A model generated the notes under the pieces. That model saw only the letters and a program-made list of their open reading frames with translations. It made no database searches and was not told the DNA's origin. Source: Clostridium neonatale (GTDB lineage Bacteria; Bacillota; Clostridia; Clostridiales; Clostridiaceae). Taken from it: DNA of 40,000 nt. Each line of letters opens with the position of its first letter. Positions within the stretch are counted from its first letter, which is position 1. The position numbers and the translations under genes are program-made. Of this stretch, positions 1-40,000 are shown in pieces. The stretch spans positions 2,244,831-2,284,830 of the forward strand of contig NZ_LN890328.1 of NCBI RefSeq assembly GCF_001458595.1. The letters are read 5' to 3'.

Positions 1-641
1 CTTTCTCCTGATGTCTCACCTTGAAGTGTATACTGCATTCTACAGCTTTGAGCACACCTTCCTCTATTTCCACTTCTTCCACCAATCATTGAACTCATAA
101 GACATTGACCAGAGTAACATACACATAATGCACCATGTACAAATATTTCTGTTTCAATTCCAAGATCCTTTGAAATATATTTAATTTCATCTAAAGAAAG
201 CTCTCTTGATAATACTATTCTGTGAAGGCCTTTTTCATTAAAATATAACGCCCCTTCACCATTATGTATTGTCATCTGAGTTGATGCATGTAATTCAAGG
301 TCTGGATAAATCTTTTTACATGAATTTATAAGCCCAGTATCTTGAATTATAAGTGCATCAACACCTATTTCATAAAGATATCCAACATATTTAATAGCTT
401 CCTTTAATTCATTCTGCTTTAAAAGAGTATTCATTGTAACATATATTTTTACATTATAGCTATGAGCATAATCCACAGCTTTAACCATTTGTTCATTATC
501 AAAATTTGAAGCATATGCTCTTGCAGAAAATTTGCTTCCACCTAAATAAATTGCATCTGCTCCATTATTTATTGCAGCAACTAAACTCTCCATGCTTCCT
601 GCTGGAGCAAGTAATTCTATTTTTTCCATATTAAACTTCAT
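1..641 (-). CDS. Peptidase U32 family protein (collagenase-like), N-terminal part; the gene runs off the window start
   Basis: Absent from the ORF track because it is open at the window edge. My minus-strand translation from ATG 641 (alternative ATG 629; GGAGG at 644-648) reads MKFNMEKIELLAPAGSMESLVAAINNGADAIYLGGSKFSARAY...VHGALCVCYSGQCLMSSMIGGRSGNRGRCAQSCR. That is the typical U32 N-terminal region with its Cys-rich motif. Confidence 0.8.
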   Translation of the reverse strand, partial: MKFNMEKIELLAPAGSMESLVAAINNGADAIYLGGSKFSARAYASNFDNEQMVKAVDYAHSYNVKIYVTMNTLLKQNELKEAIKYVGYLYEIGVDALIIQDTGLINSCKKIYPDLELHASTQMTIHNGEGALYFNEKGLHRIVLSRELSLDEIKYISKDLGIETEIFVHGALCVCYSGQCLMSSMIGGRSGNRGRCAQSCRMQYTLQGETSGE

Positions 642-775
642 TTCCTCCACAATATGCTTTTACAAACTTATTCTTAAGTTTATCATCCTTAATAATATAC
701 TAAATTCAAAAAAATGCAAATAACAATTATTATTTATTCAAATTCTATGTAGCATAATTTTTATAAAAGAAAAAA

Positions 776-798
776 GTCGGCAGAATTTTTCTACCGGC
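776..798 (-). terminator. Intrinsic terminator after the ZapA-domain gene
   Basis: Minus strand GCCGGTAGA-AAAAT-TCTGCCGAC (one mismatch) followed by TTTTTT, 15 nt after the stop at 813. Confidence 0.5.
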
Positions 799-812
799 TC
801 TCTTCTTTTATA

Positions 813-2816
813 TTATCTCTTTTTAGCTATTGGCCCTATTTGCTCTTTTTTAACTTTTGCAACTTCAATTTGTGCATCAATTACTTTTGCTTGAAGTTCA
901 AAATATTTACTTTCATAATGCTTTGACTCTTCATGCATTTTTTGATTTTCCTTTGATATCTTTTCCATCTCAATTTCTATAGAATTGATTTTAGTTCTTT
1001 TTTCATCTAATTCTTCTTTAAGATTTTTTAATTGAGCTTCTTTTGTATCAATTGTATTTGATAGTCTTAAGAATATATCTTCTTTATCGCTCATTTCTTT
1101 TTCATATCTTGTTATTGCACGTTCTTTACTTGCAAGCTCCTCTTTTAATCTTCTAAAATCATATTCCTTAGTTTTTATTTCTTCTTCAATTTGAACTAAA
1201 CTATTATTCTTTTCTTCAAGCTCAGTCTCTAATCGTAATATTTCATTATCTTTGGCTTTTACTTTATCATTTAATTCTTGAGTTATTTTTTCATTTTCTC
1301 TCAAAGAATCATTTAATTCTGTTTTTAAATTAGAATTACTATTTTTAGTAAGTTCTAATTCTTCTTGAAGAACTTCAATATCTCTATCACTTTTTTCTAT
1401 TTCTTTTGATAACTCATCGTTTGTATCTCTCATATTATCAAGCTCAATATTTAAAGTATTCTTATCATCTTCTAATTTAGATATTTCTTCTTTTAATTCT
1501 TCAGTAATTAATAAAGTTTCTTCCAACTTATTATTTAATTCATTTTTCTCATTATTTAATTTTTGTATTAAACTTTCAAGTTCAATTTTCTCTTCATTGG
1601 CTTTATTTAATTTACCGTTTACTTCATTATTTATATTTTTTTCATTTTCTAATTGCTTCTTATAATCTAAAAGCTCATTATCGCACTCATTAAATAATTC
1701 ATTTAGTTCATCTATTTTCTCATTTAAATCAGATATTTCAACCTTATTATTTTCTAATTTTTCTATTAGTTTTGCTGCCTTTTCTTTTTCTGATTTCAAA
1801 TCATTATTTAAATTGCTTTCTGTAATTTTTAATTGATCAATTTCTTTAGATAATTTATTGTTTAATTCCTTTTCTGAATCAAGCATTTTTATTGTTTCAA
1901 TTTTTTCATTTATTTCTGCTTTTATATTATTATTAGCTTGTGTAAGCTTATTTGAAGTTTCCGCATGTAATCCTTTAATATGATCTAAATTCTTGTTACA
2001 TTCTTCGAAATCTTTAGATAATTTTTCTTTAGAAATAATTTCTTCTTCCAAAGTCACTTTCAATTTTTCTAAAGAATTTACAGCTTCTTCTTTTTCTGAA
2101 GTTAAATTTGTTAAACTATTAATTAAATTCTTTATTTTTTCATTAGCATTATTTAAATCATTAGTTAGCTTTTCTTCTTTTTCTTTATATCCATTTTTAA
2201 TATTTTCTTCTGATTCTTTATATTTATCAAATTCTTCTTTTACACTACTAAGCTCATTATTTAATGATTGATTAATATAGCTATGATTAGACTTAAGCTT
2301 TTCTATTTCTTCTAATAAATCTGCATTTGTATTTAGCGCTTGTTCTTTTTCAACAGTTGCTTCTGATAATTTTTTATCTAAATCTTCTATTTGTTTCTTT
2401 GCTGCTTCTAAATCATTTTCTAATGCAGTATAGTAAGATTCTTCATTCTTATATCTTTCTTTTAATTCCTTTTCCTTATTGGAAAATTCAATTTCTATAT
2501 CACTTTTTTCCTTTGAAAGTTGTTCAAAACTTTCTTTAAGTTTGTCTAATTTACTTTTTAATATTGAATTTTCTTCTGAAACATTTTTTTGATTTTTCTC
2601 AATGTTTTCTAATTCATACCCACATTCAAAAAGTTCATCTGTTATATTTACGGCTGCCAAAACTGTTGAATCAAGTAAACTTAATCCTGTTTTTTTATTT
2701 GCTATTTCTTTTATTTTATTATCTACAAAATTTGCAACTCCAAATAAATACTTTTCATCTTTATCCCCTTTTAGATTATAAGTCATCCCATTTATATCAA
2801 CCGATATTTTATACAT
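813..2816 (-). CDS. ZapA-domain protein fused to a ~590-aa coiled coil
   Basis: The ORF track gives 813..2825. I prefer ATG 2816, with GAGGTG 6 nt upstream; the GTG at 2825 lies inside that RBS. The N-terminus MYKISVDINGMTYNLKGD...STVLAAVNITDEL matches the ZapA pattern. The rest is E/K/L/N-rich heptad-like sequence. Confidence 0.75.
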   Translation of the reverse strand: MYKISVDINGMTYNLKGDKDEKYLFGVANFVDNKIKEIANKKTGLSLLDSTVLAAVNITDELFECGYELENIEKNQKNVSEENSILKSKLDKLKESFEQLSKEKSDIEIEFSNKEKELKERYKNEESYYTALENDLEAAKKQIEDLDKKLSEATVEKEQALNTNADLLEEIEKLKSNHSYINQSLNNELSSVKEEFDKYKESEENIKNGYKEKEEKLTNDLNNANEKIKNLINSLTNLTSEKEEAVNSLEKLKVTLEEEIISKEKLSKDFEECNKNLDHIKGLHAETSNKLTQANNNIKAEINEKIETIKMLDSEKELNNKLSKEIDQLKITESNLNNDLKSEKEKAAKLIEKLENNKVEISDLNEKIDELNELFNECDNELLDYKKQLENEKNINNEVNGKLNKANEEKIELESLIQKLNNEKNELNNKLEETLLITEELKEEISKLEDDKNTLNIELDNMRDTNDELSKEIEKSDRDIEVLQEELELTKNSNSNLKTELNDSLRENEKITQELNDKVKAKDNEILRLETELEEKNNSLVQIEEEIKTKEYDFRRLKEELASKERAITRYEKEMSDKEDIFLRLSNTIDTKEAQLKNLKEELDEKRTKINSIEIEMEKISKENQKMHEESKHYESKYFELQAKVIDAQIEVAKVKKEQIGPIAKKR

Positions 2817-3174
2817 CAATAACACCTCGTAAAATTCTTTATCACTTTTAATTATAGGACATATTTCCTAATAAGACAATTGCGTAAAGCCTGTCTATAA
2901 GTAGATTTTTCATATAAATTTATATTTTGCTTAAAATAATTACATTTATTTCCTTTATATTATATCTCAGTTTTATTAATATTCAAAATACTTTTTTAAA
3001 TTTCATTTTCTATGCTATACTTATTTTAATTATTTATATAAAAACTTTATTTTATTATTATTGAAGATAAGATATTTTTATATTGATTTAATATACCTTA
3101 TTGTAATAAAATATCTTAGTGTTATTGATTAATAATATATTCATTGGTTAATAATCTAAAATAAAGTTAATTGG

Positions 3175-4536
3175 GTGGTGAGTACAATTAATATAAAATC
3201 TATATTAAGTATAATTCTAGCAAAAACTGCTGCATACCTTTCAAAGCATCTTTTTAAAGGCGGAACTAATTTCCCGGGAAAAATTGCTTTAAAAATTGAT
3301 AAAAATGTATTAAAAACTGTTTGCAAAGGATATAAAGTTATCTTAGTTACTGGAACTAATGGTAAAACAACAACTACTAGCATGATTTATAATATATTAA
3401 ATGAAAATAAATTTGATGTTATTACAAATAATACTGGTGCTAATTTATATACAGGCATAGTAGCTTGTTTCATTTCAAATTTCTCTTTTTTTAAGAAAAG
3501 AGAAAATGCTTATGCTGTAATTGAAGTTGATGAAGCAAATGTTAAATTCATTACTGAGCATATAACACCTGAAATAATAACTGTAACTAACCTTTTTAGG
3601 GATCAATTAGATAGATATGGTGAAGTTTACACAACTCTAAATAAAATTCTAGAAGGTGTTCGTAATGCTCCATCTTCTAAATTAATTTTAAATGGTGATG
3701 AATCTTTACTTGGAAAATTGAATTTAAATAATCCTTCTATGTATTATGGATTTAATGTTCCAATAAACGAAAATACTACTCTTGAGATTAATGCTGATGC
3801 AAAGTTCTGTAAATTCTGTAAAGCACCATACAAATATAATTTTGTAACTTATAATCATTTAGGTGATTTTTACTGTCCAGAATGTGATTATAAAAGACCA
3901 AATTTAAATTATGCTGTAAATAAAATATTTGATTTAAATCCAGACAATTCCTCTGTTTTAATTAATAATACTGAGGTCTTCATAAGTCAATCTGGAGCTT
4001 ATAATATTTATAATGCTTTAACTGCTTTTTCAGTAGCTAAAGAACTTAATATTGATGATTCTGTAATAAAAACTTCTCTTCAAAGTCAAGAGTCAAGCTT
4101 TGGTAGACAAGAAGAGATAAAAATAGATAATAAAGATTTAAAAATAATTTTAGTTAAAAATCCAGCTGGGTATAATCAAGCTTTAGATACTTTATCACTT
4201 AATAAAGATCCATTCTCTGCAGTATTTATGCTTAATGATAATTATGCAGATGGACGTGATGTTTCTTGGATATGGGATGTTGATTTCGAAAAAATCTCTA
4301 CTCTCCCAATAGAAGATATTTTTGTTTCTGGGCTTAGAATGTACGATATGGCTGTTAGATTAAAAGTTTGTGGATTAGATCCTGACAAATTTATTTTACA
4401 AGAAGATTATGAAGCCTTAACTGAAAAAATTAAAACTTCTTCTTCAAATAAAATATATATCCTTGCAACTTATACGGCCATGATAAACTATCGAAAATAC
4501 CTACATTCAAAAGGTTATATTAAAAAGTTGTGGTAA
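3175..4536 (+). CDS. murT: Lipid II isoglutaminyl synthase subunit MurT (Mur-ligase-like)
   Basis: Has the GTNGKTTTT P-loop and a CxxC...CxxC zinc ribbon (CKFCKAPY...CPECDY). The C-terminal region is DUF1727-like, and its partner gatD follows directly. GTG start with a weak RBS. Confidence 0.85.
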   Translation: MVSTINIKSILSIILAKTAAYLSKHLFKGGTNFPGKIALKIDKNVLKTVCKGYKVILVTGTNGKTTTTSMIYNILNENKFDVITNNTGANLYTGIVACFISNFSFFKKRENAYAVIEVDEANVKFITEHITPEIITVTNLFRDQLDRYGEVYTTLNKILEGVRNAPSSKLILNGDESLLGKLNLNNPSMYYGFNVPINENTTLEINADAKFCKFCKAPYKYNFVTYNHLGDFYCPECDYKRPNLNYAVNKIFDLNPDNSSVLINNTEVFISQSGAYNIYNALTAFSVAKELNIDDSVIKTSLQSQESSFGRQEEIKIDNKDLKIILVKNPAGYNQALDTLSLNKDPFSAVFMLNDNYADGRDVSWIWDVDFEKISTLPIEDIFVSGLRMYDMAVRLKVCGLDPDKFILQEDYEALTEKIKTSSSNKIYILATYTAMINYRKYLHSKGYIKKLW

Positions 4537-4554
4537 ACGAAGGAGGCATATAAA

Positions 4555-5286
4555 ATGGAATTAACAATTTGTCATTTATACCCTGATTTACTAAATGTAT
4601 ACGGCGATGTAGGAAATGTACTTATTTTAAAACATAGAGCATCACTTCGTGGCATAGATGTTAATATAGTAAACTCTTCTTTAAATGATACTTTAGATAA
4701 AGACAATATAGACATTATTTTCTTTGGTGGTGGCCAAGATTATGAGCAGTCTATTGTTTCAAATGATTTAAATACAATAAAAAAAGATGATATTAAAGAA
4801 TATATAGAAGATGGTAAAGTATTTCTTGCAATTTGCGGTGGATATCAACTACTTGGAAAATACTACACAGCTCCAAATGGTGAAAAAATAAACGGACTTG
4901 GTATATTAAATATTTATACTGAGGGGGGAGATACTAGATTTATTGGTAATACAGAAATATACAATGAATCTTTTGATGAAACTTATGTTGGGTTTGAAAA
5001 TCATTCTGGAAGAACATATATAAATGATCATACTCCTCTTGGAAAATGCATTCATGGCTATGGAAATAATGGTCAAGATGGATATGAAGGATGTATATAC
5101 AAAAATACTTTTGGTTCATATTTTCATGGTTCTTTCTTATCAAAAAATCCCGAATTTGCTGATAGATTATTATTATTAGCTCTTCAAAATAAATATGGTA
5201 CTGATGTAAAATTAGATCTTTTAGATGATGAACTTGAATTAAAAGCAAAATCTGTTATAAAGGAAAGACTTAAAACTGATAAATAA
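4555..5286 (+). CDS. gatD: Lipid II isoglutaminyl synthase glutaminase subunit GatD
   Basis: Glutamine-amidotransferase-like fold with the nucleophile motif AICGGYQLLG and FENHSGRT. GAAGGAGG RBS; the gene starts 18 nt after murT. Confidence 0.85.
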   Translation: MELTICHLYPDLLNVYGDVGNVLILKHRASLRGIDVNIVNSSLNDTLDKDNIDIIFFGGGQDYEQSIVSNDLNTIKKDDIKEYIEDGKVFLAICGGYQLLGKYYTAPNGEKINGLGILNIYTEGGDTRFIGNTEIYNESFDETYVGFENHSGRTYINDHTPLGKCIHGYGNNGQDGYEGCIYKNTFGSYFHGSFLSKNPEFADRLLLLALQNKYGTDVKLDLLDDELELKAKSVIKERLKTDK

Positions 5287-5502
5287 AAATATTATTTATA
5301 TTTTTATTTATGTAAAAGTTATACATGGTAATTATCAATTATGCTTTTTCAGTTTTTAATTAAATGTAAAGATTATTCTGCATTTCTTTAAACTGGGTGT
5401 TTTAAACTTTTTCTATAATAAATCATACTTCATCGTTCATTGACAATTCAAATATGTTATACTAAAAATACTTAATTTATAAATAGAAGTGGAGAGATTG
5501 AC

Positions 5503-6795
5503 TTGAAAAAAAACTTTATTTTAAAAACCCTTGTATTAACTCTTTCAGTTTCATTATTTAGTTCTTTTGGCACTTTTAACCTTAACACTAGCGCTTCTGC
5601 TGCCGAAGCTGAACCCAGTATAGTAGCACAATCAGCTATAACTATGGACTTAGAAACTGGAGAAATAATTTATTCTAAAGAGGCTGATGCTCAGCATTAT
5701 CCAGCAAGTACAACTAAATTATTAACCGGCTTACTATTAGCTGAAAATAAACAAAAGAGCGATCAGTTAGTTTATACAGAAGCTGCAAAAGCTCAGCCTG
5801 CATATTCTTTAGATCACAGTTTTATGGGTGGATCAATAAAAGTTGGTGATAAGATTTCAGCTGACGATATAATGAAAGGTTTATTACTCTTCTCTGGAAA
5901 TGATACTGCTTATGTTATATCTGATAACGTTGCTGGAGATTCAACAAAGTTTGCAGAAATGATGAATGCCAAAGCTAAAGAACTTGGTGCAAACAACAGT
6001 AATTTCGTAACACCTAATGGATTACATGATGATAATCACTATACTACTGCATATGATCTTTCTTTAATAACAAAAGCAGCCTTTGGTAATGAATGGGAAA
6101 GAAGCGTTATGGAATTACCAGAAGCATCTATATATATTAATGGTTCTAAAGTTATGCTTGAAAATAGAAATTTAACTCTAGGCAAAAATGGTAATATAGG
6201 TGGAAAAACTGGATACACTAGCCTTGCTGGTGGATGCTTAGCTACTGTTTATGAAAGAGATGGAAGAAAAATCGTTGGTGTAGTTTTAAAAAGTACTCAA
6301 GTTGATAATGAAGATCCAACTAAATTCAATGATATGGATGCTATTATGAATTATAGCTATGATGTTCAAAAAGAAGTTTATAAATCAAGTGGTGAAGAAG
6401 TTGGAACTGCTTCTGTTGAATATAAATCATTTGGATTCTTTGGTCCAAAGAAAACTGTTAATGTTCCTATCAAATTAGCACAAGATGTTACATATTATAA
6501 AAATGCTATAAATGATGCTGAATCAAAAATAAATTATTCTAGCAGTAACGCTAGCGCTTGGAATCTTATATTTAATAAAGATGTTCAATTAACTTATACT
6601 ACAAGAAATCATAGTGAAAATGTTGCTGGTACTGTTGAAATTTCATTAGGAACTATTCTTAAAGATAATTTATTATTATATATTGGAACACTTGTTGGAA
6701 TAATAATAATAATTTCATTAATATTTATGCTTAAAAGCTTATCTTTTAATAGAAGAAATAGAAGATCTAGCTATAGAAGAGGAAGAAGAAGATAA
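5503..6795 (+). CDS. D-alanyl-D-alanine carboxypeptidase (S11 low-MW PBP) with C-terminal TM helix and Arg-rich tail
   Basis: Signal peptide plus SxxK (ASTTK), SxN (SGND) and KTG (KTGYT) motifs. TTG start after GGAGAG. C-terminal hydrophobic helix followed by FNRRNRRSSYRRGRRR. Confidence 0.85.
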   Translation: MKKNFILKTLVLTLSVSLFSSFGTFNLNTSASAAEAEPSIVAQSAITMDLETGEIIYSKEADAQHYPASTTKLLTGLLLAENKQKSDQLVYTEAAKAQPAYSLDHSFMGGSIKVGDKISADDIMKGLLLFSGNDTAYVISDNVAGDSTKFAEMMNAKAKELGANNSNFVTPNGLHDDNHYTTAYDLSLITKAAFGNEWERSVMELPEASIYINGSKVMLENRNLTLGKNGNIGGKTGYTSLAGGCLATVYERDGRKIVGVVLKSTQVDNEDPTKFNDMDAIMNYSYDVQKEVYKSSGEEVGTASVEYKSFGFFGPKKTVNVPIKLAQDVTYYKNAINDAESKINYSSSNASAWNLIFNKDVQLTYTTRNHSENVAGTVEISLGTILKDNLLLYIGTLVGIIIIISLIFMLKSLSFNRRNRRSSYRRGRRR

Positions 6796-6797
6796 TA

Positions 6798-7466
6798 ATG
6801 AGTAAAACGGAACTTAAAGGAAGTGTAATCTTAAATCCAGTCCCAGTTGTTTTAGTTACATCAAGAAATAAAGAAGGTAAAAATAATGTTTTTACCGTTG
6901 GATGGACTGGTACAATTAATACAAAACCTCCTATGCTTTATATTTCAATAAGACCTGAAAGATTATCATACGAATATATAAAAGAGTCTATGGACTTTGT
7001 AATTAATATGCCTAGTTCTGATTTAGTAAAAGCTGTTGATTACTGTGGTGTAAAGCCCGGAAGAAAATTTGATAAAATAGATGACATGAATTTTACACTA
7101 AGTGAAAGTACATTTGTTTCAGCCCCTTATATTAATGAATGTCCTGTAAATATTGAATGTAAAGTAAAAAATATAATACCTCTTGGTACGCATGATATGT
7201 TTATAGCTGAAGTTGTATCATCTCATGTTAATGAAGATTTATTTGATGAAAATGGTAAAATTCACTTTGAAAATGCTAACCTGATATCTTATTGCCATGG
7301 TGAATACTTTCCATTAAGTAAAAAGGCTATTGGTTCTTTTGGTTTTTCAGTAATGAAGAAAAAAACTTTAAAACGTAAAAGCTTAGAAGAAAAGAATAAA
7401 AAATCAAAAATCAAAAATAAATCTTCTTCTGGAAAGAAAAAAACATCTAATAAAAAAAGAAAATAA
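6798..7466 (+). CDS. Flavin reductase-like (FMN-binding split barrel) protein with Lys-rich C-terminal tail
   Basis: LNPVPVVLVTSRNKEGKNNVFTVGWTG...MLYISIRPERLSYEYI matches the flavin-reductase domain pattern. ATG lies 2 nt after the upstream stop. The last ~45 aa are K/S-rich. Confidence 0.7.
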   Translation: MSKTELKGSVILNPVPVVLVTSRNKEGKNNVFTVGWTGTINTKPPMLYISIRPERLSYEYIKESMDFVINMPSSDLVKAVDYCGVKPGRKFDKIDDMNFTLSESTFVSAPYINECPVNIECKVKNIIPLGTHDMFIAEVVSSHVNEDLFDENGKIHFENANLISYCHGEYFPLSKKAIGSFGFSVMKKKTLKRKSLEEKNKKSKIKNKSSSGKKKTSNKKRK

Positions 7467-7470
7467 TATA

Positions 7471-7509
7471 AAAATCACTAGAAATTAATCATCTTTCTAG
7501 TGATTTTTT
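7471..7509. terminator. Bidirectional intrinsic terminator between convergent genes
   Basis: AAAATCACTAGAAA-(9 nt)-TTTCTAGTGATTTT, with A/T runs on both sides. Confidence 0.6.
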
Positions 7510-7536
7510 AACTTTAATCTTATTAAATATTATTTT

Positions 7537-8379
7537 TTAACCTTTTAAGCTCTTAAATCCTTCTCCAAGCACTTCACTTGTCTCGCTTACAGTAATGAAT
7601 GCACTGCTATCATTTTCTTTTATAAACTGTTTTAATTTTATAAATTGACTTCTTGTCAATATAGTTAATATAACGCAGTTATCCTGTCCTGTATATCCAC
7701 CCTTTCCATGAAAGACTGTACATCCTCTATGTATTTCCTTTATTATATAATCCGAAACCACTTTTTCTTTTTTAGTAAATACCATTACCTGTTTAGATAC
7801 ATTAATACCATCTATAAACTTATCAATTAAAGTACTTGTTAAATAAACACTTAATAATCCAAATAATGCAAGCTCTGTTCCAAAAGTAAACATAGCTAAA
7901 ATAATTACAATAGAATCTGATATTAAAAGACCTTTTCCAAAATCTATATTAAAATACTTGCTAATAAGTTTAGCTGTTATACTTGTTCCACCTGTAGTTG
8001 CATTCTGGGTAAGCATAATTGCTGTTCCTAAGGCTAATAATGCACTTCCAAATATAGATGCAAGTATTAAATTATCTGTAAAGGGTACTACATCAAAATT
8101 TCTTTCAATTACTGATAATGATATTGATAATCCAAAAGCTGCATATAAACTTTTTATACCAAAGCTTTTACCAAGAAACATAAATGCTAATGCAAATAGC
8201 ACAACATTACATATGTTCATTACTATTCCTGTCTTAATTCCAAGTAATTTATTTATTACAAGAGCTAATCCAGATATTCCTCCAGACGCTATTTCATTTG
8301 GGAAAAAGAAAAATTGTAATGATATTACTACTATTGCTATACCTAATGTTATAATTGCGTATTCTTTTAACTTTTTCAT
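7537..8379 (-). CDS. YitT-family membrane protein (multi-TM region plus DUF2179-like C-terminal domain)
   Basis: Multiple TM helices, then ...CTVFHGKGGYTGQDNCVILTILTRSQFIKLKQFIKENDSSAFITV..., which is typical of the YitT/DUF2179 family. Confidence 0.8.
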   Translation of the reverse strand: MKKLKEYAIITLGIAIVVISLQFFFFPNEIASGGISGLALVINKLLGIKTGIVMNICNVVLFALAFMFLGKSFGIKSLYAAFGLSISLSVIERNFDVVPFTDNLILASIFGSALLALGTAIMLTQNATTGGTSITAKLISKYFNIDFGKGLLISDSIVIILAMFTFGTELALFGLLSVYLTSTLIDKFIDGINVSKQVMVFTKKEKVVSDYIIKEIHRGCTVFHGKGGYTGQDNCVILTILTRSQFIKLKQFIKENDSSAFITVSETSEVLGEGFKSLKG

Positions 8380-8660
8380 TATTTCCTCCTATACATTCTA
8401 AAATTAATGTTATCATTATTCATAGATGATATATTATCACAGATTTCAAATATTAATCTTCTATAGTTTGCATCAAATATCAATATTTTATATAAAATTT
8501 TTTAAAATAAACACTTATAAGTACGTGAAATTACAAATGTTAAAATCACAATATAAAAAAAATAAGATACTCTAAAATAATATTCTAGAATATCTTAACT
8601 GATTTATAATTGATTTATATTTTAATAAACTATATAGTTTTATATGTATATCATTTCTAA

Positions 8661-8768
8661 TCAAAATATATCATTAAATAAATTCAATAATAATAGAGTA
8701 AGTATCACATTCATAATTCCAGCAATTCCAATAGAAAGTATGCTTATTCCACCTTGAACTTTTCCAAA
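8661..8768 (-). pseudogene. Possible C-terminal remnant of lrgB/cidB
   Basis: My translation is FGKVQGGISILSIGIAGIMNVILTLLLLNLFNDIF*. It resembles LrgB C-termini (G.xEGAxSSxAMxxxG pattern) and sits where lrgB should follow lrgA. It is preceded by an in-frame stop, and only ~200 bp are available. Confidence 0.35.
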
Positions 8769-8855
8769 TTATAAGACTTTAATTGAGTTTAGTTTTTCTC
8801 TCCCTATATATTCCTATTTCAGAAGAAGCTAGTGAATACTAATGAAAATAGTAAA

Positions 8856-9245
8856 TTACCTGGTATTACTTCCGATATCTTCACCTTCATTCATTTCTAT
8901 TTTTTTCTTGCTTGATATAAATCGAATAATTGTACCAATCCCACCCATTATTACCATTGTTGTTATAACATATACAATAAATATTTGAATGCATGTAGAT
9001 TTTATTATATCCATTGAAGGCATAAGTCCAACTCCTACTGGAATAAAAAATAGCAATAAATGACTTAATAAACACTCTGATTCAATTTCAATATTTTTAA
9101 TCTTCAAAATTTTTCTACATAGCAATATGAATAATATAAGCATTCCCAATATATTCCCCGGTACAGGTAAATTTAATATTGATGATATAAATTCACCTAT
9201 TAAGTAAATTCCAAGAATAATCAATGTTTCTCTAAAAAGCTCCAT
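8856..9245 (-). CDS. CidA/LrgA-family holin-like protein
   Basis: 129 aa with 4 TM helices. The motif LNLPVPGNILGMLILFILL is typical of the LrgA/CidA family. Confidence 0.75.
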   Translation of the reverse strand: MELFRETLIILGIYLIGEFISSILNLPVPGNILGMLILFILLCRKILKIKNIEIESECLLSHLLLFFIPVGVGLMPSMDIIKSTCIQIFIVYVITTMVIMGGIGTIIRFISSKKKIEMNEGEDIGSNTR

Positions 9246-9640
9246 CTTTCTGCCCCTTTCAATTATTCCTCAAGATTCCTTTATCCCAATTACCAAGTTA
9301 TATACTATACAATTTAACACTATTTAATTAATAAGTAAATTATTGATTTAGCTTATATGTAGATAAAATCATATATAATATATTAATAACTTATATTTAT
9401 AGTAATTAAATGCAATTTTTAAATGTTTTTCCTGTGATTTAAATATAAACCTAATCTGATCTTAAATAAATTAATATTTATATACATAAAACTTCATTTA
9501 TTTAAGATAATATTTCTCAAAACTAATATGCTTAGTATTTCTCAATAATCTATACAATAAATTTAATATCCTTAGTATAATGTATACATACACTAAATCG
9601 TGCTCTTAGTGTCTTAACTCGATTGAAATAGTAATGTATA

Positions 9641-9680
9641 AAAAGATGCTTCAAGATATTGTTTCTTGAAGCATCTTTTT
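9641..9680. terminator. Bidirectional intrinsic terminator after the ABC permease gene
   Basis: AAAAAGATGCTTCAAGA-(6 nt)-TCTTGAAGCATCTTTTT, a perfect long stem 4 nt from the stop at 9684. Confidence 0.7.
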
Positions 9681-9683
9681 ATA

Positions 9684-10511
9684 TCAATTATTATTTTCAT
9701 TAACTAATTTTTTCTGTACCACAGCTACTATTTCATACATTAAAAAAGCAACAATTGATAAAATAACAATACTCATCATTACCATGTCAAGCTGTGCGAC
9801 CTGTCCTCCATATATTATTAAGAATCCTAAGCCTTCTTTAGCAACTAAGAATTCTCCCATAATTACACCAACCCAAGATAATCCCACATTTATTTTTAAT
9901 GCAGATATAAAAACAGGAATTGAATATGGAAAAACTAAAAACTTAAGCATTTGGATTTTTGATGCGCCAAAGGTCTTCATCAGCATGATTTTTTCATCCT
10001 CTATTTCATTAAATCCTGTTAATATGCTGATTATTGTAGTTACAATGGAAATCAATAATGTTATTACAATTATTGCTGGTTTTCCATTACCTATCCAAAA
10101 TATTATAATTGGAGCTAATGCTACTTTAGGAAGCGCATTTAATACTACTAAATATGGATCTAATATTTTTGATACAAATGGACACCACCATAATATAACT
10201 GCAATTATTCCACCTAATACAGTTCCTAGCGTAAATCCTATTATTGTCTCATAACATGTTACCAATATATGATTTAATAAGTTTCCATCTTCATATAACG
10301 ATATGAACGATTTTATAACTCTGCTAGGACTAGATGTTAAAAATGGATCTATCCATTTTAAATCAGCTGCAATTTGCCACAAGCCTATAAAGATCACAAG
10401 AATAAGAATTCTGCTTATTATTATTTTTCTCTTACTAGCTTTAACGCTTTTTAGATATATCTCATGCTCTTTACTAATATTCTTTTCTTCTGCCTTATTC
10501 ATTGCACTCAT
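9684..10511 (-). CDS. ABC transporter permease (NitT/TauT, SsuC-like)
   Basis: 6-TM BPD-type permease with an EAA-like loop (TFGASKIQMLKFLVFPYSIP). Overlaps the upstream ATPase gene. Confidence 0.85.
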   Translation of the reverse strand: MSAMNKAEEKNISKEHEIYLKSVKASKRKIIISRILILVIFIGLWQIAADLKWIDPFLTSSPSRVIKSFISLYEDGNLLNHILVTCYETIIGFTLGTVLGGIIAVILWWCPFVSKILDPYLVVLNALPKVALAPIIIFWIGNGKPAIIVITLLISIVTTIISILTGFNEIEDEKIMLMKTFGASKIQMLKFLVFPYSIPVFISALKINVGLSWVGVIMGEFLVAKEGLGFLIIYGGQVAQLDMVMMSIVILSIVAFLMYEIVAVVQKKLVNENNN

Positions 10512-11262
10512 CTAACTCCTTCCATAACTTATTGAAATACTCTCTAAATTCTGGCTCCTTACGTCTTTCAAAAGGAGTTAAATTATCCTTTAAAAATTCT
10601 ATATCTTCTTCTATTTTTACACTTGATGGCCTCTTAGTTAAAACAACTACCTTGTCTGAAATTGAAATAGCTTCACTTATATCATGAGTAACCATAATTG
10701 CTGTTTTATTTTCATTTTTAATTATCTTGTATACATCATCACATACTAAAAGTCTTGATTGATAATCTAATGCTGAGAATGGTTCATCTAAAAACAATAT
10801 CTCTGGATTAAGAGCTAAAGTTCTAATAAGTGCAACCCTTTGACGCATTCCCCCTGATAATTGACTTGGATGATGATTTTTAAACTTACTAAGTCCATAA
10901 GTCTCTAAAAGTTTATTTACTCTATCAATAGATTCATCGTTAAGCTTATTTTTTATTTTTAATCCTAGAATTACGTTATCCCAAACTGTATTCCATTCGA
11001 ATAAGTGATCTTTTTGAAACATATATCCAATCTTATCCAGATGTTTTTTTATATCTTCTCCTTTATATAAAGCTCCACCACTTGTTGGATTTAAAAGACC
11101 ACTTATTATATTAAGAAGTGTGGACTTCCCACATCCAGAAGGTCCTAAAATGGAAATAAACTGACCAAATTCAACATCAAAATTAACATTATCCAATGCT
11201 TTTGTTTCACCTTGAACTGTATGATAATTCATTGATATATTGGATATTTTTAATAATGTCAT
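10495..11262 (-). CDS. ABC transporter ATP-binding protein
   Basis: Walker A GPSGCGKST, signature LSGGMRQR, Walker B ILFLDEP. The track start is 11277; ATG 11262 is preferred because of the AAGGTGGTGG RBS. Confidence 0.9.
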   Translation of the reverse strand: MTLLKISNISMNYHTVQGETKALDNVNFDVEFGQFISILGPSGCGKSTLLNIISGLLNPTSGGALYKGEDIKKHLDKIGYMFQKDHLFEWNTVWDNVILGLKIKNKLNDESIDRVNKLLETYGLSKFKNHHPSQLSGGMRQRVALIRTLALNPEILFLDEPFSALDYQSRLLVCDDVYKIIKNENKTAIMVTHDISEAISISDKVVVLTKRPSSVKIEEDIEFLKDNLTPFERRKEPEFREYFNKLWKELDECNE

Positions 11263-11298
11263 ATATAATTCCACCACCTTATCATCTTTTTGTTTACA

Positions 11299-11885
11299 CT
11301 ATTTTATAGCTTTTTCTGCATAAGAGTTATCAACAATAGCGTTAAATGCTGGTTTTTGTGGAATTAAACTGCTGTCATATTCAATAATAATATCCATTAA
11401 TCTATTTAAATCTTCTTCTTTAATTACTGGATTATGAGCCAAAGCATCGATTTTCTTATAATTATCTATAACTGTAACTATTGTATCTTTATCAGTACCA
11501 GGGAAATAGTCAATTATTTTATCTGCTATTTCTTCACTTGAATGAGAAAAATACCATTGTTGGCCTTTATAAATAGCATTTGTGAATTTCTGTATTACTT
11601 CTGGATTTTCTTTCATATATGAATTTGTAGCAAAGAAACAAGTATATGGTATGACACCTGATTCTTCACCTACAGAAGCAAGTATATGACCTGTTCCTTC
11701 TTTTTCAAGAACTGAAGCTGTTGGCTCAAATAAAGCAACGTAATCTCCAGTACCACCTTTAAATGCTCCTGCAGTAGCTGCAAAATCTATATTTGTAACC
11801 ATATTTGCATCTGTCTTTGGAATGATTCCATTTTGCTTCATAGCATATTCTAGTGCCATAGCTGGAACTCCTGCAAGACTCTTCA
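11299..11885 (-). pseudogene. ABC substrate-binding protein (NMT1/SsuA-like), C-terminal ~195 aa only; 5' part missing
   Basis: The tail of track ORF 11299..12093, AGVPAMALEYAMKQNG...GDYVALFEPTAS...IQKFTNAIYKGQ, fits the C-terminal lobe of NMT1/SsuA-type binding proteins. The first ~73 codons (11886-12093) are unrelated hydrophobic sequence with no RBS. No signal or lipoprotein sequence is present. Confidence 0.6.
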
Positions 11886-11998
11886 AATACATATTAATTT
11901 TCCAATTGCTTGGAGATTTAAATCTAATATAAAAAATGACAGTATAATTAACACCACCAAATAAATATAACATTCCCCAACAAACTAATAATAAAAGT

Positions 11999-12030
11999 GT
12001 AGTTACTATATCAATATTGACAGTAACTAC
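11999..12030. repeat. 32-bp imperfect palindrome in the prophage end arm
   Basis: GTAGTTACT-ATATCAATATTGAC-AGTAACTAC, with perfect 9-bp arms and an inner TCAATATTGA palindrome. On the minus strand it is followed by a T-rich run, so it could act as a terminator or as a protein-binding site. Confidence 0.4.
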
Positions 12031-12130
12031 GCCAAAAAATCGGCTCAGTCCAAAATTGGATTGAGCTTTTTCTTCCTTACCAGTAGGTGTCATAAGAACT
12101 GTAATAAAAATGTCGCAAAAACTAATTTAA

Positions 12131-12472
12131 TTCTTGTTATCATCCTATTCCTCAACAGTTCTAGCTTTACAATGCCTTTTATTTTTTTGTAAAATATTTC
12201 TTGTTACACTTTTTGTTACACCCTAAACCCTCTCTATTCCTTGCCTTTATATATATATTATATATATTGTAATAATAATATATAAATATATATATATAAT
12301 AAGGGAGATACATATACATACCTATATAGTATTATATATAAAGATAAGCACGTGTAATTTCAACTCTTGTTACACCTAGTGGAATTATCTTTAAACCCTT
12401 GTAATATCGGGGCTTAGAGGTGCGCAAAAGGGTGAAAATTCTTGTTACATAGGGCTGAAATTCTTGTTACTA
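12131..12472 (+). repeat. IR-L: composite module with six TTCTTGTTACA-type boxes around a TA-repeat core
   Basis: Boxes lie at 12131, 12198, 12210, 12364, 12439 and 12461, all in the same orientation. The TA-rich core is ~12246-12329. The 22-mer TATTATATATAAAGATAAGCAC lies at 12330-12351. The module is the inverted counterpart of 38143-38511. Confidence 0.85.
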
Positions 12473-12506
12473 TATATAAAATAACTGTTTATTTTTATTA
12501 AATATT

Positions 12507-12515
12507 TGTTATAAT
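12507..12515 (+). promoter_or_regulatory. Extended -10 promoter (TGTTATAAT) reading rightward out of IR-L
   Basis: Exact TGnTATAAT with AT-rich upstream sequence. No ORF lies downstream. Confidence 0.4.
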
Positions 12516-12522
12516 ATAAATA

Positions 12523-12652
12523 AGAAAAGCCTAGTGCGGGAACACTAAGCTTCTCCTAGAACGTTTTTAGTTTTAGGGCTATTGAAATTCACATATATAA
12601 ATATGTTTTAATGAAAAAGCACTTATTCTTGGTTAGATGGGGTGCTTTTTTC
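12523..12652 (+). ncRNA. Candidate antisense RNA (putative type I antitoxin) convergent with the 55-aa ORF
   Basis: Predicted start is ~7 nt after the -10 element. The possible 3' end is the hairpin AAAAAGCAC...GTGCTTTTTT (12614-12651). It is non-coding and fully complementary to the 3' UTR and last codons of the minus-strand ORF. The ends are predictions only. Confidence 0.3.
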
Positions 12653-12790
12653 ATTTGTGTTTAATTCAAAATTAATCCATTTAATTAAACTCAAACTTAT
12701 TTTACAATTCTTACTTTTAGGGTTTAACGCCACAATAACAACTGTTATTATAGCAACTATACACACTAATAGAACTATACAAATCCACAT
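12623..12790 (-). CDS. Small membrane protein, 55 aa (candidate type I toxin)
   Basis: Absent from the ORF track because it is under 60 aa. Sequence: MWICIVLLVCIVAIITVVIVALNPKSKNCKISLSLIKWINFELNTNEKSTPSNQE. The SD AAGGGGGTGG lies 7 nt upstream. It has an N-terminal TM helix and a polar tail. Confidence 0.5.
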   Translation of the reverse strand: MWICIVLLVCIVAIITVVIVALNPKSKNCKISLSLIKWINFELNTNEKSTPSNQE

Positions 12791-12879
12791 TTCAATACCA
12801 CCCCCTTAGACTATTATTTTTAATAGCCCAAGGCGGAAAACGTACAACCACCGCCCCCATCTTTGCGGAATATAGTGTT

Positions 12880-12888
12880 ATTATATCA
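12880..12888 (-). promoter_or_regulatory. Extended -10 promoter (TGATATAAT) for the 55-aa ORF
   Basis: Exact TGnTATAAT preceded by an A tract, ~85 nt upstream of the ATG. The leader contains the alternative pairing segments GGCGG / CCGCC / GGUGG (the last is the SD). Confidence 0.45.
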
Positions 12889-12963
12889 TTATTTGTTTTT
12901 ATGTGGAATATTTTTCTTTTATACAATTTATGCTTTTTAAACAGACATAATATTAACCTACAA

Positions 12964-12999
12964 AAAAGGAGATAACTAAATTAATAGTTGTCTCCTTTT
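12964..12999 (-). terminator. Hairpin terminator (unit U8) downstream of the 44-aa ORF
   Basis: 15-bp arms AAAAGGAGA(T/C)AACTA with a 6-nt loop, followed by a T run on the minus strand. Homologous to the U5 hairpin. Confidence 0.5.
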
Positions 13000-13075
13000 A
13001 GGTAAAATATGAATAAATATATAAAAAAAATGTTCCACCAAAATACATATCGAAATATTTTTAAATCACTTTAGC

Positions 13076-13210
13076 TTATATTAGTTCTTTTTTTACATAC
13101 TCTATTATAGTATCTTCTTCACCTTTAAATACATCTGCTAACTTTAATATAATCTCTTGATCTTCTATATCCATATCTTTTATTATCTCATACAATTTAT
13201 TATTGCACAT
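13076..13210 (-). CDS. Small acidic protein, 44 aa, unknown function
   Basis: My translation is MCNNKLYEIIKDMDIEDQEILLKLADVFKGEEDTIIEYVKKELI. The RBS is weak (GTGGGG). TATAAT lies ~25 nt upstream. Confidence 0.35.
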   Translation of the reverse strand: MCNNKLYEIIKDMDIEDQEIILKLADVFKGEEDTIIEYVKKELI

Positions 13211-13248
13211 AACTATACCCCACTGCTATTATATAAGCTTATATAAAG

Positions 13249-13281
13249 AGCTAGAAAAAGACTCTTTGTCTATCTCTAGCT
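13249..13281 (-). terminator. Hairpin terminator (unit U7)
   Basis: AGCTAGA...TCTAGCT outer stem with an inner GAC/GTC stem. Followed by CTTTATAT on the minus strand. Confidence 0.35.
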
Positions 13282-13429
13282 TTTTATGGTTTTTTTAACC
13301 ATAATTTAATACTCTTTTATAGTCATAATTGAATTCTTTTTTATTATAATTTACTTTTATATTTTTTATGTTAAATTTATGTTATATTTATATTAATTAT
13401 TTGTAAATATTTTATATTTTAAAACCAAA

Positions 13430-13509
13430 AGATAAAACAAAAGAGATAGCTTAAAAGGGGTTGGAAGCTATCTCTTTCTAAGTATTCTGGGCAAAAATAT
13501 TGTCTTTAC
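13430..13509 (-). ncRNA. Candidate small RNA unit U6
   Basis: Promoter TTGAAA (13545-13540), 18-nt spacer, TATAAT (13521-13516). About 80 nt without an RBS-led ORF. Perfect 12-bp hairpin AAGAGATAGCTT/AAGCTATCTCTT followed by TTTGTTTTAT. Confidence 0.35.
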
Positions 13510-13589
13510 ATACATATTATACTATAATTCTCCCAAACTTTTCAATATTTTATATCATATTTTTCAATACATTACATATTTTAATGTCA

Positions 13590-13667
13590 AGCAAAAAGAG
13601 ACAACTAAATTCATAGTTATCTCTTTTTTGATTATGTCATAAATATAAAATAATGAGTACCCCACTC
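13590..13667 (-). ncRNA. Candidate small RNA unit U5
   Basis: Extended -10 TGCTAAAAT (13682-13674). About 78 nt. Hairpin AAAGAGATAACTA/TAGTTGTCTCTTT followed by a T run. Confidence 0.3.
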
Positions 13668-13715
13668 AATTGTATTTTAGCATATTTTTAAATAACTTTA
13701 AACTCTAATTTATTT

Positions 13716-13793
13716 CATAGAAAAGAGATGGTCAAAGGAGCTATCTTTAAACCATCTCTTTAGGGAATTTTTGAACTAATTTGCATCTATTTC
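13716..13793 (-). ncRNA. Candidate small RNA unit U4
   Basis: TGATAATAT -10-like element (13808-13800). 11-bp hairpin AAAGAGATGGT/ACCATCTCTTT whose loop contains GCUCCUUUG (anti-SD-like), followed by a T run. Confidence 0.3.
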
Positions 13794-13841
13794 GTATCCA
13801 TATTATCATATTTTTTAACACTTTTCTATATTTTTCTACTC

Positions 13842-13904
13842 AAAAAAAGAAAGCCTATCTATAAAGGAGAGAAGTGTGGCTTTCTTTCTACTATTTGGAG
13901 TTAC
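13842..13904 (-). ncRNA. Candidate small RNA unit U3
   Basis: Extended -10 TGATAAAAT (13919-13911). 10-bp hairpin AAAGAAAGCC/GGCTTTCTTT whose loop contains UCUCUCCUUUA (anti-SD-like), followed by T7. Confidence 0.3.
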
Positions 13905-13929
13905 ATTTACATTTTATCATATTTTTACA

Positions 13930-14020
13930 TAAAAATAAAAGCCGATTAAAGAAATTAATCTCCAACCAGCTTTTACTATTTAATAGAATATGCAATCTTA
14001 GATCTGGGGATCACATTTTC
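13930..14020 (-). ncRNA. Candidate small RNA unit U2
   Basis: Promoter TTGAAA (14056-14051), 18-nt spacer, TGATATAAT (14035-14027). About 90 nt. Wobble-containing 12-bp hairpin AGCUGGUUGGAG/CUUUAAUCGGCU followed by UUUUAUUUUU. Confidence 0.35.
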
Positions 14021-14091
14021 AAAAATATTATATCATATGTTTTTTTAGCTTTTCAATTATTTTAAAGTATATTTTTTCTAAAAATCTATAT

Positions 14092-14171
14092 AATAAAAGT
14101 CAGCTAAAGAATTTAGTCTCTAACCGGCTTTTATTGTTTTCTATTTTATAGATATATGAATTTTTAAGTGT
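14092..14171 (-). ncRNA. Candidate small RNA unit U1
   Basis: CGATATAAT -10 element (14186-14178). About 80 nt. Its hairpin is homologous to that of U2 (AAAAGCCGGTTAGAGACTAAATTCTTTAGCTGACTTTT), followed by a T-rich run. Confidence 0.3.
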
Positions 14172-14234
14172 ATTGCTATTATATCGTATTTTTTTACATA
14201 ATAAAATAGTTTTTTTTATATTATTTAGCAAGTT

Positions 14235-14903
14235 CTATCTTATAGCATAGAACCAACTACCTAAAGTTTTCTGTAGCTCTTTACACTTTTCTATAGGCAA
14301 TACCTGCGTTTCTATCCATATACCTTTAGAATCTCCCTTTACATAACACCTTACACCTTTGAAATAATATAATACATATTCTAAGTCTACTCCTACAAAG
14401 CTACCATCACCACGATAGCCATTAGGCAAGTACGTAGTAACTATATAGCCTGTTGCTGTTTCTTCATTTTCCTTTAAAGCTTTAAAATCTGCTAGTGGAA
14501 AGTTAGCCCCTGGGCATTCTGTTGCTAATAATTCCTTGTGTCCATAAATAGGTAAGTTTCCATATTTACCTATTAAATATTTTATTAAATCTATTCCAGC
14601 ATTATATTCTGCTGTAGGCATTGTTTCTTTCATATAATTACCCTCAAAACAAATACCTAGTGTATTTGTATTACTACCTTGACAATGAGCTCCTATAGCT
14701 CCGTCTGGTCTACCTTTATAAATTGAGCCATCTTTTCTTATAAAATAATGATATCCTATTCCAGACCATCCATTATTTAAATGCCAAGAATGAATATCTT
14801 GTACAGTGCATTTACTTGCTTCTGCATGGTGCAATACTAATTTATTAGGTTTATTTCCATAACTTAATGATTTAAACTTTAATCCTACATCTATAATATT
14901 CAT
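14235..14903 (-). CDS. Endolysin: N-acetylmuramoyl-L-alanine amidase (Amidase_2/PGRP fold) with ~70-aa C-terminal domain
   Basis: LVLHHAEAS...IHSWHLNNGWSGIGYHYFIRKDGSIYKGRP...GAHC...GHKEL..TECPG are classic Amidase_2 zinc and catalytic motifs. GGAGG RBS. Confidence 0.9.
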   Translation of the reverse strand: MNIIDVGLKFKSLSYGNKPNKLVLHHAEASKCTVQDIHSWHLNNGWSGIGYHYFIRKDGSIYKGRPDGAIGAHCQGSNTNTLGICFEGNYMKETMPTAEYNAGIDLIKYLIGKYGNLPIYGHKELLATECPGANFPLADFKALKENEETATGYIVTTYLPNGYRGDGSFVGVDLEYVLYYFKGVRCYVKGDSKGIWIETQVLPIEKCKELQKTLGSWFYAIR

Positions 14904-14931
14904 TACAATTCCTCCAATTCATATAAAAATA

Positions 14932-14952
14932 AGGTGTTCATTAAGAACACCT
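14932..14952 (-). terminator. Hairpin between the holin and endolysin genes
   Basis: AGGTGTTC-TTAAT-GAACACCT followed by TATTTTTAT on the minus strand. Confidence 0.4.
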
Positions 14953-14957
14953 CTAAA

Positions 14958-15236
14958 TTATTCATCTTTAACTAATTGCTTTGCAGTTTGATTAACTCCA
15001 ACAGCTACACCCCAACATAAGATTCCTTGTAAAATTGCATTGGCTAAATTATTTACATTTAAACCACTATTAATTGAGTTCAAAAGTATAGAAAATACTA
15101 TACAAAATACCATTAAAATCATGGTAATATATTTATCCTTTATGCTTTCTATTTTCTTTAAAAATATTCCTAATACATATGTGGCAACAATTAGTATAAT
15201 AAGATTTTCTGGTATAAATTTTAGTAAGTTTTCCAT
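14958..15236 (-). CDS. Putative holin
   Basis: 92 aa with 3 predicted TM helices and a charged C-terminus. It lies directly upstream of the endolysin. Confidence 0.7.
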   Translation of the reverse strand: MENLLKFIPENLIILIVATYVLGIFLKKIESIKDKYITMILMVFCIVFSILLNSINSGLNVNNLANAILQGILCWGVAVGVNQTAKQLVKDE

Positions 15237-15259
15237 TTTTACATTCCACCTTTTCTAAA

Positions 15260-15484
15260 TTATTTAAATAAAAGAGCTATAGCTCCAGCAACAACTGCTC
15301 CAACTATAGTCCTCCATAACCATGTGTTATTTTTTTCTAAGTCTTCAATTCTATGATTCGCTACTTTTAATTTATCCTCTAAGTTTTCTAACTGCAAATT
15401 AATTGACTGTGGAATATTTTCTAGTAGCATTTCTATTTTTACAAGTCTTTCTCTTATTTCTTGTATAGTGTCTTTATCATCCAT
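15260..15484 (-). CDS. xhlA: XhlA-family protein (lysis-associated, C-terminal TM anchor)
   Basis: Coiled-coil N-terminus plus WLWRTIVGAVVAGAIALLF at the C-terminus. It has the same position as PBSX xhlA, before the holin and amidase. Confidence 0.7.
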   Translation of the reverse strand: MDDKDTIQEIRERLVKIEMLLENIPQSINLQLENLEDKLKVANHRIEDLEKNNTWLWRTIVGAVVAGAIALLFK

Positions 15485-15602
15485 ATTGCACCTCTTTCTT
15501 AATTTTTAATATAAAATAAGCATAATAAAAAGGTCCATATGACCTCTAAATTATGCTTTCATTTATTAATTTTTGAATTTTATTTTACTGCATCCCTTTC
15601 GC

Positions 15603-15734
15603 CTATTGCGTAGCTTTACTTGCAATAATTTCTTGCTTTTGTTCTTCTGTAATCCATCTAGCATTAACAAATACATCTAAATTACTTTCTGTATAAAGTC
15701 CCAACAAATAGTATTCTTTAATATAACTAAGCAT
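15603..15734 (-). CDS. xkdX: XkdX-family small phage protein
   Basis: Absent from the track (43 aa). MLSYIKEYYLLGLYTESNLDVFVNARWITEEQKQEIIASKATQ matches the XkdX pattern (YY..G.YT..D...FV....IT.E). The ATG overlaps the upstream stop. Confidence 0.7.
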   Translation of the reverse strand: MLSYIKEYYLLGLYTESNLDVFVNARWITEEQKQEIIASKATQ

Positions 15735-16134
15735 TTGTACTACCTCCCGCTATTTGTAATAATATTTGTGCATTTAATTTCTTTTGTTCTTCCAACTCTA
15801 ATTGCATATTAGCATTATCCTGCAATAACTTAGCATTTAATATTTGCTGTTCTGTTGGTTGCTGTACTGGTATAGGAAATAAGCTTTCCTTTTCTTCATC
15901 AGTTAGCTCTACAACTTCATTATTTACATATTTATAATTACATCTGCCTTGCGAATCTCTTAACGGCTTATCTCTTGGAAAATAATTACCTTGTGCATGA
16001 GAATATTTATCCCCAATACCTTCATCAATTTGTATATATCCACTTGTATCTTCTAAGGTTAAATCACTTTCTACGCCAATAATACAATTATTTTTATCTG
16101 TTTTTATATATATTTTATACTTGAATTCTTCCAT
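15727..16134 (-). CDS. Tail-fibre-associated protein (possible fibre chaperone/assembly protein)
   Basis: The track ORF extends to 16161; ATG 16134 is preferred because of the TAGGAGGTG RBS. The assignment rests on its position between the fibre gene and xkdX, with a coiled-coil C-terminus. Confidence 0.5.
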   Translation of the reverse strand: MEEFKYKIYIKTDKNNCIIGVESDLTLEDTSGYIQIDEGIGDKYSHAQGNYFPRDKPLRDSQGRCNYKYVNNEVVELTDEEKESLFPIPVQQPTEQQILNAKLLQDNANMQLELEEQKKLNAQILLQIAGGSTNA

Positions 16135-16144
16135 GTTGCACCTC

Positions 16145-17149
16145 CTAGTATATTTCTGCATCTAAACTTCCATCATCAGATAGCATTAACTGTCCATCAC
16201 TCATTCCATGAGTCGATTTTGTAGCATGAACTATCATCCCCATAGGTACAATGTTAACTGCAAAGGTAAAATCTGACACACCTGCTCCACTTAAAGTATT
16301 TATAGAAAATGCATTATTTATAGTTGGTATTATTCTTAATGTTGTAGGTAATGGTACAAAAAAGAATAATTGATTGCCATTAATACCAACAGCTCTATAC
16401 CTAGCTCTTTCATTTCCCCATCTATAATAATATCTTTGACACAAAGCCAATTCTTCGCCATATGGTCGTGGGACGAATGGTGTTGCTTTTGAACCTAGTT
16501 CAAATTTTGCATTTTCAAATCTTATATATAAATCATCTCCTACTGTAAATTTGTTATCTTCTTCTATCCTAAAAATGTCTATTCCTAACCAATCATCAGA
16601 ACTCAAATCTCCAAGTGTAATCTGACATTCGATTAGTTGTCTTGTTGCCTTTGCTTCATATGATTTCAAAAATATATTTGCATTTCTGCTTGGAGACCAT
16701 ACTCTAATATAAGGACTTATTTTTACACCAGCACTGGTAGTCACATAAAATGATAAAGTAACAGTACTATTCGAAAAAATATTCTTAAGTTCTTGATTTA
16801 ACTCAATTCTTTGCATAAACCAAAATCTTTTATTAGAAATTAATTTAATTTGAACGCCACCATTAGCATGTCTAACAATTTTACCTTTGTCATCACCTTC
16901 TACATCATACATCCATCTATCAGCAGTATATCCGTTAGTAGAGAATGATGTTCCCCTCTGCCAAACTGAAAAGCCACCATTTATAAATAAATTAAGATTC
17001 GCCAAATCGTTCAATTGCGTAGTAATTTCTCCTGCCCATTTATCTATTTTATCTGAATTAGAATTGACTCTTTCTACATCATAGCTATCATCAACACTAT
17101 CCTTACTTAAATTTAAATTAGTGGTGTATGTCCCTTGATAATCACTCAT
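16145..17149 (-). CDS. Tail fibre / receptor-binding protein
   Basis: Lies after the baseplate genes. The N-terminus TNLNLSKDSVDDSYDVERVNSNSDKIDKW is typical of the fibre attachment region. Confidence 0.6.
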   Translation of the reverse strand: MSDYQGTYTTNLNLSKDSVDDSYDVERVNSNSDKIDKWAGEITTQLNDLANLNLFINGGFSVWQRGTSFSTNGYTADRWMYDVEGDDKGKIVRHANGGVQIKLISNKRFWFMQRIELNQELKNIFSNSTVTLSFYVTTSAGVKISPYIRVWSPSRNANIFLKSYEAKATRQLIECQITLGDLSSDDWLGIDIFRIEEDNKFTVGDDLYIRFENAKFELGSKATPFVPRPYGEELALCQRYYYRWGNERARYRAVGINGNQLFFFVPLPTTLRIIPTINNAFSINTLSGAGVSDFTFAVNIVPMGMIVHATKSTHGMSDGQLMLSDDGSLDAEIY

Positions 17150-17696
17150 TTATAAACACTTCCTCTCTTAATTGTTTATGTGTATATTGATTTAATTGTC
17201 TATGTGTAAATCCTGAAAGTATTTTATGACTGTTATAAAGTAAAGATAAATCAATAAGCATATTTAAAGGTGACATTTTTTCTAACATTAACTCAACTTC
17301 TTCATATGCCTTTTTAGAAATTAGATCAACTCTTACTTTTATTATTTCATTATCATAATCAATATTTAATGTATATCCATTTTCTCCACATAAAGCTTTT
17401 AATTTATTTTTCAAAACTCTATATGTGTATGGTAATTTTTCTATTTCTCTAGATAACAATCTAAACTTTCTATCATCTAAAGTTTCAGTGTTTTTAGGTT
17501 TAATGCTAAGCATATTCTCCCTATGAGCAACACCATATTCATCACTAGAACTTATAAATTGATTATTTTGTGCCCTTTCTATTTCTGCCCACAACATATT
17601 TATTTCTGGGTTAAGTGCTTTAGAAATCTGTTTTTGTTCTTCTGTATCTGCTAGTACTGGTGGAATATAGTCTAAAATACTAATTACTCTGCTCAC
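17142..17696 (-). CDS. XkdU-like tail/baseplate protein (DUF2313-like)
   Basis: Assigned by position after baseplate J and by the pattern ...NMLWAEIERAQNNQFISSSDEYGVAHRENMLSI... Confidence 0.65.
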   Translation of the reverse strand: MSRVISILDYIPPVLADTEEQKQISKALNPEINMLWAEIERAQNNQFISSSDEYGVAHRENMLSIKPKNTETLDDRKFRLLSREIEKLPYTYRVLKNKLKALCGENGYTLNIDYDNEIIKVRVDLISKKAYEEVELMLEKMSPLNMLIDLSLLYNSHKILSGFTHRQLNQYTHKQLREEVFINE

Positions 17697-18753
17697 TTAC
17701 AGTCCCCCTCTTAGGAATATTGTCAGCATCCAATACAAGATTTTCAGCTATACTATTTATTTTGGTATCAGCAATATCAAGTATTCCTTCGATATTCAAT
17801 AATCTTGTTTCAATTTGACTTATCCTTACTACTAAATTATCATTATCAGACCATGTCTTTTTAAGTTCAATAAAATACTCATCTATAGTGGTATTTATAT
17901 AGTCTTTTACATCATCGAAAGAATATCCACCTTGATATGTTAGATTGGTTGAAATATTAATTTCTGTTTCATTTACTGGGTTAATAACTACCTTATGGCC
18001 TATTGGCGCAAGTCCAATTCCTTCACCTTGATTTTCTATTGGATCTAATTGCTCTTGTATACTATTAATAAATTCTGTTGTTGGTTTTTGCCATGTTGAA
18101 GTGATAACAACAATTTTTATAAACTTATTACTTTCTGTAACTCTATAAATCTTTATACCACCTACACCACTTATATCATCTTTAAACATCTTTTTATAAT
18201 CTGCTCTATTCCCACCAAAGGCCTTGCTATCATAACTTTCAAAGTAATCTTTTCGCAACTCTTCTGTACCCTCTTCATCTTCTCCAGGTATTAATAATTC
18301 AGTTAATTTAGCACTTGTTAACCCTTGTATATGATCTATAGGAATCATATTTCCGAACGTACCATTTCCAATAGTTCCAAGTGTTTCACATTGTAACTTA
18401 TAGGTATGTTCAGTATCATTTATTAGTTCAATGATTCTATAACTTAAGCTATCACAAGTAAATCTTGAACCAATATCTACAGCAATATCAAATTTTCCTT
18501 TTAATACTGCATAAGTAGCATTTATAGGTGTAATCCCTCTTTCTGCTGCTCTCTTAATTAAAAATTCTCGACTTGCTGTATCAGCAAAGGTTTCACTTAA
18601 CAGTCCATCTAATGCAATATACATATTTTGAAGCTCAACGCAAACCGCTGCTACTGGAGTATGAATAGGTCCTCCTTCTCTTGTATCAAATCCACTATCT
18701 ACTCTTGCAAGACTTCTATTCACTAATAAATCATAAGTGATATCTTCATACAT
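17680..18753 (-). CDS. Baseplate J-like protein (XkdT-like)
   Basis: 357 aa with the N-terminus YEDITYDLLVNRSLARV...REGGPIHT..., typical of the baseplate J/gp47 family. Confidence 0.8.
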   Translation of the reverse strand: MYEDITYDLLVNRSLARVDSGFDTREGGPIHTPVAAVCVELQNMYIALDGLLSETFADTASREFLIKRAAERGITPINATYAVLKGKFDIAVDIGSRFTCDSLSYRIIELINDTEHTYKLQCETLGTIGNGTFGNMIPIDHIQGLTSAKLTELLIPGEDEEGTEELRKDYFESYDSKAFGGNRADYKKMFKDDISGVGGIKIYRVTESNKFIKIVVITSTWQKPTTEFINSIQEQLDPIENQGEGIGLAPIGHKVVINPVNETEINISTNLTYQGGYSFDDVKDYINTTIDEYFIELKKTWSDNDNLVVRISQIETRLLNIEGILDIADTKINSIAENLVLDADNIPKRGTVSEQSN

Positions 18754-19160
18754 TAAATGTCCACCTCCTTCTCACTATCAACATCACCAAACTTTGTATG
18801 AACGGTAAAATATAAAGTCACCTTATTCTTAACCTTCTCATAAGAAAAAGCATCAACACTATTGATACGATCATCTTGTGTCAATGCTTCTGTTATTCTT
18901 CTTTGTAACTCTGGATAAACATAAGTTATATCTTCACCGAATAAATCCTTCGTTTCTACTCCATAATTCCAACTGTATATTATATAATCATATTTTTCAG
19001 TATTTAGTCTTAAATAAATAGCTTGTTTTACTGCTTCGAGTTCATCTATTGTACCATTAATTCTATTTGTATTAGCATTTAACTTAAATGTTTTGCTTGG
19101 TACTTCTGTGAACTCTATTCTTGTTGTGTCTAATGTTGAACCTGGTATCATAATTATCAC
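18753..19160 (-). CDS. XkdS-like baseplate protein (DUF2634-like)
   Basis: Assigned by size and synteny. The GTG 19160 and ATG 19151 starts are both possible. Confidence 0.6.
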   Translation of the reverse strand: MIIMIPGSTLDTTRIEFTEVPSKTFKLNANTNRINGTIDELEAVKQAIYLRLNTEKYDYIIYSWNYGVETKDLFGEDITYVYPELQRRITEALTQDDRINSVDAFSYEKVKNKVTLYFTVHTKFGDVDSEKEVDI

Positions 19161-19477
19161 ATCCTATCTAATACAAGATAATCCTGTCCACCTTGAAATC
19201 TTATTAAAATAACTTTTTCTCCTACTTTAAGCTCATTATTTATGATTATAGTTTTGTTTACTCCATCCATAGTAATATTTTCTTTATAATTGGTAACATT
19301 TCTACTTAGTACAAAAAACTCTTTAGGAAGTATTTTTAAATTTTCCACTTCTATACTTAAAGGATTTATAGTCTTTACAGCTCCATAAGTAATATTTACT
19401 GGTTTACCTTCTGTGATTGCTTCTAATGCAAGTTTCTTTATAGTTTCATTTAAATTAGCCATCTGTAAAATACACAT
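19157..19477 (-). CDS. XkdR-like baseplate protein (DUF2577-like)
   Basis: Assigned by size and synteny. The alternative start ATG 19462 gives MANLNETIKK. Confidence 0.6.
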   Translation of the reverse strand: MCILQMANLNETIKKLALEAITEGKPVNITYGAVKTINPLSIEVENLKILPKEFFVLSRNVTNYKENITMDGVNKTIIINNELKVGEKVILIRFQGGQDYLVLDRM

Positions 19478-20423
19478 CCCCTCTTAGAGTTAAGTCCATT
19501 GTATGTTCACTTTCTTTGAATGTATGTTTTGCTTTTTCAACTAACATATAATTTTGTAATTTAATATCTCCTAAATCTAACATTATAACAACACTTGTTC
19601 CAGCTCTTACTCTTACATCTCCAGGAATATTACTTATACTTAAATTTTTAGTTTTCTTATTATATAGCTGTAATAATGCATCACACTTTGCTTGTGGATT
19701 TGTAACACTATCATCTATCTTCTCAAAGTACTGCAATAATCCCCACTTGTTTATATTACCTGTATCCTTAGACATATAAACATCACGTTTCCCAGTATCC
19801 TCATTGTCAAATGTTAATTTGATTTGATTGTAGGTATTACTATCTATAGAACTTGTATAAGAATAGTTTTCTGCTGTTTCTTCGTCAATAAGTATATTAA
19901 GCTTCATGTTCTCAATATTTTTAAGTGTTAGCTTTCCAAAGTCATCATATAAAACATAGATTTTCTTTTTATTCTGTAGAGTAAAATCTAAGGCGTTCTG
20001 AACCATATCGAATAAAGTTTTATCTTCTTCAAGTCTTTTAGGAATAATATATTCCGTATCATCAAGTGTGCCAACATTTAAATTAAACATTACTGCTAAT
20101 TCCTTAAGCATTTCATTTGCCTTTTTGTTTACATAGTAATAAGTATCCTTATTCTTAAAATATCTTAATTGATCATAAGCAGTAATATTATAAAATCCTT
20201 CTTTATCAATTTTAAAAGTGAATATAAAACCAAAGAAAACATTTTGCCCATCTTTCTTTATACTTACCGAATTACCTTCTTCTATATTTAAAACAGAATC
20301 TTTATAAATTTTAAATGTAACTTTGCCCGGACTTCCTTTTCTTTCTGTTTCCCATGTTATTCCTTCTTCTACTACAGGATAGTACATTGTTTCTTTGTTT
20401 GTTATTATTATTTCATGACTCAT
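19455..20423 (-). CDS. XkdQ-like tail/baseplate hub protein (late control D-like)
   Basis: 322 aa, following the LysM protein as in the PBSX xkdP-xkdQ arrangement. Confidence 0.65.
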   Translation of the reverse strand: MSHEIIITNKETMYYPVVEEGITWETERKGSPGKVTFKIYKDSVLNIEEGNSVSIKKDGQNVFFGFIFTFKIDKEGFYNITAYDQLRYFKNKDTYYYVNKKANEMLKELAVMFNLNVGTLDDTEYIIPKRLEEDKTLFDMVQNALDFTLQNKKKIYVLYDDFGKLTLKNIENMKLNILIDEETAENYSYTSSIDSNTYNQIKLTFDNEDTGKRDVYMSKDTGNINKWGLLQYFEKIDDSVTNPQAKCDALLQLYNKKTKNLSISNIPGDVRVRAGTSVVIMLDLGDIKLQNYMLVEKAKHTFKESEHTMDLTLRGDVYFTDG

Positions 20424-20436
20424 TTAATCACCAACC

Positions 20437-21117
20437 TTATGAGAATCTAATTACTTGACCTGGATATATTAGATTAGGATTAGATATATTATTTAATTTA
20501 GCTATCTGAGAATACTTACTACCATCACCTAAAAATCTTTTGCAAATATTCCATAAACAATCACCACTTTTTACTGTATAAGGTGGTATTGTACTTGTAT
20601 TTACTTTAGGCGGTGTTTCTTCTTTTGCAGGTATAAAAATAACTCCAGAACTACTGCTAGCCGCAATAGTAGTCTGAAGCTGAACAACCTTTGTACTAAA
20701 TGGCTTATATTGCTTTAACTTAATCGATGCTGTAACATCAAATCCCTCTTTTGCATCCTCTATAATACTGTAGTCTTCAAGAGAAACTGTTATATTGGTA
20801 CTAAATAAATCTTTTCCTTTAGATAACTCTCTGCTTACAATAAATTGAAATGATGTTTTATTTAATTTTAATTTTTCAAATTTATCTAAAAAGTACTTTG
20901 CCTCTTTAAATTTACCATTTTTATAATCTGCAAATGGATATTCAACATTTGGAAGTAATAAATCAAAACTTATTTCTGTAAGTCCTTGCGATTTTAAAAT
21001 ACTAACTTCACCATCATTTATTAGTGTTACTGTCTTATTTTTATTTGATATTTTAGTAGTCATTTTTGAAGGTGGTACAGGAAGCAGAACTTTATCCATA
21101 TAAAATTTATAAGCCAT
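20437..21117 (-). CDS. LysM-domain tail protein (XkdP-like)
   Basis: C-terminal LysM motif YTVKSGDCLWNICKRFLGDGSKYSQIAKLNNISNPNLIYPGQVIRF. Confidence 0.8.
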   Translation of the reverse strand: MAYKFYMDKVLLPVPPSKMTTKISNKNKTVTLINDGEVSILKSQGLTEISFDLLLPNVEYPFADYKNGKFKEAKYFLDKFEKLKLNKTSFQFIVSRELSKGKDLFSTNITVSLEDYSIIEDAKEGFDVTASIKLKQYKPFSTKVVQLQTTIAASSSSGVIFIPAKEETPPKVNTSTIPPYTVKSGDCLWNICKRFLGDGSKYSQIAKLNNISNPNLIYPGQVIRFS

Positions 21118-23171
21118 TATTCATGTACCCCCTCTGCACTAATATTCATCTGCTCTTCTACTTTTATAGCCAGTGTGTCAACTATCCCATCAATGTCAAG
21201 GTCACTATTAACTGAATTATAATTAGTCATATCAACCTTTATTTCTGCTGTAGTAAATCTATTAATAACTTCTTGTTCTGCAATATCTCTCATATACTTC
21301 AAATCTTCTTCTGTTATATCTAAAGCATCTTTCATGGCTCCAGTATTTTTAGCTGTATCGCCTGCGCCTTGATTTGCTCCTTCTGCCGCATCTAAAAGAG
21401 ATTGGTAATCTGTATTATCAACTCCTGAATCAAATAAATTACTTAATTTAGAATTGGCACCCCAGTTATATCCTGCCATAGCTGAAGCTCCTATATCTTT
21501 CATTTGCATTTTAGGAATTTCTATATAGTCTTCTGGTTTGTCACCTAACAAATTTTGAAGACTGGCTTTTGCATTTTGCAAAGTCCCTGTTATGCTTGCG
21601 GTATGACTTTTTTCTGTTCCAACACCAATATGAAGAAAACTCTTCACGCTATCTGGCAATATATTCATAAAAGCATTCCAAGCTCTAATAGCTAAATTAA
21701 CCCCATCTATAACACCATTAGCTAAATTAGTAGCAAAGCCATCAACTCCCTTTGTCATTGCAATACAAGCATCTATTACATTAGTTGCTAAATTGACAAA
21801 TAATCTTTTAACTGCATATGTTTTATCTGTACTAATGTTAATGAAAAACTCATAAAATGCTGCAAACTTATTCCATGTATAGGCTATTACATTCCATATA
21901 ACGGCGCCTAAACTCCAAAATATTGCTGCCACTATTCCAGTTGCACTTATATTAGTGCCTTTCCATCTGTTTATTGCTGCAACTGCTAAATAAATCACTG
22001 CTATTAATGCAATTATTGCTAATACAATCCATGTTACTGGGCAAGCCCATAACTCTGCATTAATAACTTTTTGTACTGTTGACCATACGGCTGTAGCTGC
22101 TGCTACTCCATAGGTCCCGATTGCATAAACTCCAATTGCTGCAGCTATTCCTAACACTATTGGTCCAATAATATCAAGATTATTTGCAATCCAATTTATC
22201 GCTGTCAATATCGGTTGGCTTGCCATTAAAACAGCATTTGAAATTGTAGTCCATACCTGTGCCCATGTCATAGGCATACTTTCAAATTTAGCATTAGTTT
22301 CATCAGCTGCCGCAAACATAGCTTTTTTAACAATATCTGCGGTTATTTCTCCTTCACTTGCTAAATCTTTTAATTCACCTATGGGCTTACCTATATAATC
22401 AGCTACTGCTTGCATTACATTGGGTGCTGCTTCAAAAACTGCATTAAATTCTTCTCCTCTAAGAACTCCACTTCCTAAAGCTTGTGTTAATTGGAGTGTC
22501 GCTGAACTCATTTCCTGCTGGCTAGCTCCTGCAATAGTAAACATCTTATTTAACTGTTCTGAAAAAGCTATTACTTCTTCATTGCTATTAAATGCATTTT
22601 TTGCTCTATTACCTAATTGTGCTACTGCATTAGCTGTATCAGTATAAGATGCTCTTGAACGTTGTGCAGATTGATATATCATTTCCTGTAATTCAGCAGT
22701 ACTCTGTAACCCATCATTCATCATATTAAGTCTTGCTGTAGTTTGAACAAATTGATCTGATGTATTTACCAATGCTTTAATTCCTTGAAACCCTAAATAT
22801 GCACCAGCTAAAGATTTTACTTTTCCTAAAAGGTTATCTGTAGAATTAGCGCCTTCTTTAACTTCATCATTAAATTTCTGCTGATTATTAGTTATGTTGA
22901 TTATATTTGTACTTATCTTATTTACTGTAGCGTTTACCTGCATTAGATTATTTTGAGTATTATTAATATTATTATTTATATTAGAAACTGCTTGATTGGC
23001 TGAATTTAAATCTGCTTTTAAATTACTTCCAACATTAAAATTAACATCTCTATTCATTACATTTTGTAACACTTCAAATCTATTTACTGCTCTATCTATT
23101 CCAATATACAAATTATTTAACGCACTACTAAATCTATCCTGCACCTCTATTGCATTGCTAATTGTAGCCAT
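21117..23171 (-). CDS. Tail tape measure protein
   Basis: The track ORF extends to 23210; ATG 23171 is preferred because of the GGAAGGAGG RBS. 684 aa with a central hydrophobic segment and the motif SATLQLTQALGSGVLRGEEFNAVFEAAP, which is typical of tape measure proteins. Confidence 0.85.
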   Translation of the reverse strand: MATISNAIEVQDRFSSALNNLYIGIDRAVNRFEVLQNVMNRDVNFNVGSNLKADLNSANQAVSNINNNINNTQNNLMQVNATVNKISTNIINITNNQQKFNDEVKEGANSTDNLLGKVKSLAGAYLGFQGIKALVNTSDQFVQTTARLNMMNDGLQSTAELQEMIYQSAQRSRASYTDTANAVAQLGNRAKNAFNSNEEVIAFSEQLNKMFTIAGASQQEMSSATLQLTQALGSGVLRGEEFNAVFEAAPNVMQAVADYIGKPIGELKDLASEGEITADIVKKAMFAAADETNAKFESMPMTWAQVWTTISNAVLMASQPILTAINWIANNLDIIGPIVLGIAAAIGVYAIGTYGVAAATAVWSTVQKVINAELWACPVTWIVLAIIALIAVIYLAVAAINRWKGTNISATGIVAAIFWSLGAVIWNVIAYTWNKFAAFYEFFINISTDKTYAVKRLFVNLATNVIDACIAMTKGVDGFATNLANGVIDGVNLAIRAWNAFMNILPDSVKSFLHIGVGTEKSHTASITGTLQNAKASLQNLLGDKPEDYIEIPKMQMKDIGASAMAGYNWGANSKLSNLFDSGVDNTDYQSLLDAAEGANQGAGDTAKNTGAMKDALDITEEDLKYMRDIAEQEVINRFTTAEIKVDMTNYNSVNSDLDIDGIVDTLAIKVEEQMNISAEGVHE

Positions 23172-23205
23172 AATATACCTCCTTCCTGTTTTAATGTATA
23201 AAAAT

Positions 23206-23228
23206 AGCACCTACATTAAGTAAGTGCT
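23206..23228 (-). terminator. Intrinsic terminator between the 238-aa gene and the tape measure gene
   Basis: Minus strand AGCACUUAC-UUAAU-GUAGGUGCU followed by AUUUUUAU, 5 nt after the stop at 23233. Confidence 0.6.
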
Positions 23229-23232
23229 TATT

Positions 23233-23949
23233 TTATAAATTAATTTCTCTCTTTTCGCTTGAATGATTTTCAGAAAAATGTGTTACAAAATTAATTGCAT
23301 TTGGTATATTAGTAACATCAAATGATATAAACTCATTTGTCCCATCTTTATCGTAAGTAAATATAAGATAACTTGTTATTGTTTTTGTAGTTTTCTCCTT
23401 CGCTCTTCCGCCAACCATTGCGCCTAAAGTTCCAAATAACATTTGCCCTGCAATAGCACCACCAACACTGCTAACATACGCTTTTTGAATTTCTTCATCA
23501 GTTTTTATTGTAACATCTCGTAACTTAGAAAATTCTAAATTATATATGTTTTCATTTCTTTCAAAAATCATTTTATCATCACATAGATATAAATACATAT
23601 CAGCACCTTCTGCTACTGGTAATCCATCCATATGTTTAGCACTAATACAAAGTTCTGCACCTAAAAATTGAATTCTTTGTTTTGTACCAGGCTTTAAACT
23701 AAGCTCTTTATTTATTTCAACTAGCTTATTATAATTTTCCTTTGCTTTTTCATCCGCTCTCATTTTTTCTTTTTTTGTCTTCCTAATAAGTAATATTCCT
23801 AATAAAATAAAGATAATACCTATGACTATTCCAACACATGTCGCTGGAATATTATGCTGTGACAATCCTACTATAGTAATCACAAACATGACTAAAGCTC
23901 CTACTAATAAACAGAGTATTCCTAAAAATGATTTTAAAAATCTTAGCAT
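23233..23949 (-). CDS. Membrane protein of unknown function inserted in the tail module (moron candidate)
   Basis: 238 aa with two N-terminal TM helices. A soluble domain follows, containing a Gly-zipper-like segment (VGGAIAGQMLFGTLGAMVGG). GGAGGGG RBS. Confidence 0.7.
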   Translation of the reverse strand: MLRFLKSFLGILCLLVGALVMFVITIVGLSQHNIPATCVGIVIGIIFILLGILLIRKTKKEKMRADEKAKENYNKLVEINKELSLKPGTKQRIQFLGAELCISAKHMDGLPVAEGADMYLYLCDDKMIFERNENIYNLEFSKLRDVTIKTDEEIQKAYVSSVGGAIAGQMLFGTLGAMVGGRAKEKTTKTITSYLIFTYDKDGTNEFISFDVTNIPNAINFVTHFSENHSSEKREINL

Positions 23950-23959
23950 TATATCCCCT

Positions 23960-24005
23960 CCATAAATATGTATAACATCTTTAATATTATATTACATATT
24001 TATGG
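23960..24005 (-). promoter_or_regulatory. 13-bp perfect inverted repeat enclosing a TATAAT, immediately upstream of the 238-aa gene RBS
   Basis: CCATAAATATGTA (24005-23993 on the minus strand) pairs with TACATATTTATGG (23972-23960). The 20-nt spacer contains TATAAT. The 3' arm overlaps the first Gs of the SD. Confidence 0.4.
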
Positions 24006-24014
24006 ATAATTCTA

Positions 24015-24212
24015 TCATTTTCCTCTTTTAGACTTTCTTTCAATCTCATCCTGTTTCTCTTTTTCTGCCTTTACTCTTATATCTATTGAAGCTATTACAA
24101 TAGCCTGTTCTCTATCTCCCATATTAGCGAATTTGCTAGGCTCCCAATGAAATTTGTGGAGACAATAGTAAGCATAATTAAACTCACTATCGCCTCCATT
24201 TATTAGTTTTTT
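24015..24212 (-). CDS. -1 frameshift extension of the tail assembly chaperone (GT-like product)
   Basis: The slippery heptamer A AAA AAC (24212-24206) ends one codon before the stop. The -1 frame stays open for 63 more codons (LINGGDSEFNYAYYCLHKFHWEPSKFANMGDREQAIV...KRGK*). Confidence 0.6.
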   Translation of the reverse strand, partial: KKLINGGDSEFNYAYYCLHKFHWEPSKFANMGDREQAIVIASIDIRVKAEKEKQDEIERKSKRGK

Positions 24213-24649
24213 GCTTCTTCAACCAAATCTTTTTTAGTTTCAAATCCATTAATTTTTTGTATGAATCCTAATAATTCTTGATATTCACCTGAATTATCTA
24301 CCATTTCCATTAATAGATCTTCTGGAGTCCTTACCTCATATGAATCTTGTAACTCTGCATTATATAAATCTGGCTCAACACAACTTGCAACAGCTAACTT
24401 TGTTAAGTATTTATTAGTATTAAATTTAGGTCTGAACATATTAGGTTTTCCAGTTACTTGTACATCTATAGTACAATCTTCCCTAAGTGCTTCATCTTCT
24501 TTCGCTGAAATTCCTTTCCATTCAAATTCTACTGGTTTGCCTTCCTCATCTAATAAACTTGTTGTAGGTGCATATTTAACACTTTCTCTTTGTTTTTTAT
24601 TTCCTTTTAAAAATAGTTTTAAATTACTCATTTTCATTCTCCTTTTCAT
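24203..24649 (-). CDS. Tail assembly chaperone (XkdN-like)
   Basis: 148 aa, lying between the tube and tape measure genes. Followed by the overlapping -1 frame ORF. Confidence 0.7.
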   Translation of the reverse strand: MKRRMKMSNLKLFLKGNKKQRESVKYAPTTSLLDEEGKPVEFEWKGISAKEDEALREDCTIDVQVTGKPNMFRPKFNTNKYLTKLAVASCVEPDLYNAELQDSYEVRTPEDLLMEMVDNSGEYQELLGFIQKINGFETKKDLVEEAKN

Positions 24650-24896
24650 TCATAATATGATAGTCTGTTTGCTTTTCCAAAGTAACCATAAAGTTATATG
24701 GTATTGTTATTTTTAATCTTATTTCGCTTGTATTTGGCTCAGTGTCTGCTGCTAATTTTTCTGAATGGTCAATTAAGTGTTGACCTATTATTTTATAGCA
24801 ATTTTCTGTTTTCTCTTTTAATGTTTTTCCTTTAAGAGTATTAATATCTAATATTTTAGATACATCAAATTTTTCTTCCATAACTAACAACTCCAA
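24624..24896 (-). CDS. Hypothetical phage protein
   Basis: ORF track; the alternative start is ATG 24881. No recognisable motif. Confidence 0.5.
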   Translation of the reverse strand: MELLVMEEKFDVSKILDINTLKGKTLKEKTENCYKIIGQHLIDHSEKLAADTEPNTSEIRLKITIPYNFMVTLEKQTDYHIMNEKENENE

Positions 24897-24913
24897 TATT
24901 TTTATAATTTAAA

Positions 24914-24931
24914 AGAGCACCAAAGTGCTCT
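24914..24931 (-). terminator. Intrinsic terminator after the tail tube gene
   Basis: AGAGCAC-UUUG-GUGCUCU followed by UUUAAAUU, directly after the stop at 24934. Confidence 0.5.
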
Positions 24932-24933
24932 TA

Positions 24934-25410
24934 TTACTCCATGCCATCAAGTAAAGAAAATTCTTCTGGCATTTCCCAATCTTCAAATGTTCCACTTATC
25001 TCTTCATCTAAGTACTCTGCATCTGCATCAAACTTTGCTAATATACCACTATCTAAATTACAATCCTTATGGATTATAGTTTGTCTACCAACACTTGATG
25101 TTGGATCTTCGTTAGTAACTTGAATATCAAAATAAATGTCTTCTCCAAGTTCTTTGAATCTGTATAGTAATTTTCTCATTATTGATTGATTATAATGGGC
25201 TGTTCCTTTAAATGTGTATTTGCATCCTGTAGCTTTATTTCCTTTGCTTACTTTACCTAATATCGGAACTTCTGTTTTTGTTTTCTCCATACTTGACTCA
25301 AAATTTATAATCTGCATGAAGTTATATCTTCTATTTTCTATAGTTACAAAGCACTCAGCTTTTGATCCACTTATTGCATCTTTTCCATTCATTGTTCTTT
25401 GTTTAGCCAT
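24934..25410 (-). CDS. Tail tube protein (XkdM-like)
   Basis: 158 aa, directly after the sheath gene. Sequence pattern matches Xkd-type tube proteins. Confidence 0.8.
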   Translation of the reverse strand: MAKQRTMNGKDAISGSKAECFVTIENRRYNFMQIINFESSMEKTKTEVPILGKVSKGNKATGCKYTFKGTAHYNQSIMRKLLYRFKELGEDIYFDIQVTNEDPTSSVGRQTIIHKDCNLDSGILAKFDADAEYLDEEISGTFEDWEMPEEFSLLDGME

Positions 25411-25432
25411 CTTCTTTTATCCTCCTTCTTTT

Positions 25433-26743
25433 CTATTTTACATAAACAGCCATATAAAGTTGTCCCATAGCAACTGTTGGATTAATAGTTTGAGTTAAAA
25501 GAACAGCTCTCTTAGTCTCTCCCTTTTCAACAATGACATTGTCAGAACTAAAATCTTGTATAGCTCTTATTTTTTCTAATTTTTTATCTAAATCAACTAT
25601 GTCATTCCATAATGAAACTCTTCCACTTTGGTCATTAGGATATTCGCCTATATATTTTTCATTAAATAAAGTTGCTGTATCATTTGCAACTTGGTCAAGA
25701 ACTCTCATAACTTGATTACTAGAGAAATCTTCCCCTTTTTCGGTTATATAAGTAGTTAATGTATTTATATCATTTAGGACTTTTACATCCTCACCAACTT
25801 TATGGAATATAAATTTACCAGATTTAATACCTGCAATTAAATCAGATTGCTTAGTTGTTGCATTAACAGTAAATTCACCATCATATTTTTTATTTTCTAC
25901 TGTTTTATTAACAGCACATCCACCTTCTGCACCTACTGTCCAATATATAAGTGAACTTTCTAATTCTCCAGAATCCAATACTTTATTATCTACAGAAATA
26001 ATTCCTTCATAATCTGCTTTTTCATACTTATAAAGTACTGTCTGAAATTTAGCTCCAACTTCATCTCTAAGTCTTTTTGTAAATGCTACAAATAAACTTT
26101 TTATTTGATCTGTAGTACTTAGACAACCAAGAGTATTAAAATTATATGCTTCAATTGCATCTAAAAAAGCTTGATATTCTGTTCCGGTTACTGCTTCGCC
26201 ATTTGTTCCACCTTCAAGAGCAATTCCTGCTGTGGCTTCTAAAGCTTCACTTTTCCATTCTCCTATATAATCATTTGGGACTAAATCTTTAATAGCTGCT
26301 ACAGTTTGTGTTTCTATTTCTTTATTTCCATAAAGCGTTGTTACATTATACTTTGATCCTTCATCTATATCTGTTGTTATAACAATCTTAATATCATTTC
26401 CTTTTACACCACTATACTTAGCAGTTGCAAACTTATTGCTTGCTTTGACACCTTTATTCAGTTTATAAGCATATAGTACAGTTGCATTTTTAAATAGATC
26501 TCTTAATCCTTTTAATTTATCATCATCATATGAATAGCCAAAAATCTTTAAAGAATCCTTTTGAAAATCTTCTTGTGTTACTGTAAATACTTGTTCATCT
26601 GGGCCCCAATCTAATTCCATTGGCAATGCAACATATCCTCTATCAGATAAATTAGTACTTGCTCTAGCTGCACTTATAAAATTTATATAAGCACCATTAA
26701 GCACTTTATTTTGTGTTAGCCATGTACCTCCACCTAATGCCAT
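25433..26743 (-). CDS. Contractile tail sheath protein (XkdK-like)
   Basis: 436 aa with the N-terminus MALGGGTWLTQNKVLNGAYINF, typical of this sheath family. Confidence 0.85.
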   Translation of the reverse strand: MALGGGTWLTQNKVLNGAYINFISAARASTNLSDRGYVALPMELDWGPDEQVFTVTQEDFQKDSLKIFGYSYDDDKLKGLRDLFKNATVLYAYKLNKGVKASNKFATAKYSGVKGNDIKIVITTDIDEGSKYNVTTLYGNKEIETQTVAAIKDLVPNDYIGEWKSEALEATAGIALEGGTNGEAVTGTEYQAFLDAIEAYNFNTLGCLSTTDQIKSLFVAFTKRLRDEVGAKFQTVLYKYEKADYEGIISVDNKVLDSGELESSLIYWTVGAEGGCAVNKTVENKKYDGEFTVNATTKQSDLIAGIKSGKFIFHKVGEDVKVLNDINTLTTYITEKGEDFSSNQVMRVLDQVANDTATLFNEKYIGEYPNDQSGRVSLWNDIVDLDKKLEKIRAIQDFSSDNVIVEKGETKRAVLLTQTINPTVAMGQLYMAVYVK

Positions 26744-26950
26744 CTATTTCACTGCTCCTTTCATAAAATCATTAATTAATTCATCTACTTCAGTTATTGA
26801 ATACTGTGTATCATCTTTAAGCAGTGCATTAATTAAATCCTGTTTATCAGAATACTTTTTACTTTTTAAAATTTTCTGCTTAGAATATTTATTATCATCC
26901 ATAACAAGTTTAATTTCTTCTTCTCCAACTTTTGTTGTAGTCTTAGCCAA
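26744..26950 (-). CDS. Small phage protein, unknown function
   Basis: ORF track; tightly coupled to the sheath gene. Confidence 0.5.
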   Translation of the reverse strand: MAKTTTKVGEEEIKLVMDDNKYSKQKILKSKKYSDKQDLINALLKDDTQYSITEVDELINDFMKGAVK

Positions 26951-26951
26951 A

Positions 26952-27410
26952 TTAATCGCCTCCTAACTTCTGTTTTATAGTTAAGCTTCCCATAGTATCT
27001 ATAGGCTCAGTTTCCTTTTTAACAATCATATTGAAATTAATAAAAAAATGAAGTACATTATCAACTATTTCAGCATTAATACTTGTGCCTCTTACCAAGC
27101 TGTTATCAACTGTAATGTATTCTAATGCTGTAAATAGCCTTTCTGTAACTTCATTAAGTTGATTATTTATTGTACTTATTCCATCTACTAATTCAGTATC
27201 TGGAAAGAAATGAATATCAAAAGGATATTTCCTCTCATATCTGTTTCCTACTAGCTGCTTTGAACTAGGTTTTAAACTGAAAATAAAAAAACAAGGTTCT
27301 TCTAAACCCTGCTCTACATTTTCAGTATGAATTATATATCCTTCATTTTCTGAATTAAATTCGGCATCTAGTGCCTGTGATATTCCTATTATTATTTTAT
27401 TTAACATCAA
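26952..27410 (-). CDS. Tail completion/terminator-like protein
   Basis: Assigned only by synteny between the head-tail joining genes and the sheath gene. Confidence 0.5.
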   Translation of the reverse strand: MMLNKIIIGISQALDAEFNSENEGYIIHTENVEQGLEEPCFFIFSLKPSSKQLVGNRYERKYPFDIHFFPDTELVDGISTINNQLNEVTERLFTALEYITVDNSLVRGTSINAEIVDNVLHFFINFNMIVKKETEPIDTMGSLTIKQKLGGD

Positions 27411-27861
27411 AGCACCTCTTTAATTCTTCCCATACTTTAGCAGTAACAATACTTGGTATCTGCATTTCAATTTCATTTATAGATAAAGTCATCATAAATC
27501 TGCCTTTAACCCAGCTTTTCTTTAATTTCTTTCCTATAGCTGGTACAAATCTTCCTGGTGTCTGCCTATGGCCATACTCAACATATGAAGCGTATTCTAC
27601 AGGATTAATAATCTCAATAGTATACGAATTACCTTTTTGAGTTATCTGTCCTATTGCCCATCCATTTCTTAACGTTCCTCCAGTTCTTCCATCTGTGTAT
27701 TGCCCTACTGGTGTTTTCTGCTTAATTCTTCTAAGTAATCGCATAGCTATTTCATTTGCAATCTCTTTTGTAAATTCATTAGCAACACCATCTTTTAAAG
27801 CATTTACATTTTCAGCTAATTTTTTTAACTCTGAAAACTCACATTTTCCCCATCTTCCCAT
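27397..27861 (-). CDS. HK97 gp10-like head-tail joining protein
   Basis: GTLRNGW...PVEYASYVEYGH pattern of the HK97-gp10 family. Confidence 0.7.
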   Translation of the reverse strand: MGRWGKCEFSELKKLAENVNALKDGVANEFTKEIANEIAMRLLRRIKQKTPVGQYTDGRTGGTLRNGWAIGQITQKGNSYTIEIINPVEYASYVEYGHRQTPGRFVPAIGKKLKKSWVKGRFMMTLSINEIEMQIPSIVTAKVWEELKRCFDVK

Positions 27862-28241
27862 TAAGCATTACCTGCCTTTTCTAAAACTATCTCTTGATGT
27901 GATGAATAAATCGCAGGCTTTCCACTATGTTTAAATTCTGTGGTCCTGCCATCATGAGTTATAATAATTTTAGAACCTTCCTTAATTTCAATTTCAGGTG
28001 CTATAAATAGCTTAATAGTTTGTTGAACTGTAGCATTGGCTTCACTCTGATTGGTGGATTTAACACTACTATAAGACAATCTACAAGGCTGATTTTCTAA
28101 TACTATTGTATCTTTTTTGCTTGTAACCTTAGTTACTGGATCTTTAACAGATTTAAATTCTTTAATAGTACAAATATGCTCATACTGACTTTCAATAGCT
28201 TTCCTATGTGCTTTTCTTGCTTGTAAAATAGCTTTGTTCAT
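27861..28241 (-). CDS. Head closure / head-tail adaptor protein
   Basis: Assigned by synteny, size and a beta-rich sequence. Confidence 0.55.
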   Translation of the reverse strand: MNKAILQARKAHRKAIESQYEHICTIKEFKSVKDPVTKVTSKKDTIVLENQPCRLSYSSVKSTNQSEANATVQQTIKLFIAPEIEIKEGSKIIITHDGRTTEFKHSGKPAIYSSHQEIVLEKAGNA

Positions 28242-28242
28242 A

Positions 28243-28587
28243 TTACCACACCAACTTTCTGTATCTATTCAGCTTAGATTTATATTCATTTAAAATACTA
28301 TCCTTATAATCACTTTCTACACTATCTCTAAAGCTAGTGGATATATCTCCTTCACTTATAGATGAAATAGAACCTATAGCAGTTTCTTCACTGCCTAGGT
28401 TCTCATTTCTATACAATTTAACAGCCATTTTATAAGCTGTAGTTTCTAAGCCTTTAGGTATTTCTTTTATGTGGCAATATTCTAATATTATATTAGTCAC
28501 ATCATCTATAATAAATTCAAGAATAACATCTTTAGATGTATCTTCTAAATTAATTCCTAGGAGCTGCTTAAGTTTATCTAACTCCAT
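28243..28587 (-). CDS. gp6-like head-tail connector protein
   Basis: N-terminus LKQLLGINLEDTSKDVILEFIIDDV, typical of this connector family. Confidence 0.65.
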   Translation of the reverse strand: MELDKLKQLLGINLEDTSKDVILEFIIDDVTNIILEYCHIKEIPKGLETTAYKMAVKLYRNENLGSEETAIGSISSISEGDISTSFRDSVESDYKDSILNEYKSKLNRYRKLVW

Positions 28588-28591
28588 AAGA

Positions 28592-28801
28592 TCACATCCT
28601 ATTCAACTTTTCAACTTCTTTAATTTTTTCTAATATTCCAGATTGGCTAGTAGCTTTTCCAATATCAATATTTTTTTCTTGTGCATATTCTTTAAGTTCC
28701 TCAACTGTCATTTTTGACAGCTCTTTTTCTATCTCTGGACTATTTACTATTTCTTTTTTAGCTGCTTCACGTCTCATTCTTTGAAATGCTGTAGCACTCA
28801 T
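28592..28801 (-). CDS. Small protein with Rho-N/SAP-like helix-extended-helix motif
   Basis: The track ORF extends to 28861; ATG 28801 is preferred because of the AAGGAGG RBS. Motif: MTVEELKEYAQEKNIDIGKATSQSGILEKI. Confidence 0.55.
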   Translation of the reverse strand: MSATAFQRMRREAAKKEIVNSPEIEKELSKMTVEELKEYAQEKNIDIGKATSQSGILEKIKEVEKLNRM

Positions 28802-28814
28802 ATAACAAACCTCC

Positions 28815-29762
28815 TTATAGCTTATGAACAAACTTAACCATACGAATAGCTTTATCCTCATAAACTCTTGACCAATTAGTACCTGTTGCTAGTTCTGCAT
28901 TTGTAGGTGATGAACCTGCTGCTGAACCAATCCATTTTACTCCTCTTGGGTGTAAAATATAGTGTTTTCTATTTATTAAGATATCATCTCCAGCTAAGCT
29001 ATCTCTATCTGTTTCAGTTGGAACTGGTGCTCCACCATTACCAAGACCAATTGCACCTTCTCCAAATAAATAAGTTGTATATTCCCCAGCAGATGTTGGA
29101 CAAGAATCATCAATAATAACTCTTTTCTCCATGAACAATGAAATTGGCTTATTGTTAGAGTCAAGTTCTGTTTGAATTAAGTTATTCTTACGAAGTTGTG
29201 TTTCTGTAGCTGAATGCATTATAACACCAGTAAGTTTGTCTTTTGCATCTCCCATAAGTTGTAATGCATCAAGGAAGTTTTCACCGTTTATCTTAGCTTT
29301 ATCATCTTCTAAACTAGAAATATCTAAAACCTTATTTGTCATATTACTAGCAGCAAAAGCCCCATCTAATAACTTTATAGCTGTAGCTTGCATACGTCTT
29401 GCCCAATATTCTGCAACTAAATCACCAATTGCAGCCATAGGATCATCTCCAGATAATGCTTTTGCTAAGTCATTTGCACTCCAAGCTTTACCTCTCATTA
29501 ATAGAACAGCAATATCTTGACCAGCTGTGATTTTAGCTGGTGTTAATGCACCATCATCTGAAAGTACTTCATCATCACCATTTAAATCTTCCCAATATGG
29601 CATATTAATTGTTGTACCACCGCTTGATGCTAGTCTATCTAATTCTGGGTTATTTGATATAATCCCACTATTATATAATGCTGATAATTCCATTGTTCTT
29701 TGTACTACATAAGGATTAAATACCTCTGGTACAATTACGTCACTAATCTTTGTTTTTGCCAT
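28815..29762 (-). CDS. Major capsid protein
   Basis: 315 aa, lying after the scaffold gene. The region INMPYWEDLNGDDEVLSDD is typical of this capsid family. Confidence 0.8.
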   Translation of the reverse strand: MAKTKISDVIVPEVFNPYVVQRTMELSALYNSGIISNNPELDRLASSGGTTINMPYWEDLNGDDEVLSDDGALTPAKITAGQDIAVLLMRGKAWSANDLAKALSGDDPMAAIGDLVAEYWARRMQATAIKLLDGAFAASNMTNKVLDISSLEDDKAKINGENFLDALQLMGDAKDKLTGVIMHSATETQLRKNNLIQTELDSNNKPISLFMEKRVIIDDSCPTSAGEYTTYLFGEGAIGLGNGGAPVPTETDRDSLAGDDILINRKHYILHPRGVKWIGSAAGSSPTNAELATGTNWSRVYEDKAIRMVKFVHKL

Positions 29763-29782
29763 TTTAAATCACCTTTTCTTTC

Positions 29783-30391
29783 CTATAATTTAAATCCTGC
29801 TGCTGCCATTAATTCTTTAGCTAGTGCAGGATTCTCTTTTAATAATTTTCCTTGTTGTGTAAGATTGTAAGTTTCTTTTGCAAATGGATTAACCCCTATT
29901 GGATCTCCTCCAGCTGCTGGATTATATTTGGGTTTTACTGTATCATTCTTAAAAACATGTGGAATTGATTCTTTATATGGTTTAATAATATCTTCAACTC
30001 CTATTGGTTTGTTATCACCATCAAAATTAAATTTGTTAATACCACCATGTTTATAGATAAGATAATCTGCATCTGTTACACCTAAATCCTTAAGTTTATC
30101 TTTTAGTACATATTCTTTTTCAGTCTTAGTAGCATTATCTTTAAGAGTTTTAATGGTAGTTTCATGTTCCTTAATTGTTTGTTGTAATGCATCATTATCA
30201 ACATTATTTTTCTTTAAATCTGTAATTGTTGCATTTGCAGTTTTAAGCTGTTCGCTTACATCATTGTAAGTACTCTTAGGTACTGCATTCTTAGGAAATT
30301 CAGTATTAACTTGTTTCATTAAATCATCAATATCTATACTTCCATCCTCTTTTTTCTTTGCACCTTCTAATAACTTCCTTAACCATTCCAT
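29783..30391 (-). CDS. Scaffolding protein (GP20-like)
   Basis: Helical and charged, 202 aa, directly upstream of the capsid gene. Confidence 0.7.
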   Translation of the reverse strand: MEWLRKLLEGAKKKEDGSIDIDDLMKQVNTEFPKNAVPKSTYNDVSEQLKTANATITDLKKNNVDNDALQQTIKEHETTIKTLKDNATKTEKEYVLKDKLKDLGVTDADYLIYKHGGINKFNFDGDNKPIGVEDIIKPYKESIPHVFKNDTVKPKYNPAAGGDPIGVNPFAKETYNLTQQGKLLKENPALAKELMAAAGFKL

Positions 30392-30534
30392 TTTACATTT
30401 CTCCTTTACTTCTAATAGATTTTTATACCTGCTCTCCAGGTACTGTAGAATTACCTTTGTTCTTTATGCCCTGCAAACCTGTAAAAAGGGCGAAAATAAT
30501 AAGCCTTTTTACGCCTTGCTAATGGCAAAATAAA

Positions 30535-30554
30535 AAGCCTTATTTCTAAGACTT
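30535..30554 (-). terminator. Hairpin terminator overlapping the stop of ORF 30546..30881
   Basis: Minus strand AAGUCUUA-GAAA-UAAGGCUU followed by UUUAUUUUG. It has the same arms as the hairpin at 30901-30920. Confidence 0.5.
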
Positions 30555-30881
30555 GCTAACTTCTCTTAATGCCTTTTCTAAATTTTCAGATATAATTTTT
30601 GTAAATTCAGCAATAAACTTCTCTGGTACATTTGATTCACTTTTTACTTTTATAGGTCTAATTGATTTAGTTGTCCTTTTAACTTCTTGCGTTACATCCA
30701 TTATAAGTGAAACTTTTTTAGGATTTATCATTATCCTCCTATTACCACTATCTGATATACCATTAATAAAGCATATATCTGAATATCTTGCTTTTAAAAT
30801 GAAATCTTGAAATGCTTCTGCTGTATCATTAGAATTAATTGTTATTTCTTTTCCATCACATACAATATAAATATAATTCAT
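30546..30881 (-). CDS. Hypothetical protein (insert in the head module)
   Basis: ORF track, GGGAGG RBS. No recognisable motif. Confidence 0.55.
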   Translation of the reverse strand: MNYIYIVCDGKEITINSNDTAEAFQDFILKARYSDICFINGISDSGNRRIMINPKKVSLIMDVTQEVKRTTKSIRPIKVKSESNVPEKFIAEFTKIISENLEKALREVSKS

Positions 30882-30900
30882 TGTAAATTCCTCCCAAAAT

Positions 30901-30920
30901 AAGCCTTATTATTAAGACTT
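30901..30920 (-). terminator. Hairpin terminator after ORF 30919..31188
   Basis: AAGUCUUA-AUAA-UAAGGCUU followed by AUUUUG. Confidence 0.5.
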
Positions 30921-31188
30921 AATCAGCTAATTCATATGTTTTCTCAAATACATCTGGTTTGCAAGCATAAAGCTCTCCTTTTATACCTTGAATTATAAAA
31001 TCACCTACACTGGCCTTCATATCACCTTCAAGTGTTTTAATTTTAAGATTTGGTCCATCAAAATACAATATCCCTTTCTTATGAGCTTCAATCCCCCATT
31101 CAGGAATATAATACTTCCCTTCTCTATCTTGAAAATCTCCATCATATTGAAAAGCTTCAATTTCAACTGGTTTTTTCCTATATTTCAT
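30919..31188 (-). CDS. Conserved small phage protein, unknown function
   Basis: MKYRKKPVEIEAFQY...GDFIIQGIKGELYACKPDVFEKTYE. I recognise the pattern from many phage genomes but cannot name the family. Confidence 0.6.
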   Translation of the reverse strand: MKYRKKPVEIEAFQYDGDFQDREGKYYIPEWGIEAHKKGILYFDGPNLKIKTLEGDMKASVGDFIIQGIKGELYACKPDVFEKTYELAD

Positions 31189-31213
31189 CTTTCAATTCCT
31201 CCTAAAATGAGCC

Positions 31214-31387
31214 CTATAGGCTACCAAATATCGTATTAAATAAAATTATAATAATTAATAAATCCAATACGCATACTATAAAACTTGCTATTCTTCCAGC
31301 TATTTCTTTATCACTAAATATTTTTACAAATTCAATTAAAGCGCATAATATCATGTATACAAACGCTACCCATTGAACTACTATCAT
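31214..31387 (-). CDS. Small membrane protein, 57 aa
   Basis: Absent from the track. MIVVQWVAFVYMILCALIEFVKIFSDKEIAGRIASFIVCVLDLLIIIILFNTIFGSL, with two TM helices and an AAGGAGTG RBS. Confidence 0.5.
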   Translation of the reverse strand: MIVVQWVAFVYMILCALIEFVKIFSDKEIAGRIASFIVCVLDLLIIIILFNTIFGSL

Positions 31388-31420
31388 ATTCTATCACTCC
31401 TTAAATTTTTGCATAATAAA

Positions 31421-31450
31421 AGCACCTACTCATTTTTCTAAGTAAGTGCT
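31421..31450 (-). terminator. Hairpin terminator overlapping the 3' end of the head morphogenesis gene
   Basis: AGCACUUACU-(10 nt)-AGUAGGUGCU followed by UUUAUUAU. Its arms are nearly identical to those of the terminator at 23206-23228. Confidence 0.5.
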
Positions 31451-32523
31451 TGTTTCTTTTTTACATACTTCTTTTTCCATTCATCATATGTCATATCTGC
31501 AGGTACTTTTTTATATCCATTAGTTTCTGTATTTCTTGAAGCTCTTTTTTCATCTTCTGTAAAATCATCAAAATAAGGAACTGTTGTTGTTCTACAATTA
31601 CAATGGAATGGTGGAGCTGTTAATCCAACCTTATATTCATCTAAATAAAAGAATGGTTCATCTTTATTTCTTCCCTTGTGGTCCATTTCTCTGCATATAT
31701 TTGATGTCTTCAAGTCTAAAGTAGCTAATATTTGATATTTCTTAACTCCAAGCTTTTTATAAGACTCTAATGCTGCTCTTGAATTAACATAGGCCCTTTC
31801 AGTTTGTACTACTCTTTCCACTGCTTTTCTATCAGACTCTAGCTTTTCTGCCCATCTTTCTATTATCTTATTATTACTTTCACCTCTTATTAATGCCTGC
31901 GGTAAATCCTTCTCTACTAAATCAGCAACTAACTGTTGTTTTCTGCCCCATAGTCTTTCTGAAAATACTTTTCCATCCGTAGTCCAAGGCTTTTTTAGCA
32001 TATCATCAATTTCAGATTCATTGTACTTATGCAGATCTACTCCAATATTCAATCCTTTTTCTATCTCATAAGCATTCTTATATATATCATCTTCAAGTCC
32101 ACTTTTCAAAAGATGGCTAATATCAGTTATTCTTTTTGCATATTCCTTTTCAAGATGATGTTGCATCTGAAATTGTAATGACTCTAATCTAGTTACATGA
32201 ACTTTAATAGATGCATTTTCTAATTCTTTTCTCCAAGCATCACTTAATATTTTGGATTGGCCATATTTAATATACTGTTGTACTGTCCAATGAAATTCTT
32301 CTAGTTCATTTGCATTTAAAATTCGTTGTGCTTCTGCATAAGTTATTTTGTTCTTTTTAGCAAATCTTAGATACCAATATGCAATATCCTTTTGTATCTG
32401 TTCTAATGTTTCTTTATGCAGCTGTTCCAAATCCTTTTTATACTGTTCAGAATCCTTATAAGCAGCGTTCTCTAATTCTAATGATCTTTTTTGCCAGTAT
32501 TCATTATTCCCCACCATAAACAC
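31438..32523 (-). CDS. Head morphogenesis protein (Mu F / SPP1 gp7-like)
   Basis: QTERAYVNSRAALESYKKLGVKKYQILATLDLKTSNICREMDHK is typical of the Phage_Mu_F domain. Confidence 0.8.
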   Translation of the reverse strand: MFMVGNNEYWQKRSLELENAAYKDSEQYKKDLEQLHKETLEQIQKDIAYWYLRFAKKNKITYAEAQRILNANELEEFHWTVQQYIKYGQSKILSDAWRKELENASIKVHVTRLESLQFQMQHHLEKEYAKRITDISHLLKSGLEDDIYKNAYEIEKGLNIGVDLHKYNESEIDDMLKKPWTTDGKVFSERLWGRKQQLVADLVEKDLPQALIRGESNNKIIERWAEKLESDRKAVERVVQTERAYVNSRAALESYKKLGVKKYQILATLDLKTSNICREMDHKGRNKDEPFFYLDEYKVGLTAPPFHCNCRTTTVPYFDDFTEDEKRASRNTETNGYKKVPADMTYDEWKKKYVKKKQALT

Positions 32524-32674
32524 CTACAATAGTATTCTTAAACCATTCTAAAAAATTAAATAAAGTAACAATAAATAATGCATCTTTTGTATTTCCTTCA
32601 TAAAATAATTGAATAATCAAAAATAAAAACCATAAACATGCACAAAATAAACTCCATTTAGATTTACTGTTCAT
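32504..32674 (-). CDS. Small membrane protein, 56 aa
   Basis: This is the distal part of track ORF 32504..32794. ATG 32674 follows GAGGAGG and overlaps the portal stop. Sequence MNSKSKWSLFCACLWFLFLIIQLFYEGN..., with two TM helices. Confidence 0.5.
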   Translation of the reverse strand: MNSKSKWSLFCACLWFLFLIIQLFYEGNTKDALFIVTLFNFLEWFKNTIVGVYGGE

Positions 32675-34073
32675 CTTTATCAGCCTCCTCATTATCATCT
32701 TTATTTGGAAATGCACCTTTATAATCATCATTATCTTGCTGCTTTTCTTCGCCTTCTTTTTTCTTCTGTTCTGCTTCCTTATCAGCATCTTCAACGAATG
32801 GGTGATTTTTATATAATGTTAAATTACTTAATAGTCCCATAGATGAAGTACATATATCAGCTAATTCTGAATCATTCGTTACTGCTGTCCTAGTCCATGT
32901 TTGAATTATTGATTTACATTCAACATTTAGATATCTACATATTGCTCTAACAAACTCACCAAAACCTAATTTAAATTCTGTTTCAGTAAGTCCAGCTTTA
33001 AGCTCTAGTAAAGAATATAGAAACTTCAACGCAACACCTGAAGCATTTCCAAAGTCTTGTTGTTGTGGATCTACTCCTTGACCTTGTTCAAATATTGCTT
33101 TCCTTGTCATAGTCAAAAGTTTTTCTCTAGCTTCTATTGGAATATCTATTGTTAATGTCTGCAATCCACTTCTATCTCCAGCCCCACTATCATTCACCTT
33201 AACAGTCTTATATTTTTTAAGCTGAGACAAGAACTCTCTTGAGTCTTCTCCTTCATAATTAGTAAGTATGAATATTATTTCCTGGATATCCTCAAGATCA
33301 TTAACAAAGCCACTAAAGACTTTATCATACACGTCTATTAGTGGTTTTACATTATCTAAATCACTTGTCATTAAATTGTTATTTCCAAATGGTATAAATG
33401 GAACTCTTTCAAATCCATGGTTAAATTCATTACTTTGTTGATTTGCATTAGAATCTACTATAAAATTACTAAACATTGTATAAATTTCTAATCCTTCATC
33501 TATAGTAAGATCAGATTTCTTTCTAAATGCTTGGCATGTAATATCATTCCAATATTCATAAATATCATAAGTTACACCTTCATCATCTGTATCATTATAA
33601 ACTCTTAATATTCCTAAAAGCTTTTTATTTAAACTACTGGACCATATCGGAATTATTTGCTTACTATCTACTACACCATATTCAAATTCTTTATCATCAT
33701 TTAACCAATAATGTAACCATGCTATGCCACTATTAGCAGCATTGATACATAAATCCTTACAAACTTTAGCATAGTTGTCTCCTAATAAATCCGTAATTCT
33801 TTTATTAGCTTCTTTATTTCCAACATCAAAAAGTGGTGGAGCAGTAAACATATATGATGCTTTTTGATTAACAAGTAATCCATGAAAATTAGAACTTATC
33901 CTATTATCTGCATTTCTTAATGGATTTTCTGAATCTTCATCTTTCTTTCTGTCATATGTTAATATATCATTCTTATTTCTGTAATATCTTTCTGCTGTAA
34001 ATGATTTGCATACTATATCTGAATGACCTGTTGTATGCTTCTTAATTAATTTCTTTACTACTTCTATATCCAA
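32664..34073 (-). CDS. Portal protein (SPP1 gp6-like)
   Basis: 469 aa, lying after terL, with an acidic C-terminal tail. The family pattern matches. Confidence 0.85.
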   Translation of the reverse strand: MDIEVVKKLIKKHTTGHSDIVCKSFTAERYYRNKNDILTYDRKKDEDSENPLRNADNRISSNFHGLLVNQKASYMFTAPPLFDVGNKEANKRITDLLGDNYAKVCKDLCINAANSGIAWLHYWLNDDKEFEYGVVDSKQIIPIWSSSLNKKLLGILRVYNDTDDEGVTYDIYEYWNDITCQAFRKKSDLTIDEGLEIYTMFSNFIVDSNANQQSNEFNHGFERVPFIPFGNNNLMTSDLDNVKPLIDVYDKVFSGFVNDLEDIQEIIFILTNYEGEDSREFLSQLKKYKTVKVNDSGAGDRSGLQTLTIDIPIEAREKLLTMTRKAIFEQGQGVDPQQQDFGNASGVALKFLYSLLELKAGLTETEFKLGFGEFVRAICRYLNVECKSIIQTWTRTAVTNDSELADICTSSMGLLSNLTLYKNHPFVEDADKEAEQKKKEGEEKQQDNDDYKGAFPNKDDNEEADKDEQ

Positions 34074-34168
34074 TTAATTCACCTCAATTCTTGTGCTAAT
34101 CTTTTAATTTTTCTATAATGAAATTACAAGTGTTTCCAACACTGAGTACTTATGAAAGGAGTTTAAAT

Positions 34169-34399
34169 ATGGGTAAAAATCAATGGGTGTCTCCTCGTAA
34201 TGGACAGTGGGCTGTACATGGAGAAAGAAATCAAAAAGATACAAAAATCTTTAATACTCAAAAAGAAGCCTTGAACCATGCTATAAAAATTGCTAAAAAT
34301 CAAAAGAGCGAAGTCATTATTCAAGGTAGAGATGGTAGAATACGCTCTAAAGACAGTTATGGAAATGATTCCTGCCCTCCCAAAGATACTGAAAATTAA
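34169..34399 (+). CDS. DUF2188-like small protein (opposite strand)
   Basis: MGKNQWVSPRNGQWAVHGERNQKDTKIFNTQKEALNHAIKIAKNQKSEVIIQGRDGRIRSKDSYGND matches the DUF2188 pattern. The AAAGGAG RBS precedes ATG 34169; the track start at 34118 is less likely. Confidence 0.7.
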   Translation: MGKNQWVSPRNGQWAVHGERNQKDTKIFNTQKEALNHAIKIAKNQKSEVIIQGRDGRIRSKDSYGNDSCPPKDTEN

Positions 34400-34542
34400 T
34401 CATACTTTGGTGTAATTCTAACCCTGTAACCTTTAATTACATCTATATATTCTGGTGTAATTTCTGCAATAGTTACAGGGATTTTTTCATCAGTTTCTAT
34501 TACAACTTTTGAATAATCTTTTAATGTTTTTTCTTCATTCAT
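34396..34542 (-). CDS. Small protein, 48 aa, unknown function
   Basis: Absent from the track. MNEEKTLKDYSKVVIETDEKIPVTIAEITPEYIDVIKGYRVRITPKYD, with an AAGGTGGTGA RBS. Its stop overlaps the convergent DUF2188 stop. Confidence 0.45.
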   Translation of the reverse strand: MNEEKTLKDYSKVVIETDEKIPVTIAEITPEYIDVIKGYRVRITPKYD

Positions 34543-34556
34543 ATTTTATCACCACC

Positions 34557-35996
34557 TTATTTAAATATTGACATACCACTAGGTTTATTTATCATTTCTG
34601 CTATTCCAGTTGTAGCATCTGGAGCATCATCATGCTTGTTCTTTCCTTCACGTTGATATTTAATCATGGCATTATAATATTCTGGCCATCTGTCTTTCCA
34701 ATTTGACGGAAAGTATATATGTTCCAGTACCCAAGTTGAATTACTAAGTATCCTAGCTTCTTTATTCTTAGATTGATGAAATGGCTTAATAACTGTTTTA
34801 TTGCTGCCAAACTTCTCTTTTAATATTCTTTTTACATTTCTTGCAAAGCCTTCTCCACCATTGTTACTCTCAATATCTGCTTTATTGACATTACCTTGAT
34901 ATAACATCTTAGCAGTTTCATTTTCAGTAACTGACATATCCTTTTGTGTATAAAGTACGTCTAATATATAAGCTTCTTTATCATAAACACCATAGTTAAT
35001 ACTACATAAGTAATCCTCTCCCTTGTCTGCTGTATCTGTATAGTTCTTAATAGCTGTAAATAGTAAATTACCATTACTATCCTTAGGCAATTCTGTATAG
35101 GTCTTAAGTTTAGGATATAAACGACCTTTTAAGTCTATAGGCTCTTGTTGATAATTTGCACTTGCTATATCTGCCCCCATAGTCTTAATTTTATTTTCAT
35201 ATGACTTTCTACTTAATACTTCATCACAAAGCATTGTTCCATCATCTTGAAGGGCTTTCATAGATATATGCTTAATCTTTCTGTCAGCCATTTCTTCAAG
35301 TACTTTACCTGCTAAATCATCACTGGCCCATCTAGTCATTATGATTATTATTTTTCCGCCTTCTTCTAAACGTGAAAGCATTGTATTAGTAAACCACTCC
35401 CAGTGCTTTTCTTTAACACCTTCGTTATTGGCTTCTTCTGCATTCTTGATTAAATCATCAATAATCATTAATGAACATCCAAATCCTGTTGCTGTTCCAG
35501 TAGGAGATGTGGCAAGATAATTATTATATCCGCCTTCTAAGCTCCATAAGTTCATAGCACCATCACCACGCTTTATGGCTACATCAGGAAATACATCACT
35601 GAATACTGGTTTATACTTATCTGCCTTTTCTTCCTGGATGCTATTTCTAACATTCTTAGAGAACATAGTTGAAAGAGTTTCATTATATGATCCAGTCATT
35701 ATCTTTTCAGTTTGATTTTTACCAAGTACCCATTCAACAAATAATCCTGCCGTTCTTGATTTTCCATGTCTAGGAGGTTCATTTACTACAAGTATTTCAT
35801 CTTCACCCTCATAGAACTCTTGAAGGTCATTACATAGCTCTACTAGATATTTTCTATTTGGTTTATAAAAGTCAGGTGCTTTTAAATTGCAGTAACTAAA
35901 AAAAGACCTTCTGGCCTTTAATATAGATAGCTTTAATTTCTTTTCCTGTAATTCTTCTAATGCTTTTAAGTATTCCAGCCTATCCATCCTTATCAA
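34557..35996 (-). CDS. terL: Terminase large subunit
   Basis: Walker A-like PPRHGKS, Walker B MIIDDLI and a C-terminal nuclease region. The start is TTG 35996 or ATG 35987, overlapping the terS stop. Confidence 0.85.
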   Translation of the reverse strand: MIRMDRLEYLKALEELQEKKLKLSILKARRSFFSYCNLKAPDFYKPNRKYLVELCNDLQEFYEGEDEILVVNEPPRHGKSRTAGLFVEWVLGKNQTEKIMTGSYNETLSTMFSKNVRNSIQEEKADKYKPVFSDVFPDVAIKRGDGAMNLWSLEGGYNNYLATSPTGTATGFGCSLMIIDDLIKNAEEANNEGVKEKHWEWFTNTMLSRLEEGGKIIIIMTRWASDDLAGKVLEEMADRKIKHISMKALQDDGTMLCDEVLSRKSYENKIKTMGADIASANYQQEPIDLKGRLYPKLKTYTELPKDSNGNLLFTAIKNYTDTADKGEDYLCSINYGVYDKEAYILDVLYTQKDMSVTENETAKMLYQGNVNKADIESNNGGEGFARNVKRILKEKFGSNKTVIKPFHQSKNKEARILSNSTWVLEHIYFPSNWKDRWPEYYNAMIKYQREGKNKHDDAPDATTGIAEMINKPSGMSIFK

Positions 35997-36417
35997 TTCC
36001 TAATTTTTTCTCTAGCTTACTTATTTCATCTTCCAGTTGATCTTCAGTTAAATTACTTGTATTTTCTACTTTAGCATTAATAGTGCTATTACTTTCAACT
36101 TGCTTTTTATCTTCCCATCCAAAATTATTCTTTAATGCAAATATAGAAAATGTGACATTACTTTCACCAGTTAATGCTCTTTCTTCCATAGATGCTTCAA
36201 CTATATCTTTAGCCTTTTTTATAGTGGGGAAAAATTCATCTTTTTCAGAATAGTTATATAATGTTTTTCTATCTATTCCTATCCATAAAGCGAGTCCACT
36301 TAATGTATAAGGCTTATTATGTTGTTCACATCTTTGCCAGTATTCCATTATCTTTTGTTCTAATTCTTCTTGTGTCCTAAATATTCTCGGTCTACCTACT
36401 GCCTTTTTCTCATCCAT
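35980..36417 (-). CDS. terS: Terminase small subunit
   Basis: N-terminal HTH-like region GRPRIFRTQEELEQKIMEYW...YTLSGLALWIGIDRKTLYNY. Lies upstream of terL. Confidence 0.8.
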   Translation of the reverse strand: MDEKKAVGRPRIFRTQEELEQKIMEYWQRCEQHNKPYTLSGLALWIGIDRKTLYNYSEKDEFFPTIKKAKDIVEASMEERALTGESNVTFSIFALKNNFGWEDKKQVESNSTINAKVENTSNLTEDQLEDEISKLEKKLGIDKDG

Positions 36418-36452
36418 AGACTCACCTTCCTTTCTGTTTTATTGCATAATAA

Positions 36453-36478
36453 AAGGACTCTATTTTTCTAGAATCCTT
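36453..36478 (-). terminator. Intrinsic terminator after the 228-aa secreted-protein gene
   Basis: AAGGAUUCUA-GAAAAA-UAGAGUCCUU followed by UUAUUAUG. Confidence 0.5.
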
Positions 36479-36488
36479 TCCTTTAACA

Positions 36489-37175
36489 TTATTCATTATG
36501 ATCAACTTTATCCCATATATAAGCTACATCTTTATATTCTTCATCAACCTTATTATATAATTTATCTACTTCATCCATTACAGGCTTTTGAACTTTATCA
36601 AGCTCTTTATATAATTCCTCCAATTCTTTATAATATGGTTCAAGTTTCTTTTGTGTAGCTAGTAGCTTGTCTTTTTCACTAGCTGTTAAAACAGGTAGTG
36701 ATTTTATATAATTTACCATGCTATCATATATGCTTTCTTCATTATTATCATCTAAACTTTCTTCATTTATGTCAAATCCATTAATAAGCTTGCTCGCTTC
36801 GTATTTATGGGCTTTATCCATTATTTTGCTATCTTCATTTTGTATTTCATAAATTTTATCATCCACTGCTTGTATTTTAACTCTTACATCAGCACCAAGA
36901 CTATCAGCCTTATCAAGTAATATATCAATTTGTTTATATATGGGTTGTATCACTTTTTCTGATTCTATTAATTTTTGTTTTTCATCATTGCTTATACCTT
37001 TTAAAGATAATATATATTCTTTAAATTCTTTATCTAATATGTAATCTTCTTGAACTTGAACCACTTCATTTTCTTTTATTTTATTAGCATTCGCTGTTGA
37101 AGCAAATACACCTGTTGATGCTGAACTAACAACCATACATCCAATCAATAACATTTTTAATAAATTCTTTTTCAT
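36489..37175 (-). CDS. Secreted protein with an internal tandem duplication, unknown function
   Basis: Signal peptide MKKNLLKMLLIGCMVVSSASTGVFA. Two ~70-aa helical repeats: YILSLKGISNDEKQKLIESEKVIQPIYKQID... and YIKSLPVLTASEKDKLLATQKKLEPYYKELE... Confidence 0.7.
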   Translation of the reverse strand: MKKNLLKMLLIGCMVVSSASTGVFASTANANKIKENEVVQVQEDYILDKEFKEYILSLKGISNDEKQKLIESEKVIQPIYKQIDILLDKADSLGADVRVKIQAVDDKIYEIQNEDSKIMDKAHKYEASKLINGFDINEESLDDNNEESIYDSMVNYIKSLPVLTASEKDKLLATQKKLEPYYKELEELYKELDKVQKPVMDEVDKLYNKVDEEYKDVAYIWDKVDHNE

Positions 37176-37279
37176 AATAAACCATCTCCCTCATTTCTTT
37201 CTTATACTTATAAGACGATTTATATATTATAAAAAGTTTTAAATTATTTATAAATTCAAAAAAATTTTTATAAATAATA

Positions 37280-37303
37280 AAAGACACCCAACTGAGTGCC
37301 TCT
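37280..37303 (-). terminator. Weak hairpin plus U run in the leader downstream of the repeat-containing promoter
   Basis: AGAGGCAC-UCAGUUGG-GUGUCUUU (two G-U pairs) followed by UAUUAUUUAU. It begins ~14 nt after the predicted start site. Confidence 0.3.
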
Positions 37304-37323
37304 TGATAAATTTCTATGATAGT

Positions 37324-37410
37324 ATTATATAATACTTTTTCCACTAAAACGTGATTAAAAAGTGTACAAAAAGTGTTGTAAAAGTGGTATAAACGCGGTC
37401 AAAAAGTGTT
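37324..37410 (-). promoter_or_regulatory. Candidate late promoter: 11-bp-phased CAC(T/G)TTTT repeats ending at the -35 position of a TATAAT
   Basis: On the minus strand the CAC starts lie at 37408, 37386, 37375, 37364 and 37353, giving spacings of 22, 11, 11 and 11 nt. A degenerate copy lies in between. TATAAT is at 37329-37324. Confidence 0.5.
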
Positions 37411-37876
37411 ATGGATATATTAACTCGCTTAAATAATTAATCACACCAGTCCTTATCTTCTTGCAATAATCTTTATCAAATCCTAGCTCTTGACCAATCT
37501 CTATCCATGATTTTTTATTTCTACCACTAAGATATCTTAATTTAACAAGTTTATATTCATTTTCTGATAATTGCTGCAAAGATGATTGTATTTTTATTTT
37601 TAAATCTGAATAATATTTTTTCTTAGCTTTTAAAATACAAATTTGTTCCTGAATATATTCCTCTCGTCTTATAACTTCATCTTCCACACTTGATGTAATT
37701 TTATGTGTTGGACTTGATTTTTCCTCAAATGATATAGCTCTAACTGTTATATCATTTTCTAAATTTTCAATATCTATTTCTATATTTTTAATTTTGGTAT
37801 CTAAACTATTGTAATTATAAAGTGAAGATTCTGTTTTCTTAAACTTATTTTCTTTCATATTCATAACCAAACCCAT
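37409..37876 (-). CDS. RinA/ArpU-type late transcriptional activator (sigma-70 region 4-like HTH)
   Basis: SSLYNYNSLDTKIKNIEIDIENL... and the C-terminal LSENEYKLVKLRYLSGRNKKSWIEIGQELGFDKDYCKKIRTGVINYL fit the RinA/ArpU pattern. The true start may be ATG 37864. Confidence 0.7.
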   Translation of the reverse strand: MGLVMNMKENKFKKTESSLYNYNSLDTKIKNIEIDIENLENDITVRAISFEEKSSPTHKITSSVEDEVIRREEYIQEQICILKAKKKYYSDLKIKIQSSLQQLSENEYKLVKLRYLSGRNKKSWIEIGQELGFDKDYCKKIRTGVINYLSELIYP

Positions 37877-37905
37877 CCTTTATGTTATAATATTAGATGG
37901 GTAGT

Positions 37906-37956
37906 GCATTAGAGAAAGTATATAAATTGGCGTTTATAGTTCTCTAATGCTTTTTT
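37906..37956 (+). terminator. Plus-strand terminator-like hairpin between the 53-aa ORF and the activator gene
   Basis: GCATTAGAGAA-(23 nt)-TTCTCTAATGC followed by T6 on the plus strand only. Confidence 0.35.
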
Positions 37957-37968
37957 ATATTAATTATT

Positions 37969-38130
37969 TTAGTTTCTTTTTTCTTCCATCTTTTGTATCT
38001 CTGATTTCAACTGTCTTCTCTCATTTAATAAATATCTATTAGGTTTATGATTACTCCTATATGCCTTTCTAATTTGAGATTCAACTTCTTTTAATCTATC
38101 TTTTTTAATTTCTAACATATTAAAACCCAT
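37969..38130 (-). CDS. Small coiled-coil protein, 53 aa
   Basis: The track ORF extends to 38187, but ATG 38130 follows GTGAGGTG. Sequence: MGFNMLEIKKDRLKEVESQIRKAYRSNHKPNRYLLNERRQLKSEIQKMEEKRN. Confidence 0.5.
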   Translation of the reverse strand: MGFNMLEIKKDRLKEVESQIRKAYRSNHKPNRYLLNERRQLKSEIQKMEEKRN

Positions 38131-38142
38131 CAAAATCACCTC

Positions 38143-38511
38143 ACGTAACAAGAATTTAAGGCTCATGTAACAAGAATTTTTAGTCATTATTATGCCTTAA
38201 ACCCTCACTATTTCTAAGGTTACATAGATTTCTACATCTGTAACAAGATTTAAAATTGTATGTGCTTATCTTTATATATAATATATAGTATCTATCTATG
38301 TATATATATTTCTCTTTATATATATATATATATATTTATTATTATTATTACATATATATATAATATATAAGGGAACATAGAAACGGTGAGGGTTTCGGCT
38401 GTAACAAAAAGTGTAACAAGAATTTTTTCCAATTTTTTAAAATTGCGTTCTATCCTTTACACCTTGAGCCTTTGCACTGTCATAAAAATTGTAATAATTC
38501 TGTAATAAGAA
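38143..38511 (-). repeat. IR-R: inverted counterpart of IR-L (six boxes plus TA-repeat core)
   Basis: GTAACAAGAA-type boxes on the plus strand lie at 38143-38154, 38165-38176, 38238-38249, 38399-38410, 38411-38422 and 38500-38511. The TA-rich core is ~38284-38369 and the 22-mer is at 38262-38283. The module fills the whole intergenic gap. Confidence 0.85.
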
Positions 38512-38512
38512 T

Positions 38513-39454
38513 TTAGGCTTGCTTTTTATATATTCTATCCAATACTTCTTTGTCTTCTGTAATGACATCATAAACACCAACATCAACTCGTTTGATCCTA
38601 TATGTTGTTTTATTATCAAATGTGTCCTGCTGCTTCAACTGATTTATAAATGGACCTTGATAATCTTTTATTAACTCATTTATAGTTAATTTTTGAATCA
38701 CTTTTTCAGTACTGATAATATTTCCTTGTGAATCTGTAGTGGTATACACCATGGCTTCACCAAAAATATCTTCAAATACTTTGTCCATATCAGCCTTAGC
38801 CTTTGGATCACTGTTAATAACATCCCATACATAACTACTTACACATTCAAATAATGGCATTTCCCATCTAGGACAGGTTAAATAATCTTTTCCCCTTCCC
38901 TTTCTCCATCTATACTCAACATGATGCATAATTAGACTTTCTGTTAATAACATGTTTCCAGTTTCGTTTTTATCTCTCCATTCTTTTATTCTCTTAGCCT
39001 GTTCATATGATCCACCTATAATTTGAATTATTTCATGTTCCGTAAAGTATTTATCTAACATTGGCACAAATGAATCAATTATTGTAGCTCCACAATCCAT
39101 TAAATAACTATTAGCACTATCTCTATATTGATTTAACTCTTCTAAATAGTTCTTATAATCTTCTTTAAAACGCCTAGATAGCTTTTTATCTTCTAATATT
39201 TTTCTTACTCTATTAATTTCTGGAATATAAAAATCGTCTAGTTCTTTATACACCTTTCTTATCCCAAATTTTAATTTAACAAGTCCATTACTTATATAAA
39301 GCCTATCATCCTTTAAATCTCCACCTTTTAGTAACCTAATCAGTCTTTCTGTTTGCAATCCTGGACGTTCCTTTAACATTTCATCTATTTGCTTTTCAAG
39401 TTTAACTTTCTTTTCTTCAGCTAATTGCTCTTTGCTTTTAAATTCAGTTATCAT
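38513..39454 (-). CDS. Hypothetical phage protein, 313 aa
   Basis: ORF track, GGGAGGG RBS. I recognise no motif. Confidence 0.6.
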   Translation of the reverse strand: MITEFKSKEQLAEEKKVKLEKQIDEMLKERPGLQTERLIRLLKGGDLKDDRLYISNGLVKLKFGIRKVYKELDDFYIPEINRVRKILEDKKLSRRFKEDYKNYLEELNQYRDSANSYLMDCGATIIDSFVPMLDKYFTEHEIIQIIGGSYEQAKRIKEWRDKNETGNMLLTESLIMHHVEYRWRKGRGKDYLTCPRWEMPLFECVSSYVWDVINSDPKAKADMDKVFEDIFGEAMVYTTTDSQGNIISTEKVIQKLTINELIKDYQGPFINQLKQQDTFDNKTTYRIKRVDVGVYDVITEDKEVLDRIYKKQA

Positions 39455-39475
39455 AATGATTGCCCTCCCTTAAAT

Positions 39476-39708
39476 TTACTTTTTAGTAGAAATACCGCCT
39501 CGTATATTCATTTCTGACTTATGCGATTTTAATATCAGACTTATCTCAGCTTGCATCAATGGATTTATTTCCTTAAGCCTTTCAGTAATATCTAAATATA
39601 TAGTATTTCTACCTACTCCAAATTTTTTAGCAGCTTCTCTAACAGTAGCATCAGTATCTATAATATATTGAGCTACTTCTTTGACCCTAGCTAAATATAA
39701 TCATTCAT
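39476..39708 (-). pseudogene. SpoIIID-family HTH transcriptional regulator, interrupted by a 1-nt frameshift after codon 5
   Basis: ATG 39708 follows AAGGATGG and gives MNDYI then TAG. The -1 frame continues LARVKEVAQYIIDTDATVREAAKKFGVGRNTIYLDITERLKEINPLMQAEISLILKSHKSEMNIRGGISTKK*. Joined, the two parts align colinearly with SpoIIID (M.DYI..R......YI..T..TVR..AK.FGV...T...D.TERL.EINP...RGG..TK). Confidence 0.75.
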
Positions 39709-39720
39709 TTGACCATCCTT

Positions 39721-39909
39721 TCACATCTCTGAAGTATCATTTGTTCTTATATCTGTCCTATCAAAATACTTAATTCCTTTTGCTCCAATTACTGTTTTAC
39801 ATATGATAACAACAATATTCTGCATTATTTCTCCAATCACATATATTAACATTACTGTTCCAGTAAATATCCATGGACTCGAAAATATATATTTTAATAT
39901 TTCTAACAT
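39721..39909 (-). CDS. Small membrane protein, 62 aa
   Basis: ORF track, with two hydrophobic helices. Function unknown. Confidence 0.5.
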   Translation of the reverse strand: MLEILKYIFSSPWIFTGTVMLIYVIGEIMQNIVVIICKTVIGAKGIKYFDRTDIRTNDTSEM

Positions 39910-39952
39910 GTATATTCTCCTTTCTATATCCGTTTTAAGTATTGTGCACTAA

Positions 39953-39989
39953 AAAATACCGCATATTCTTTTGAATAATACGGTATTTT
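39953..39989. terminator. Hairpin terminator upstream of the 62-aa gene
   Basis: AAAATACCG-(19 nt)-CGGTATTTT with A/T runs on both sides. It probably ends a minus-strand unit that starts beyond the window. Confidence 0.4.
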
Positions 39990-40000
39990 CATTAATTTTA

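Follow-up and report, generated by a model that had tools for sequence, protein, structure and literature searches.

Two inverted, diverged copies of a putative iteron-type replication origin bracket the late region of a Clostridium neonatale prophage

Our analysis of a 40,000-nt stretch of Clostridium neonatale DNA (the window) suggests that two modules at the ends of a prophage's 26-kb late region, IR-L and IR-R (Table 1), most likely represent the prophage's replication origin in two old copies that have since diverged. Each would probably be an iteron-type origin of the SaPI/PICI kind, with the phage's own primase-helicase as initiator, and IR-R is most likely the phage origin. SaPI islands and phage SPP1 provide precedents in principle for such a layout, which is not known to have been described for the large Clostridium prophage family concerned here.

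Results

The two modules are colinear inverted copies

IR-L and IR-R lie ~25.7 kb apart as colinear inverted copies, and the coordinates, sequences and inverted alignment with kept spacings given by an earlier, sequence-only reading were reproduced here. The 23-mer TTCTTGTTACACTTTTTGTTACA occurs in the window only at 12198-12220(+) and 38400-38422(-), and the 22-mer TATTATATATAAAGATAAGCAC only at its two positions in Table 1; the number expected in shuffles is 0 for each. Allowing at most one mismatch, we counted 15 occurrences of the box TTCTTGTTAC in the window, whereas shuffles gave 5.4 +/- 2.5 and 0/100 of them reached 15; 12 of the 15 fall inside IR-L and IR-R. Within each module of the window all six boxes share one orientation. 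Boxes 5 and 6 are 22 nt apart in both modules, boxes 4 and 5 are 75 and 73 nt apart (IR-L and IR-R, respectively), and box 3 and the 22-mer 120 and 127 nt; the gap between the 22-mer and box 4 is the same in both, at 12 nt with an 11-mer box definition or 14 nt with the earlier one.

Table 1. Features of the two modules and their surroundings (window coordinates)
Feature	Position	Strand	Remarks
attL junction	11870..11885	.	start of homology to L012 phage-side sequence; placed ~11877
Terminator hairpin	12042..12067	+	between attL and IR-L
IR-L, second diverged inverted copy	12131..12472	+	end of late region, just inside attL
IR-L left repeat cluster	12131..12220	+	box 1 12131-12140, box 2 12198-12207, box 3 12210-12219
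IR-L TA-only core	12246..12302	.	
IR-L copy of conserved 22-mer	12330..12351	+	
IR-L right repeat cluster	12364..12470	+	box 4 12364-12373, box 5 12439-12448, box 6 12461-12470
DUF722 / RinA-ArpU-like late regulator, 155 aa	37409..37876	-	homologues carry PF05263; phrog_36 E 1e-21
53-aa coiled-coil ORF	37969..38130	-	directly after box 6
IR-R, canonical origin-type module	38143..38511	-	between early/replication side and 53-aa ORF + DUF722
IR-R right repeat cluster	38145..38249	-	box 4 38240-38249, box 5 38167-38176, box 6 38145-38154
IR-R conserved 22-mer TATTATATATAAAGATAAGCAC	38262..38283	-	
IR-R TA-only core, putative DNA unwinding element	38315..38370	.	30-nt windows up to 96-100% A+T
IR-R left repeat cluster	38401..38511	-	box 1 38502-38511, box 2 38413-38422, box 3 38401-38410
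313-aa accessory gene	38513..39454	-	between replication genes and IR-R; matches phrog_11432 (function unannotated)
SpoIIID-like gene	39476..39703	-	frameshifted in the window's prophage

Between the two modules, identity is 59/66 (89%) in the boxes, 22/22 in the 22-mer, 78% in the TA core and 52% in the remaining spacers. The central ~290 nt are ~76% identical overall. Because of this central identity, IR-L and IR-R are diverged paralogues with more than the boxes in common.

The module belongs to a family found beside a primase-helicase gene

Modules of the same type were found in diverged Clostridium prophages and phage-plasmids (L021, L032-L036, C. sporogenes CM007813.1, two C. estertheticum plasmids and C. 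kluyveri pCKL555A), whose primase-helicases show 44-59% identity. They consist of 6-10 GTWAC-core repeats split by a TA-only core, and their place is always the same, with the ~865-aa primase-helicase gene upstream and a small coiled-coil ORF and a DUF722 (RinA/ArpU-like) gene downstream. The module starts no more than ~60 bp from the primase-helicase stop codon in L021, L033, L034 and pCKL555A, and accessory genes can intervene so that the distance ranges from 0 to ~4.4 kb; on the small ORF/DUF722 side, an RBS or start codon always follows at 5-60 nt. Repeat orientations are mixed in the relatives, and the TGTWACA core is nearly palindromic. A sequence related to the 22-mer, TATAAAGAT(A/C)AG, is present in L021 and pCKL555A.

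IR-R matches the relatives' single module in position, and its copies in 11 other loci of the same prophage type are 98-100% identical, with a TA core of polymorphic length (box 3 to box 4 distance, 157-163 nt). As noted before, it takes up the whole space separating the 313-aa gene from the 53-aa ORF, with box 6 abutting the RBS. Homologues of this ORF, which has no Pfam or PHROG match, directly follow the module in relatives too. The 313-aa gene is missing from L016, L017, L019 and L020, all of which retain the module, and is dispensable for it. The primase-helicase gene ends ~2.4 kb past IR-R, at ~40.9 kb counted from the window start and so slightly beyond the window's end. L025 lacks both the primase-helicase and the module, and its ERCC4 gene stands immediately before DUF722.

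Only one module is present in each of four complete circular relatives. The duplication therefore seems to be specific to a lineage, and a second copy would not be needed for replication in the family.

IR-L is retained in varied contexts

The first box of IR-L lies 254 bp inside attL (~11877), in agreement with the ~250 bp given earlier. The prophage integrates by a serine integrase, and in the circular form the integrase gene is followed by the hairpin that stands between attL and IR-L. Two metagenome contigs, L001 and L002, both terminate within the IR-L TA core, and their copies of IR-L are partial.

It seems unlikely that IR-R alone is functional and that IR-L is a passenger without a role of its own, acquired as an origin copy when a related phage recombined with this one. 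Such a history would fit the sufficiency of one module in the four circular relatives, the location of IR-L close to attP, in accessory DNA that has few ORFs and tends to collect foreign sequence, and a natural variant (L013) whose IR-L lacks one 22-nt box 5/6 unit. However, the 89-100% conservation of boxes and 22-mer, against ~52% in other spacers, is unexpected for a neutral relic. Moreover, all seven other contexts seen carry IR-L, 97-100% identical to that of the window, beside different integrases or the host junction, and none of the seven substitutions in the L001 copy affects boxes 1-3, a pattern that is not significant alone.

The proposed initiator resembles SaPI Rep, and its C-terminal part covaries with the repeats

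The AlphaFold model of the primase-helicase has a mean pLDDT of 82.5. Its best Foldseek matches in the PDB include SCCmec Cch (5dgk; E 4e-14, TM 0.64), the SaPIbov1 replication initiator-helicase (8tch; E 1e-13, TM 0.65), the SaPI5 primase-helicase (7ola) and PriRep1 with dsDNA (7pds); in sequence the protein is only ~10-13% identical to Rep proteins. Its primase part, a zinc ribbon plus Toprim, is of the DnaG-like type. Genes for RecT, an SbcC-like ATPase and an ERCC4 nuclease are likewise present in the phage.

In each element the flanks of the repeats vary in concert (TTCTTGTTACA, TTTTGTTACAA, AGTTACA, GGTTACtT, TGTTACACTTT, ATGTTATTA). Across 9-11 related elements with small repeat samples, repeat type covaried with the C-terminal 150 aa of the primase-helicase (Mantel Spearman r=-0.61, 0/5000 permutations; second set r=-0.56, 8/5000) and more weakly with its middle, and no covariation was seen with its N-terminal 300 aa or the adjacent ERCC4 gene.

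DUF722 did not covary with repeat type either (r=-0.18, 924/5000 permutations), which bears on the proposal that the modules are operator arrays for a phage regulator (the DUF722/RinA-like, SpoIIID-like, 53-aa or 323-aa sigma-like protein) that activates both the late-regulator operon, at IR-R, and, at IR-L, a transcript that reads inward. The module does always lie directly upstream of the small ORF and DUF722, an extended -10 (TTGTTATAAT) and a well-folded ~130-nt RNA are found 3' of IR-L on the plus strand, and the reverse complement of the box, TGTAACAAGAA, presumably has ACAAG in common with the B. subtilis SpoIIID site. We nevertheless consider this proposal quite improbable. Identical repeats accompany DUF722 proteins only 54% identical in L035/L036, where the primase is 98% identical, and only 33% identical in L033/L199, and DUF722 occurs without a module in L025 and L078. 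The boxes are intact in many copies with a broken SpoIIID-like gene; whole in L008 (PF12116; phrog_11726), this gene is frameshifted in the window and N-terminally deleted in L016, L017 and L020, and L021 has no such gene. The 313-aa gene is optional, the 323-aa gene was not found in relatives, and no sigma-70-type promoter is common to IR-L and IR-R. The candidate operator-binding proteins listed earlier (SpoIIID-like, 53-aa, 313-aa and RinA-like) are not supported.

The earlier reading also raised inversion and partition. Inverted repeats that bracket a defined segment could let the 26-kb late region invert by crossover between them, and modules of this kind might also be packaging (pac/cos) or partition sites, the terS gene being ~1.7 kb downstream of IR-R; we hold all of these roles to be highly improbable. 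Among ~70 contigs inspected in the neighbourhood of the 313-aa, 72-aa and amidase genes, neither junction expected from inversion was seen, and no invertase was found near the modules. Identical IR-R copies stand upstream of three different terminase types, which argues against packaging. As for partition, no par genes were found near the modules or in the other examined parts of this prophage type, and ParM-bearing relatives have a single module elsewhere.

Discussion

Of the roles suggested earlier, the iteron-type origin with a TA unwinding element is the one favoured by the conservation of the module beside the primase-helicase, the structural homology of that protein to SaPI Rep, and the covariation of its C-terminal part with the repeats. 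Two clusters of short repeats (core GTTAC, here extended to TTCTTGTTACA) would flank an easily melting TA-only stretch, and the initiator would be the phage's ~865-aa protein, made up of a zinc-ribbon/Toprim primase, a Rep-like self-loading helicase and a C-terminal DNA-binding region. We infer that this protein binds the repeats and that the core then melts and the origin fires. IR-R would be the canonical origin, where every relative has its single module, and IR-L an old inverted second copy at the opposite end of the late region, beside attP, in which the initiator sites and TA core were retained while the remainder drifted; because of this retention, it is probably bound by the same protein. 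IR-L may be a second origin or else an initiator-bound partner site, either a fork barrier triggering a switch from theta to concatemeric replication, as proposed for SPP1 oriR, or a looping or handcuffing partner, as in P4 ori-crr. Initiator-mediated looping between IR-L and IR-R is possible.

Several observations count against an origin. The boxes of each window module point one way, whereas SaPI iterons are opposed on the two sides (PMC9371898). The module abuts the small ORF/DUF722 and lies up to ~4.4 kb from the primase-helicase, which would also fit a late-switch regulatory region. Four circular relatives have one module only, the remnant L078 retains primase-helicase and DUF722 without it, and the covariation comes from few, related elements.

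The earlier statement that no described phage feature has this layout was too strong, since SaPI origins (PMC9371898) and SPP1 oriL/oriR (PMC6316719) come close. SaPI origins have 6-12 penta- or hexanucleotide iterons and an AT-rich centre just downstream of rep, and Rep binds the iterons through its C-terminal winged helix (PMC9371898). The likeness extends to short repeats that lie downstream of the initiator gene on both sides of an AT-rich centre, to a self-loading helicase initiator (primase-fused in SaPI5) that the phage model matches, and to an element-specific repeat sequence that tracks the protein's C-terminal part. However, the host of the module here is a full temperate phage or phage-plasmid of Clostridium and not a satellite, the primase domain of the protein is DnaG-like, the protein as such has low sequence identity to Rep, accessory genes may part gene and origin, and the window modules have one-way repeats and a second, distant, inverted copy.

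[quoted passage not shown] In both phages two origin-like sites lie far apart, one by the replication genes and one in an accessory late-region stretch, and the RecT-type recombinase and nucleases also present here could restart a stalled fork. In contrast, gp38 works with a separate loader and a DnaB-type helicase where we propose one primase-helicase of Rep/D5-like fold, and oriL is inside gene 38 while both window copies are intergenic.

Paired sites are also familiar from other elements. The alpha protein of satellite phage P4 combines primase, helicase and origin binding in one polypeptide and recognises two separated clusters of the same repeats, ori and crr, the DNA between which can be looped; crr, which is needed in cis, lies only ~4.5 kb away from ori and is less than a full origin copy. 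The second site here is complete, including its TA core, lies 26 kb away, and is one that relatives do without. P1 incA and F incC are likewise clusters of initiator-binding repeats away from the origin that can pair with origin-bound initiator; they lack an unwinding element and serve plasmid copy-number control, whereas the element described here integrates into the chromosome.

The two modules and their setting

The prophage is integrated in a gene for an NMT1-like substrate-binding protein of an ABC transporter, and the annotated 264-aa NMT1-like ORF is a chimera whose 5' end now comes from phage DNA; box 1 of IR-L sits 254 bp inside the prophage. The early region, as read from other loci, encodes a serine integrase, a repressor, RecT, an SbcC-like ATPase, a 323-aa sigma-like protein, an ERCC4 nuclease and a primase-helicase of ~865 aa, whose gene ends 2.4 kb past IR-R, just beyond the window. 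We estimate the prophage at ~42 kb, and record coordinates of other loci of the same prophage suggest that the modules would divide the circular form into a late arc of ~26 kb and an att/early arc of ~16 kb. Copies of this prophage are very frequent in public assemblies (266 indexed blocks for the 313-aa protein, 598 for a 72-aa gene call and 473 for the amidase) and one instance lies at ~3.5875-3.6295 Mb of the complete genome OU997945.1 (assembly GCA_919162555.1); a search of IMG/VR with the 313-aa protein found nothing. Tandem related prophages occupy the locus in some genomes (L011/L012 on one scaffold, L009/L016 on one contig), and at L009 a second prophage, with a 536-aa serine integrase, CI/Cro and an actin-like Alp7A-type gene, lies slightly deeper in the same host gene.

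Features of the window bearing on the two modules
Feature	Position	Strand	Remarks
Host chromosome	1 to ~11877		ZapA, MurT/GatD, D-Ala-D-Ala carboxypeptidase, ABC transporter
NMT1-like gene	11299-12093	-	integration target
attL	~11877		inside the NMT1-like gene
Inverted repeat	12003-12034		~100 bp outside IR-L box 1
IR-L	12131-12472	+	TA core 12246-12302
55-aa ORF terminator	12521-12558
~130-nt RNA	12523-12652	+	right behind IR-L box 6
55-aa hydrophobic ORF	12623-12790	-
55-aa ORF promoter	12880-12907		TG-extended -10
ORF-poor stretch	12900-14235		1.3 kb, IR-L to amidase gene
XhlA, holin and amidase genes	14235-15484	-	end of late genes
Terminase genes	34557-36417	-	small and large subunits, late genes
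Hairpin	37905-37955		between 53-aa ORF and DUF722 gene
53-aa ORF	37969-38130	-	then DUF722 (RinA/ArpU-like, 155 aa)
IR-R	38143-38511	-	between 313-aa gene and 53-aa ORF; TA core 38315-38370
313-aa gene	38513-39454	-
SpoIIID-like gene	39476-39703	-

The sequence-only reading had placed two inverted composite modules around the late region, and this placing is borne out. A 23-mer and a 22-mer each occur twice in the window, once per module and on opposite strands, where shuffled sequence is expected to hold neither. The box 10-mer TTCTTGTTAC, allowing at most one mismatch, occurs 15 times against 5.4 +/- 2.5 in shuffles, with 12 of the 15 matches inside IR-L and IR-R and the boxes of each module all on one strand. 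Aligned with each other, the modules are colinear inverted repeats with ~25.7 kb between them, and their box spacings differ by only 0-7 nt. The pair is real and non-random. Each module carries six boxes, with the GTTAC core intact in five or six of them, arranged as three on either side of a ~56-nt TA-only core, and all six 11-mers within a module share one orientation. AAGG/CCTT motifs recur between boxes 4 and 5, and the conserved 22-mer has a TATAAAGATAAG-like counterpart in several relatives.

Overall identity between IR-L and IR-R is ~76%, and it is unevenly spread: 100% in the 22-mer, 89% in the boxes, 78% in the TA core and 52% in the remaining spacers. IR-R copies from other instances of the same prophage are 98-100% identical to one another, and full-length IR-L copies are 97-100% identical to that of the window (95% for a partial copy in the IMG/VR contig L001). 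Since each type is so uniform while the two differ from each other, IR-L and IR-R are old paralogues on separate evolutionary paths, in both of which the boxes and the 22-mer have stayed constant. Copies differ in the length of the TA core, the distance from box 3 to box 4 being 157-163 nt, and L001 and L002, also an IMG/VR contig, terminate inside it; short-read assemblies of these prophages therefore break there. With both modules as queries, blastn gave no match among 50,697 phage records, and an Rfam search of the whole window matched no family.

One locus of the same prophage type (L013, 12433-12760) holds a natural IR-L variant that keeps a single 22-nt box 5/6 unit instead of two. Outside IR-L, the inverted repeat GTAGTTACT-N14-AGTAACTAC adds two more GTWAC cores and is also conserved in L001; it may be a further site for the initiator or a plain hairpin after the integrase gene.

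The module as a family feature

Diverged elements were reached through homologues of DUF722 and of the primase-helicase, and their primase-helicases are 44-59% identical to that of the window prophage. They include a small island in C. neonatale-type genomes (L021), prophages (L028, L032-L036) and four complete circular phage-plasmids (C. sporogenes CM007813.1, C. estertheticum pCM034-48 and pCM034-51, and C. kluyveri pCKL555A). The build of the module recurs in all these diverged relatives, with one module seen in each, and the four complete circular elements have a single one. In the integrated diverged relatives (L032-L036, L028), an exact 17-mer search for second copies returned one occurrence per contig; three gapped or degenerate repeat patterns gave at least 120 matches each, those listed being chance matches.

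The common build starts with two to four short repeats and a TA-only stretch, in which a pair of repeats is often embedded, followed by a single repeat after an A/T run, a GC-richer spacer of 50-70 nt and two or three further repeats, the last of which reach the RBS of a small coiled-coil ORF in most elements, with DUF722 next. Relatives hold 7-10 repeat cores, of the form GTTAC/GTAAC (TGTTATTA in pCKL555A), with flanks that are uniform inside one element and different between elements; orientation is mixed in L021, L028, L033, L034 and L199, a further relative. The module begins straight after the primase-helicase stop codon in L021, L033, L034 and pCKL555A, and the distance to that gene is 2.4 kb in the window prophage type and up to ~4.4 kb in L032; IR-L lies far from the gene. 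The module is always tight against the side of the small ORF and DUF722, and accessory genes come in between the module and the primase-helicase gene. A role in the expression of the small ORF/DUF722 operon could coexist with a function as an origin.

The L021 island (indexed in 142 blocks) spans ~5 kb and is made up of an HTH gene, a 73-aa gene, the primase-helicase, the module, DUF722 and a 145-aa gene; its neighbours are agrBD and a histidine kinase. It is either a satellite-like element or what remains of a prophage whose replication module was kept. In many relatives (L028, L032, L033, L199, L200) a small serine recombinase (resolvase/invertase family) is also encoded 1-2 kb beyond the module on its downstream side, and L028 and L032 have, in addition, a tyrosine recombinase immediately upstream; the window prophage lacks both.

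Repeats vary with the C-terminus of the primase-helicase

To relate the repeats to proteins, a repeat position matrix was built for each element and repeat distance was compared with protein identity (Mantel Spearman, 5000 permutations). Repeat type followed the C-terminal 150 aa of the primase-helicase (r=-0.61, 0/5000; r=-0.56, 8/5000 in a second element set), with weaker tracking of the middle of the protein (r=-0.53, 21/5000) and a weaker and inconsistent relation to the N-terminal 300 aa (r=-0.37, 107/5000 in the first set; r=-0.03 in the second). There was no tracking of the adjacent ERCC4 gene (r=-0.10), nor of DUF722 (r=-0.18), although the latter is the gene physically nearest to the module. 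Individual pairs show the same: L035 and L036 share their repeats and have primase-helicases 98% identical with DUF722 proteins only 54% identical, L033 and L199 share repeats with DUF722 33% identical, and L034 and L036 differ in repeats with DUF722 64% identical. Given the small sample of related elements, we take this covariation as support rather than proof of an element-specific pairing between the repeats and the primase-helicase C-terminus.

The idea that the boxes form an operator array for the RinA/ArpU-like DUF722 protein fits poorly with this lack of covariation and with the presence of DUF722 where the module is missing. In L025, DUF722 comes straight after ERCC4, and both primase-helicase and module are missing; L078, a decayed remnant and the only locus returned by a protein scan of genome contigs, has primase-helicase and DUF722 and lacks the module. 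The genes on the early side of IR-R fare no better as sources of a binder. L016, L017, L019 and L020 lack the 313-aa gene, and in these four the SpoIIID-like gene lies directly against the module; the SpoIIID-like gene is itself broken in the window, L016, L017 and L020, with the boxes unchanged everywhere. Among candidate box binders, the SpoIIID-like, 313-aa, sigma-like and DUF722 proteins are therefore rejected or weakened. A scan of IR-L and IR-R for sigma-70-type promoters found none common to both.

A putative replication origin and its proposed initiator

Pfam recognizes in the primase-helicase a DnaG-type zinc ribbon, a weak Toprim domain and a P-loop, and nothing else, and tblastn against the 50,697 phage records gave weak DnaG-domain matches only. 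An AlphaFold model built with 25 homologues (mean pLDDT 82.5) has as its best Foldseek matches in the PDB the SCCmec Cch helicase (5dgk), the SaPIbov1 replication initiator-helicase (8tch), the SaPI5 primase-helicase (7ola) and PriRep1-DNA (7pds), with E from 1e-14 to 1e-5, followed by poxvirus D5/E5 and other primase-helicases. This relationship to Rep is visible only through the structure model; a profile search of PDB sequences yielded just the DnaG zinc ribbon. The replication protein is thus one primase-helicase polypeptide with a Rep/D5-like fold, and the helix-helix-hairpin pattern at the C-terminus of the model probably corresponds to a winged helix.

SaPI origins contain 6-12 penta- or hexanucleotide iterons with an AT-rich centre, immediately downstream of rep; the iterons are recognized by the C-terminal winged helix of a self-loading helicase, and in SaPI5 a primase is fused to Rep (PMC9371898). 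The window modules resemble these SaPI/PICI origins in the number of short repeats and in the central AT-rich region with repeats on both sides. The putative cognate protein is, by structure match, a Rep-type self-loading helicase with a putative C-terminal DNA-binding domain, and repeat sequence and proposed initiator are paired element by element. The likeness has a limit in that SaPI iterons are opposed across the AT region, whereas the window boxes all point in one direction. IR-R is most likely the phage replication origin, in which putative initiator-binding repeats would flank an unwinding element and be recognized by the C-terminal region of the primase-helicase. Of the three roles proposed from sequence, an iteron origin with a TA unwinding element is accordingly the one well supported, and the others, looping or insulating operators and substrates for inversion, are not.

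Inversion of the 26-kb segment would leave recombinant junctions at both modules. Neither expected junction appeared in ~70 contigs read around the flanking genes, which returned the order early side-module-72 aa or lysis-accessory region-module-att and no others; there is no invertase near the modules, and no small serine recombinase near either of them. A packaging (pac/cos) site was also considered for IR-R and rejected, since an identical IR-R precedes three unrelated terminase sets (GP3_package+Terminase_6; HTH_23+Terminase_6; Terminase_2+Terminase_3/6N).

The second copy

IR-L has the same boxes and 22-mer as IR-R, has a TA core too, and is retained in every context seen, from which we infer that both would be bound by the same protein, the primase-helicase. 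The single module of the complete circular relatives indicates that the second copy would be a lineage-specific duplication or capture that the replication system does not appear to require. By analogy, IR-L may serve as a second origin, a barrier or a pairing partner. For a phage with two sites of this sort, the nearest precedent is SPP1, whose oriL and oriR share a repeat plus AT-rich organization and both bind gp38; fork stalling at gp38-bound oriR is the proposed trigger of concatemeric replication, helped by a recombinase and nucleases (PMC6316719). The window phage has the same organization of two distant sites and a toolkit analogous to the SPP1 recombinase and nucleases, but SPP1 uses a gp38-type initiator with a separate loader and a DnaB-type helicase, in place of the single primase-helicase here. 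P4 ori/crr and plasmid control iterons offer further analogies for looping or handcuffing.

It is conceivable, though we consider it unlikely, that the inverted, polar modules act as a pair that switches replication mode or the dosage of the late segment. Initiator bound to IR-L would stall or capture a fork coming from IR-R, or the two sites would be bridged, and circle-to-circle replication would give way to recombination-driven concatemer synthesis; alternatively, the 26-kb late/packaging segment would be preferentially over-replicated. If true, origin duplication would have given the integrating lineage a built-in replication-mode or gene-dosage switch of its own.

SaPI-type origins and SPP1-type dual origins are already known as kinds of element; what is new is a probable origin of this type in a large Clostridium phage family and the inverted duplicate arrangement around a late region. 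The assignment of origin and initiator is offered for a very common family of prophages and phage-plasmids, with more than 500 distinct primase-helicase homologues in C. botulinum, C. butyricum, C. beijerinckii, C. sporogenes, C. kluyveri and others, which is absent among the sequenced isolated phages (50,697 phage records). Origins built on a self-loading helicase with short iterons, as in staphylococcal satellites, would thereby extend to full temperate phages in a different order. Moreover, the two-module prophage and its one-module relatives provide a natural comparison for the function of a second origin, a question that dates from SPP1 oriR, and for Clostridium genetics the module/initiator pairs are candidates for orthogonal replicons.

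Neighbouring small genes and RNAs

A frameshift breaks the SpoIIID-like gene of the window, which reads MNDYI and then a stop (ATTGAAGCT in L008, ATTTAGCT in the window). The lesion in L016, L017 and L020 is another one, with the N-terminal part deleted between GGATGG repeats; among the copies compared, those of L008 and L019 alone are intact, which looks like repeated independent decay of one gene. On the late side of IR-R, the small coiled-coil ORF (the 53-aa ORF in the window, with counterparts in L032, L033, L035, L199 and pCKL555A) has the family motif (K/E)DRI(E/K)xI(E/D) and matches nothing in Pfam or PHROG. The strong hairpin that follows it, GCATTAGAGAA...TTCTCTAATGC, may be a terminator or attenuator ahead of the late regulator.

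Beyond IR-L, the 55-aa hydrophobic ORF has its own promoter and terminator, and a ~130-nt RNA that starts after TTGTTATAAT converges on it, with a fold z of -4.1 and a terminator at its end; from their layout the two form a possible type I toxin-antitoxin pair (12523-12907). The ORF-poor stretch that follows contains repeated units on the minus strand, each with a promoter-like TATAAT box and a hairpin terminator (for example 13934-13981 / 14092-14139 and 12964-12999 / 13593-13628), which may be several small RNA or peptide genes.

Follow-up and report, generated by a model that had tools for sequence, protein, structure and literature searches.

Short promoter-terminator units without reading frames at the end of a Clostridium neonatale prophage: candidate cassettes for small RNAs

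Clostridium neonatale is an infant-gut species linked to necrotizing enterocolitis, and our literature searches found no work on its small RNAs. The stretch of 40,000 nt analyzed here (the window) is a prophage of C. neonatale type, and the region that follows its endolysin gene raises a simple question: what is made, or prevented, by a dense succession of promoters and terminators in which genes appear to be missing? The original prediction placed there, between the endolysin and the prophage end, about eight ORF-free units, and proposed that they represent either a battery of small RNAs or the decayed remains of small moron cassettes. The position is correct, as the array is flanked by the endolysin (Amidase_2) gene on one side and by the phage/host junction near 12067 on the other.

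From the endolysin stop (14235) to ~13430, the minus strand carries six complete ORF-less units in tandem, which share the same layout: a 16-nt motif, AAAAATAYGMTAWAAT, followed by 23-70 nt, a hairpin, and a T-run (Table 1). The motif is a predicted -16/extended -10 promoter of the sigma-A type, and the RNAs predicted for the six units measure 66-111 nt. All five -10 elements originally quoted are present on this strand (ending at 14178, 14027, 13911, 13800, and 13674), to which we can add a sixth, TGATATAAA, ending at 13549. The two promoters with an 18-nt spacing between TTGAAA and TATAAT were also recovered (14056-14027 and 13545-13516), each with 11/12 matches. The count of about eight units holds for six of them only, since U7 has no motif promoter and U8 is the 3' end of a 44-aa gene; a conserved AAATTATAATAAAAAAG upstream of U7 (~13355-13339) could be a weak promoter. 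Concerning relationships among units, the proposed pairs U1/U2 (79% identity over 48 nt) and U5/U8 (86% over 36 nt, and 71% over 112 nt) are well founded, while the family made of the U4, U6, and U7 hairpins dissolves on inspection, only the AGAGAT start of the stem being shared.

Table 1. Features of the array, with predicted promoters, hairpins, and RNAs (positions in the window).
Feature	Position	Strand	Predicted promoter elements	Hairpin	Predicted RNA	Fold z	Remarks
U1	14090-14193	-	AAAAATACGATATAAT, 14193-14178; start near 14171	14131-14096, T-run	~82 nt	-5.1	no ORF
U2	13929-14056	-	TTGAAA (-35), 14056-14051; motif with TG, 11/12, 14042-14027	13976-13935, T-run (13977-13934 in terminator scan)	~92 nt	-5.0	U1 paralogue
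U3	13839-13926	-	motif, 13926-13911	13887-13846, T-run	~66 nt	-1.9	large loop with CUCUCCUUU
U4	13718-13815	-	motif, 13815-13800	13759-13724, T-run	~76 nt		loop AUAGCUC
U5	13590-13689	-	motif, 13689-13674	13625-13596, T-run	~78 nt	-5.2	small 5' hairpin with GGGG loop
U6	13432-13564	-	motif TGATATAAA, 13564-13549; second promoter TTGAAA, 13545-13540, and TATAAT, 13521-13516	13478-13439, T-run	78 or 111 nt	-4.7	
U7 region	13236-13431	-	no motif promoter	13281-13249		-5.7	AT-rich spacer, then terminator hairpin
44-aa acidic ORF (MCNNKLYEIIKDMDIEDQ...)	13076-13210	-	own TATAAT				GGGG ribosome-binding site; inside the range originally flagged
U8	12958-13073	-	degenerate, AAAAATATTTCGATATGT	12997-12966		-4.0	U5 paralogue

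This arrangement is not what would be expected of a random spacer. The six copies of the promoter motif lie on one strand inside 650 nt, each paired with a hairpin and a T-run. A longer shared motif, AAAAATATGATATAAT, is found with at most two mismatches in six minus-strand copies between 13549 and 14193, and under the same limit only once in the remaining 39 kb (minus strand, 37324). A consensus scan of 4.5 kb identified seven terminator-like sites where 1.6 would be expected, and all four minus-strand cases in the 40-kb window where a strict TRTGnTAnnWT promoter lies within 110 nt upstream of a terminator belong to the array. The strong hairpin with a U-run that had been attributed to every unit is indeed found in all eight, with energies of -10.7 to -20.8 kcal/mol and the stem-loop and T/U-run of an intrinsic terminator. 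The predicted RNAs fold far better than shuffled sequences in seven of eight cases (z -3.4 to -5.7), the exception being the weaker fold of U3 (z -1.9).

No protein-coding gene is present in any promoter-terminator unit, the longest ORF having at most 16 codons and no ribosome-binding site. Micro-ORFs were considered and rejected, as ribosome-binding sites are missing and indels in the transcript bodies are not multiples of three. The range as a whole is nevertheless not ORF-free as first described, because the U8 hairpin forms the 3' end of a real, conserved 44-aa gene. The identical protein is found at prophage ends with three different lysin types, and the changes in its gene amount to 6 synonymous over 22 sites versus 6 nonsynonymous over 110 sites; it has no match in Pfam or PHROG.

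We then compared the array with its relatives, by identity to the window across 19 divergent haplotypes, which are themselves related so that individual values are not independent. Identity is highest in stems (0.93) and promoters (0.90), and lower in transcript bodies (0.82), loops (0.83), and spacers (0.83). The bodies change at about the rate of spacers and of synonymous sites, the synonymous divergence of the neighbouring 44-aa ORF being ~0.05-0.18. The difference is strongest in U4-U6, with stems at 0.89-0.98 versus bodies at 0.69-0.80, and none of these three bodies contains a conserved seed reaching 8 nt. U4, the most widely conserved unit (15 loci), has identities of 0.98 in the stem, 0.97 in the loop, and 0.80 in the 5' body; in U5 the body reaches 0.76 versus 0.94 for the stem, and in U6 the stem reaches 0.89 and the loop 0.62, which makes it the most variable element of the array.

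In a set of 23 distinct promoter alleles, the G of the TG never changes, nor do positions 1, 2, and 5 of the hexamer and three positions in the A-tract upstream. The alleles vary in the N of TGN and in positions 3-4 of the hexamer, and position 6 is a T in 83% of them. A functional TRTGnTAnnAT promoter would be expected to vary in this way, with a TG at -15/-14, a TAnnnT hexamer, and constraint on exactly these positions. Moreover, at least ten hairpin families in different phages each retain an extended -10 promoter, the distance (23-72 nt) being characteristic of the family and the interval free of ORFs. Among 15 hairpin-forming variants of U1, U2, and family 3, pairs 5-8, 11, and 12 switch between GC, CG, AT, and TA, the stems being maintained by compensatory (double) changes between families. 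In U8 and in the U5 copy of L044-L048 the promoter has decayed and the terminator has been kept, suggesting that the terminator is the harder of the two to dispense with.

Mosaic versions of the array are present in many related prophages that differ in their lysins, tails, integrases, and integration sites. A blastn search of GenBank phages gave no match. Units have been gained, lost, and swapped between related phages, and whole units occur 3' of three unrelated lysin types, for instance a U1-type unit directly 3' of a GH25 lysin in L046. U3 is swapped for other cassettes in L026 and L027, while L050 and L051 lack U5 and have a single promoter region that aligns to those of both U5 and U6. 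Homology breakpoints cluster at the promoter motifs and terminators. Relatives also carry cargo inserted between units, namely DUF5105+DUF805, AAA+S8 peptidase, a ParA-like operon, and ORFs of 131 aa and 132 aa. The DUF5105-DUF805 pair of L030 is predicted to be driven by the promoter type of U3, and such protein-coding morons with the same promoter type indicate that this is a promoter class in use. As cargo lies between units and not inside them, the units are not simply emptied gene cassettes, a candidate that we rejected. More generally, promoters and stems are conserved above the local near-neutral level, as expected of autonomous promoter-terminator units, and the random, non-conserved spacer that would have spoken against them is not what related phages display. 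Together with fixed spacing and the travel of whole units, this conservation is hard to reconcile with mere decayed remnants and is consistent with genes for sRNAs.

The units probably make small RNAs. What the sequences show is how the units are built, that this is not random, that they are conserved as modules, and where constraint falls; from this we infer promoter activity, termination, RNA accumulation, and any function in trans. The explanation that we tentatively prefer is that of autonomous short sRNA cassettes of the prophage, in which the 3' scaffold is conserved and the 5' end varies, acting in trans as regulators or decoys. The six ORF-less units belong to the accessory (moron) region of a temperate phage, with the lysis cassette on one side and the attachment site on the other. 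Each would be transcribed from its -16/extended -10 sigma-A-type promoter, which would not need a -35 element and could therefore fire constitutively in lysogens, and transcription would be stopped 55-110 nt further on by the intrinsic terminator. In the resulting short RNA, a variable AU-rich 5' part, for the most part without structure, would be followed by the conserved terminator hairpin with its U-tail. The units would have originated by tandem duplication (U1/U2, U5/U8), and cassettes would then have been exchanged between related phages with breakpoints at the promoter motif and terminators. The RNAs themselves would be the product under selection, possibly working as short regulatory or decoy RNAs after the fashion of the E. 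coli prophage anti-sRNAs.

An improbable extension of this scheme would make the 16-nt motif both a promoter and a recombination joint, delimiting a library of cassettes in which clostridial phages swap independently transcribed short RNAs with functional, fast-changing and diversifying 5' ends, the 5' ends serving for example as decoys for host sRNAs or RNA-binding proteins, or as anti-defence or anti-competitor RNAs. If true, this would represent a modular RNA armoury at the place that is occupied in C. difficile phages by CRISPR arrays and type I TA modules.

The most serious competitor of the sRNA cassettes, which we regard as possible if somewhat doubtful, is that selection acts on the terminators and promoters rather than on the RNAs, the short transcripts being by-products. 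The array would then block transcription in both directions, separating the heavily transcribed late/lysis operon from the accessory genes near att, from attP/integrase, and from host DNA. It would also be a scaffold of expression sockets, its promoters being those that morons of this phage group normally use, maintained as recombination linkers for transient cargo. Such a role agrees with the stems being the best conserved non-coding class, with terminators persisting where promoters decay, and with bodies and most loops changing about as fast as spacers. On the plus strand, too, seven of the eight hairpins score as terminators, because each has an A tract 5' and a T tract 3', and in L035, L037, and L044 a family-3 hairpin is simply the terminator of the lysin gene. 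The protein-coding cargo of relatives and the concentration of breakpoints at promoter motifs and terminators likewise agree with such a role. However, one or two terminators would be enough for a barrier, and six intact promoter-terminator pairs would be costly if the RNA were useless. Moreover, the activity-critical promoter positions are invariant in all 23 alleles, each hairpin family has its own promoter at a fixed short distance across contexts, and the cargo is found beside the units and not within them.

The tandem, multicopy organization of the units recalls Listeria LhrC1-5, a point in favour of a battery of anti-Shine-Dalgarno sRNAs (similar to LhrC, RsaE/RoxS, or csRNAs) repressing translation through C/U-rich loops, a model that we consider quite unlikely. 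In LhrC1-5, the streptococcal csRNAs, and RsaE/RoxS, which are members of chromosomal regulons, the conserved part is the C-rich seed. The array resembles them as a tandem set of paralogous, sRNA-sized units with their own promoter and terminator, and CUCC, UCCC, or CCCC can be read in the window copies of U2, U3, U4, and U6, including the loops UCUCCUUU and GCUCCUUU singled out by the original prediction. The array units differ in being phage cassettes, and their C-rich motif is not conserved: relatives replace the U3 loop CUCUCCUUU by CUCUUACAUAUGG (L028/L035) and the CC of the U4 loop by UG (L035/L050/L051), the U6 loop is the array's least constrained element, and L040 has lost the C-rich U2 hairpin. 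We found no conserved C/U-rich seed in an unpaired loop, the CUCC loops of U3 and U4 included, and we do not think that the units are conserved anti-Shine-Dalgarno repressors. A role as antitoxin or anti-addiction RNAs, against type I toxins of co-resident prophages or of an adjacent gene, appears very unlikely, although a type I toxin-like gene (55 aa) does lie 170 nt downstream of U8 and prophages of C. difficile carry type I TA modules whose antitoxins are able to act in trans (PMC7699646). Duplex energies with the toxin-like and 44-aa mRNAs are at shuffle level, with the exception of U4 and the toxin mRNA, whose duplex reached z -3.1 when calculated without constraints (z -1.8 to +0.75 for the remaining five units). 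We discount this value because the duplex is apparently formed by the terminator arms, as read off the dot-bracket output, and because the array mostly occurs without the toxin gene in relatives (L021, L026, L027, and L044-L053), L028 having the toxin without U6. K-mer complementarity to the toxin mRNA is absent, and a candidate for a cognate convergent RNA already exists on the plus strand (12507-12655). Neither the extended complementarity nor the co-occurrence that would mark a type I antitoxin was found. Wider searches for antisense targets were also negative, with matches of 11-13 nt equally frequent in sense and antisense in the window, and only hairpin self-matches and chance-level matches for the 44 unit RNAs of all relatives against ~450 kb of related phage and host DNA. 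Finally, it is hardly credible that the units are RNA anti-CRISPRs, i.e. solitary units that mimic a CRISPR repeat of the host. A type I-B system is present in the host species (PMC9465065), and the site is one at which C. difficile prophages carry CRISPR arrays and TA modules (PMC7699646), the latter being a positional analogy only. In an ungapped comparison with the I-B repeat (PMC9465065, Table S5), the C. neonatale repeat GATTAAGATTAACATGAGATGTATTTAAAT matches the array at best at 20/30 positions, in the AT-rich spacer, versus 21/30 in the rest of the window; mimicry of the known I-B repeat is effectively refuted by this background-level match.

No Rfam family matched the array. The covariance-model search that had been proposed gave no match at gathering score in the whole window with Rfam 15, only sub-threshold chance matches at E up to 10 within 12100-14400, and no match for the hairpin in 11 viral loci. 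In a scan of viral contigs, the U4 hairpin had no match and the U5 hairpin matched one contig. We also considered a special conserved hairpin apex, as the exact 18-mer GTAAGATTAATTTCTTAT is present in 16 viral contigs and in more than 120 metagenome contigs, 34 of 137 matches extending into terminators with 21 different lower 5' arms. This frequency was judged within chance, because the apex has only ~12 free positions and the collection holds, by a rough estimate, ~10^8 terminators. GATTAATTTCT is likewise present in a terminator of the host part of the window (7472-7506).

A moron, in the sense of Juhala and Hendrix, is an insert made of promoter, gene, and terminator that separates two genes found side by side in related phages. 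The units share with morons their own promoter and intrinsic terminator, their presence/absence polymorphism between otherwise syntenic phages, their location beside lysis genes, and a promoter type common to protein-coding morons, but six units in a row lack the protein-coding region by which a moron is defined. Another comparison is provided by the PR'-tR' leader of lambda (6S RNA), which precedes the late genes, where the Q antiterminator allows read-through, and of which a Stx-phage derivative exists. In both cases a constitutive phage promoter close to an intrinsic terminator gives, here by prediction, a short non-coding transcript in lysogens; the array differs in having six units downstream of the lysis genes, with no evident Q-like link.

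A close parallel is with the short anti-sRNAs of enterohaemorrhagic E. coli prophages, AgvB, AsxR, and EcOnc01-03 (Tree et al., 2014; PMC4104026). These sRNAs are 51-60 nt long, occupy moron sites, and have a conserved 3' region and variable 5' ends, and the binding to Hfq and the targets of the anti-sRNAs were shown experimentally (PMC4104026). The array has the same architecture of short, terminator-ended units, and the resemblance is one of architecture only: they lack ORFs, have their own (predicted) transcription and a Rho-independent terminator, occur at moron sites of temperate phages, and exist as related, non-identical copies in several prophages, conserved in 3' and variable in 5'. 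The E. coli anti-sRNAs belong to lambdoid phages of Gram-negative bacteria and lie downstream of PR' in convergent pairs, in contrast to a co-directional array of six units that has no sequence similarity to them (Rfam). Closer in taxonomy, the ends of C. difficile prophages carry type I TA modules and CRISPR arrays (PMC7699646). The array resembles them in lying at a clostridial prophage end beside a small hydrophobic toxin-like gene, with short RNAs predicted to be driven by sigma-A, and differs in that none of the toxin genes found has an antisense partner among its units, which are also unlike the CRISPR repeat.

Should the units turn out to be insulators, the locus would be an ordinary hotspot of accessory genes with an elaborate terminator fence. 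If they are expressed, common C. neonatale prophages would carry a compact set of at least six phage-borne small RNAs. The comparison with relatives shows an arrangement uncommon in Gram-positive phages, with transcript bodies that vary freely while their promoters and terminators are conserved, an exchange of cassettes at the promoter motif, and defence-like or other cargo lodged between units. The array is a clean system in which to ask whether ORF-less morons are regulators, decoys, or insulators.

The -10 elements of the original prediction are all found in the sequence, within a longer shared 16-nt motif (AAAAATAYGMTAWAAT, a -16/extended -10 sigma-A-type element) that has six minus-strand copies (at most two mismatches) in 13549-14193 and just one more on that strand elsewhere in the window, and the TTGAAA noted at 18 nt in two units is present, with 11 of 12 promoter matches. 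A hairpin with a T-run follows each of the six copies at 23-70 nt, and where 1.6 terminator-like sites would be expected in 4.5 kb, a consensus scan gives seven. When the full 40 kb were scanned by our own promoter and terminator criteria, all minus-strand cases of a strict TRTGnTAnnWT promoter at most 110 nt upstream of a terminator fell in the array. The predicted unit RNAs are 66-111 nt long, with folding z-scores against shuffles of -3.4 to -5.7 save for U3 (-1.9), and no ORF with a ribosome-binding site occurs inside U1-U6. The proposed promoter-terminator units are real as sequence features, the complete ones numbering six and not about eight, and the absence of ORFs holds for U1-U6 but not for the whole flagged range, which includes the gene of a 44-aa protein. 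U8, a paralogue of U5 (71% over 112 nt) as had been suggested, has a decayed promoter and forms the end of this real gene.

Features in and around the array (window positions unless a related locus is named)
Feature	Position	Strand	Remark
Holin gene	14958-15236	-	prophage
Amidase_2 endolysin gene	14235-14903	-	prophage
U7 hairpin	13281-13249	-	without motif
44-aa acidic protein ORF (MCNNKLYEIIKDMDIEDQEIILKLADVFKGEEDTIIEYVKKELI)	13076-13210	-	conserved at att-proximal prophage end
Toxin-like module	12515-12888	-	55-aa ORF 12623-12790
Promoter TGATATAAT	12888-12880	-	55-aa ORF
Candidate RNA	12507-12655	+	convergent on toxin-like module
Promoter TGTTATAAT	12507-12515	+	candidate RNA
Bidirectional terminator	12616-12648		
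Inverted repeat, att-side copy	12195-12475	+	
Inverted repeat, other copy	38140-38430	-	
155-aa ORF	37409-37876		
Interrupted NMT1-like ABC-transporter binding-protein gene	11299-12093	-	phage/host junction near 12067
Hairpin apex	13976-13935; 7472-7506; L054-L189		
Short ORF-less extended -10 promoter-terminator pairs after lysin	L013 6738-7435; L014 7948-8283		distant Clostridium prophages

The prophage, transcribed on the minus strand, extends from ~12067 to beyond 40000 (G+C of the window ~28%) and carries terS (GP3_package), terL, tail and baseplate genes, XhlA, holin and endolysin. Identical copies of the endolysin are found on many infant-gut metagenome contigs and NCBI assemblies, and its homologues carry the names Clostridium neonatale or C. 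carnis. Host genes lie below ~12067, and the same phage end adjoins a large serine recombinase and lysogeny module on five related contigs (L001, L004, L005, L007 and L047), so the flagged region is phage DNA, with the lysis cassette on one side and the attachment site on the other. In the interrupted NMT1-like gene, the Pfam match begins at ORF residue 71 and profile position 129 (of 252), hence the domain lacks its N-terminal half; phage DNA supplies about nine codons at the start of the annotated ORF, and the ATPase and permease genes downstream may depend on phage-side transcription.

The 44-aa protein, the endolysin and homologues of the latter served to gather related contigs, and the comparison suggested at the outset was carried out by Blast mapping and a unit-by-unit scan. 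Units are retained, lost, replaced or duplicated, and the array is a mosaic module common to many prophages of unlike tail type, integration site, lysin (Amidase_2, Amidase_3 or GH25) and integrase (serine or tyrosine). Differing cargo occupies the slot from the first unit to U3/U4 in relatives: an AAA ATPase with an S8 peptidase, a possible defence system, in L040-L043 (~6008-9387 in L040); a three-gene operon of ParA/CbiA-like type in L044-L052 (~1136-3095); or DUF5105 plus DUF805 in L030/L053. Small ORFs lie between units in L037 and L046. The array thus flanks an accessory-gene hotspot. Homology breakpoints concentrate at promoter motifs (13905-13926, 13815-13831, 13666, 13574, 14062) and also at terminators (13593, 12999, 13434, 13847), and in L050/L051, which miss U5, one promoter region aligns to the U5 and U6 promoter regions alike. 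In L030, DUF5105 is preceded by the same promoter type (CATATGATAAAAT) and then a strong ribosome-binding site, which indicates that the unit-type promoter probably serves this phage group as its working moron promoter. Hairpin families number at least ten; in different contexts each keeps an extended -10 promoter at a distance typical of the family, with no ORF. Analogous units are present in L013, a more distant Clostridium prophage with a 70% identical lysin; the pairs of L013 and L014 (lysins 67-70% identical) have no sequence similarity to the array, and hint that ORF-less promoter-terminator pairs are a general feature of temperate phages of clostridia.

With 19 divergent haplotypes mapped onto the window, identity was 0.90 for the promoter motif, 0.93 for hairpin stems, 0.86 for T-runs, 0.82 for 5' transcript bodies, 0.83 for loops and for inter-unit spacers, and 0.97 for the 44-aa ORF, these figures being descriptive and not independent tests, as the haplotypes are related and mosaic. 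Set against a synonymous divergence of 0.05-0.18 per site in the 44-aa ORF, bodies, loops and spacers look close to neutral, and promoters and stems look constrained. The loops of U4 (0.97) and U2 (0.96) depart from the low-identity pattern. The 23 distinct alleles of the promoter vary at the N of TGN and at hexamer positions 3-4, never at the G of TG or at hexamer positions 1, 2 and 5, and stems are preserved through double changes between hairpin families. The terminator is retained and the promoter lost in U8, and in U5 of L044-L048. The 44-aa ORF, for which no family match was found, stays unchanged at the ends of prophages with the three unrelated lysins; its changes are six synonymous and six nonsynonymous, over 22 and 110 sites.

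Other elements lie nearby. An inverted repeat of ~290 nt (~78% identical over the repeat core) has in both copies a (TA)n-rich core flanked by iterons of the TTCTTGTTACA type; for the 13-mer AAATTCTTGTTAC, the window has seven occurrences where 0.29 would be expected. One copy is upstream of a small ORF, a 155-aa ORF (C-terminus regulator-like by eye, no Pfam match) and terS/terL, and the other, also present in L028 and L051, has the toxin-like module on one side and the phage/host junction on the other, so that the pair brackets the whole late region and the array; it may represent a regulatory region that was duplicated, or an origin/iteron element. The 55-aa ORF, without Pfam or PHROG match, has a hydrophobic N-terminus, a charged tail, its own promoter, a structured 5' UTR and a strong ribosome-binding site. 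Together with the convergent candidate RNA, whose promoter reads into a bidirectional terminator, it shows the same arrangement as type I toxin-antitoxin modules of C. difficile prophages (PMC7699646). Many viral and metagenome contigs carry the hairpin apex GTAAGATTAATTTCTTAT, seen in U2 as the variant GAGATTAATTTCTTT, on unrelated lower stems that form terminators; given hairpin constraint and collection size, we judge this recurrence to be probably within chance.

The array is a real, clearly non-random feature. A covariance-model search, as originally advised, matched no Rfam family, and no similar region was found in GenBank phages. We give little weight to specific anti-SD, antitoxin and anti-CRISPR models: the anti-SD loops first pointed out are not conserved (that of U3 is replaced in L028/L035, and L035/L050/L051 have TG for the CC of U4), and no element of the array varies more than the U6 loop; antisense targets in the window and ~450 kb of related loci did not exceed the sense-strand control; the array shows no complementarity to the adjacent toxin-like mRNA, and most relatives have it without the toxin-like gene; and the host I-B CRISPR repeat (PMC9465065) fits it no better than the rest of the window.

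We lean, tentatively and a little short of an even chance, towards the RNAs as the selected product, in the form of short sRNAs of the prophage whose terminator scaffold is conserved and whose 5' end is free. Six intact promoters each directed at its own terminator speak for this, as do the invariance of the activity-critical promoter positions, a promoter-hairpin distance fixed per family and the mobility of whole units. Prophage anti-sRNAs of enterohaemorrhagic E. coli, 51-60 nt long and encoded at moron sites, are reported to have such an architecture of scaffold and 5' end (PMC4104026). Selection might instead act on the terminators and promoters themselves, the array being a two-way fence and cargo docking platform, which we regard as possible but rather doubtful; consistent with it, seven of the eight hairpins also scan as plus-strand terminators, the bodies evolve near-neutrally and terminators outlast decayed promoters. 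The array is best filed with the ORF-less, putatively sRNA-type morons of temperate phages, in this case as a tandem, cassette-shuffled set in clostridial prophages.

Follow-up and report, generated by a model that had tools for sequence, protein, structure and literature searches.

The SpoIIID-like locus of a siphovirus-type prophage in Clostridium neonatale is very probably a pseudogene, i.e., a decayed allele of a phage-borne helix-turn-helix (HTH) regulator of the SpoIIID family, in which a lesion at codon 6 introduces a TAG stop and leaves the remainder of the gene out of frame. The broken allele is present unchanged in many independent samples. Two arrays of short repeated boxes in the same prophage, which the original prediction had tied to this regulator, appear from comparisons of related phage sequences to be a separately inherited element and not operators of the SpoIIID-like protein.

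The first ~11.9 kb of the window (the whole 40,000-nucleotide stretch of DNA analyzed here, which is 100% identical to C. neonatale assembly GCA_002553615.1 over the stretch compared) is host chromosome encoding a ZapA-domain protein, MurT/GatD, a D-Ala-D-Ala carboxypeptidase, YitT, LrgA, and an ABC transporter; the gene for the binding protein of this transporter is truncated. From there on the window consists of prophage, with its genes on the minus strand, inserted in this binding-protein gene. The order in the direction of transcription is the SpoIIID-like gene, a 313-aa gene, the box array IR-R, a 53-aa gene, a RinA-like gene, the terminase small- and large-subunit genes, the portal gene, and on to the amidase gene, small open reading frames (ORFs), and the second array, IR-L. 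The early operon, which lies upstream in the direction of transcription and outside the window, encodes RecT, a 323-aa sigma-70-family protein (best specific matches to the SigK and SigE models at ~70 bits, far under their cutoffs), an ERCC4 nuclease, an 865-aa primase-helicase, a 42-aa protein, and a GNAT acetyltransferase. The last of these forms, together with a 62-aa small hydrophobic protein for which PHROG searches recovered no family match and the SpoIIID-like protein, a variable accessory cassette at the end of the early operon. A megablast search of window positions 37000 to 40000 against GenBank phages gave no match, and no relatives were recovered from IMG/VR with either the 313-aa protein or the repaired SpoIIID protein as the query. 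A genome scan with the alignment of the 313-aa family recovered four distant prophages (L017 to L020); neither a SpoIIID-like gene within 5 kb nor the boxes were found in these or in L021 to L023, and inspection of the syntenic position in the distant prophages revealed no iteron arrays of this kind.

At the locus itself, the frame opened by an ATG at 39708 behind a good ribosome-binding site (RBS) reads MNDYI and ends in TAG (39693 to 39691) after codon 5 of the SpoIIID-like frame. The remaining 72 codons are in the -1 frame, which reads ..LARVKEVAQYIIDTDATVREAAKKFGVGRNTIYLDITERLKEINPLMQAEISLILKSHKSEMNIRGGISTKK* and ends with a TAA at 39476, and the whole span is 233 nt, i.e., 3n-1. The window allele thus has no uninterrupted frame from its start codon, and the ORF listing of this stretch (39476 to 39708) contains only a 27-aa ORF with a TTG start. 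In the RBS, the early stop, the shift of frame, and the length of the span, as in describing the gene as prophage-borne and frameshifted, the original prediction agrees with the sequence and with the gene context. The AAGGATGG RBS block is also found 5' of the 322-aa gene of a related contig (L024) from which the cassette is missing. The features discussed here and below are collected in Table 1.

Table 1. Features of the SpoIIID-like locus, its neighbors, and the box arrays (window coordinates)
Feature	Coordinates	Strand	Description
IR-L	12125..12475	-	Inverted second copy; six boxes; at prophage end beside att junction
RinA/sigma-region-4-like late regulator (phrog_36)	37409..37876	-	Followed by the terminase genes
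53-aa gene	37969..38130	-	First gene after IR-R; co-inherited with IR-R as a ~560-bp conserved cassette
IR-R	38140..38515	+	Direct boxes TGTAACAAGAA at 38144, 38166, 38239, 38400, 38412, and 38501
313-aa gene (phrog_11432)	38513..39454	-	Downstream neighbor; missing in L028
SpoIIID-family ORF body	39476..39694	-	-1 frame relative to ATG; helices 1 to 4 including the HTH (residues 23 to 48, model)
A5 run	39480..39484	-	A4 in 85-aa alleles (allele comparison)
Codon AAT (Asn)	39506..39508	-	At the family-invariant His of the E-R-H-I-R-GG motif (21-sequence alignment)
SpoIIID-family gene, remnant 5' end	39691..39708	-	ATG AAT GAT TAT ATT TAG = MNDYI*
Shine-Dalgarno-like AAGGATGG	39713..39720	-	4 nt 5' of ATG 39708 (direct sequence reading)
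62-aa small hydrophobic protein gene	39721..39909	-	Predicted, probably membrane; directly 5' of the SpoIIID-like gene; same variable cassette

A profile search with the repaired 77-aa protein, in which the two frames are joined, recovered the Pfam SpoIIID family (PF12116; 88.6 bits, E = 3e-25, cutoff of 27), with residues 3 to 77 aligned to positions 2 to 76 of the 82-position model, in keeping with the family assignment of the original prediction. The PHROG family phrog_11726, annotated as "sporulation stage III protein D," was recovered with E = 1.6e-23, and the sole significant sequence match of known structure was Bacillus subtilis SpoIIID (PDB code 2l0k; E = 3.4e-18), aligned over its residues 1 to 76. 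An AlphaFold model of the 85-aa allele (pLDDT 83) comprises helices at residues 3 to 19, 23 to 30, 34 to 48, and 50 to 83, which is the SpoIIID arrangement of a first helix, an HTH, and a long C-terminal helix, and a search of the PDB with this model again gave 2l0k as the only significant fold match (TM score of 0.76, 49% identity). The repaired protein is a clear member of the SpoIIID family as defined by PF12116 and phrog_11726. Against the NCBIfam equivalog model for sporulation SpoIIID (TIGR02844; cutoff of 111.5 bits), the repaired window allele scores 86.8 bits, the 85-aa allele 98.2, and a divergent phage protein termed type B (see below) 105.6, all under the cutoff; judged by these scores, the phage protein belongs to the family without being the orthologue of the sporulation regulator. 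Compared with bacterial SpoIIID (B. subtilis 2l0k and clostridial 84-aa proteins), it is alike in fold and length class at 49 to 55% identity and retains the D-I/L-T-E-R-L and R-G-G motifs, whereas its gene is borne by a prophage and is not a chromosomal sporulation gene. Relative to host SpoIIID, the intact phage protein differs at six of eight nearly invariant recognition-helix positions (GRNTIYLD versus SKSTVHKD), and its targets are therefore probably other than canonical SpoIIID sites.

Intact C. neonatale alleles, many of them near-identical and all starting with MNDYIEARV, were recovered by protein search and cluster look-up. They include P0048 (85 aa, 115 contigs), P0049 (23 contigs), and P0052 (77 aa). 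Where their DNA (L012, L015, L016, and L031) reads ATT GAA GCT, the window reads ATT TAG CT; thus, at 39692 to 39693 a TA stands in place of the ancestral GAA of codon 6, a G>T substitution accompanied by the deletion of an A. Residue 6 was ancestrally Glu, not Leu, and in an alignment of 21 sequences of the family Glu is nearly invariant at this position. The earlier proposal of a single T deleted from an intact TTTT consequently does not hold for the homologous prophages compared. Two other changes distinguish the window allele from the common 85-aa alleles. The codon at 39506 to 39508, AAT in the window, is CAT (His) in the latter. Further downstream, an extra A in an A run replaces TKSKFKGGQSL* with TKK*, shortening the protein from 85 to 77 aa and abolishing the ATGA in which the stop codon overlaps the start of the next gene; the common 85-aa form, whose TGA overlaps the ATG of that gene, has the ending ..MHIRGGISTKSKFKGGQSL. 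The window allele ends in RGGISTKK* and has lost the C-terminal basic region that follows R-G-G (T-K-x-K-Y/F-K), whose K-x-K-F/Y-K tail is kept in the 85-aa alleles (RGGISTKSKFKGG..), in type B (RGGMATKNKYKGGD), and in host SpoIIIDs. The match to the C-terminal basic RGG..TK region that had been claimed for the repaired protein is accordingly good for the RGG and part of what follows, and it fails for the tail cut off by the extra A. In SpoIIID, this basic region is reportedly required for binding as a monomer.

P0052 (L015/L016) differs from the window allele only at the codon-6 lesion: it carries the 3' extra-A change with an intact 5' end, and the C-terminal truncation therefore preceded the lesion at codon 6. 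The last step must be recent, as no extra substitutions have followed it, and this recency also accounts for the lack of a relaxed-selection signature in the broken allele. The decay started from an 85-aa gene within the variable accessory cassette that closes the early operon, its stop overlapping the next start (ATGA). His gave way to Asn at the invariant position, the extra A deleted the basic tail to give the 77-aa form, and GAA>TA at codon 6 was the most recent step, creating TAG and leaving the remaining 72 codons out of frame. The 233-nt window allele is 100% identical in 14 assemblies with different accession numbers, among them both isolate genomes and infant-gut-type metagenomes, and the phages that carry it represent at least two mosaic backgrounds (L025/L027 and L026), where it could be tolerated or even favored. 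The original prediction had itself named the case of other isolates with the same TTT and no expressed protein as one in which the gene is simply dead, and other isolates do carry the same lesion.

Since the stop and the loss of frame come at codon 6, the good RBS should yield only the peptide MNDYI, and we infer that no functional protein is made from the broken allele. It had been suggested that the missing base might be a homopolymer sequencing error, and an error of sequencing or assembly in a gene that is really intact would suit the position of the lesion next to a TTT run; the recurrence of the identical 233 nt in 14 assemblies, from isolates as well as metagenomes, and a change that combines a substitution with a lost base relative to the intact sequence ATTGAAGCT, and is not one of run length, refute this explanation. 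Programmed recoding, by which a -1 shift or a hop over UA at AUU UAG would furnish a low level of full-length regulator with TAG as a regulatory pause, would draw on the good RBS, the intact downstream frame of 72 codons, and the persistence of the allele in two phage backgrounds. We hold it to be highly improbable. The shift site (U AUA UUU AG, read UAU AUU UAG) contains no X XXY YYZ slippery heptamer, just as the original prediction had judged it unconvincing in this respect, and tRNA-Ile on AUU is unable to re-pair in the -1 position. The predicted folding energy of the 70 nt downstream (-10.5 kcal/mol) is no better than that of shuffled sequences (-8.9 +/- 2.6), giving no sign of a stimulatory structure; none of the homologs shares the frameshift, all of them, including the near-identical P0052, being encoded in a single frame; and the allele carries two other damaging changes.

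A third way in which the locus might function is through an N-terminally truncated 62-aa protein that starts at an ATT codon, keeps the HTH (helices at 23 to 48), and still regulates. GenBank annotates the broken allele in this manner, as a 62-aa SpoIIID product (P0003; PEG27700.1), and the intact 85-aa alleles are likewise annotated as SpoIIID. ATT is, against this, a poor start codon with no convincing Shine-Dalgarno sequence 5' of it, and a protein started there would be missing almost the whole of helix 1 (residues 3 to 19 in the model), the basic tail, and the invariant His; that it acts as a regulator seems unlikely to us, and a weakly expressed truncated product is a minor alternative to the pseudogene. 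A separate database entry, P0002 (82 aa; MKGWSNEW.., MKGWSNEWLYLARV..), was considered as a compensating TGA>TGG variant and was rejected, since its DNA is identical to that of the window and the entry is thus an artefact of gene calling with code 4 (TGA = Trp). Both the 62-aa ATT-start coding sequence and the 82-aa P0002 should be treated as a pseudogene.

The box arrays are real, as had been claimed from their first inspection. Allowing up to one mismatch, TGTAACAAGAA has 13 matches in the window versus 1.9 expected, a number that none of 100 shuffles reached, and 11 of the 13 lie inside two arrays of six boxes each, at 12131 to 12471 on the minus strand and 38144 to 38511 on the plus strand; the sixth IR-L box (12131 to 12141, GATAACAAGAA) has two mismatches. 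The boxes of IR-R are spaced by 22, 73, 161, 12, and 89 nt and flank a tract of 114 nt with 88% A+T, and those of IR-L are spaced by 22, 75, 154, 12, and 67 nt around a 111-nt tract with 85% A+T, versus a window average of 71%. Conservation between the two arrays covers the boxes and a 21-nt block; the spacers have diverged. The IR-R array is near-identical in L024, L026, and L028 despite unlike flanking genes, and the cassette that it forms with the 53-aa gene has sharp mosaic boundaries. IR-L is positioned beyond the terminator of the late operon. On the IMG/VR contig L029, a large serine recombinase gene and an ImmA/ImmR-type lysogeny module are found ~400 bp away from the same half of IR-L. 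Scans of the arrays for sigma-70 promoters and terminators gave counts at or below the shuffle expectation for such AT-rich DNA, and an Rfam search of both array regions returned nothing credible. A sigmaE-like -10 motif in IR-R (CATACAAT, 38255 to 38262, minus strand) was set aside, the motif being neither enriched (9 found, 7.8 expected) nor conserved in IR-L.

The degenerate consensus for SpoIIID binding is said to be WWRRACAR-Y. The published high-affinity site is TAGGACAAGC (PMC11180830). The original prediction suggested recognition of the boxes by the phage SpoIIID-like protein or by host SpoIIID, which could couple late-gene control to sporulation. Several observations speak for such operators: ACAAG is common to the boxes and the published site, the boxes are asymmetric, which fits a site bound by a monomer, the SpoIIID-like gene lies 1 kb from IR-R, and the phage sigma factor has its best specific matches in SigK and SigE, with phi3626 and CP51 likewise pairing a sigma factor with a SpoIIID homolog. 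The shared ACAAG and the asymmetry of the boxes are indeed as described; the boxes do not fit RRACAAG and read TAACAAG (a TAAC/TAAG type), 12 of 12 having T-A where the SpoIIID site has G-G or R-R. The best alignment to TAGGACAAGC gives 6 identities in 10, the window's 22 RRACAAG sites all fall outside IR-L and IR-R, and we estimate the chance that an 11-mer and a 10-mer share a 5-mer at ~5 to 10%. No boxes were found near the SpoIIID homologs of phi3626 and CP51, and the sigmaE-like motif adds nothing, for the reasons given above.

The distribution of gene and boxes argues in the same direction. In L024 the boxes of IR-R are present and the SpoIIID gene is absent from the syntenic position, with the limit that this is a 2.5-kb contig and that the gene may lie elsewhere in the phage; the acetyltransferase/62-aa/SpoIIID cassette is missing there, and the 322-aa gene directly follows the primase and 42-aa genes. 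In L028 the same boxes accompany the type B SpoIIID-type protein, which is 51% identical and has the recognition helix AKATIQKDLTERL versus GRNTIYLDITERL. The same IR-R array occurs with an intact type A allele (L015 and L016) and with every phage that carries the broken allele. Operators and the regulator that reads them should co-occur and co-vary, and neither is seen, the gene being dispensable and the boxes constant while the gene is absent, broken, of type A, or of type B; the reading of the boxes as SpoIIID operators is therefore unsupported, and we consider it quite unlikely. Binding by host SpoIIID, whose conserved GG/RR site positions are unmatched in the boxes, is conceivable as far as computation can tell. 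The 313-aa protein is also an unlikely reader of the boxes, since L028 has them without the 313-aa gene. A broader version, in which an intact 85-aa protein and the SigK/SigE-like phage sigma factor would make up a phage copy of the mother-cell circuit that times the early-to-late switch or re-wires sporulation, possibly via the TAACAAG boxes, has in our view only a slight chance of being right; were it correct, the broken allele of the window would be a natural loss-of-function variant.

Treated as an element in their own right, the arrays most resemble, by analogy of layout, paired origin-like modules of iterons and a DNA-unwinding element (DUE) such as oriL and oriR of SPP1. [quoted passage not shown] The iteron-origin architecture is present here, with six phased same-strand boxes per module around an AT-rich tract of 111 to 114 nt, and the two systems are alike in having two distant modules (350 to 375 bp in our case) of direct repeats around a ~110-nt AT-rich tract; they are unlike in that there is no sequence similarity and that the modules here stand in inverted orientation on either side of the complete late region. 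Modules of this kind would be read by a conserved early protein, for which the 865-aa primase-helicase would be the leading candidate; it always accompanies the boxes in the phages sampled. The main rival to such an origin is control of the late operon, with the boxes as regulatory sites for a different phage protein (the RinA-like protein, the 53-aa protein, or the phage sigma factor). This would sit well with the place of IR-R exactly between the early and late operons, with boxes 1 and 2 abutting the RBS of the first late gene, and with the inheritance of IR-R and the 53-aa gene as one cassette. It does not readily accommodate IR-L, which has no late operon downstream and lies past the terminator at the prophage end, or the RinA-like proteins, which differ (41% identity) between phages with identical boxes. 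We regard late control as possible, if on balance doubtful, and favor studying the arrays as an element of their own, which may be a paired origin, instead of as SpoIIID operators.

The C. neonatale prophages, in which the gene occurs intact, in a divergent form, broken, or not at all on an otherwise near-identical background, make up a natural genetic series for asking whether phage SpoIIID homologs have any effect on sporulation. Phage SpoIIID homologs as such are a known class of genes, present in the literature since the description of phi3626 in 2002, in PHROGs, and in surveys of gut phages. ORF42 of phi3626 is given as a SpoIIID homolog (Zimmer et al. 2002, as cited in PMC3442830), gp43 of vB_CpeS-CP51 is another, and spoIIID is tabulated among the sporulation regulators that gut phages carry and that show enrichment in the phages of spore formers (Schwartz et al. 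2023, PMC10294663). The locus described here is like those of phi3626 and CP51 in that a small gene for a SpoIIID-family HTH protein closes the early/replication module in a temperate siphovirus of Clostridium that has a sigma-70-family gene in its early region. It is unlike them in protein sequence (46 to 48% identity), in the makeup of its cassette (GNAT, 62-aa, and SpoIIID genes), and in the inactivation of the gene, in the lineage of the window, by three derived changes.

The entire 26-kb late region of the prophage is bracketed by two inverted modules, IR-L and IR-R, in each of which six TGTAACAAGAA boxes, all on the same strand, surround a (TA)n-rich tract. The boxes, a 21-nt block (TATTATATATAAAGATAAGCAC in the minus-strand reading of IR-R), and AAACCCTC are kept between the two modules, and the spacers are divergent. 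The two box-like matches found outside these arrays equal the chance expectation (1.9 per window). Two IMG/VR contigs (L029 and L030) both begin within the TA tract of a module, suggesting that assemblies break at this point.

Positions of the features discussed, in window coordinates unless a related contig is named
Feature	Position	Remarks
Box modules, inverted pair	12125-12475 and 38140-38515	~350-375 bp each
Isolated box-like match	1990-2000	Exact; within host gene
Isolated box-like match	34826-34836	Single mismatch; within terminase gene
Prophage insertion site	~11880-12100	
Extended -10-like element with downstream hairpin and T run	12480-12640	Plus strand
55-aa ORF	12623-12790	Minus strand
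Repeat region, endolysin gene to IR-L	12900-14230	
Repeated hairpin AAAAGGAGATAACTAAATTAATAGTTGTCTCCTTTT	12964 and 13593	
att counterpart (putative) and recombinase gene	L029, 1-2451	
Variable cassette	39721-40000; L001, 1930-2960	
Hairpin and T run after acetyltransferase gene	~39950-39990	Minus strand
313-aa gene called as two ORFs	L002, 475-1411	
Sigma-70-family protein gene	L025, 4555-5526	~5 kb past window end (40000)

The prophage interrupts a gene for an NMT1-type ABC substrate-binding protein, the N-terminal part of which has been replaced by junk ORF sequence. The att junction likely lies at an imperfect palindrome (AAATCTCCAAGC/AATTGGAAAA); in L029, the counterpart of this putative att sequence, TCCAAGCGCTTGGA, adjoins the gene for a large serine recombinase (657 aa) with an HTH_3 domain at its C terminus. 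Directly past IR-L boxes 1 and 2 is an extended -10-like sequence, TGTTATAAT, followed downstream on the same strand by a hairpin with a T run (AAAAAGCAC..GTGCTTTTTT) that overlaps the 55-aa ORF at its 3' end. A short antisense transcript could be specified here. The region from the endolysin gene to IR-L contains only very short ORFs, together with repeats of several families, some promoter-like (..TATCATATTTTT) and some hairpins. These could represent small RNAs or small units of the moron or toxin-antitoxin-like type; an Rfam search returned no credible match.

At the other end of the window, the SpoIIID-like gene belongs to a variable cassette with genes for a GNAT acetyltransferase and a 62-aa small hydrophobic protein. 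The cassette is wholly absent from one related locus (L024), and in two others (L026 and L028) the acetyltransferase gene is swapped for other small genes. The acetyltransferase gene has its own predicted promoter of the TGnTATAAT type and is followed by a hairpin with a T run. This arrangement is moron-like. Two apparent protein variants, the 82-aa P0002 (MKGWSNEWLYLARV..) and a 72-aa version of the ORF upstream of the SpoIIID-like gene, were rejected: both come from gene calling on short, low-GC contigs with TGA translated as Trp. The contigs are L002 to L011, whose DNA is the same as that of the window at 39476-39730. On one metagenome contig, L002, gene calling splits the 313-aa gene into two ORFs (151 and 146 aa), possibly representing a second broken gene of the block or an assembly error.

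A 323-aa protein of the sigma-70 family is encoded in the early operon of the prophage. It has regions 2 and 4 plus an extra C-terminal HTH, and among the specific NCBIfam models it matches SigK and SigE best (~70 bits, far under the cutoffs). As here, the Clostridium phages phi3626 and CP51 each carry a sigma factor alongside a SpoIIID homolog. The IR-L/IR-R modules are alike in architecture to the paired replication origins oriL and oriR of phage SPP1.
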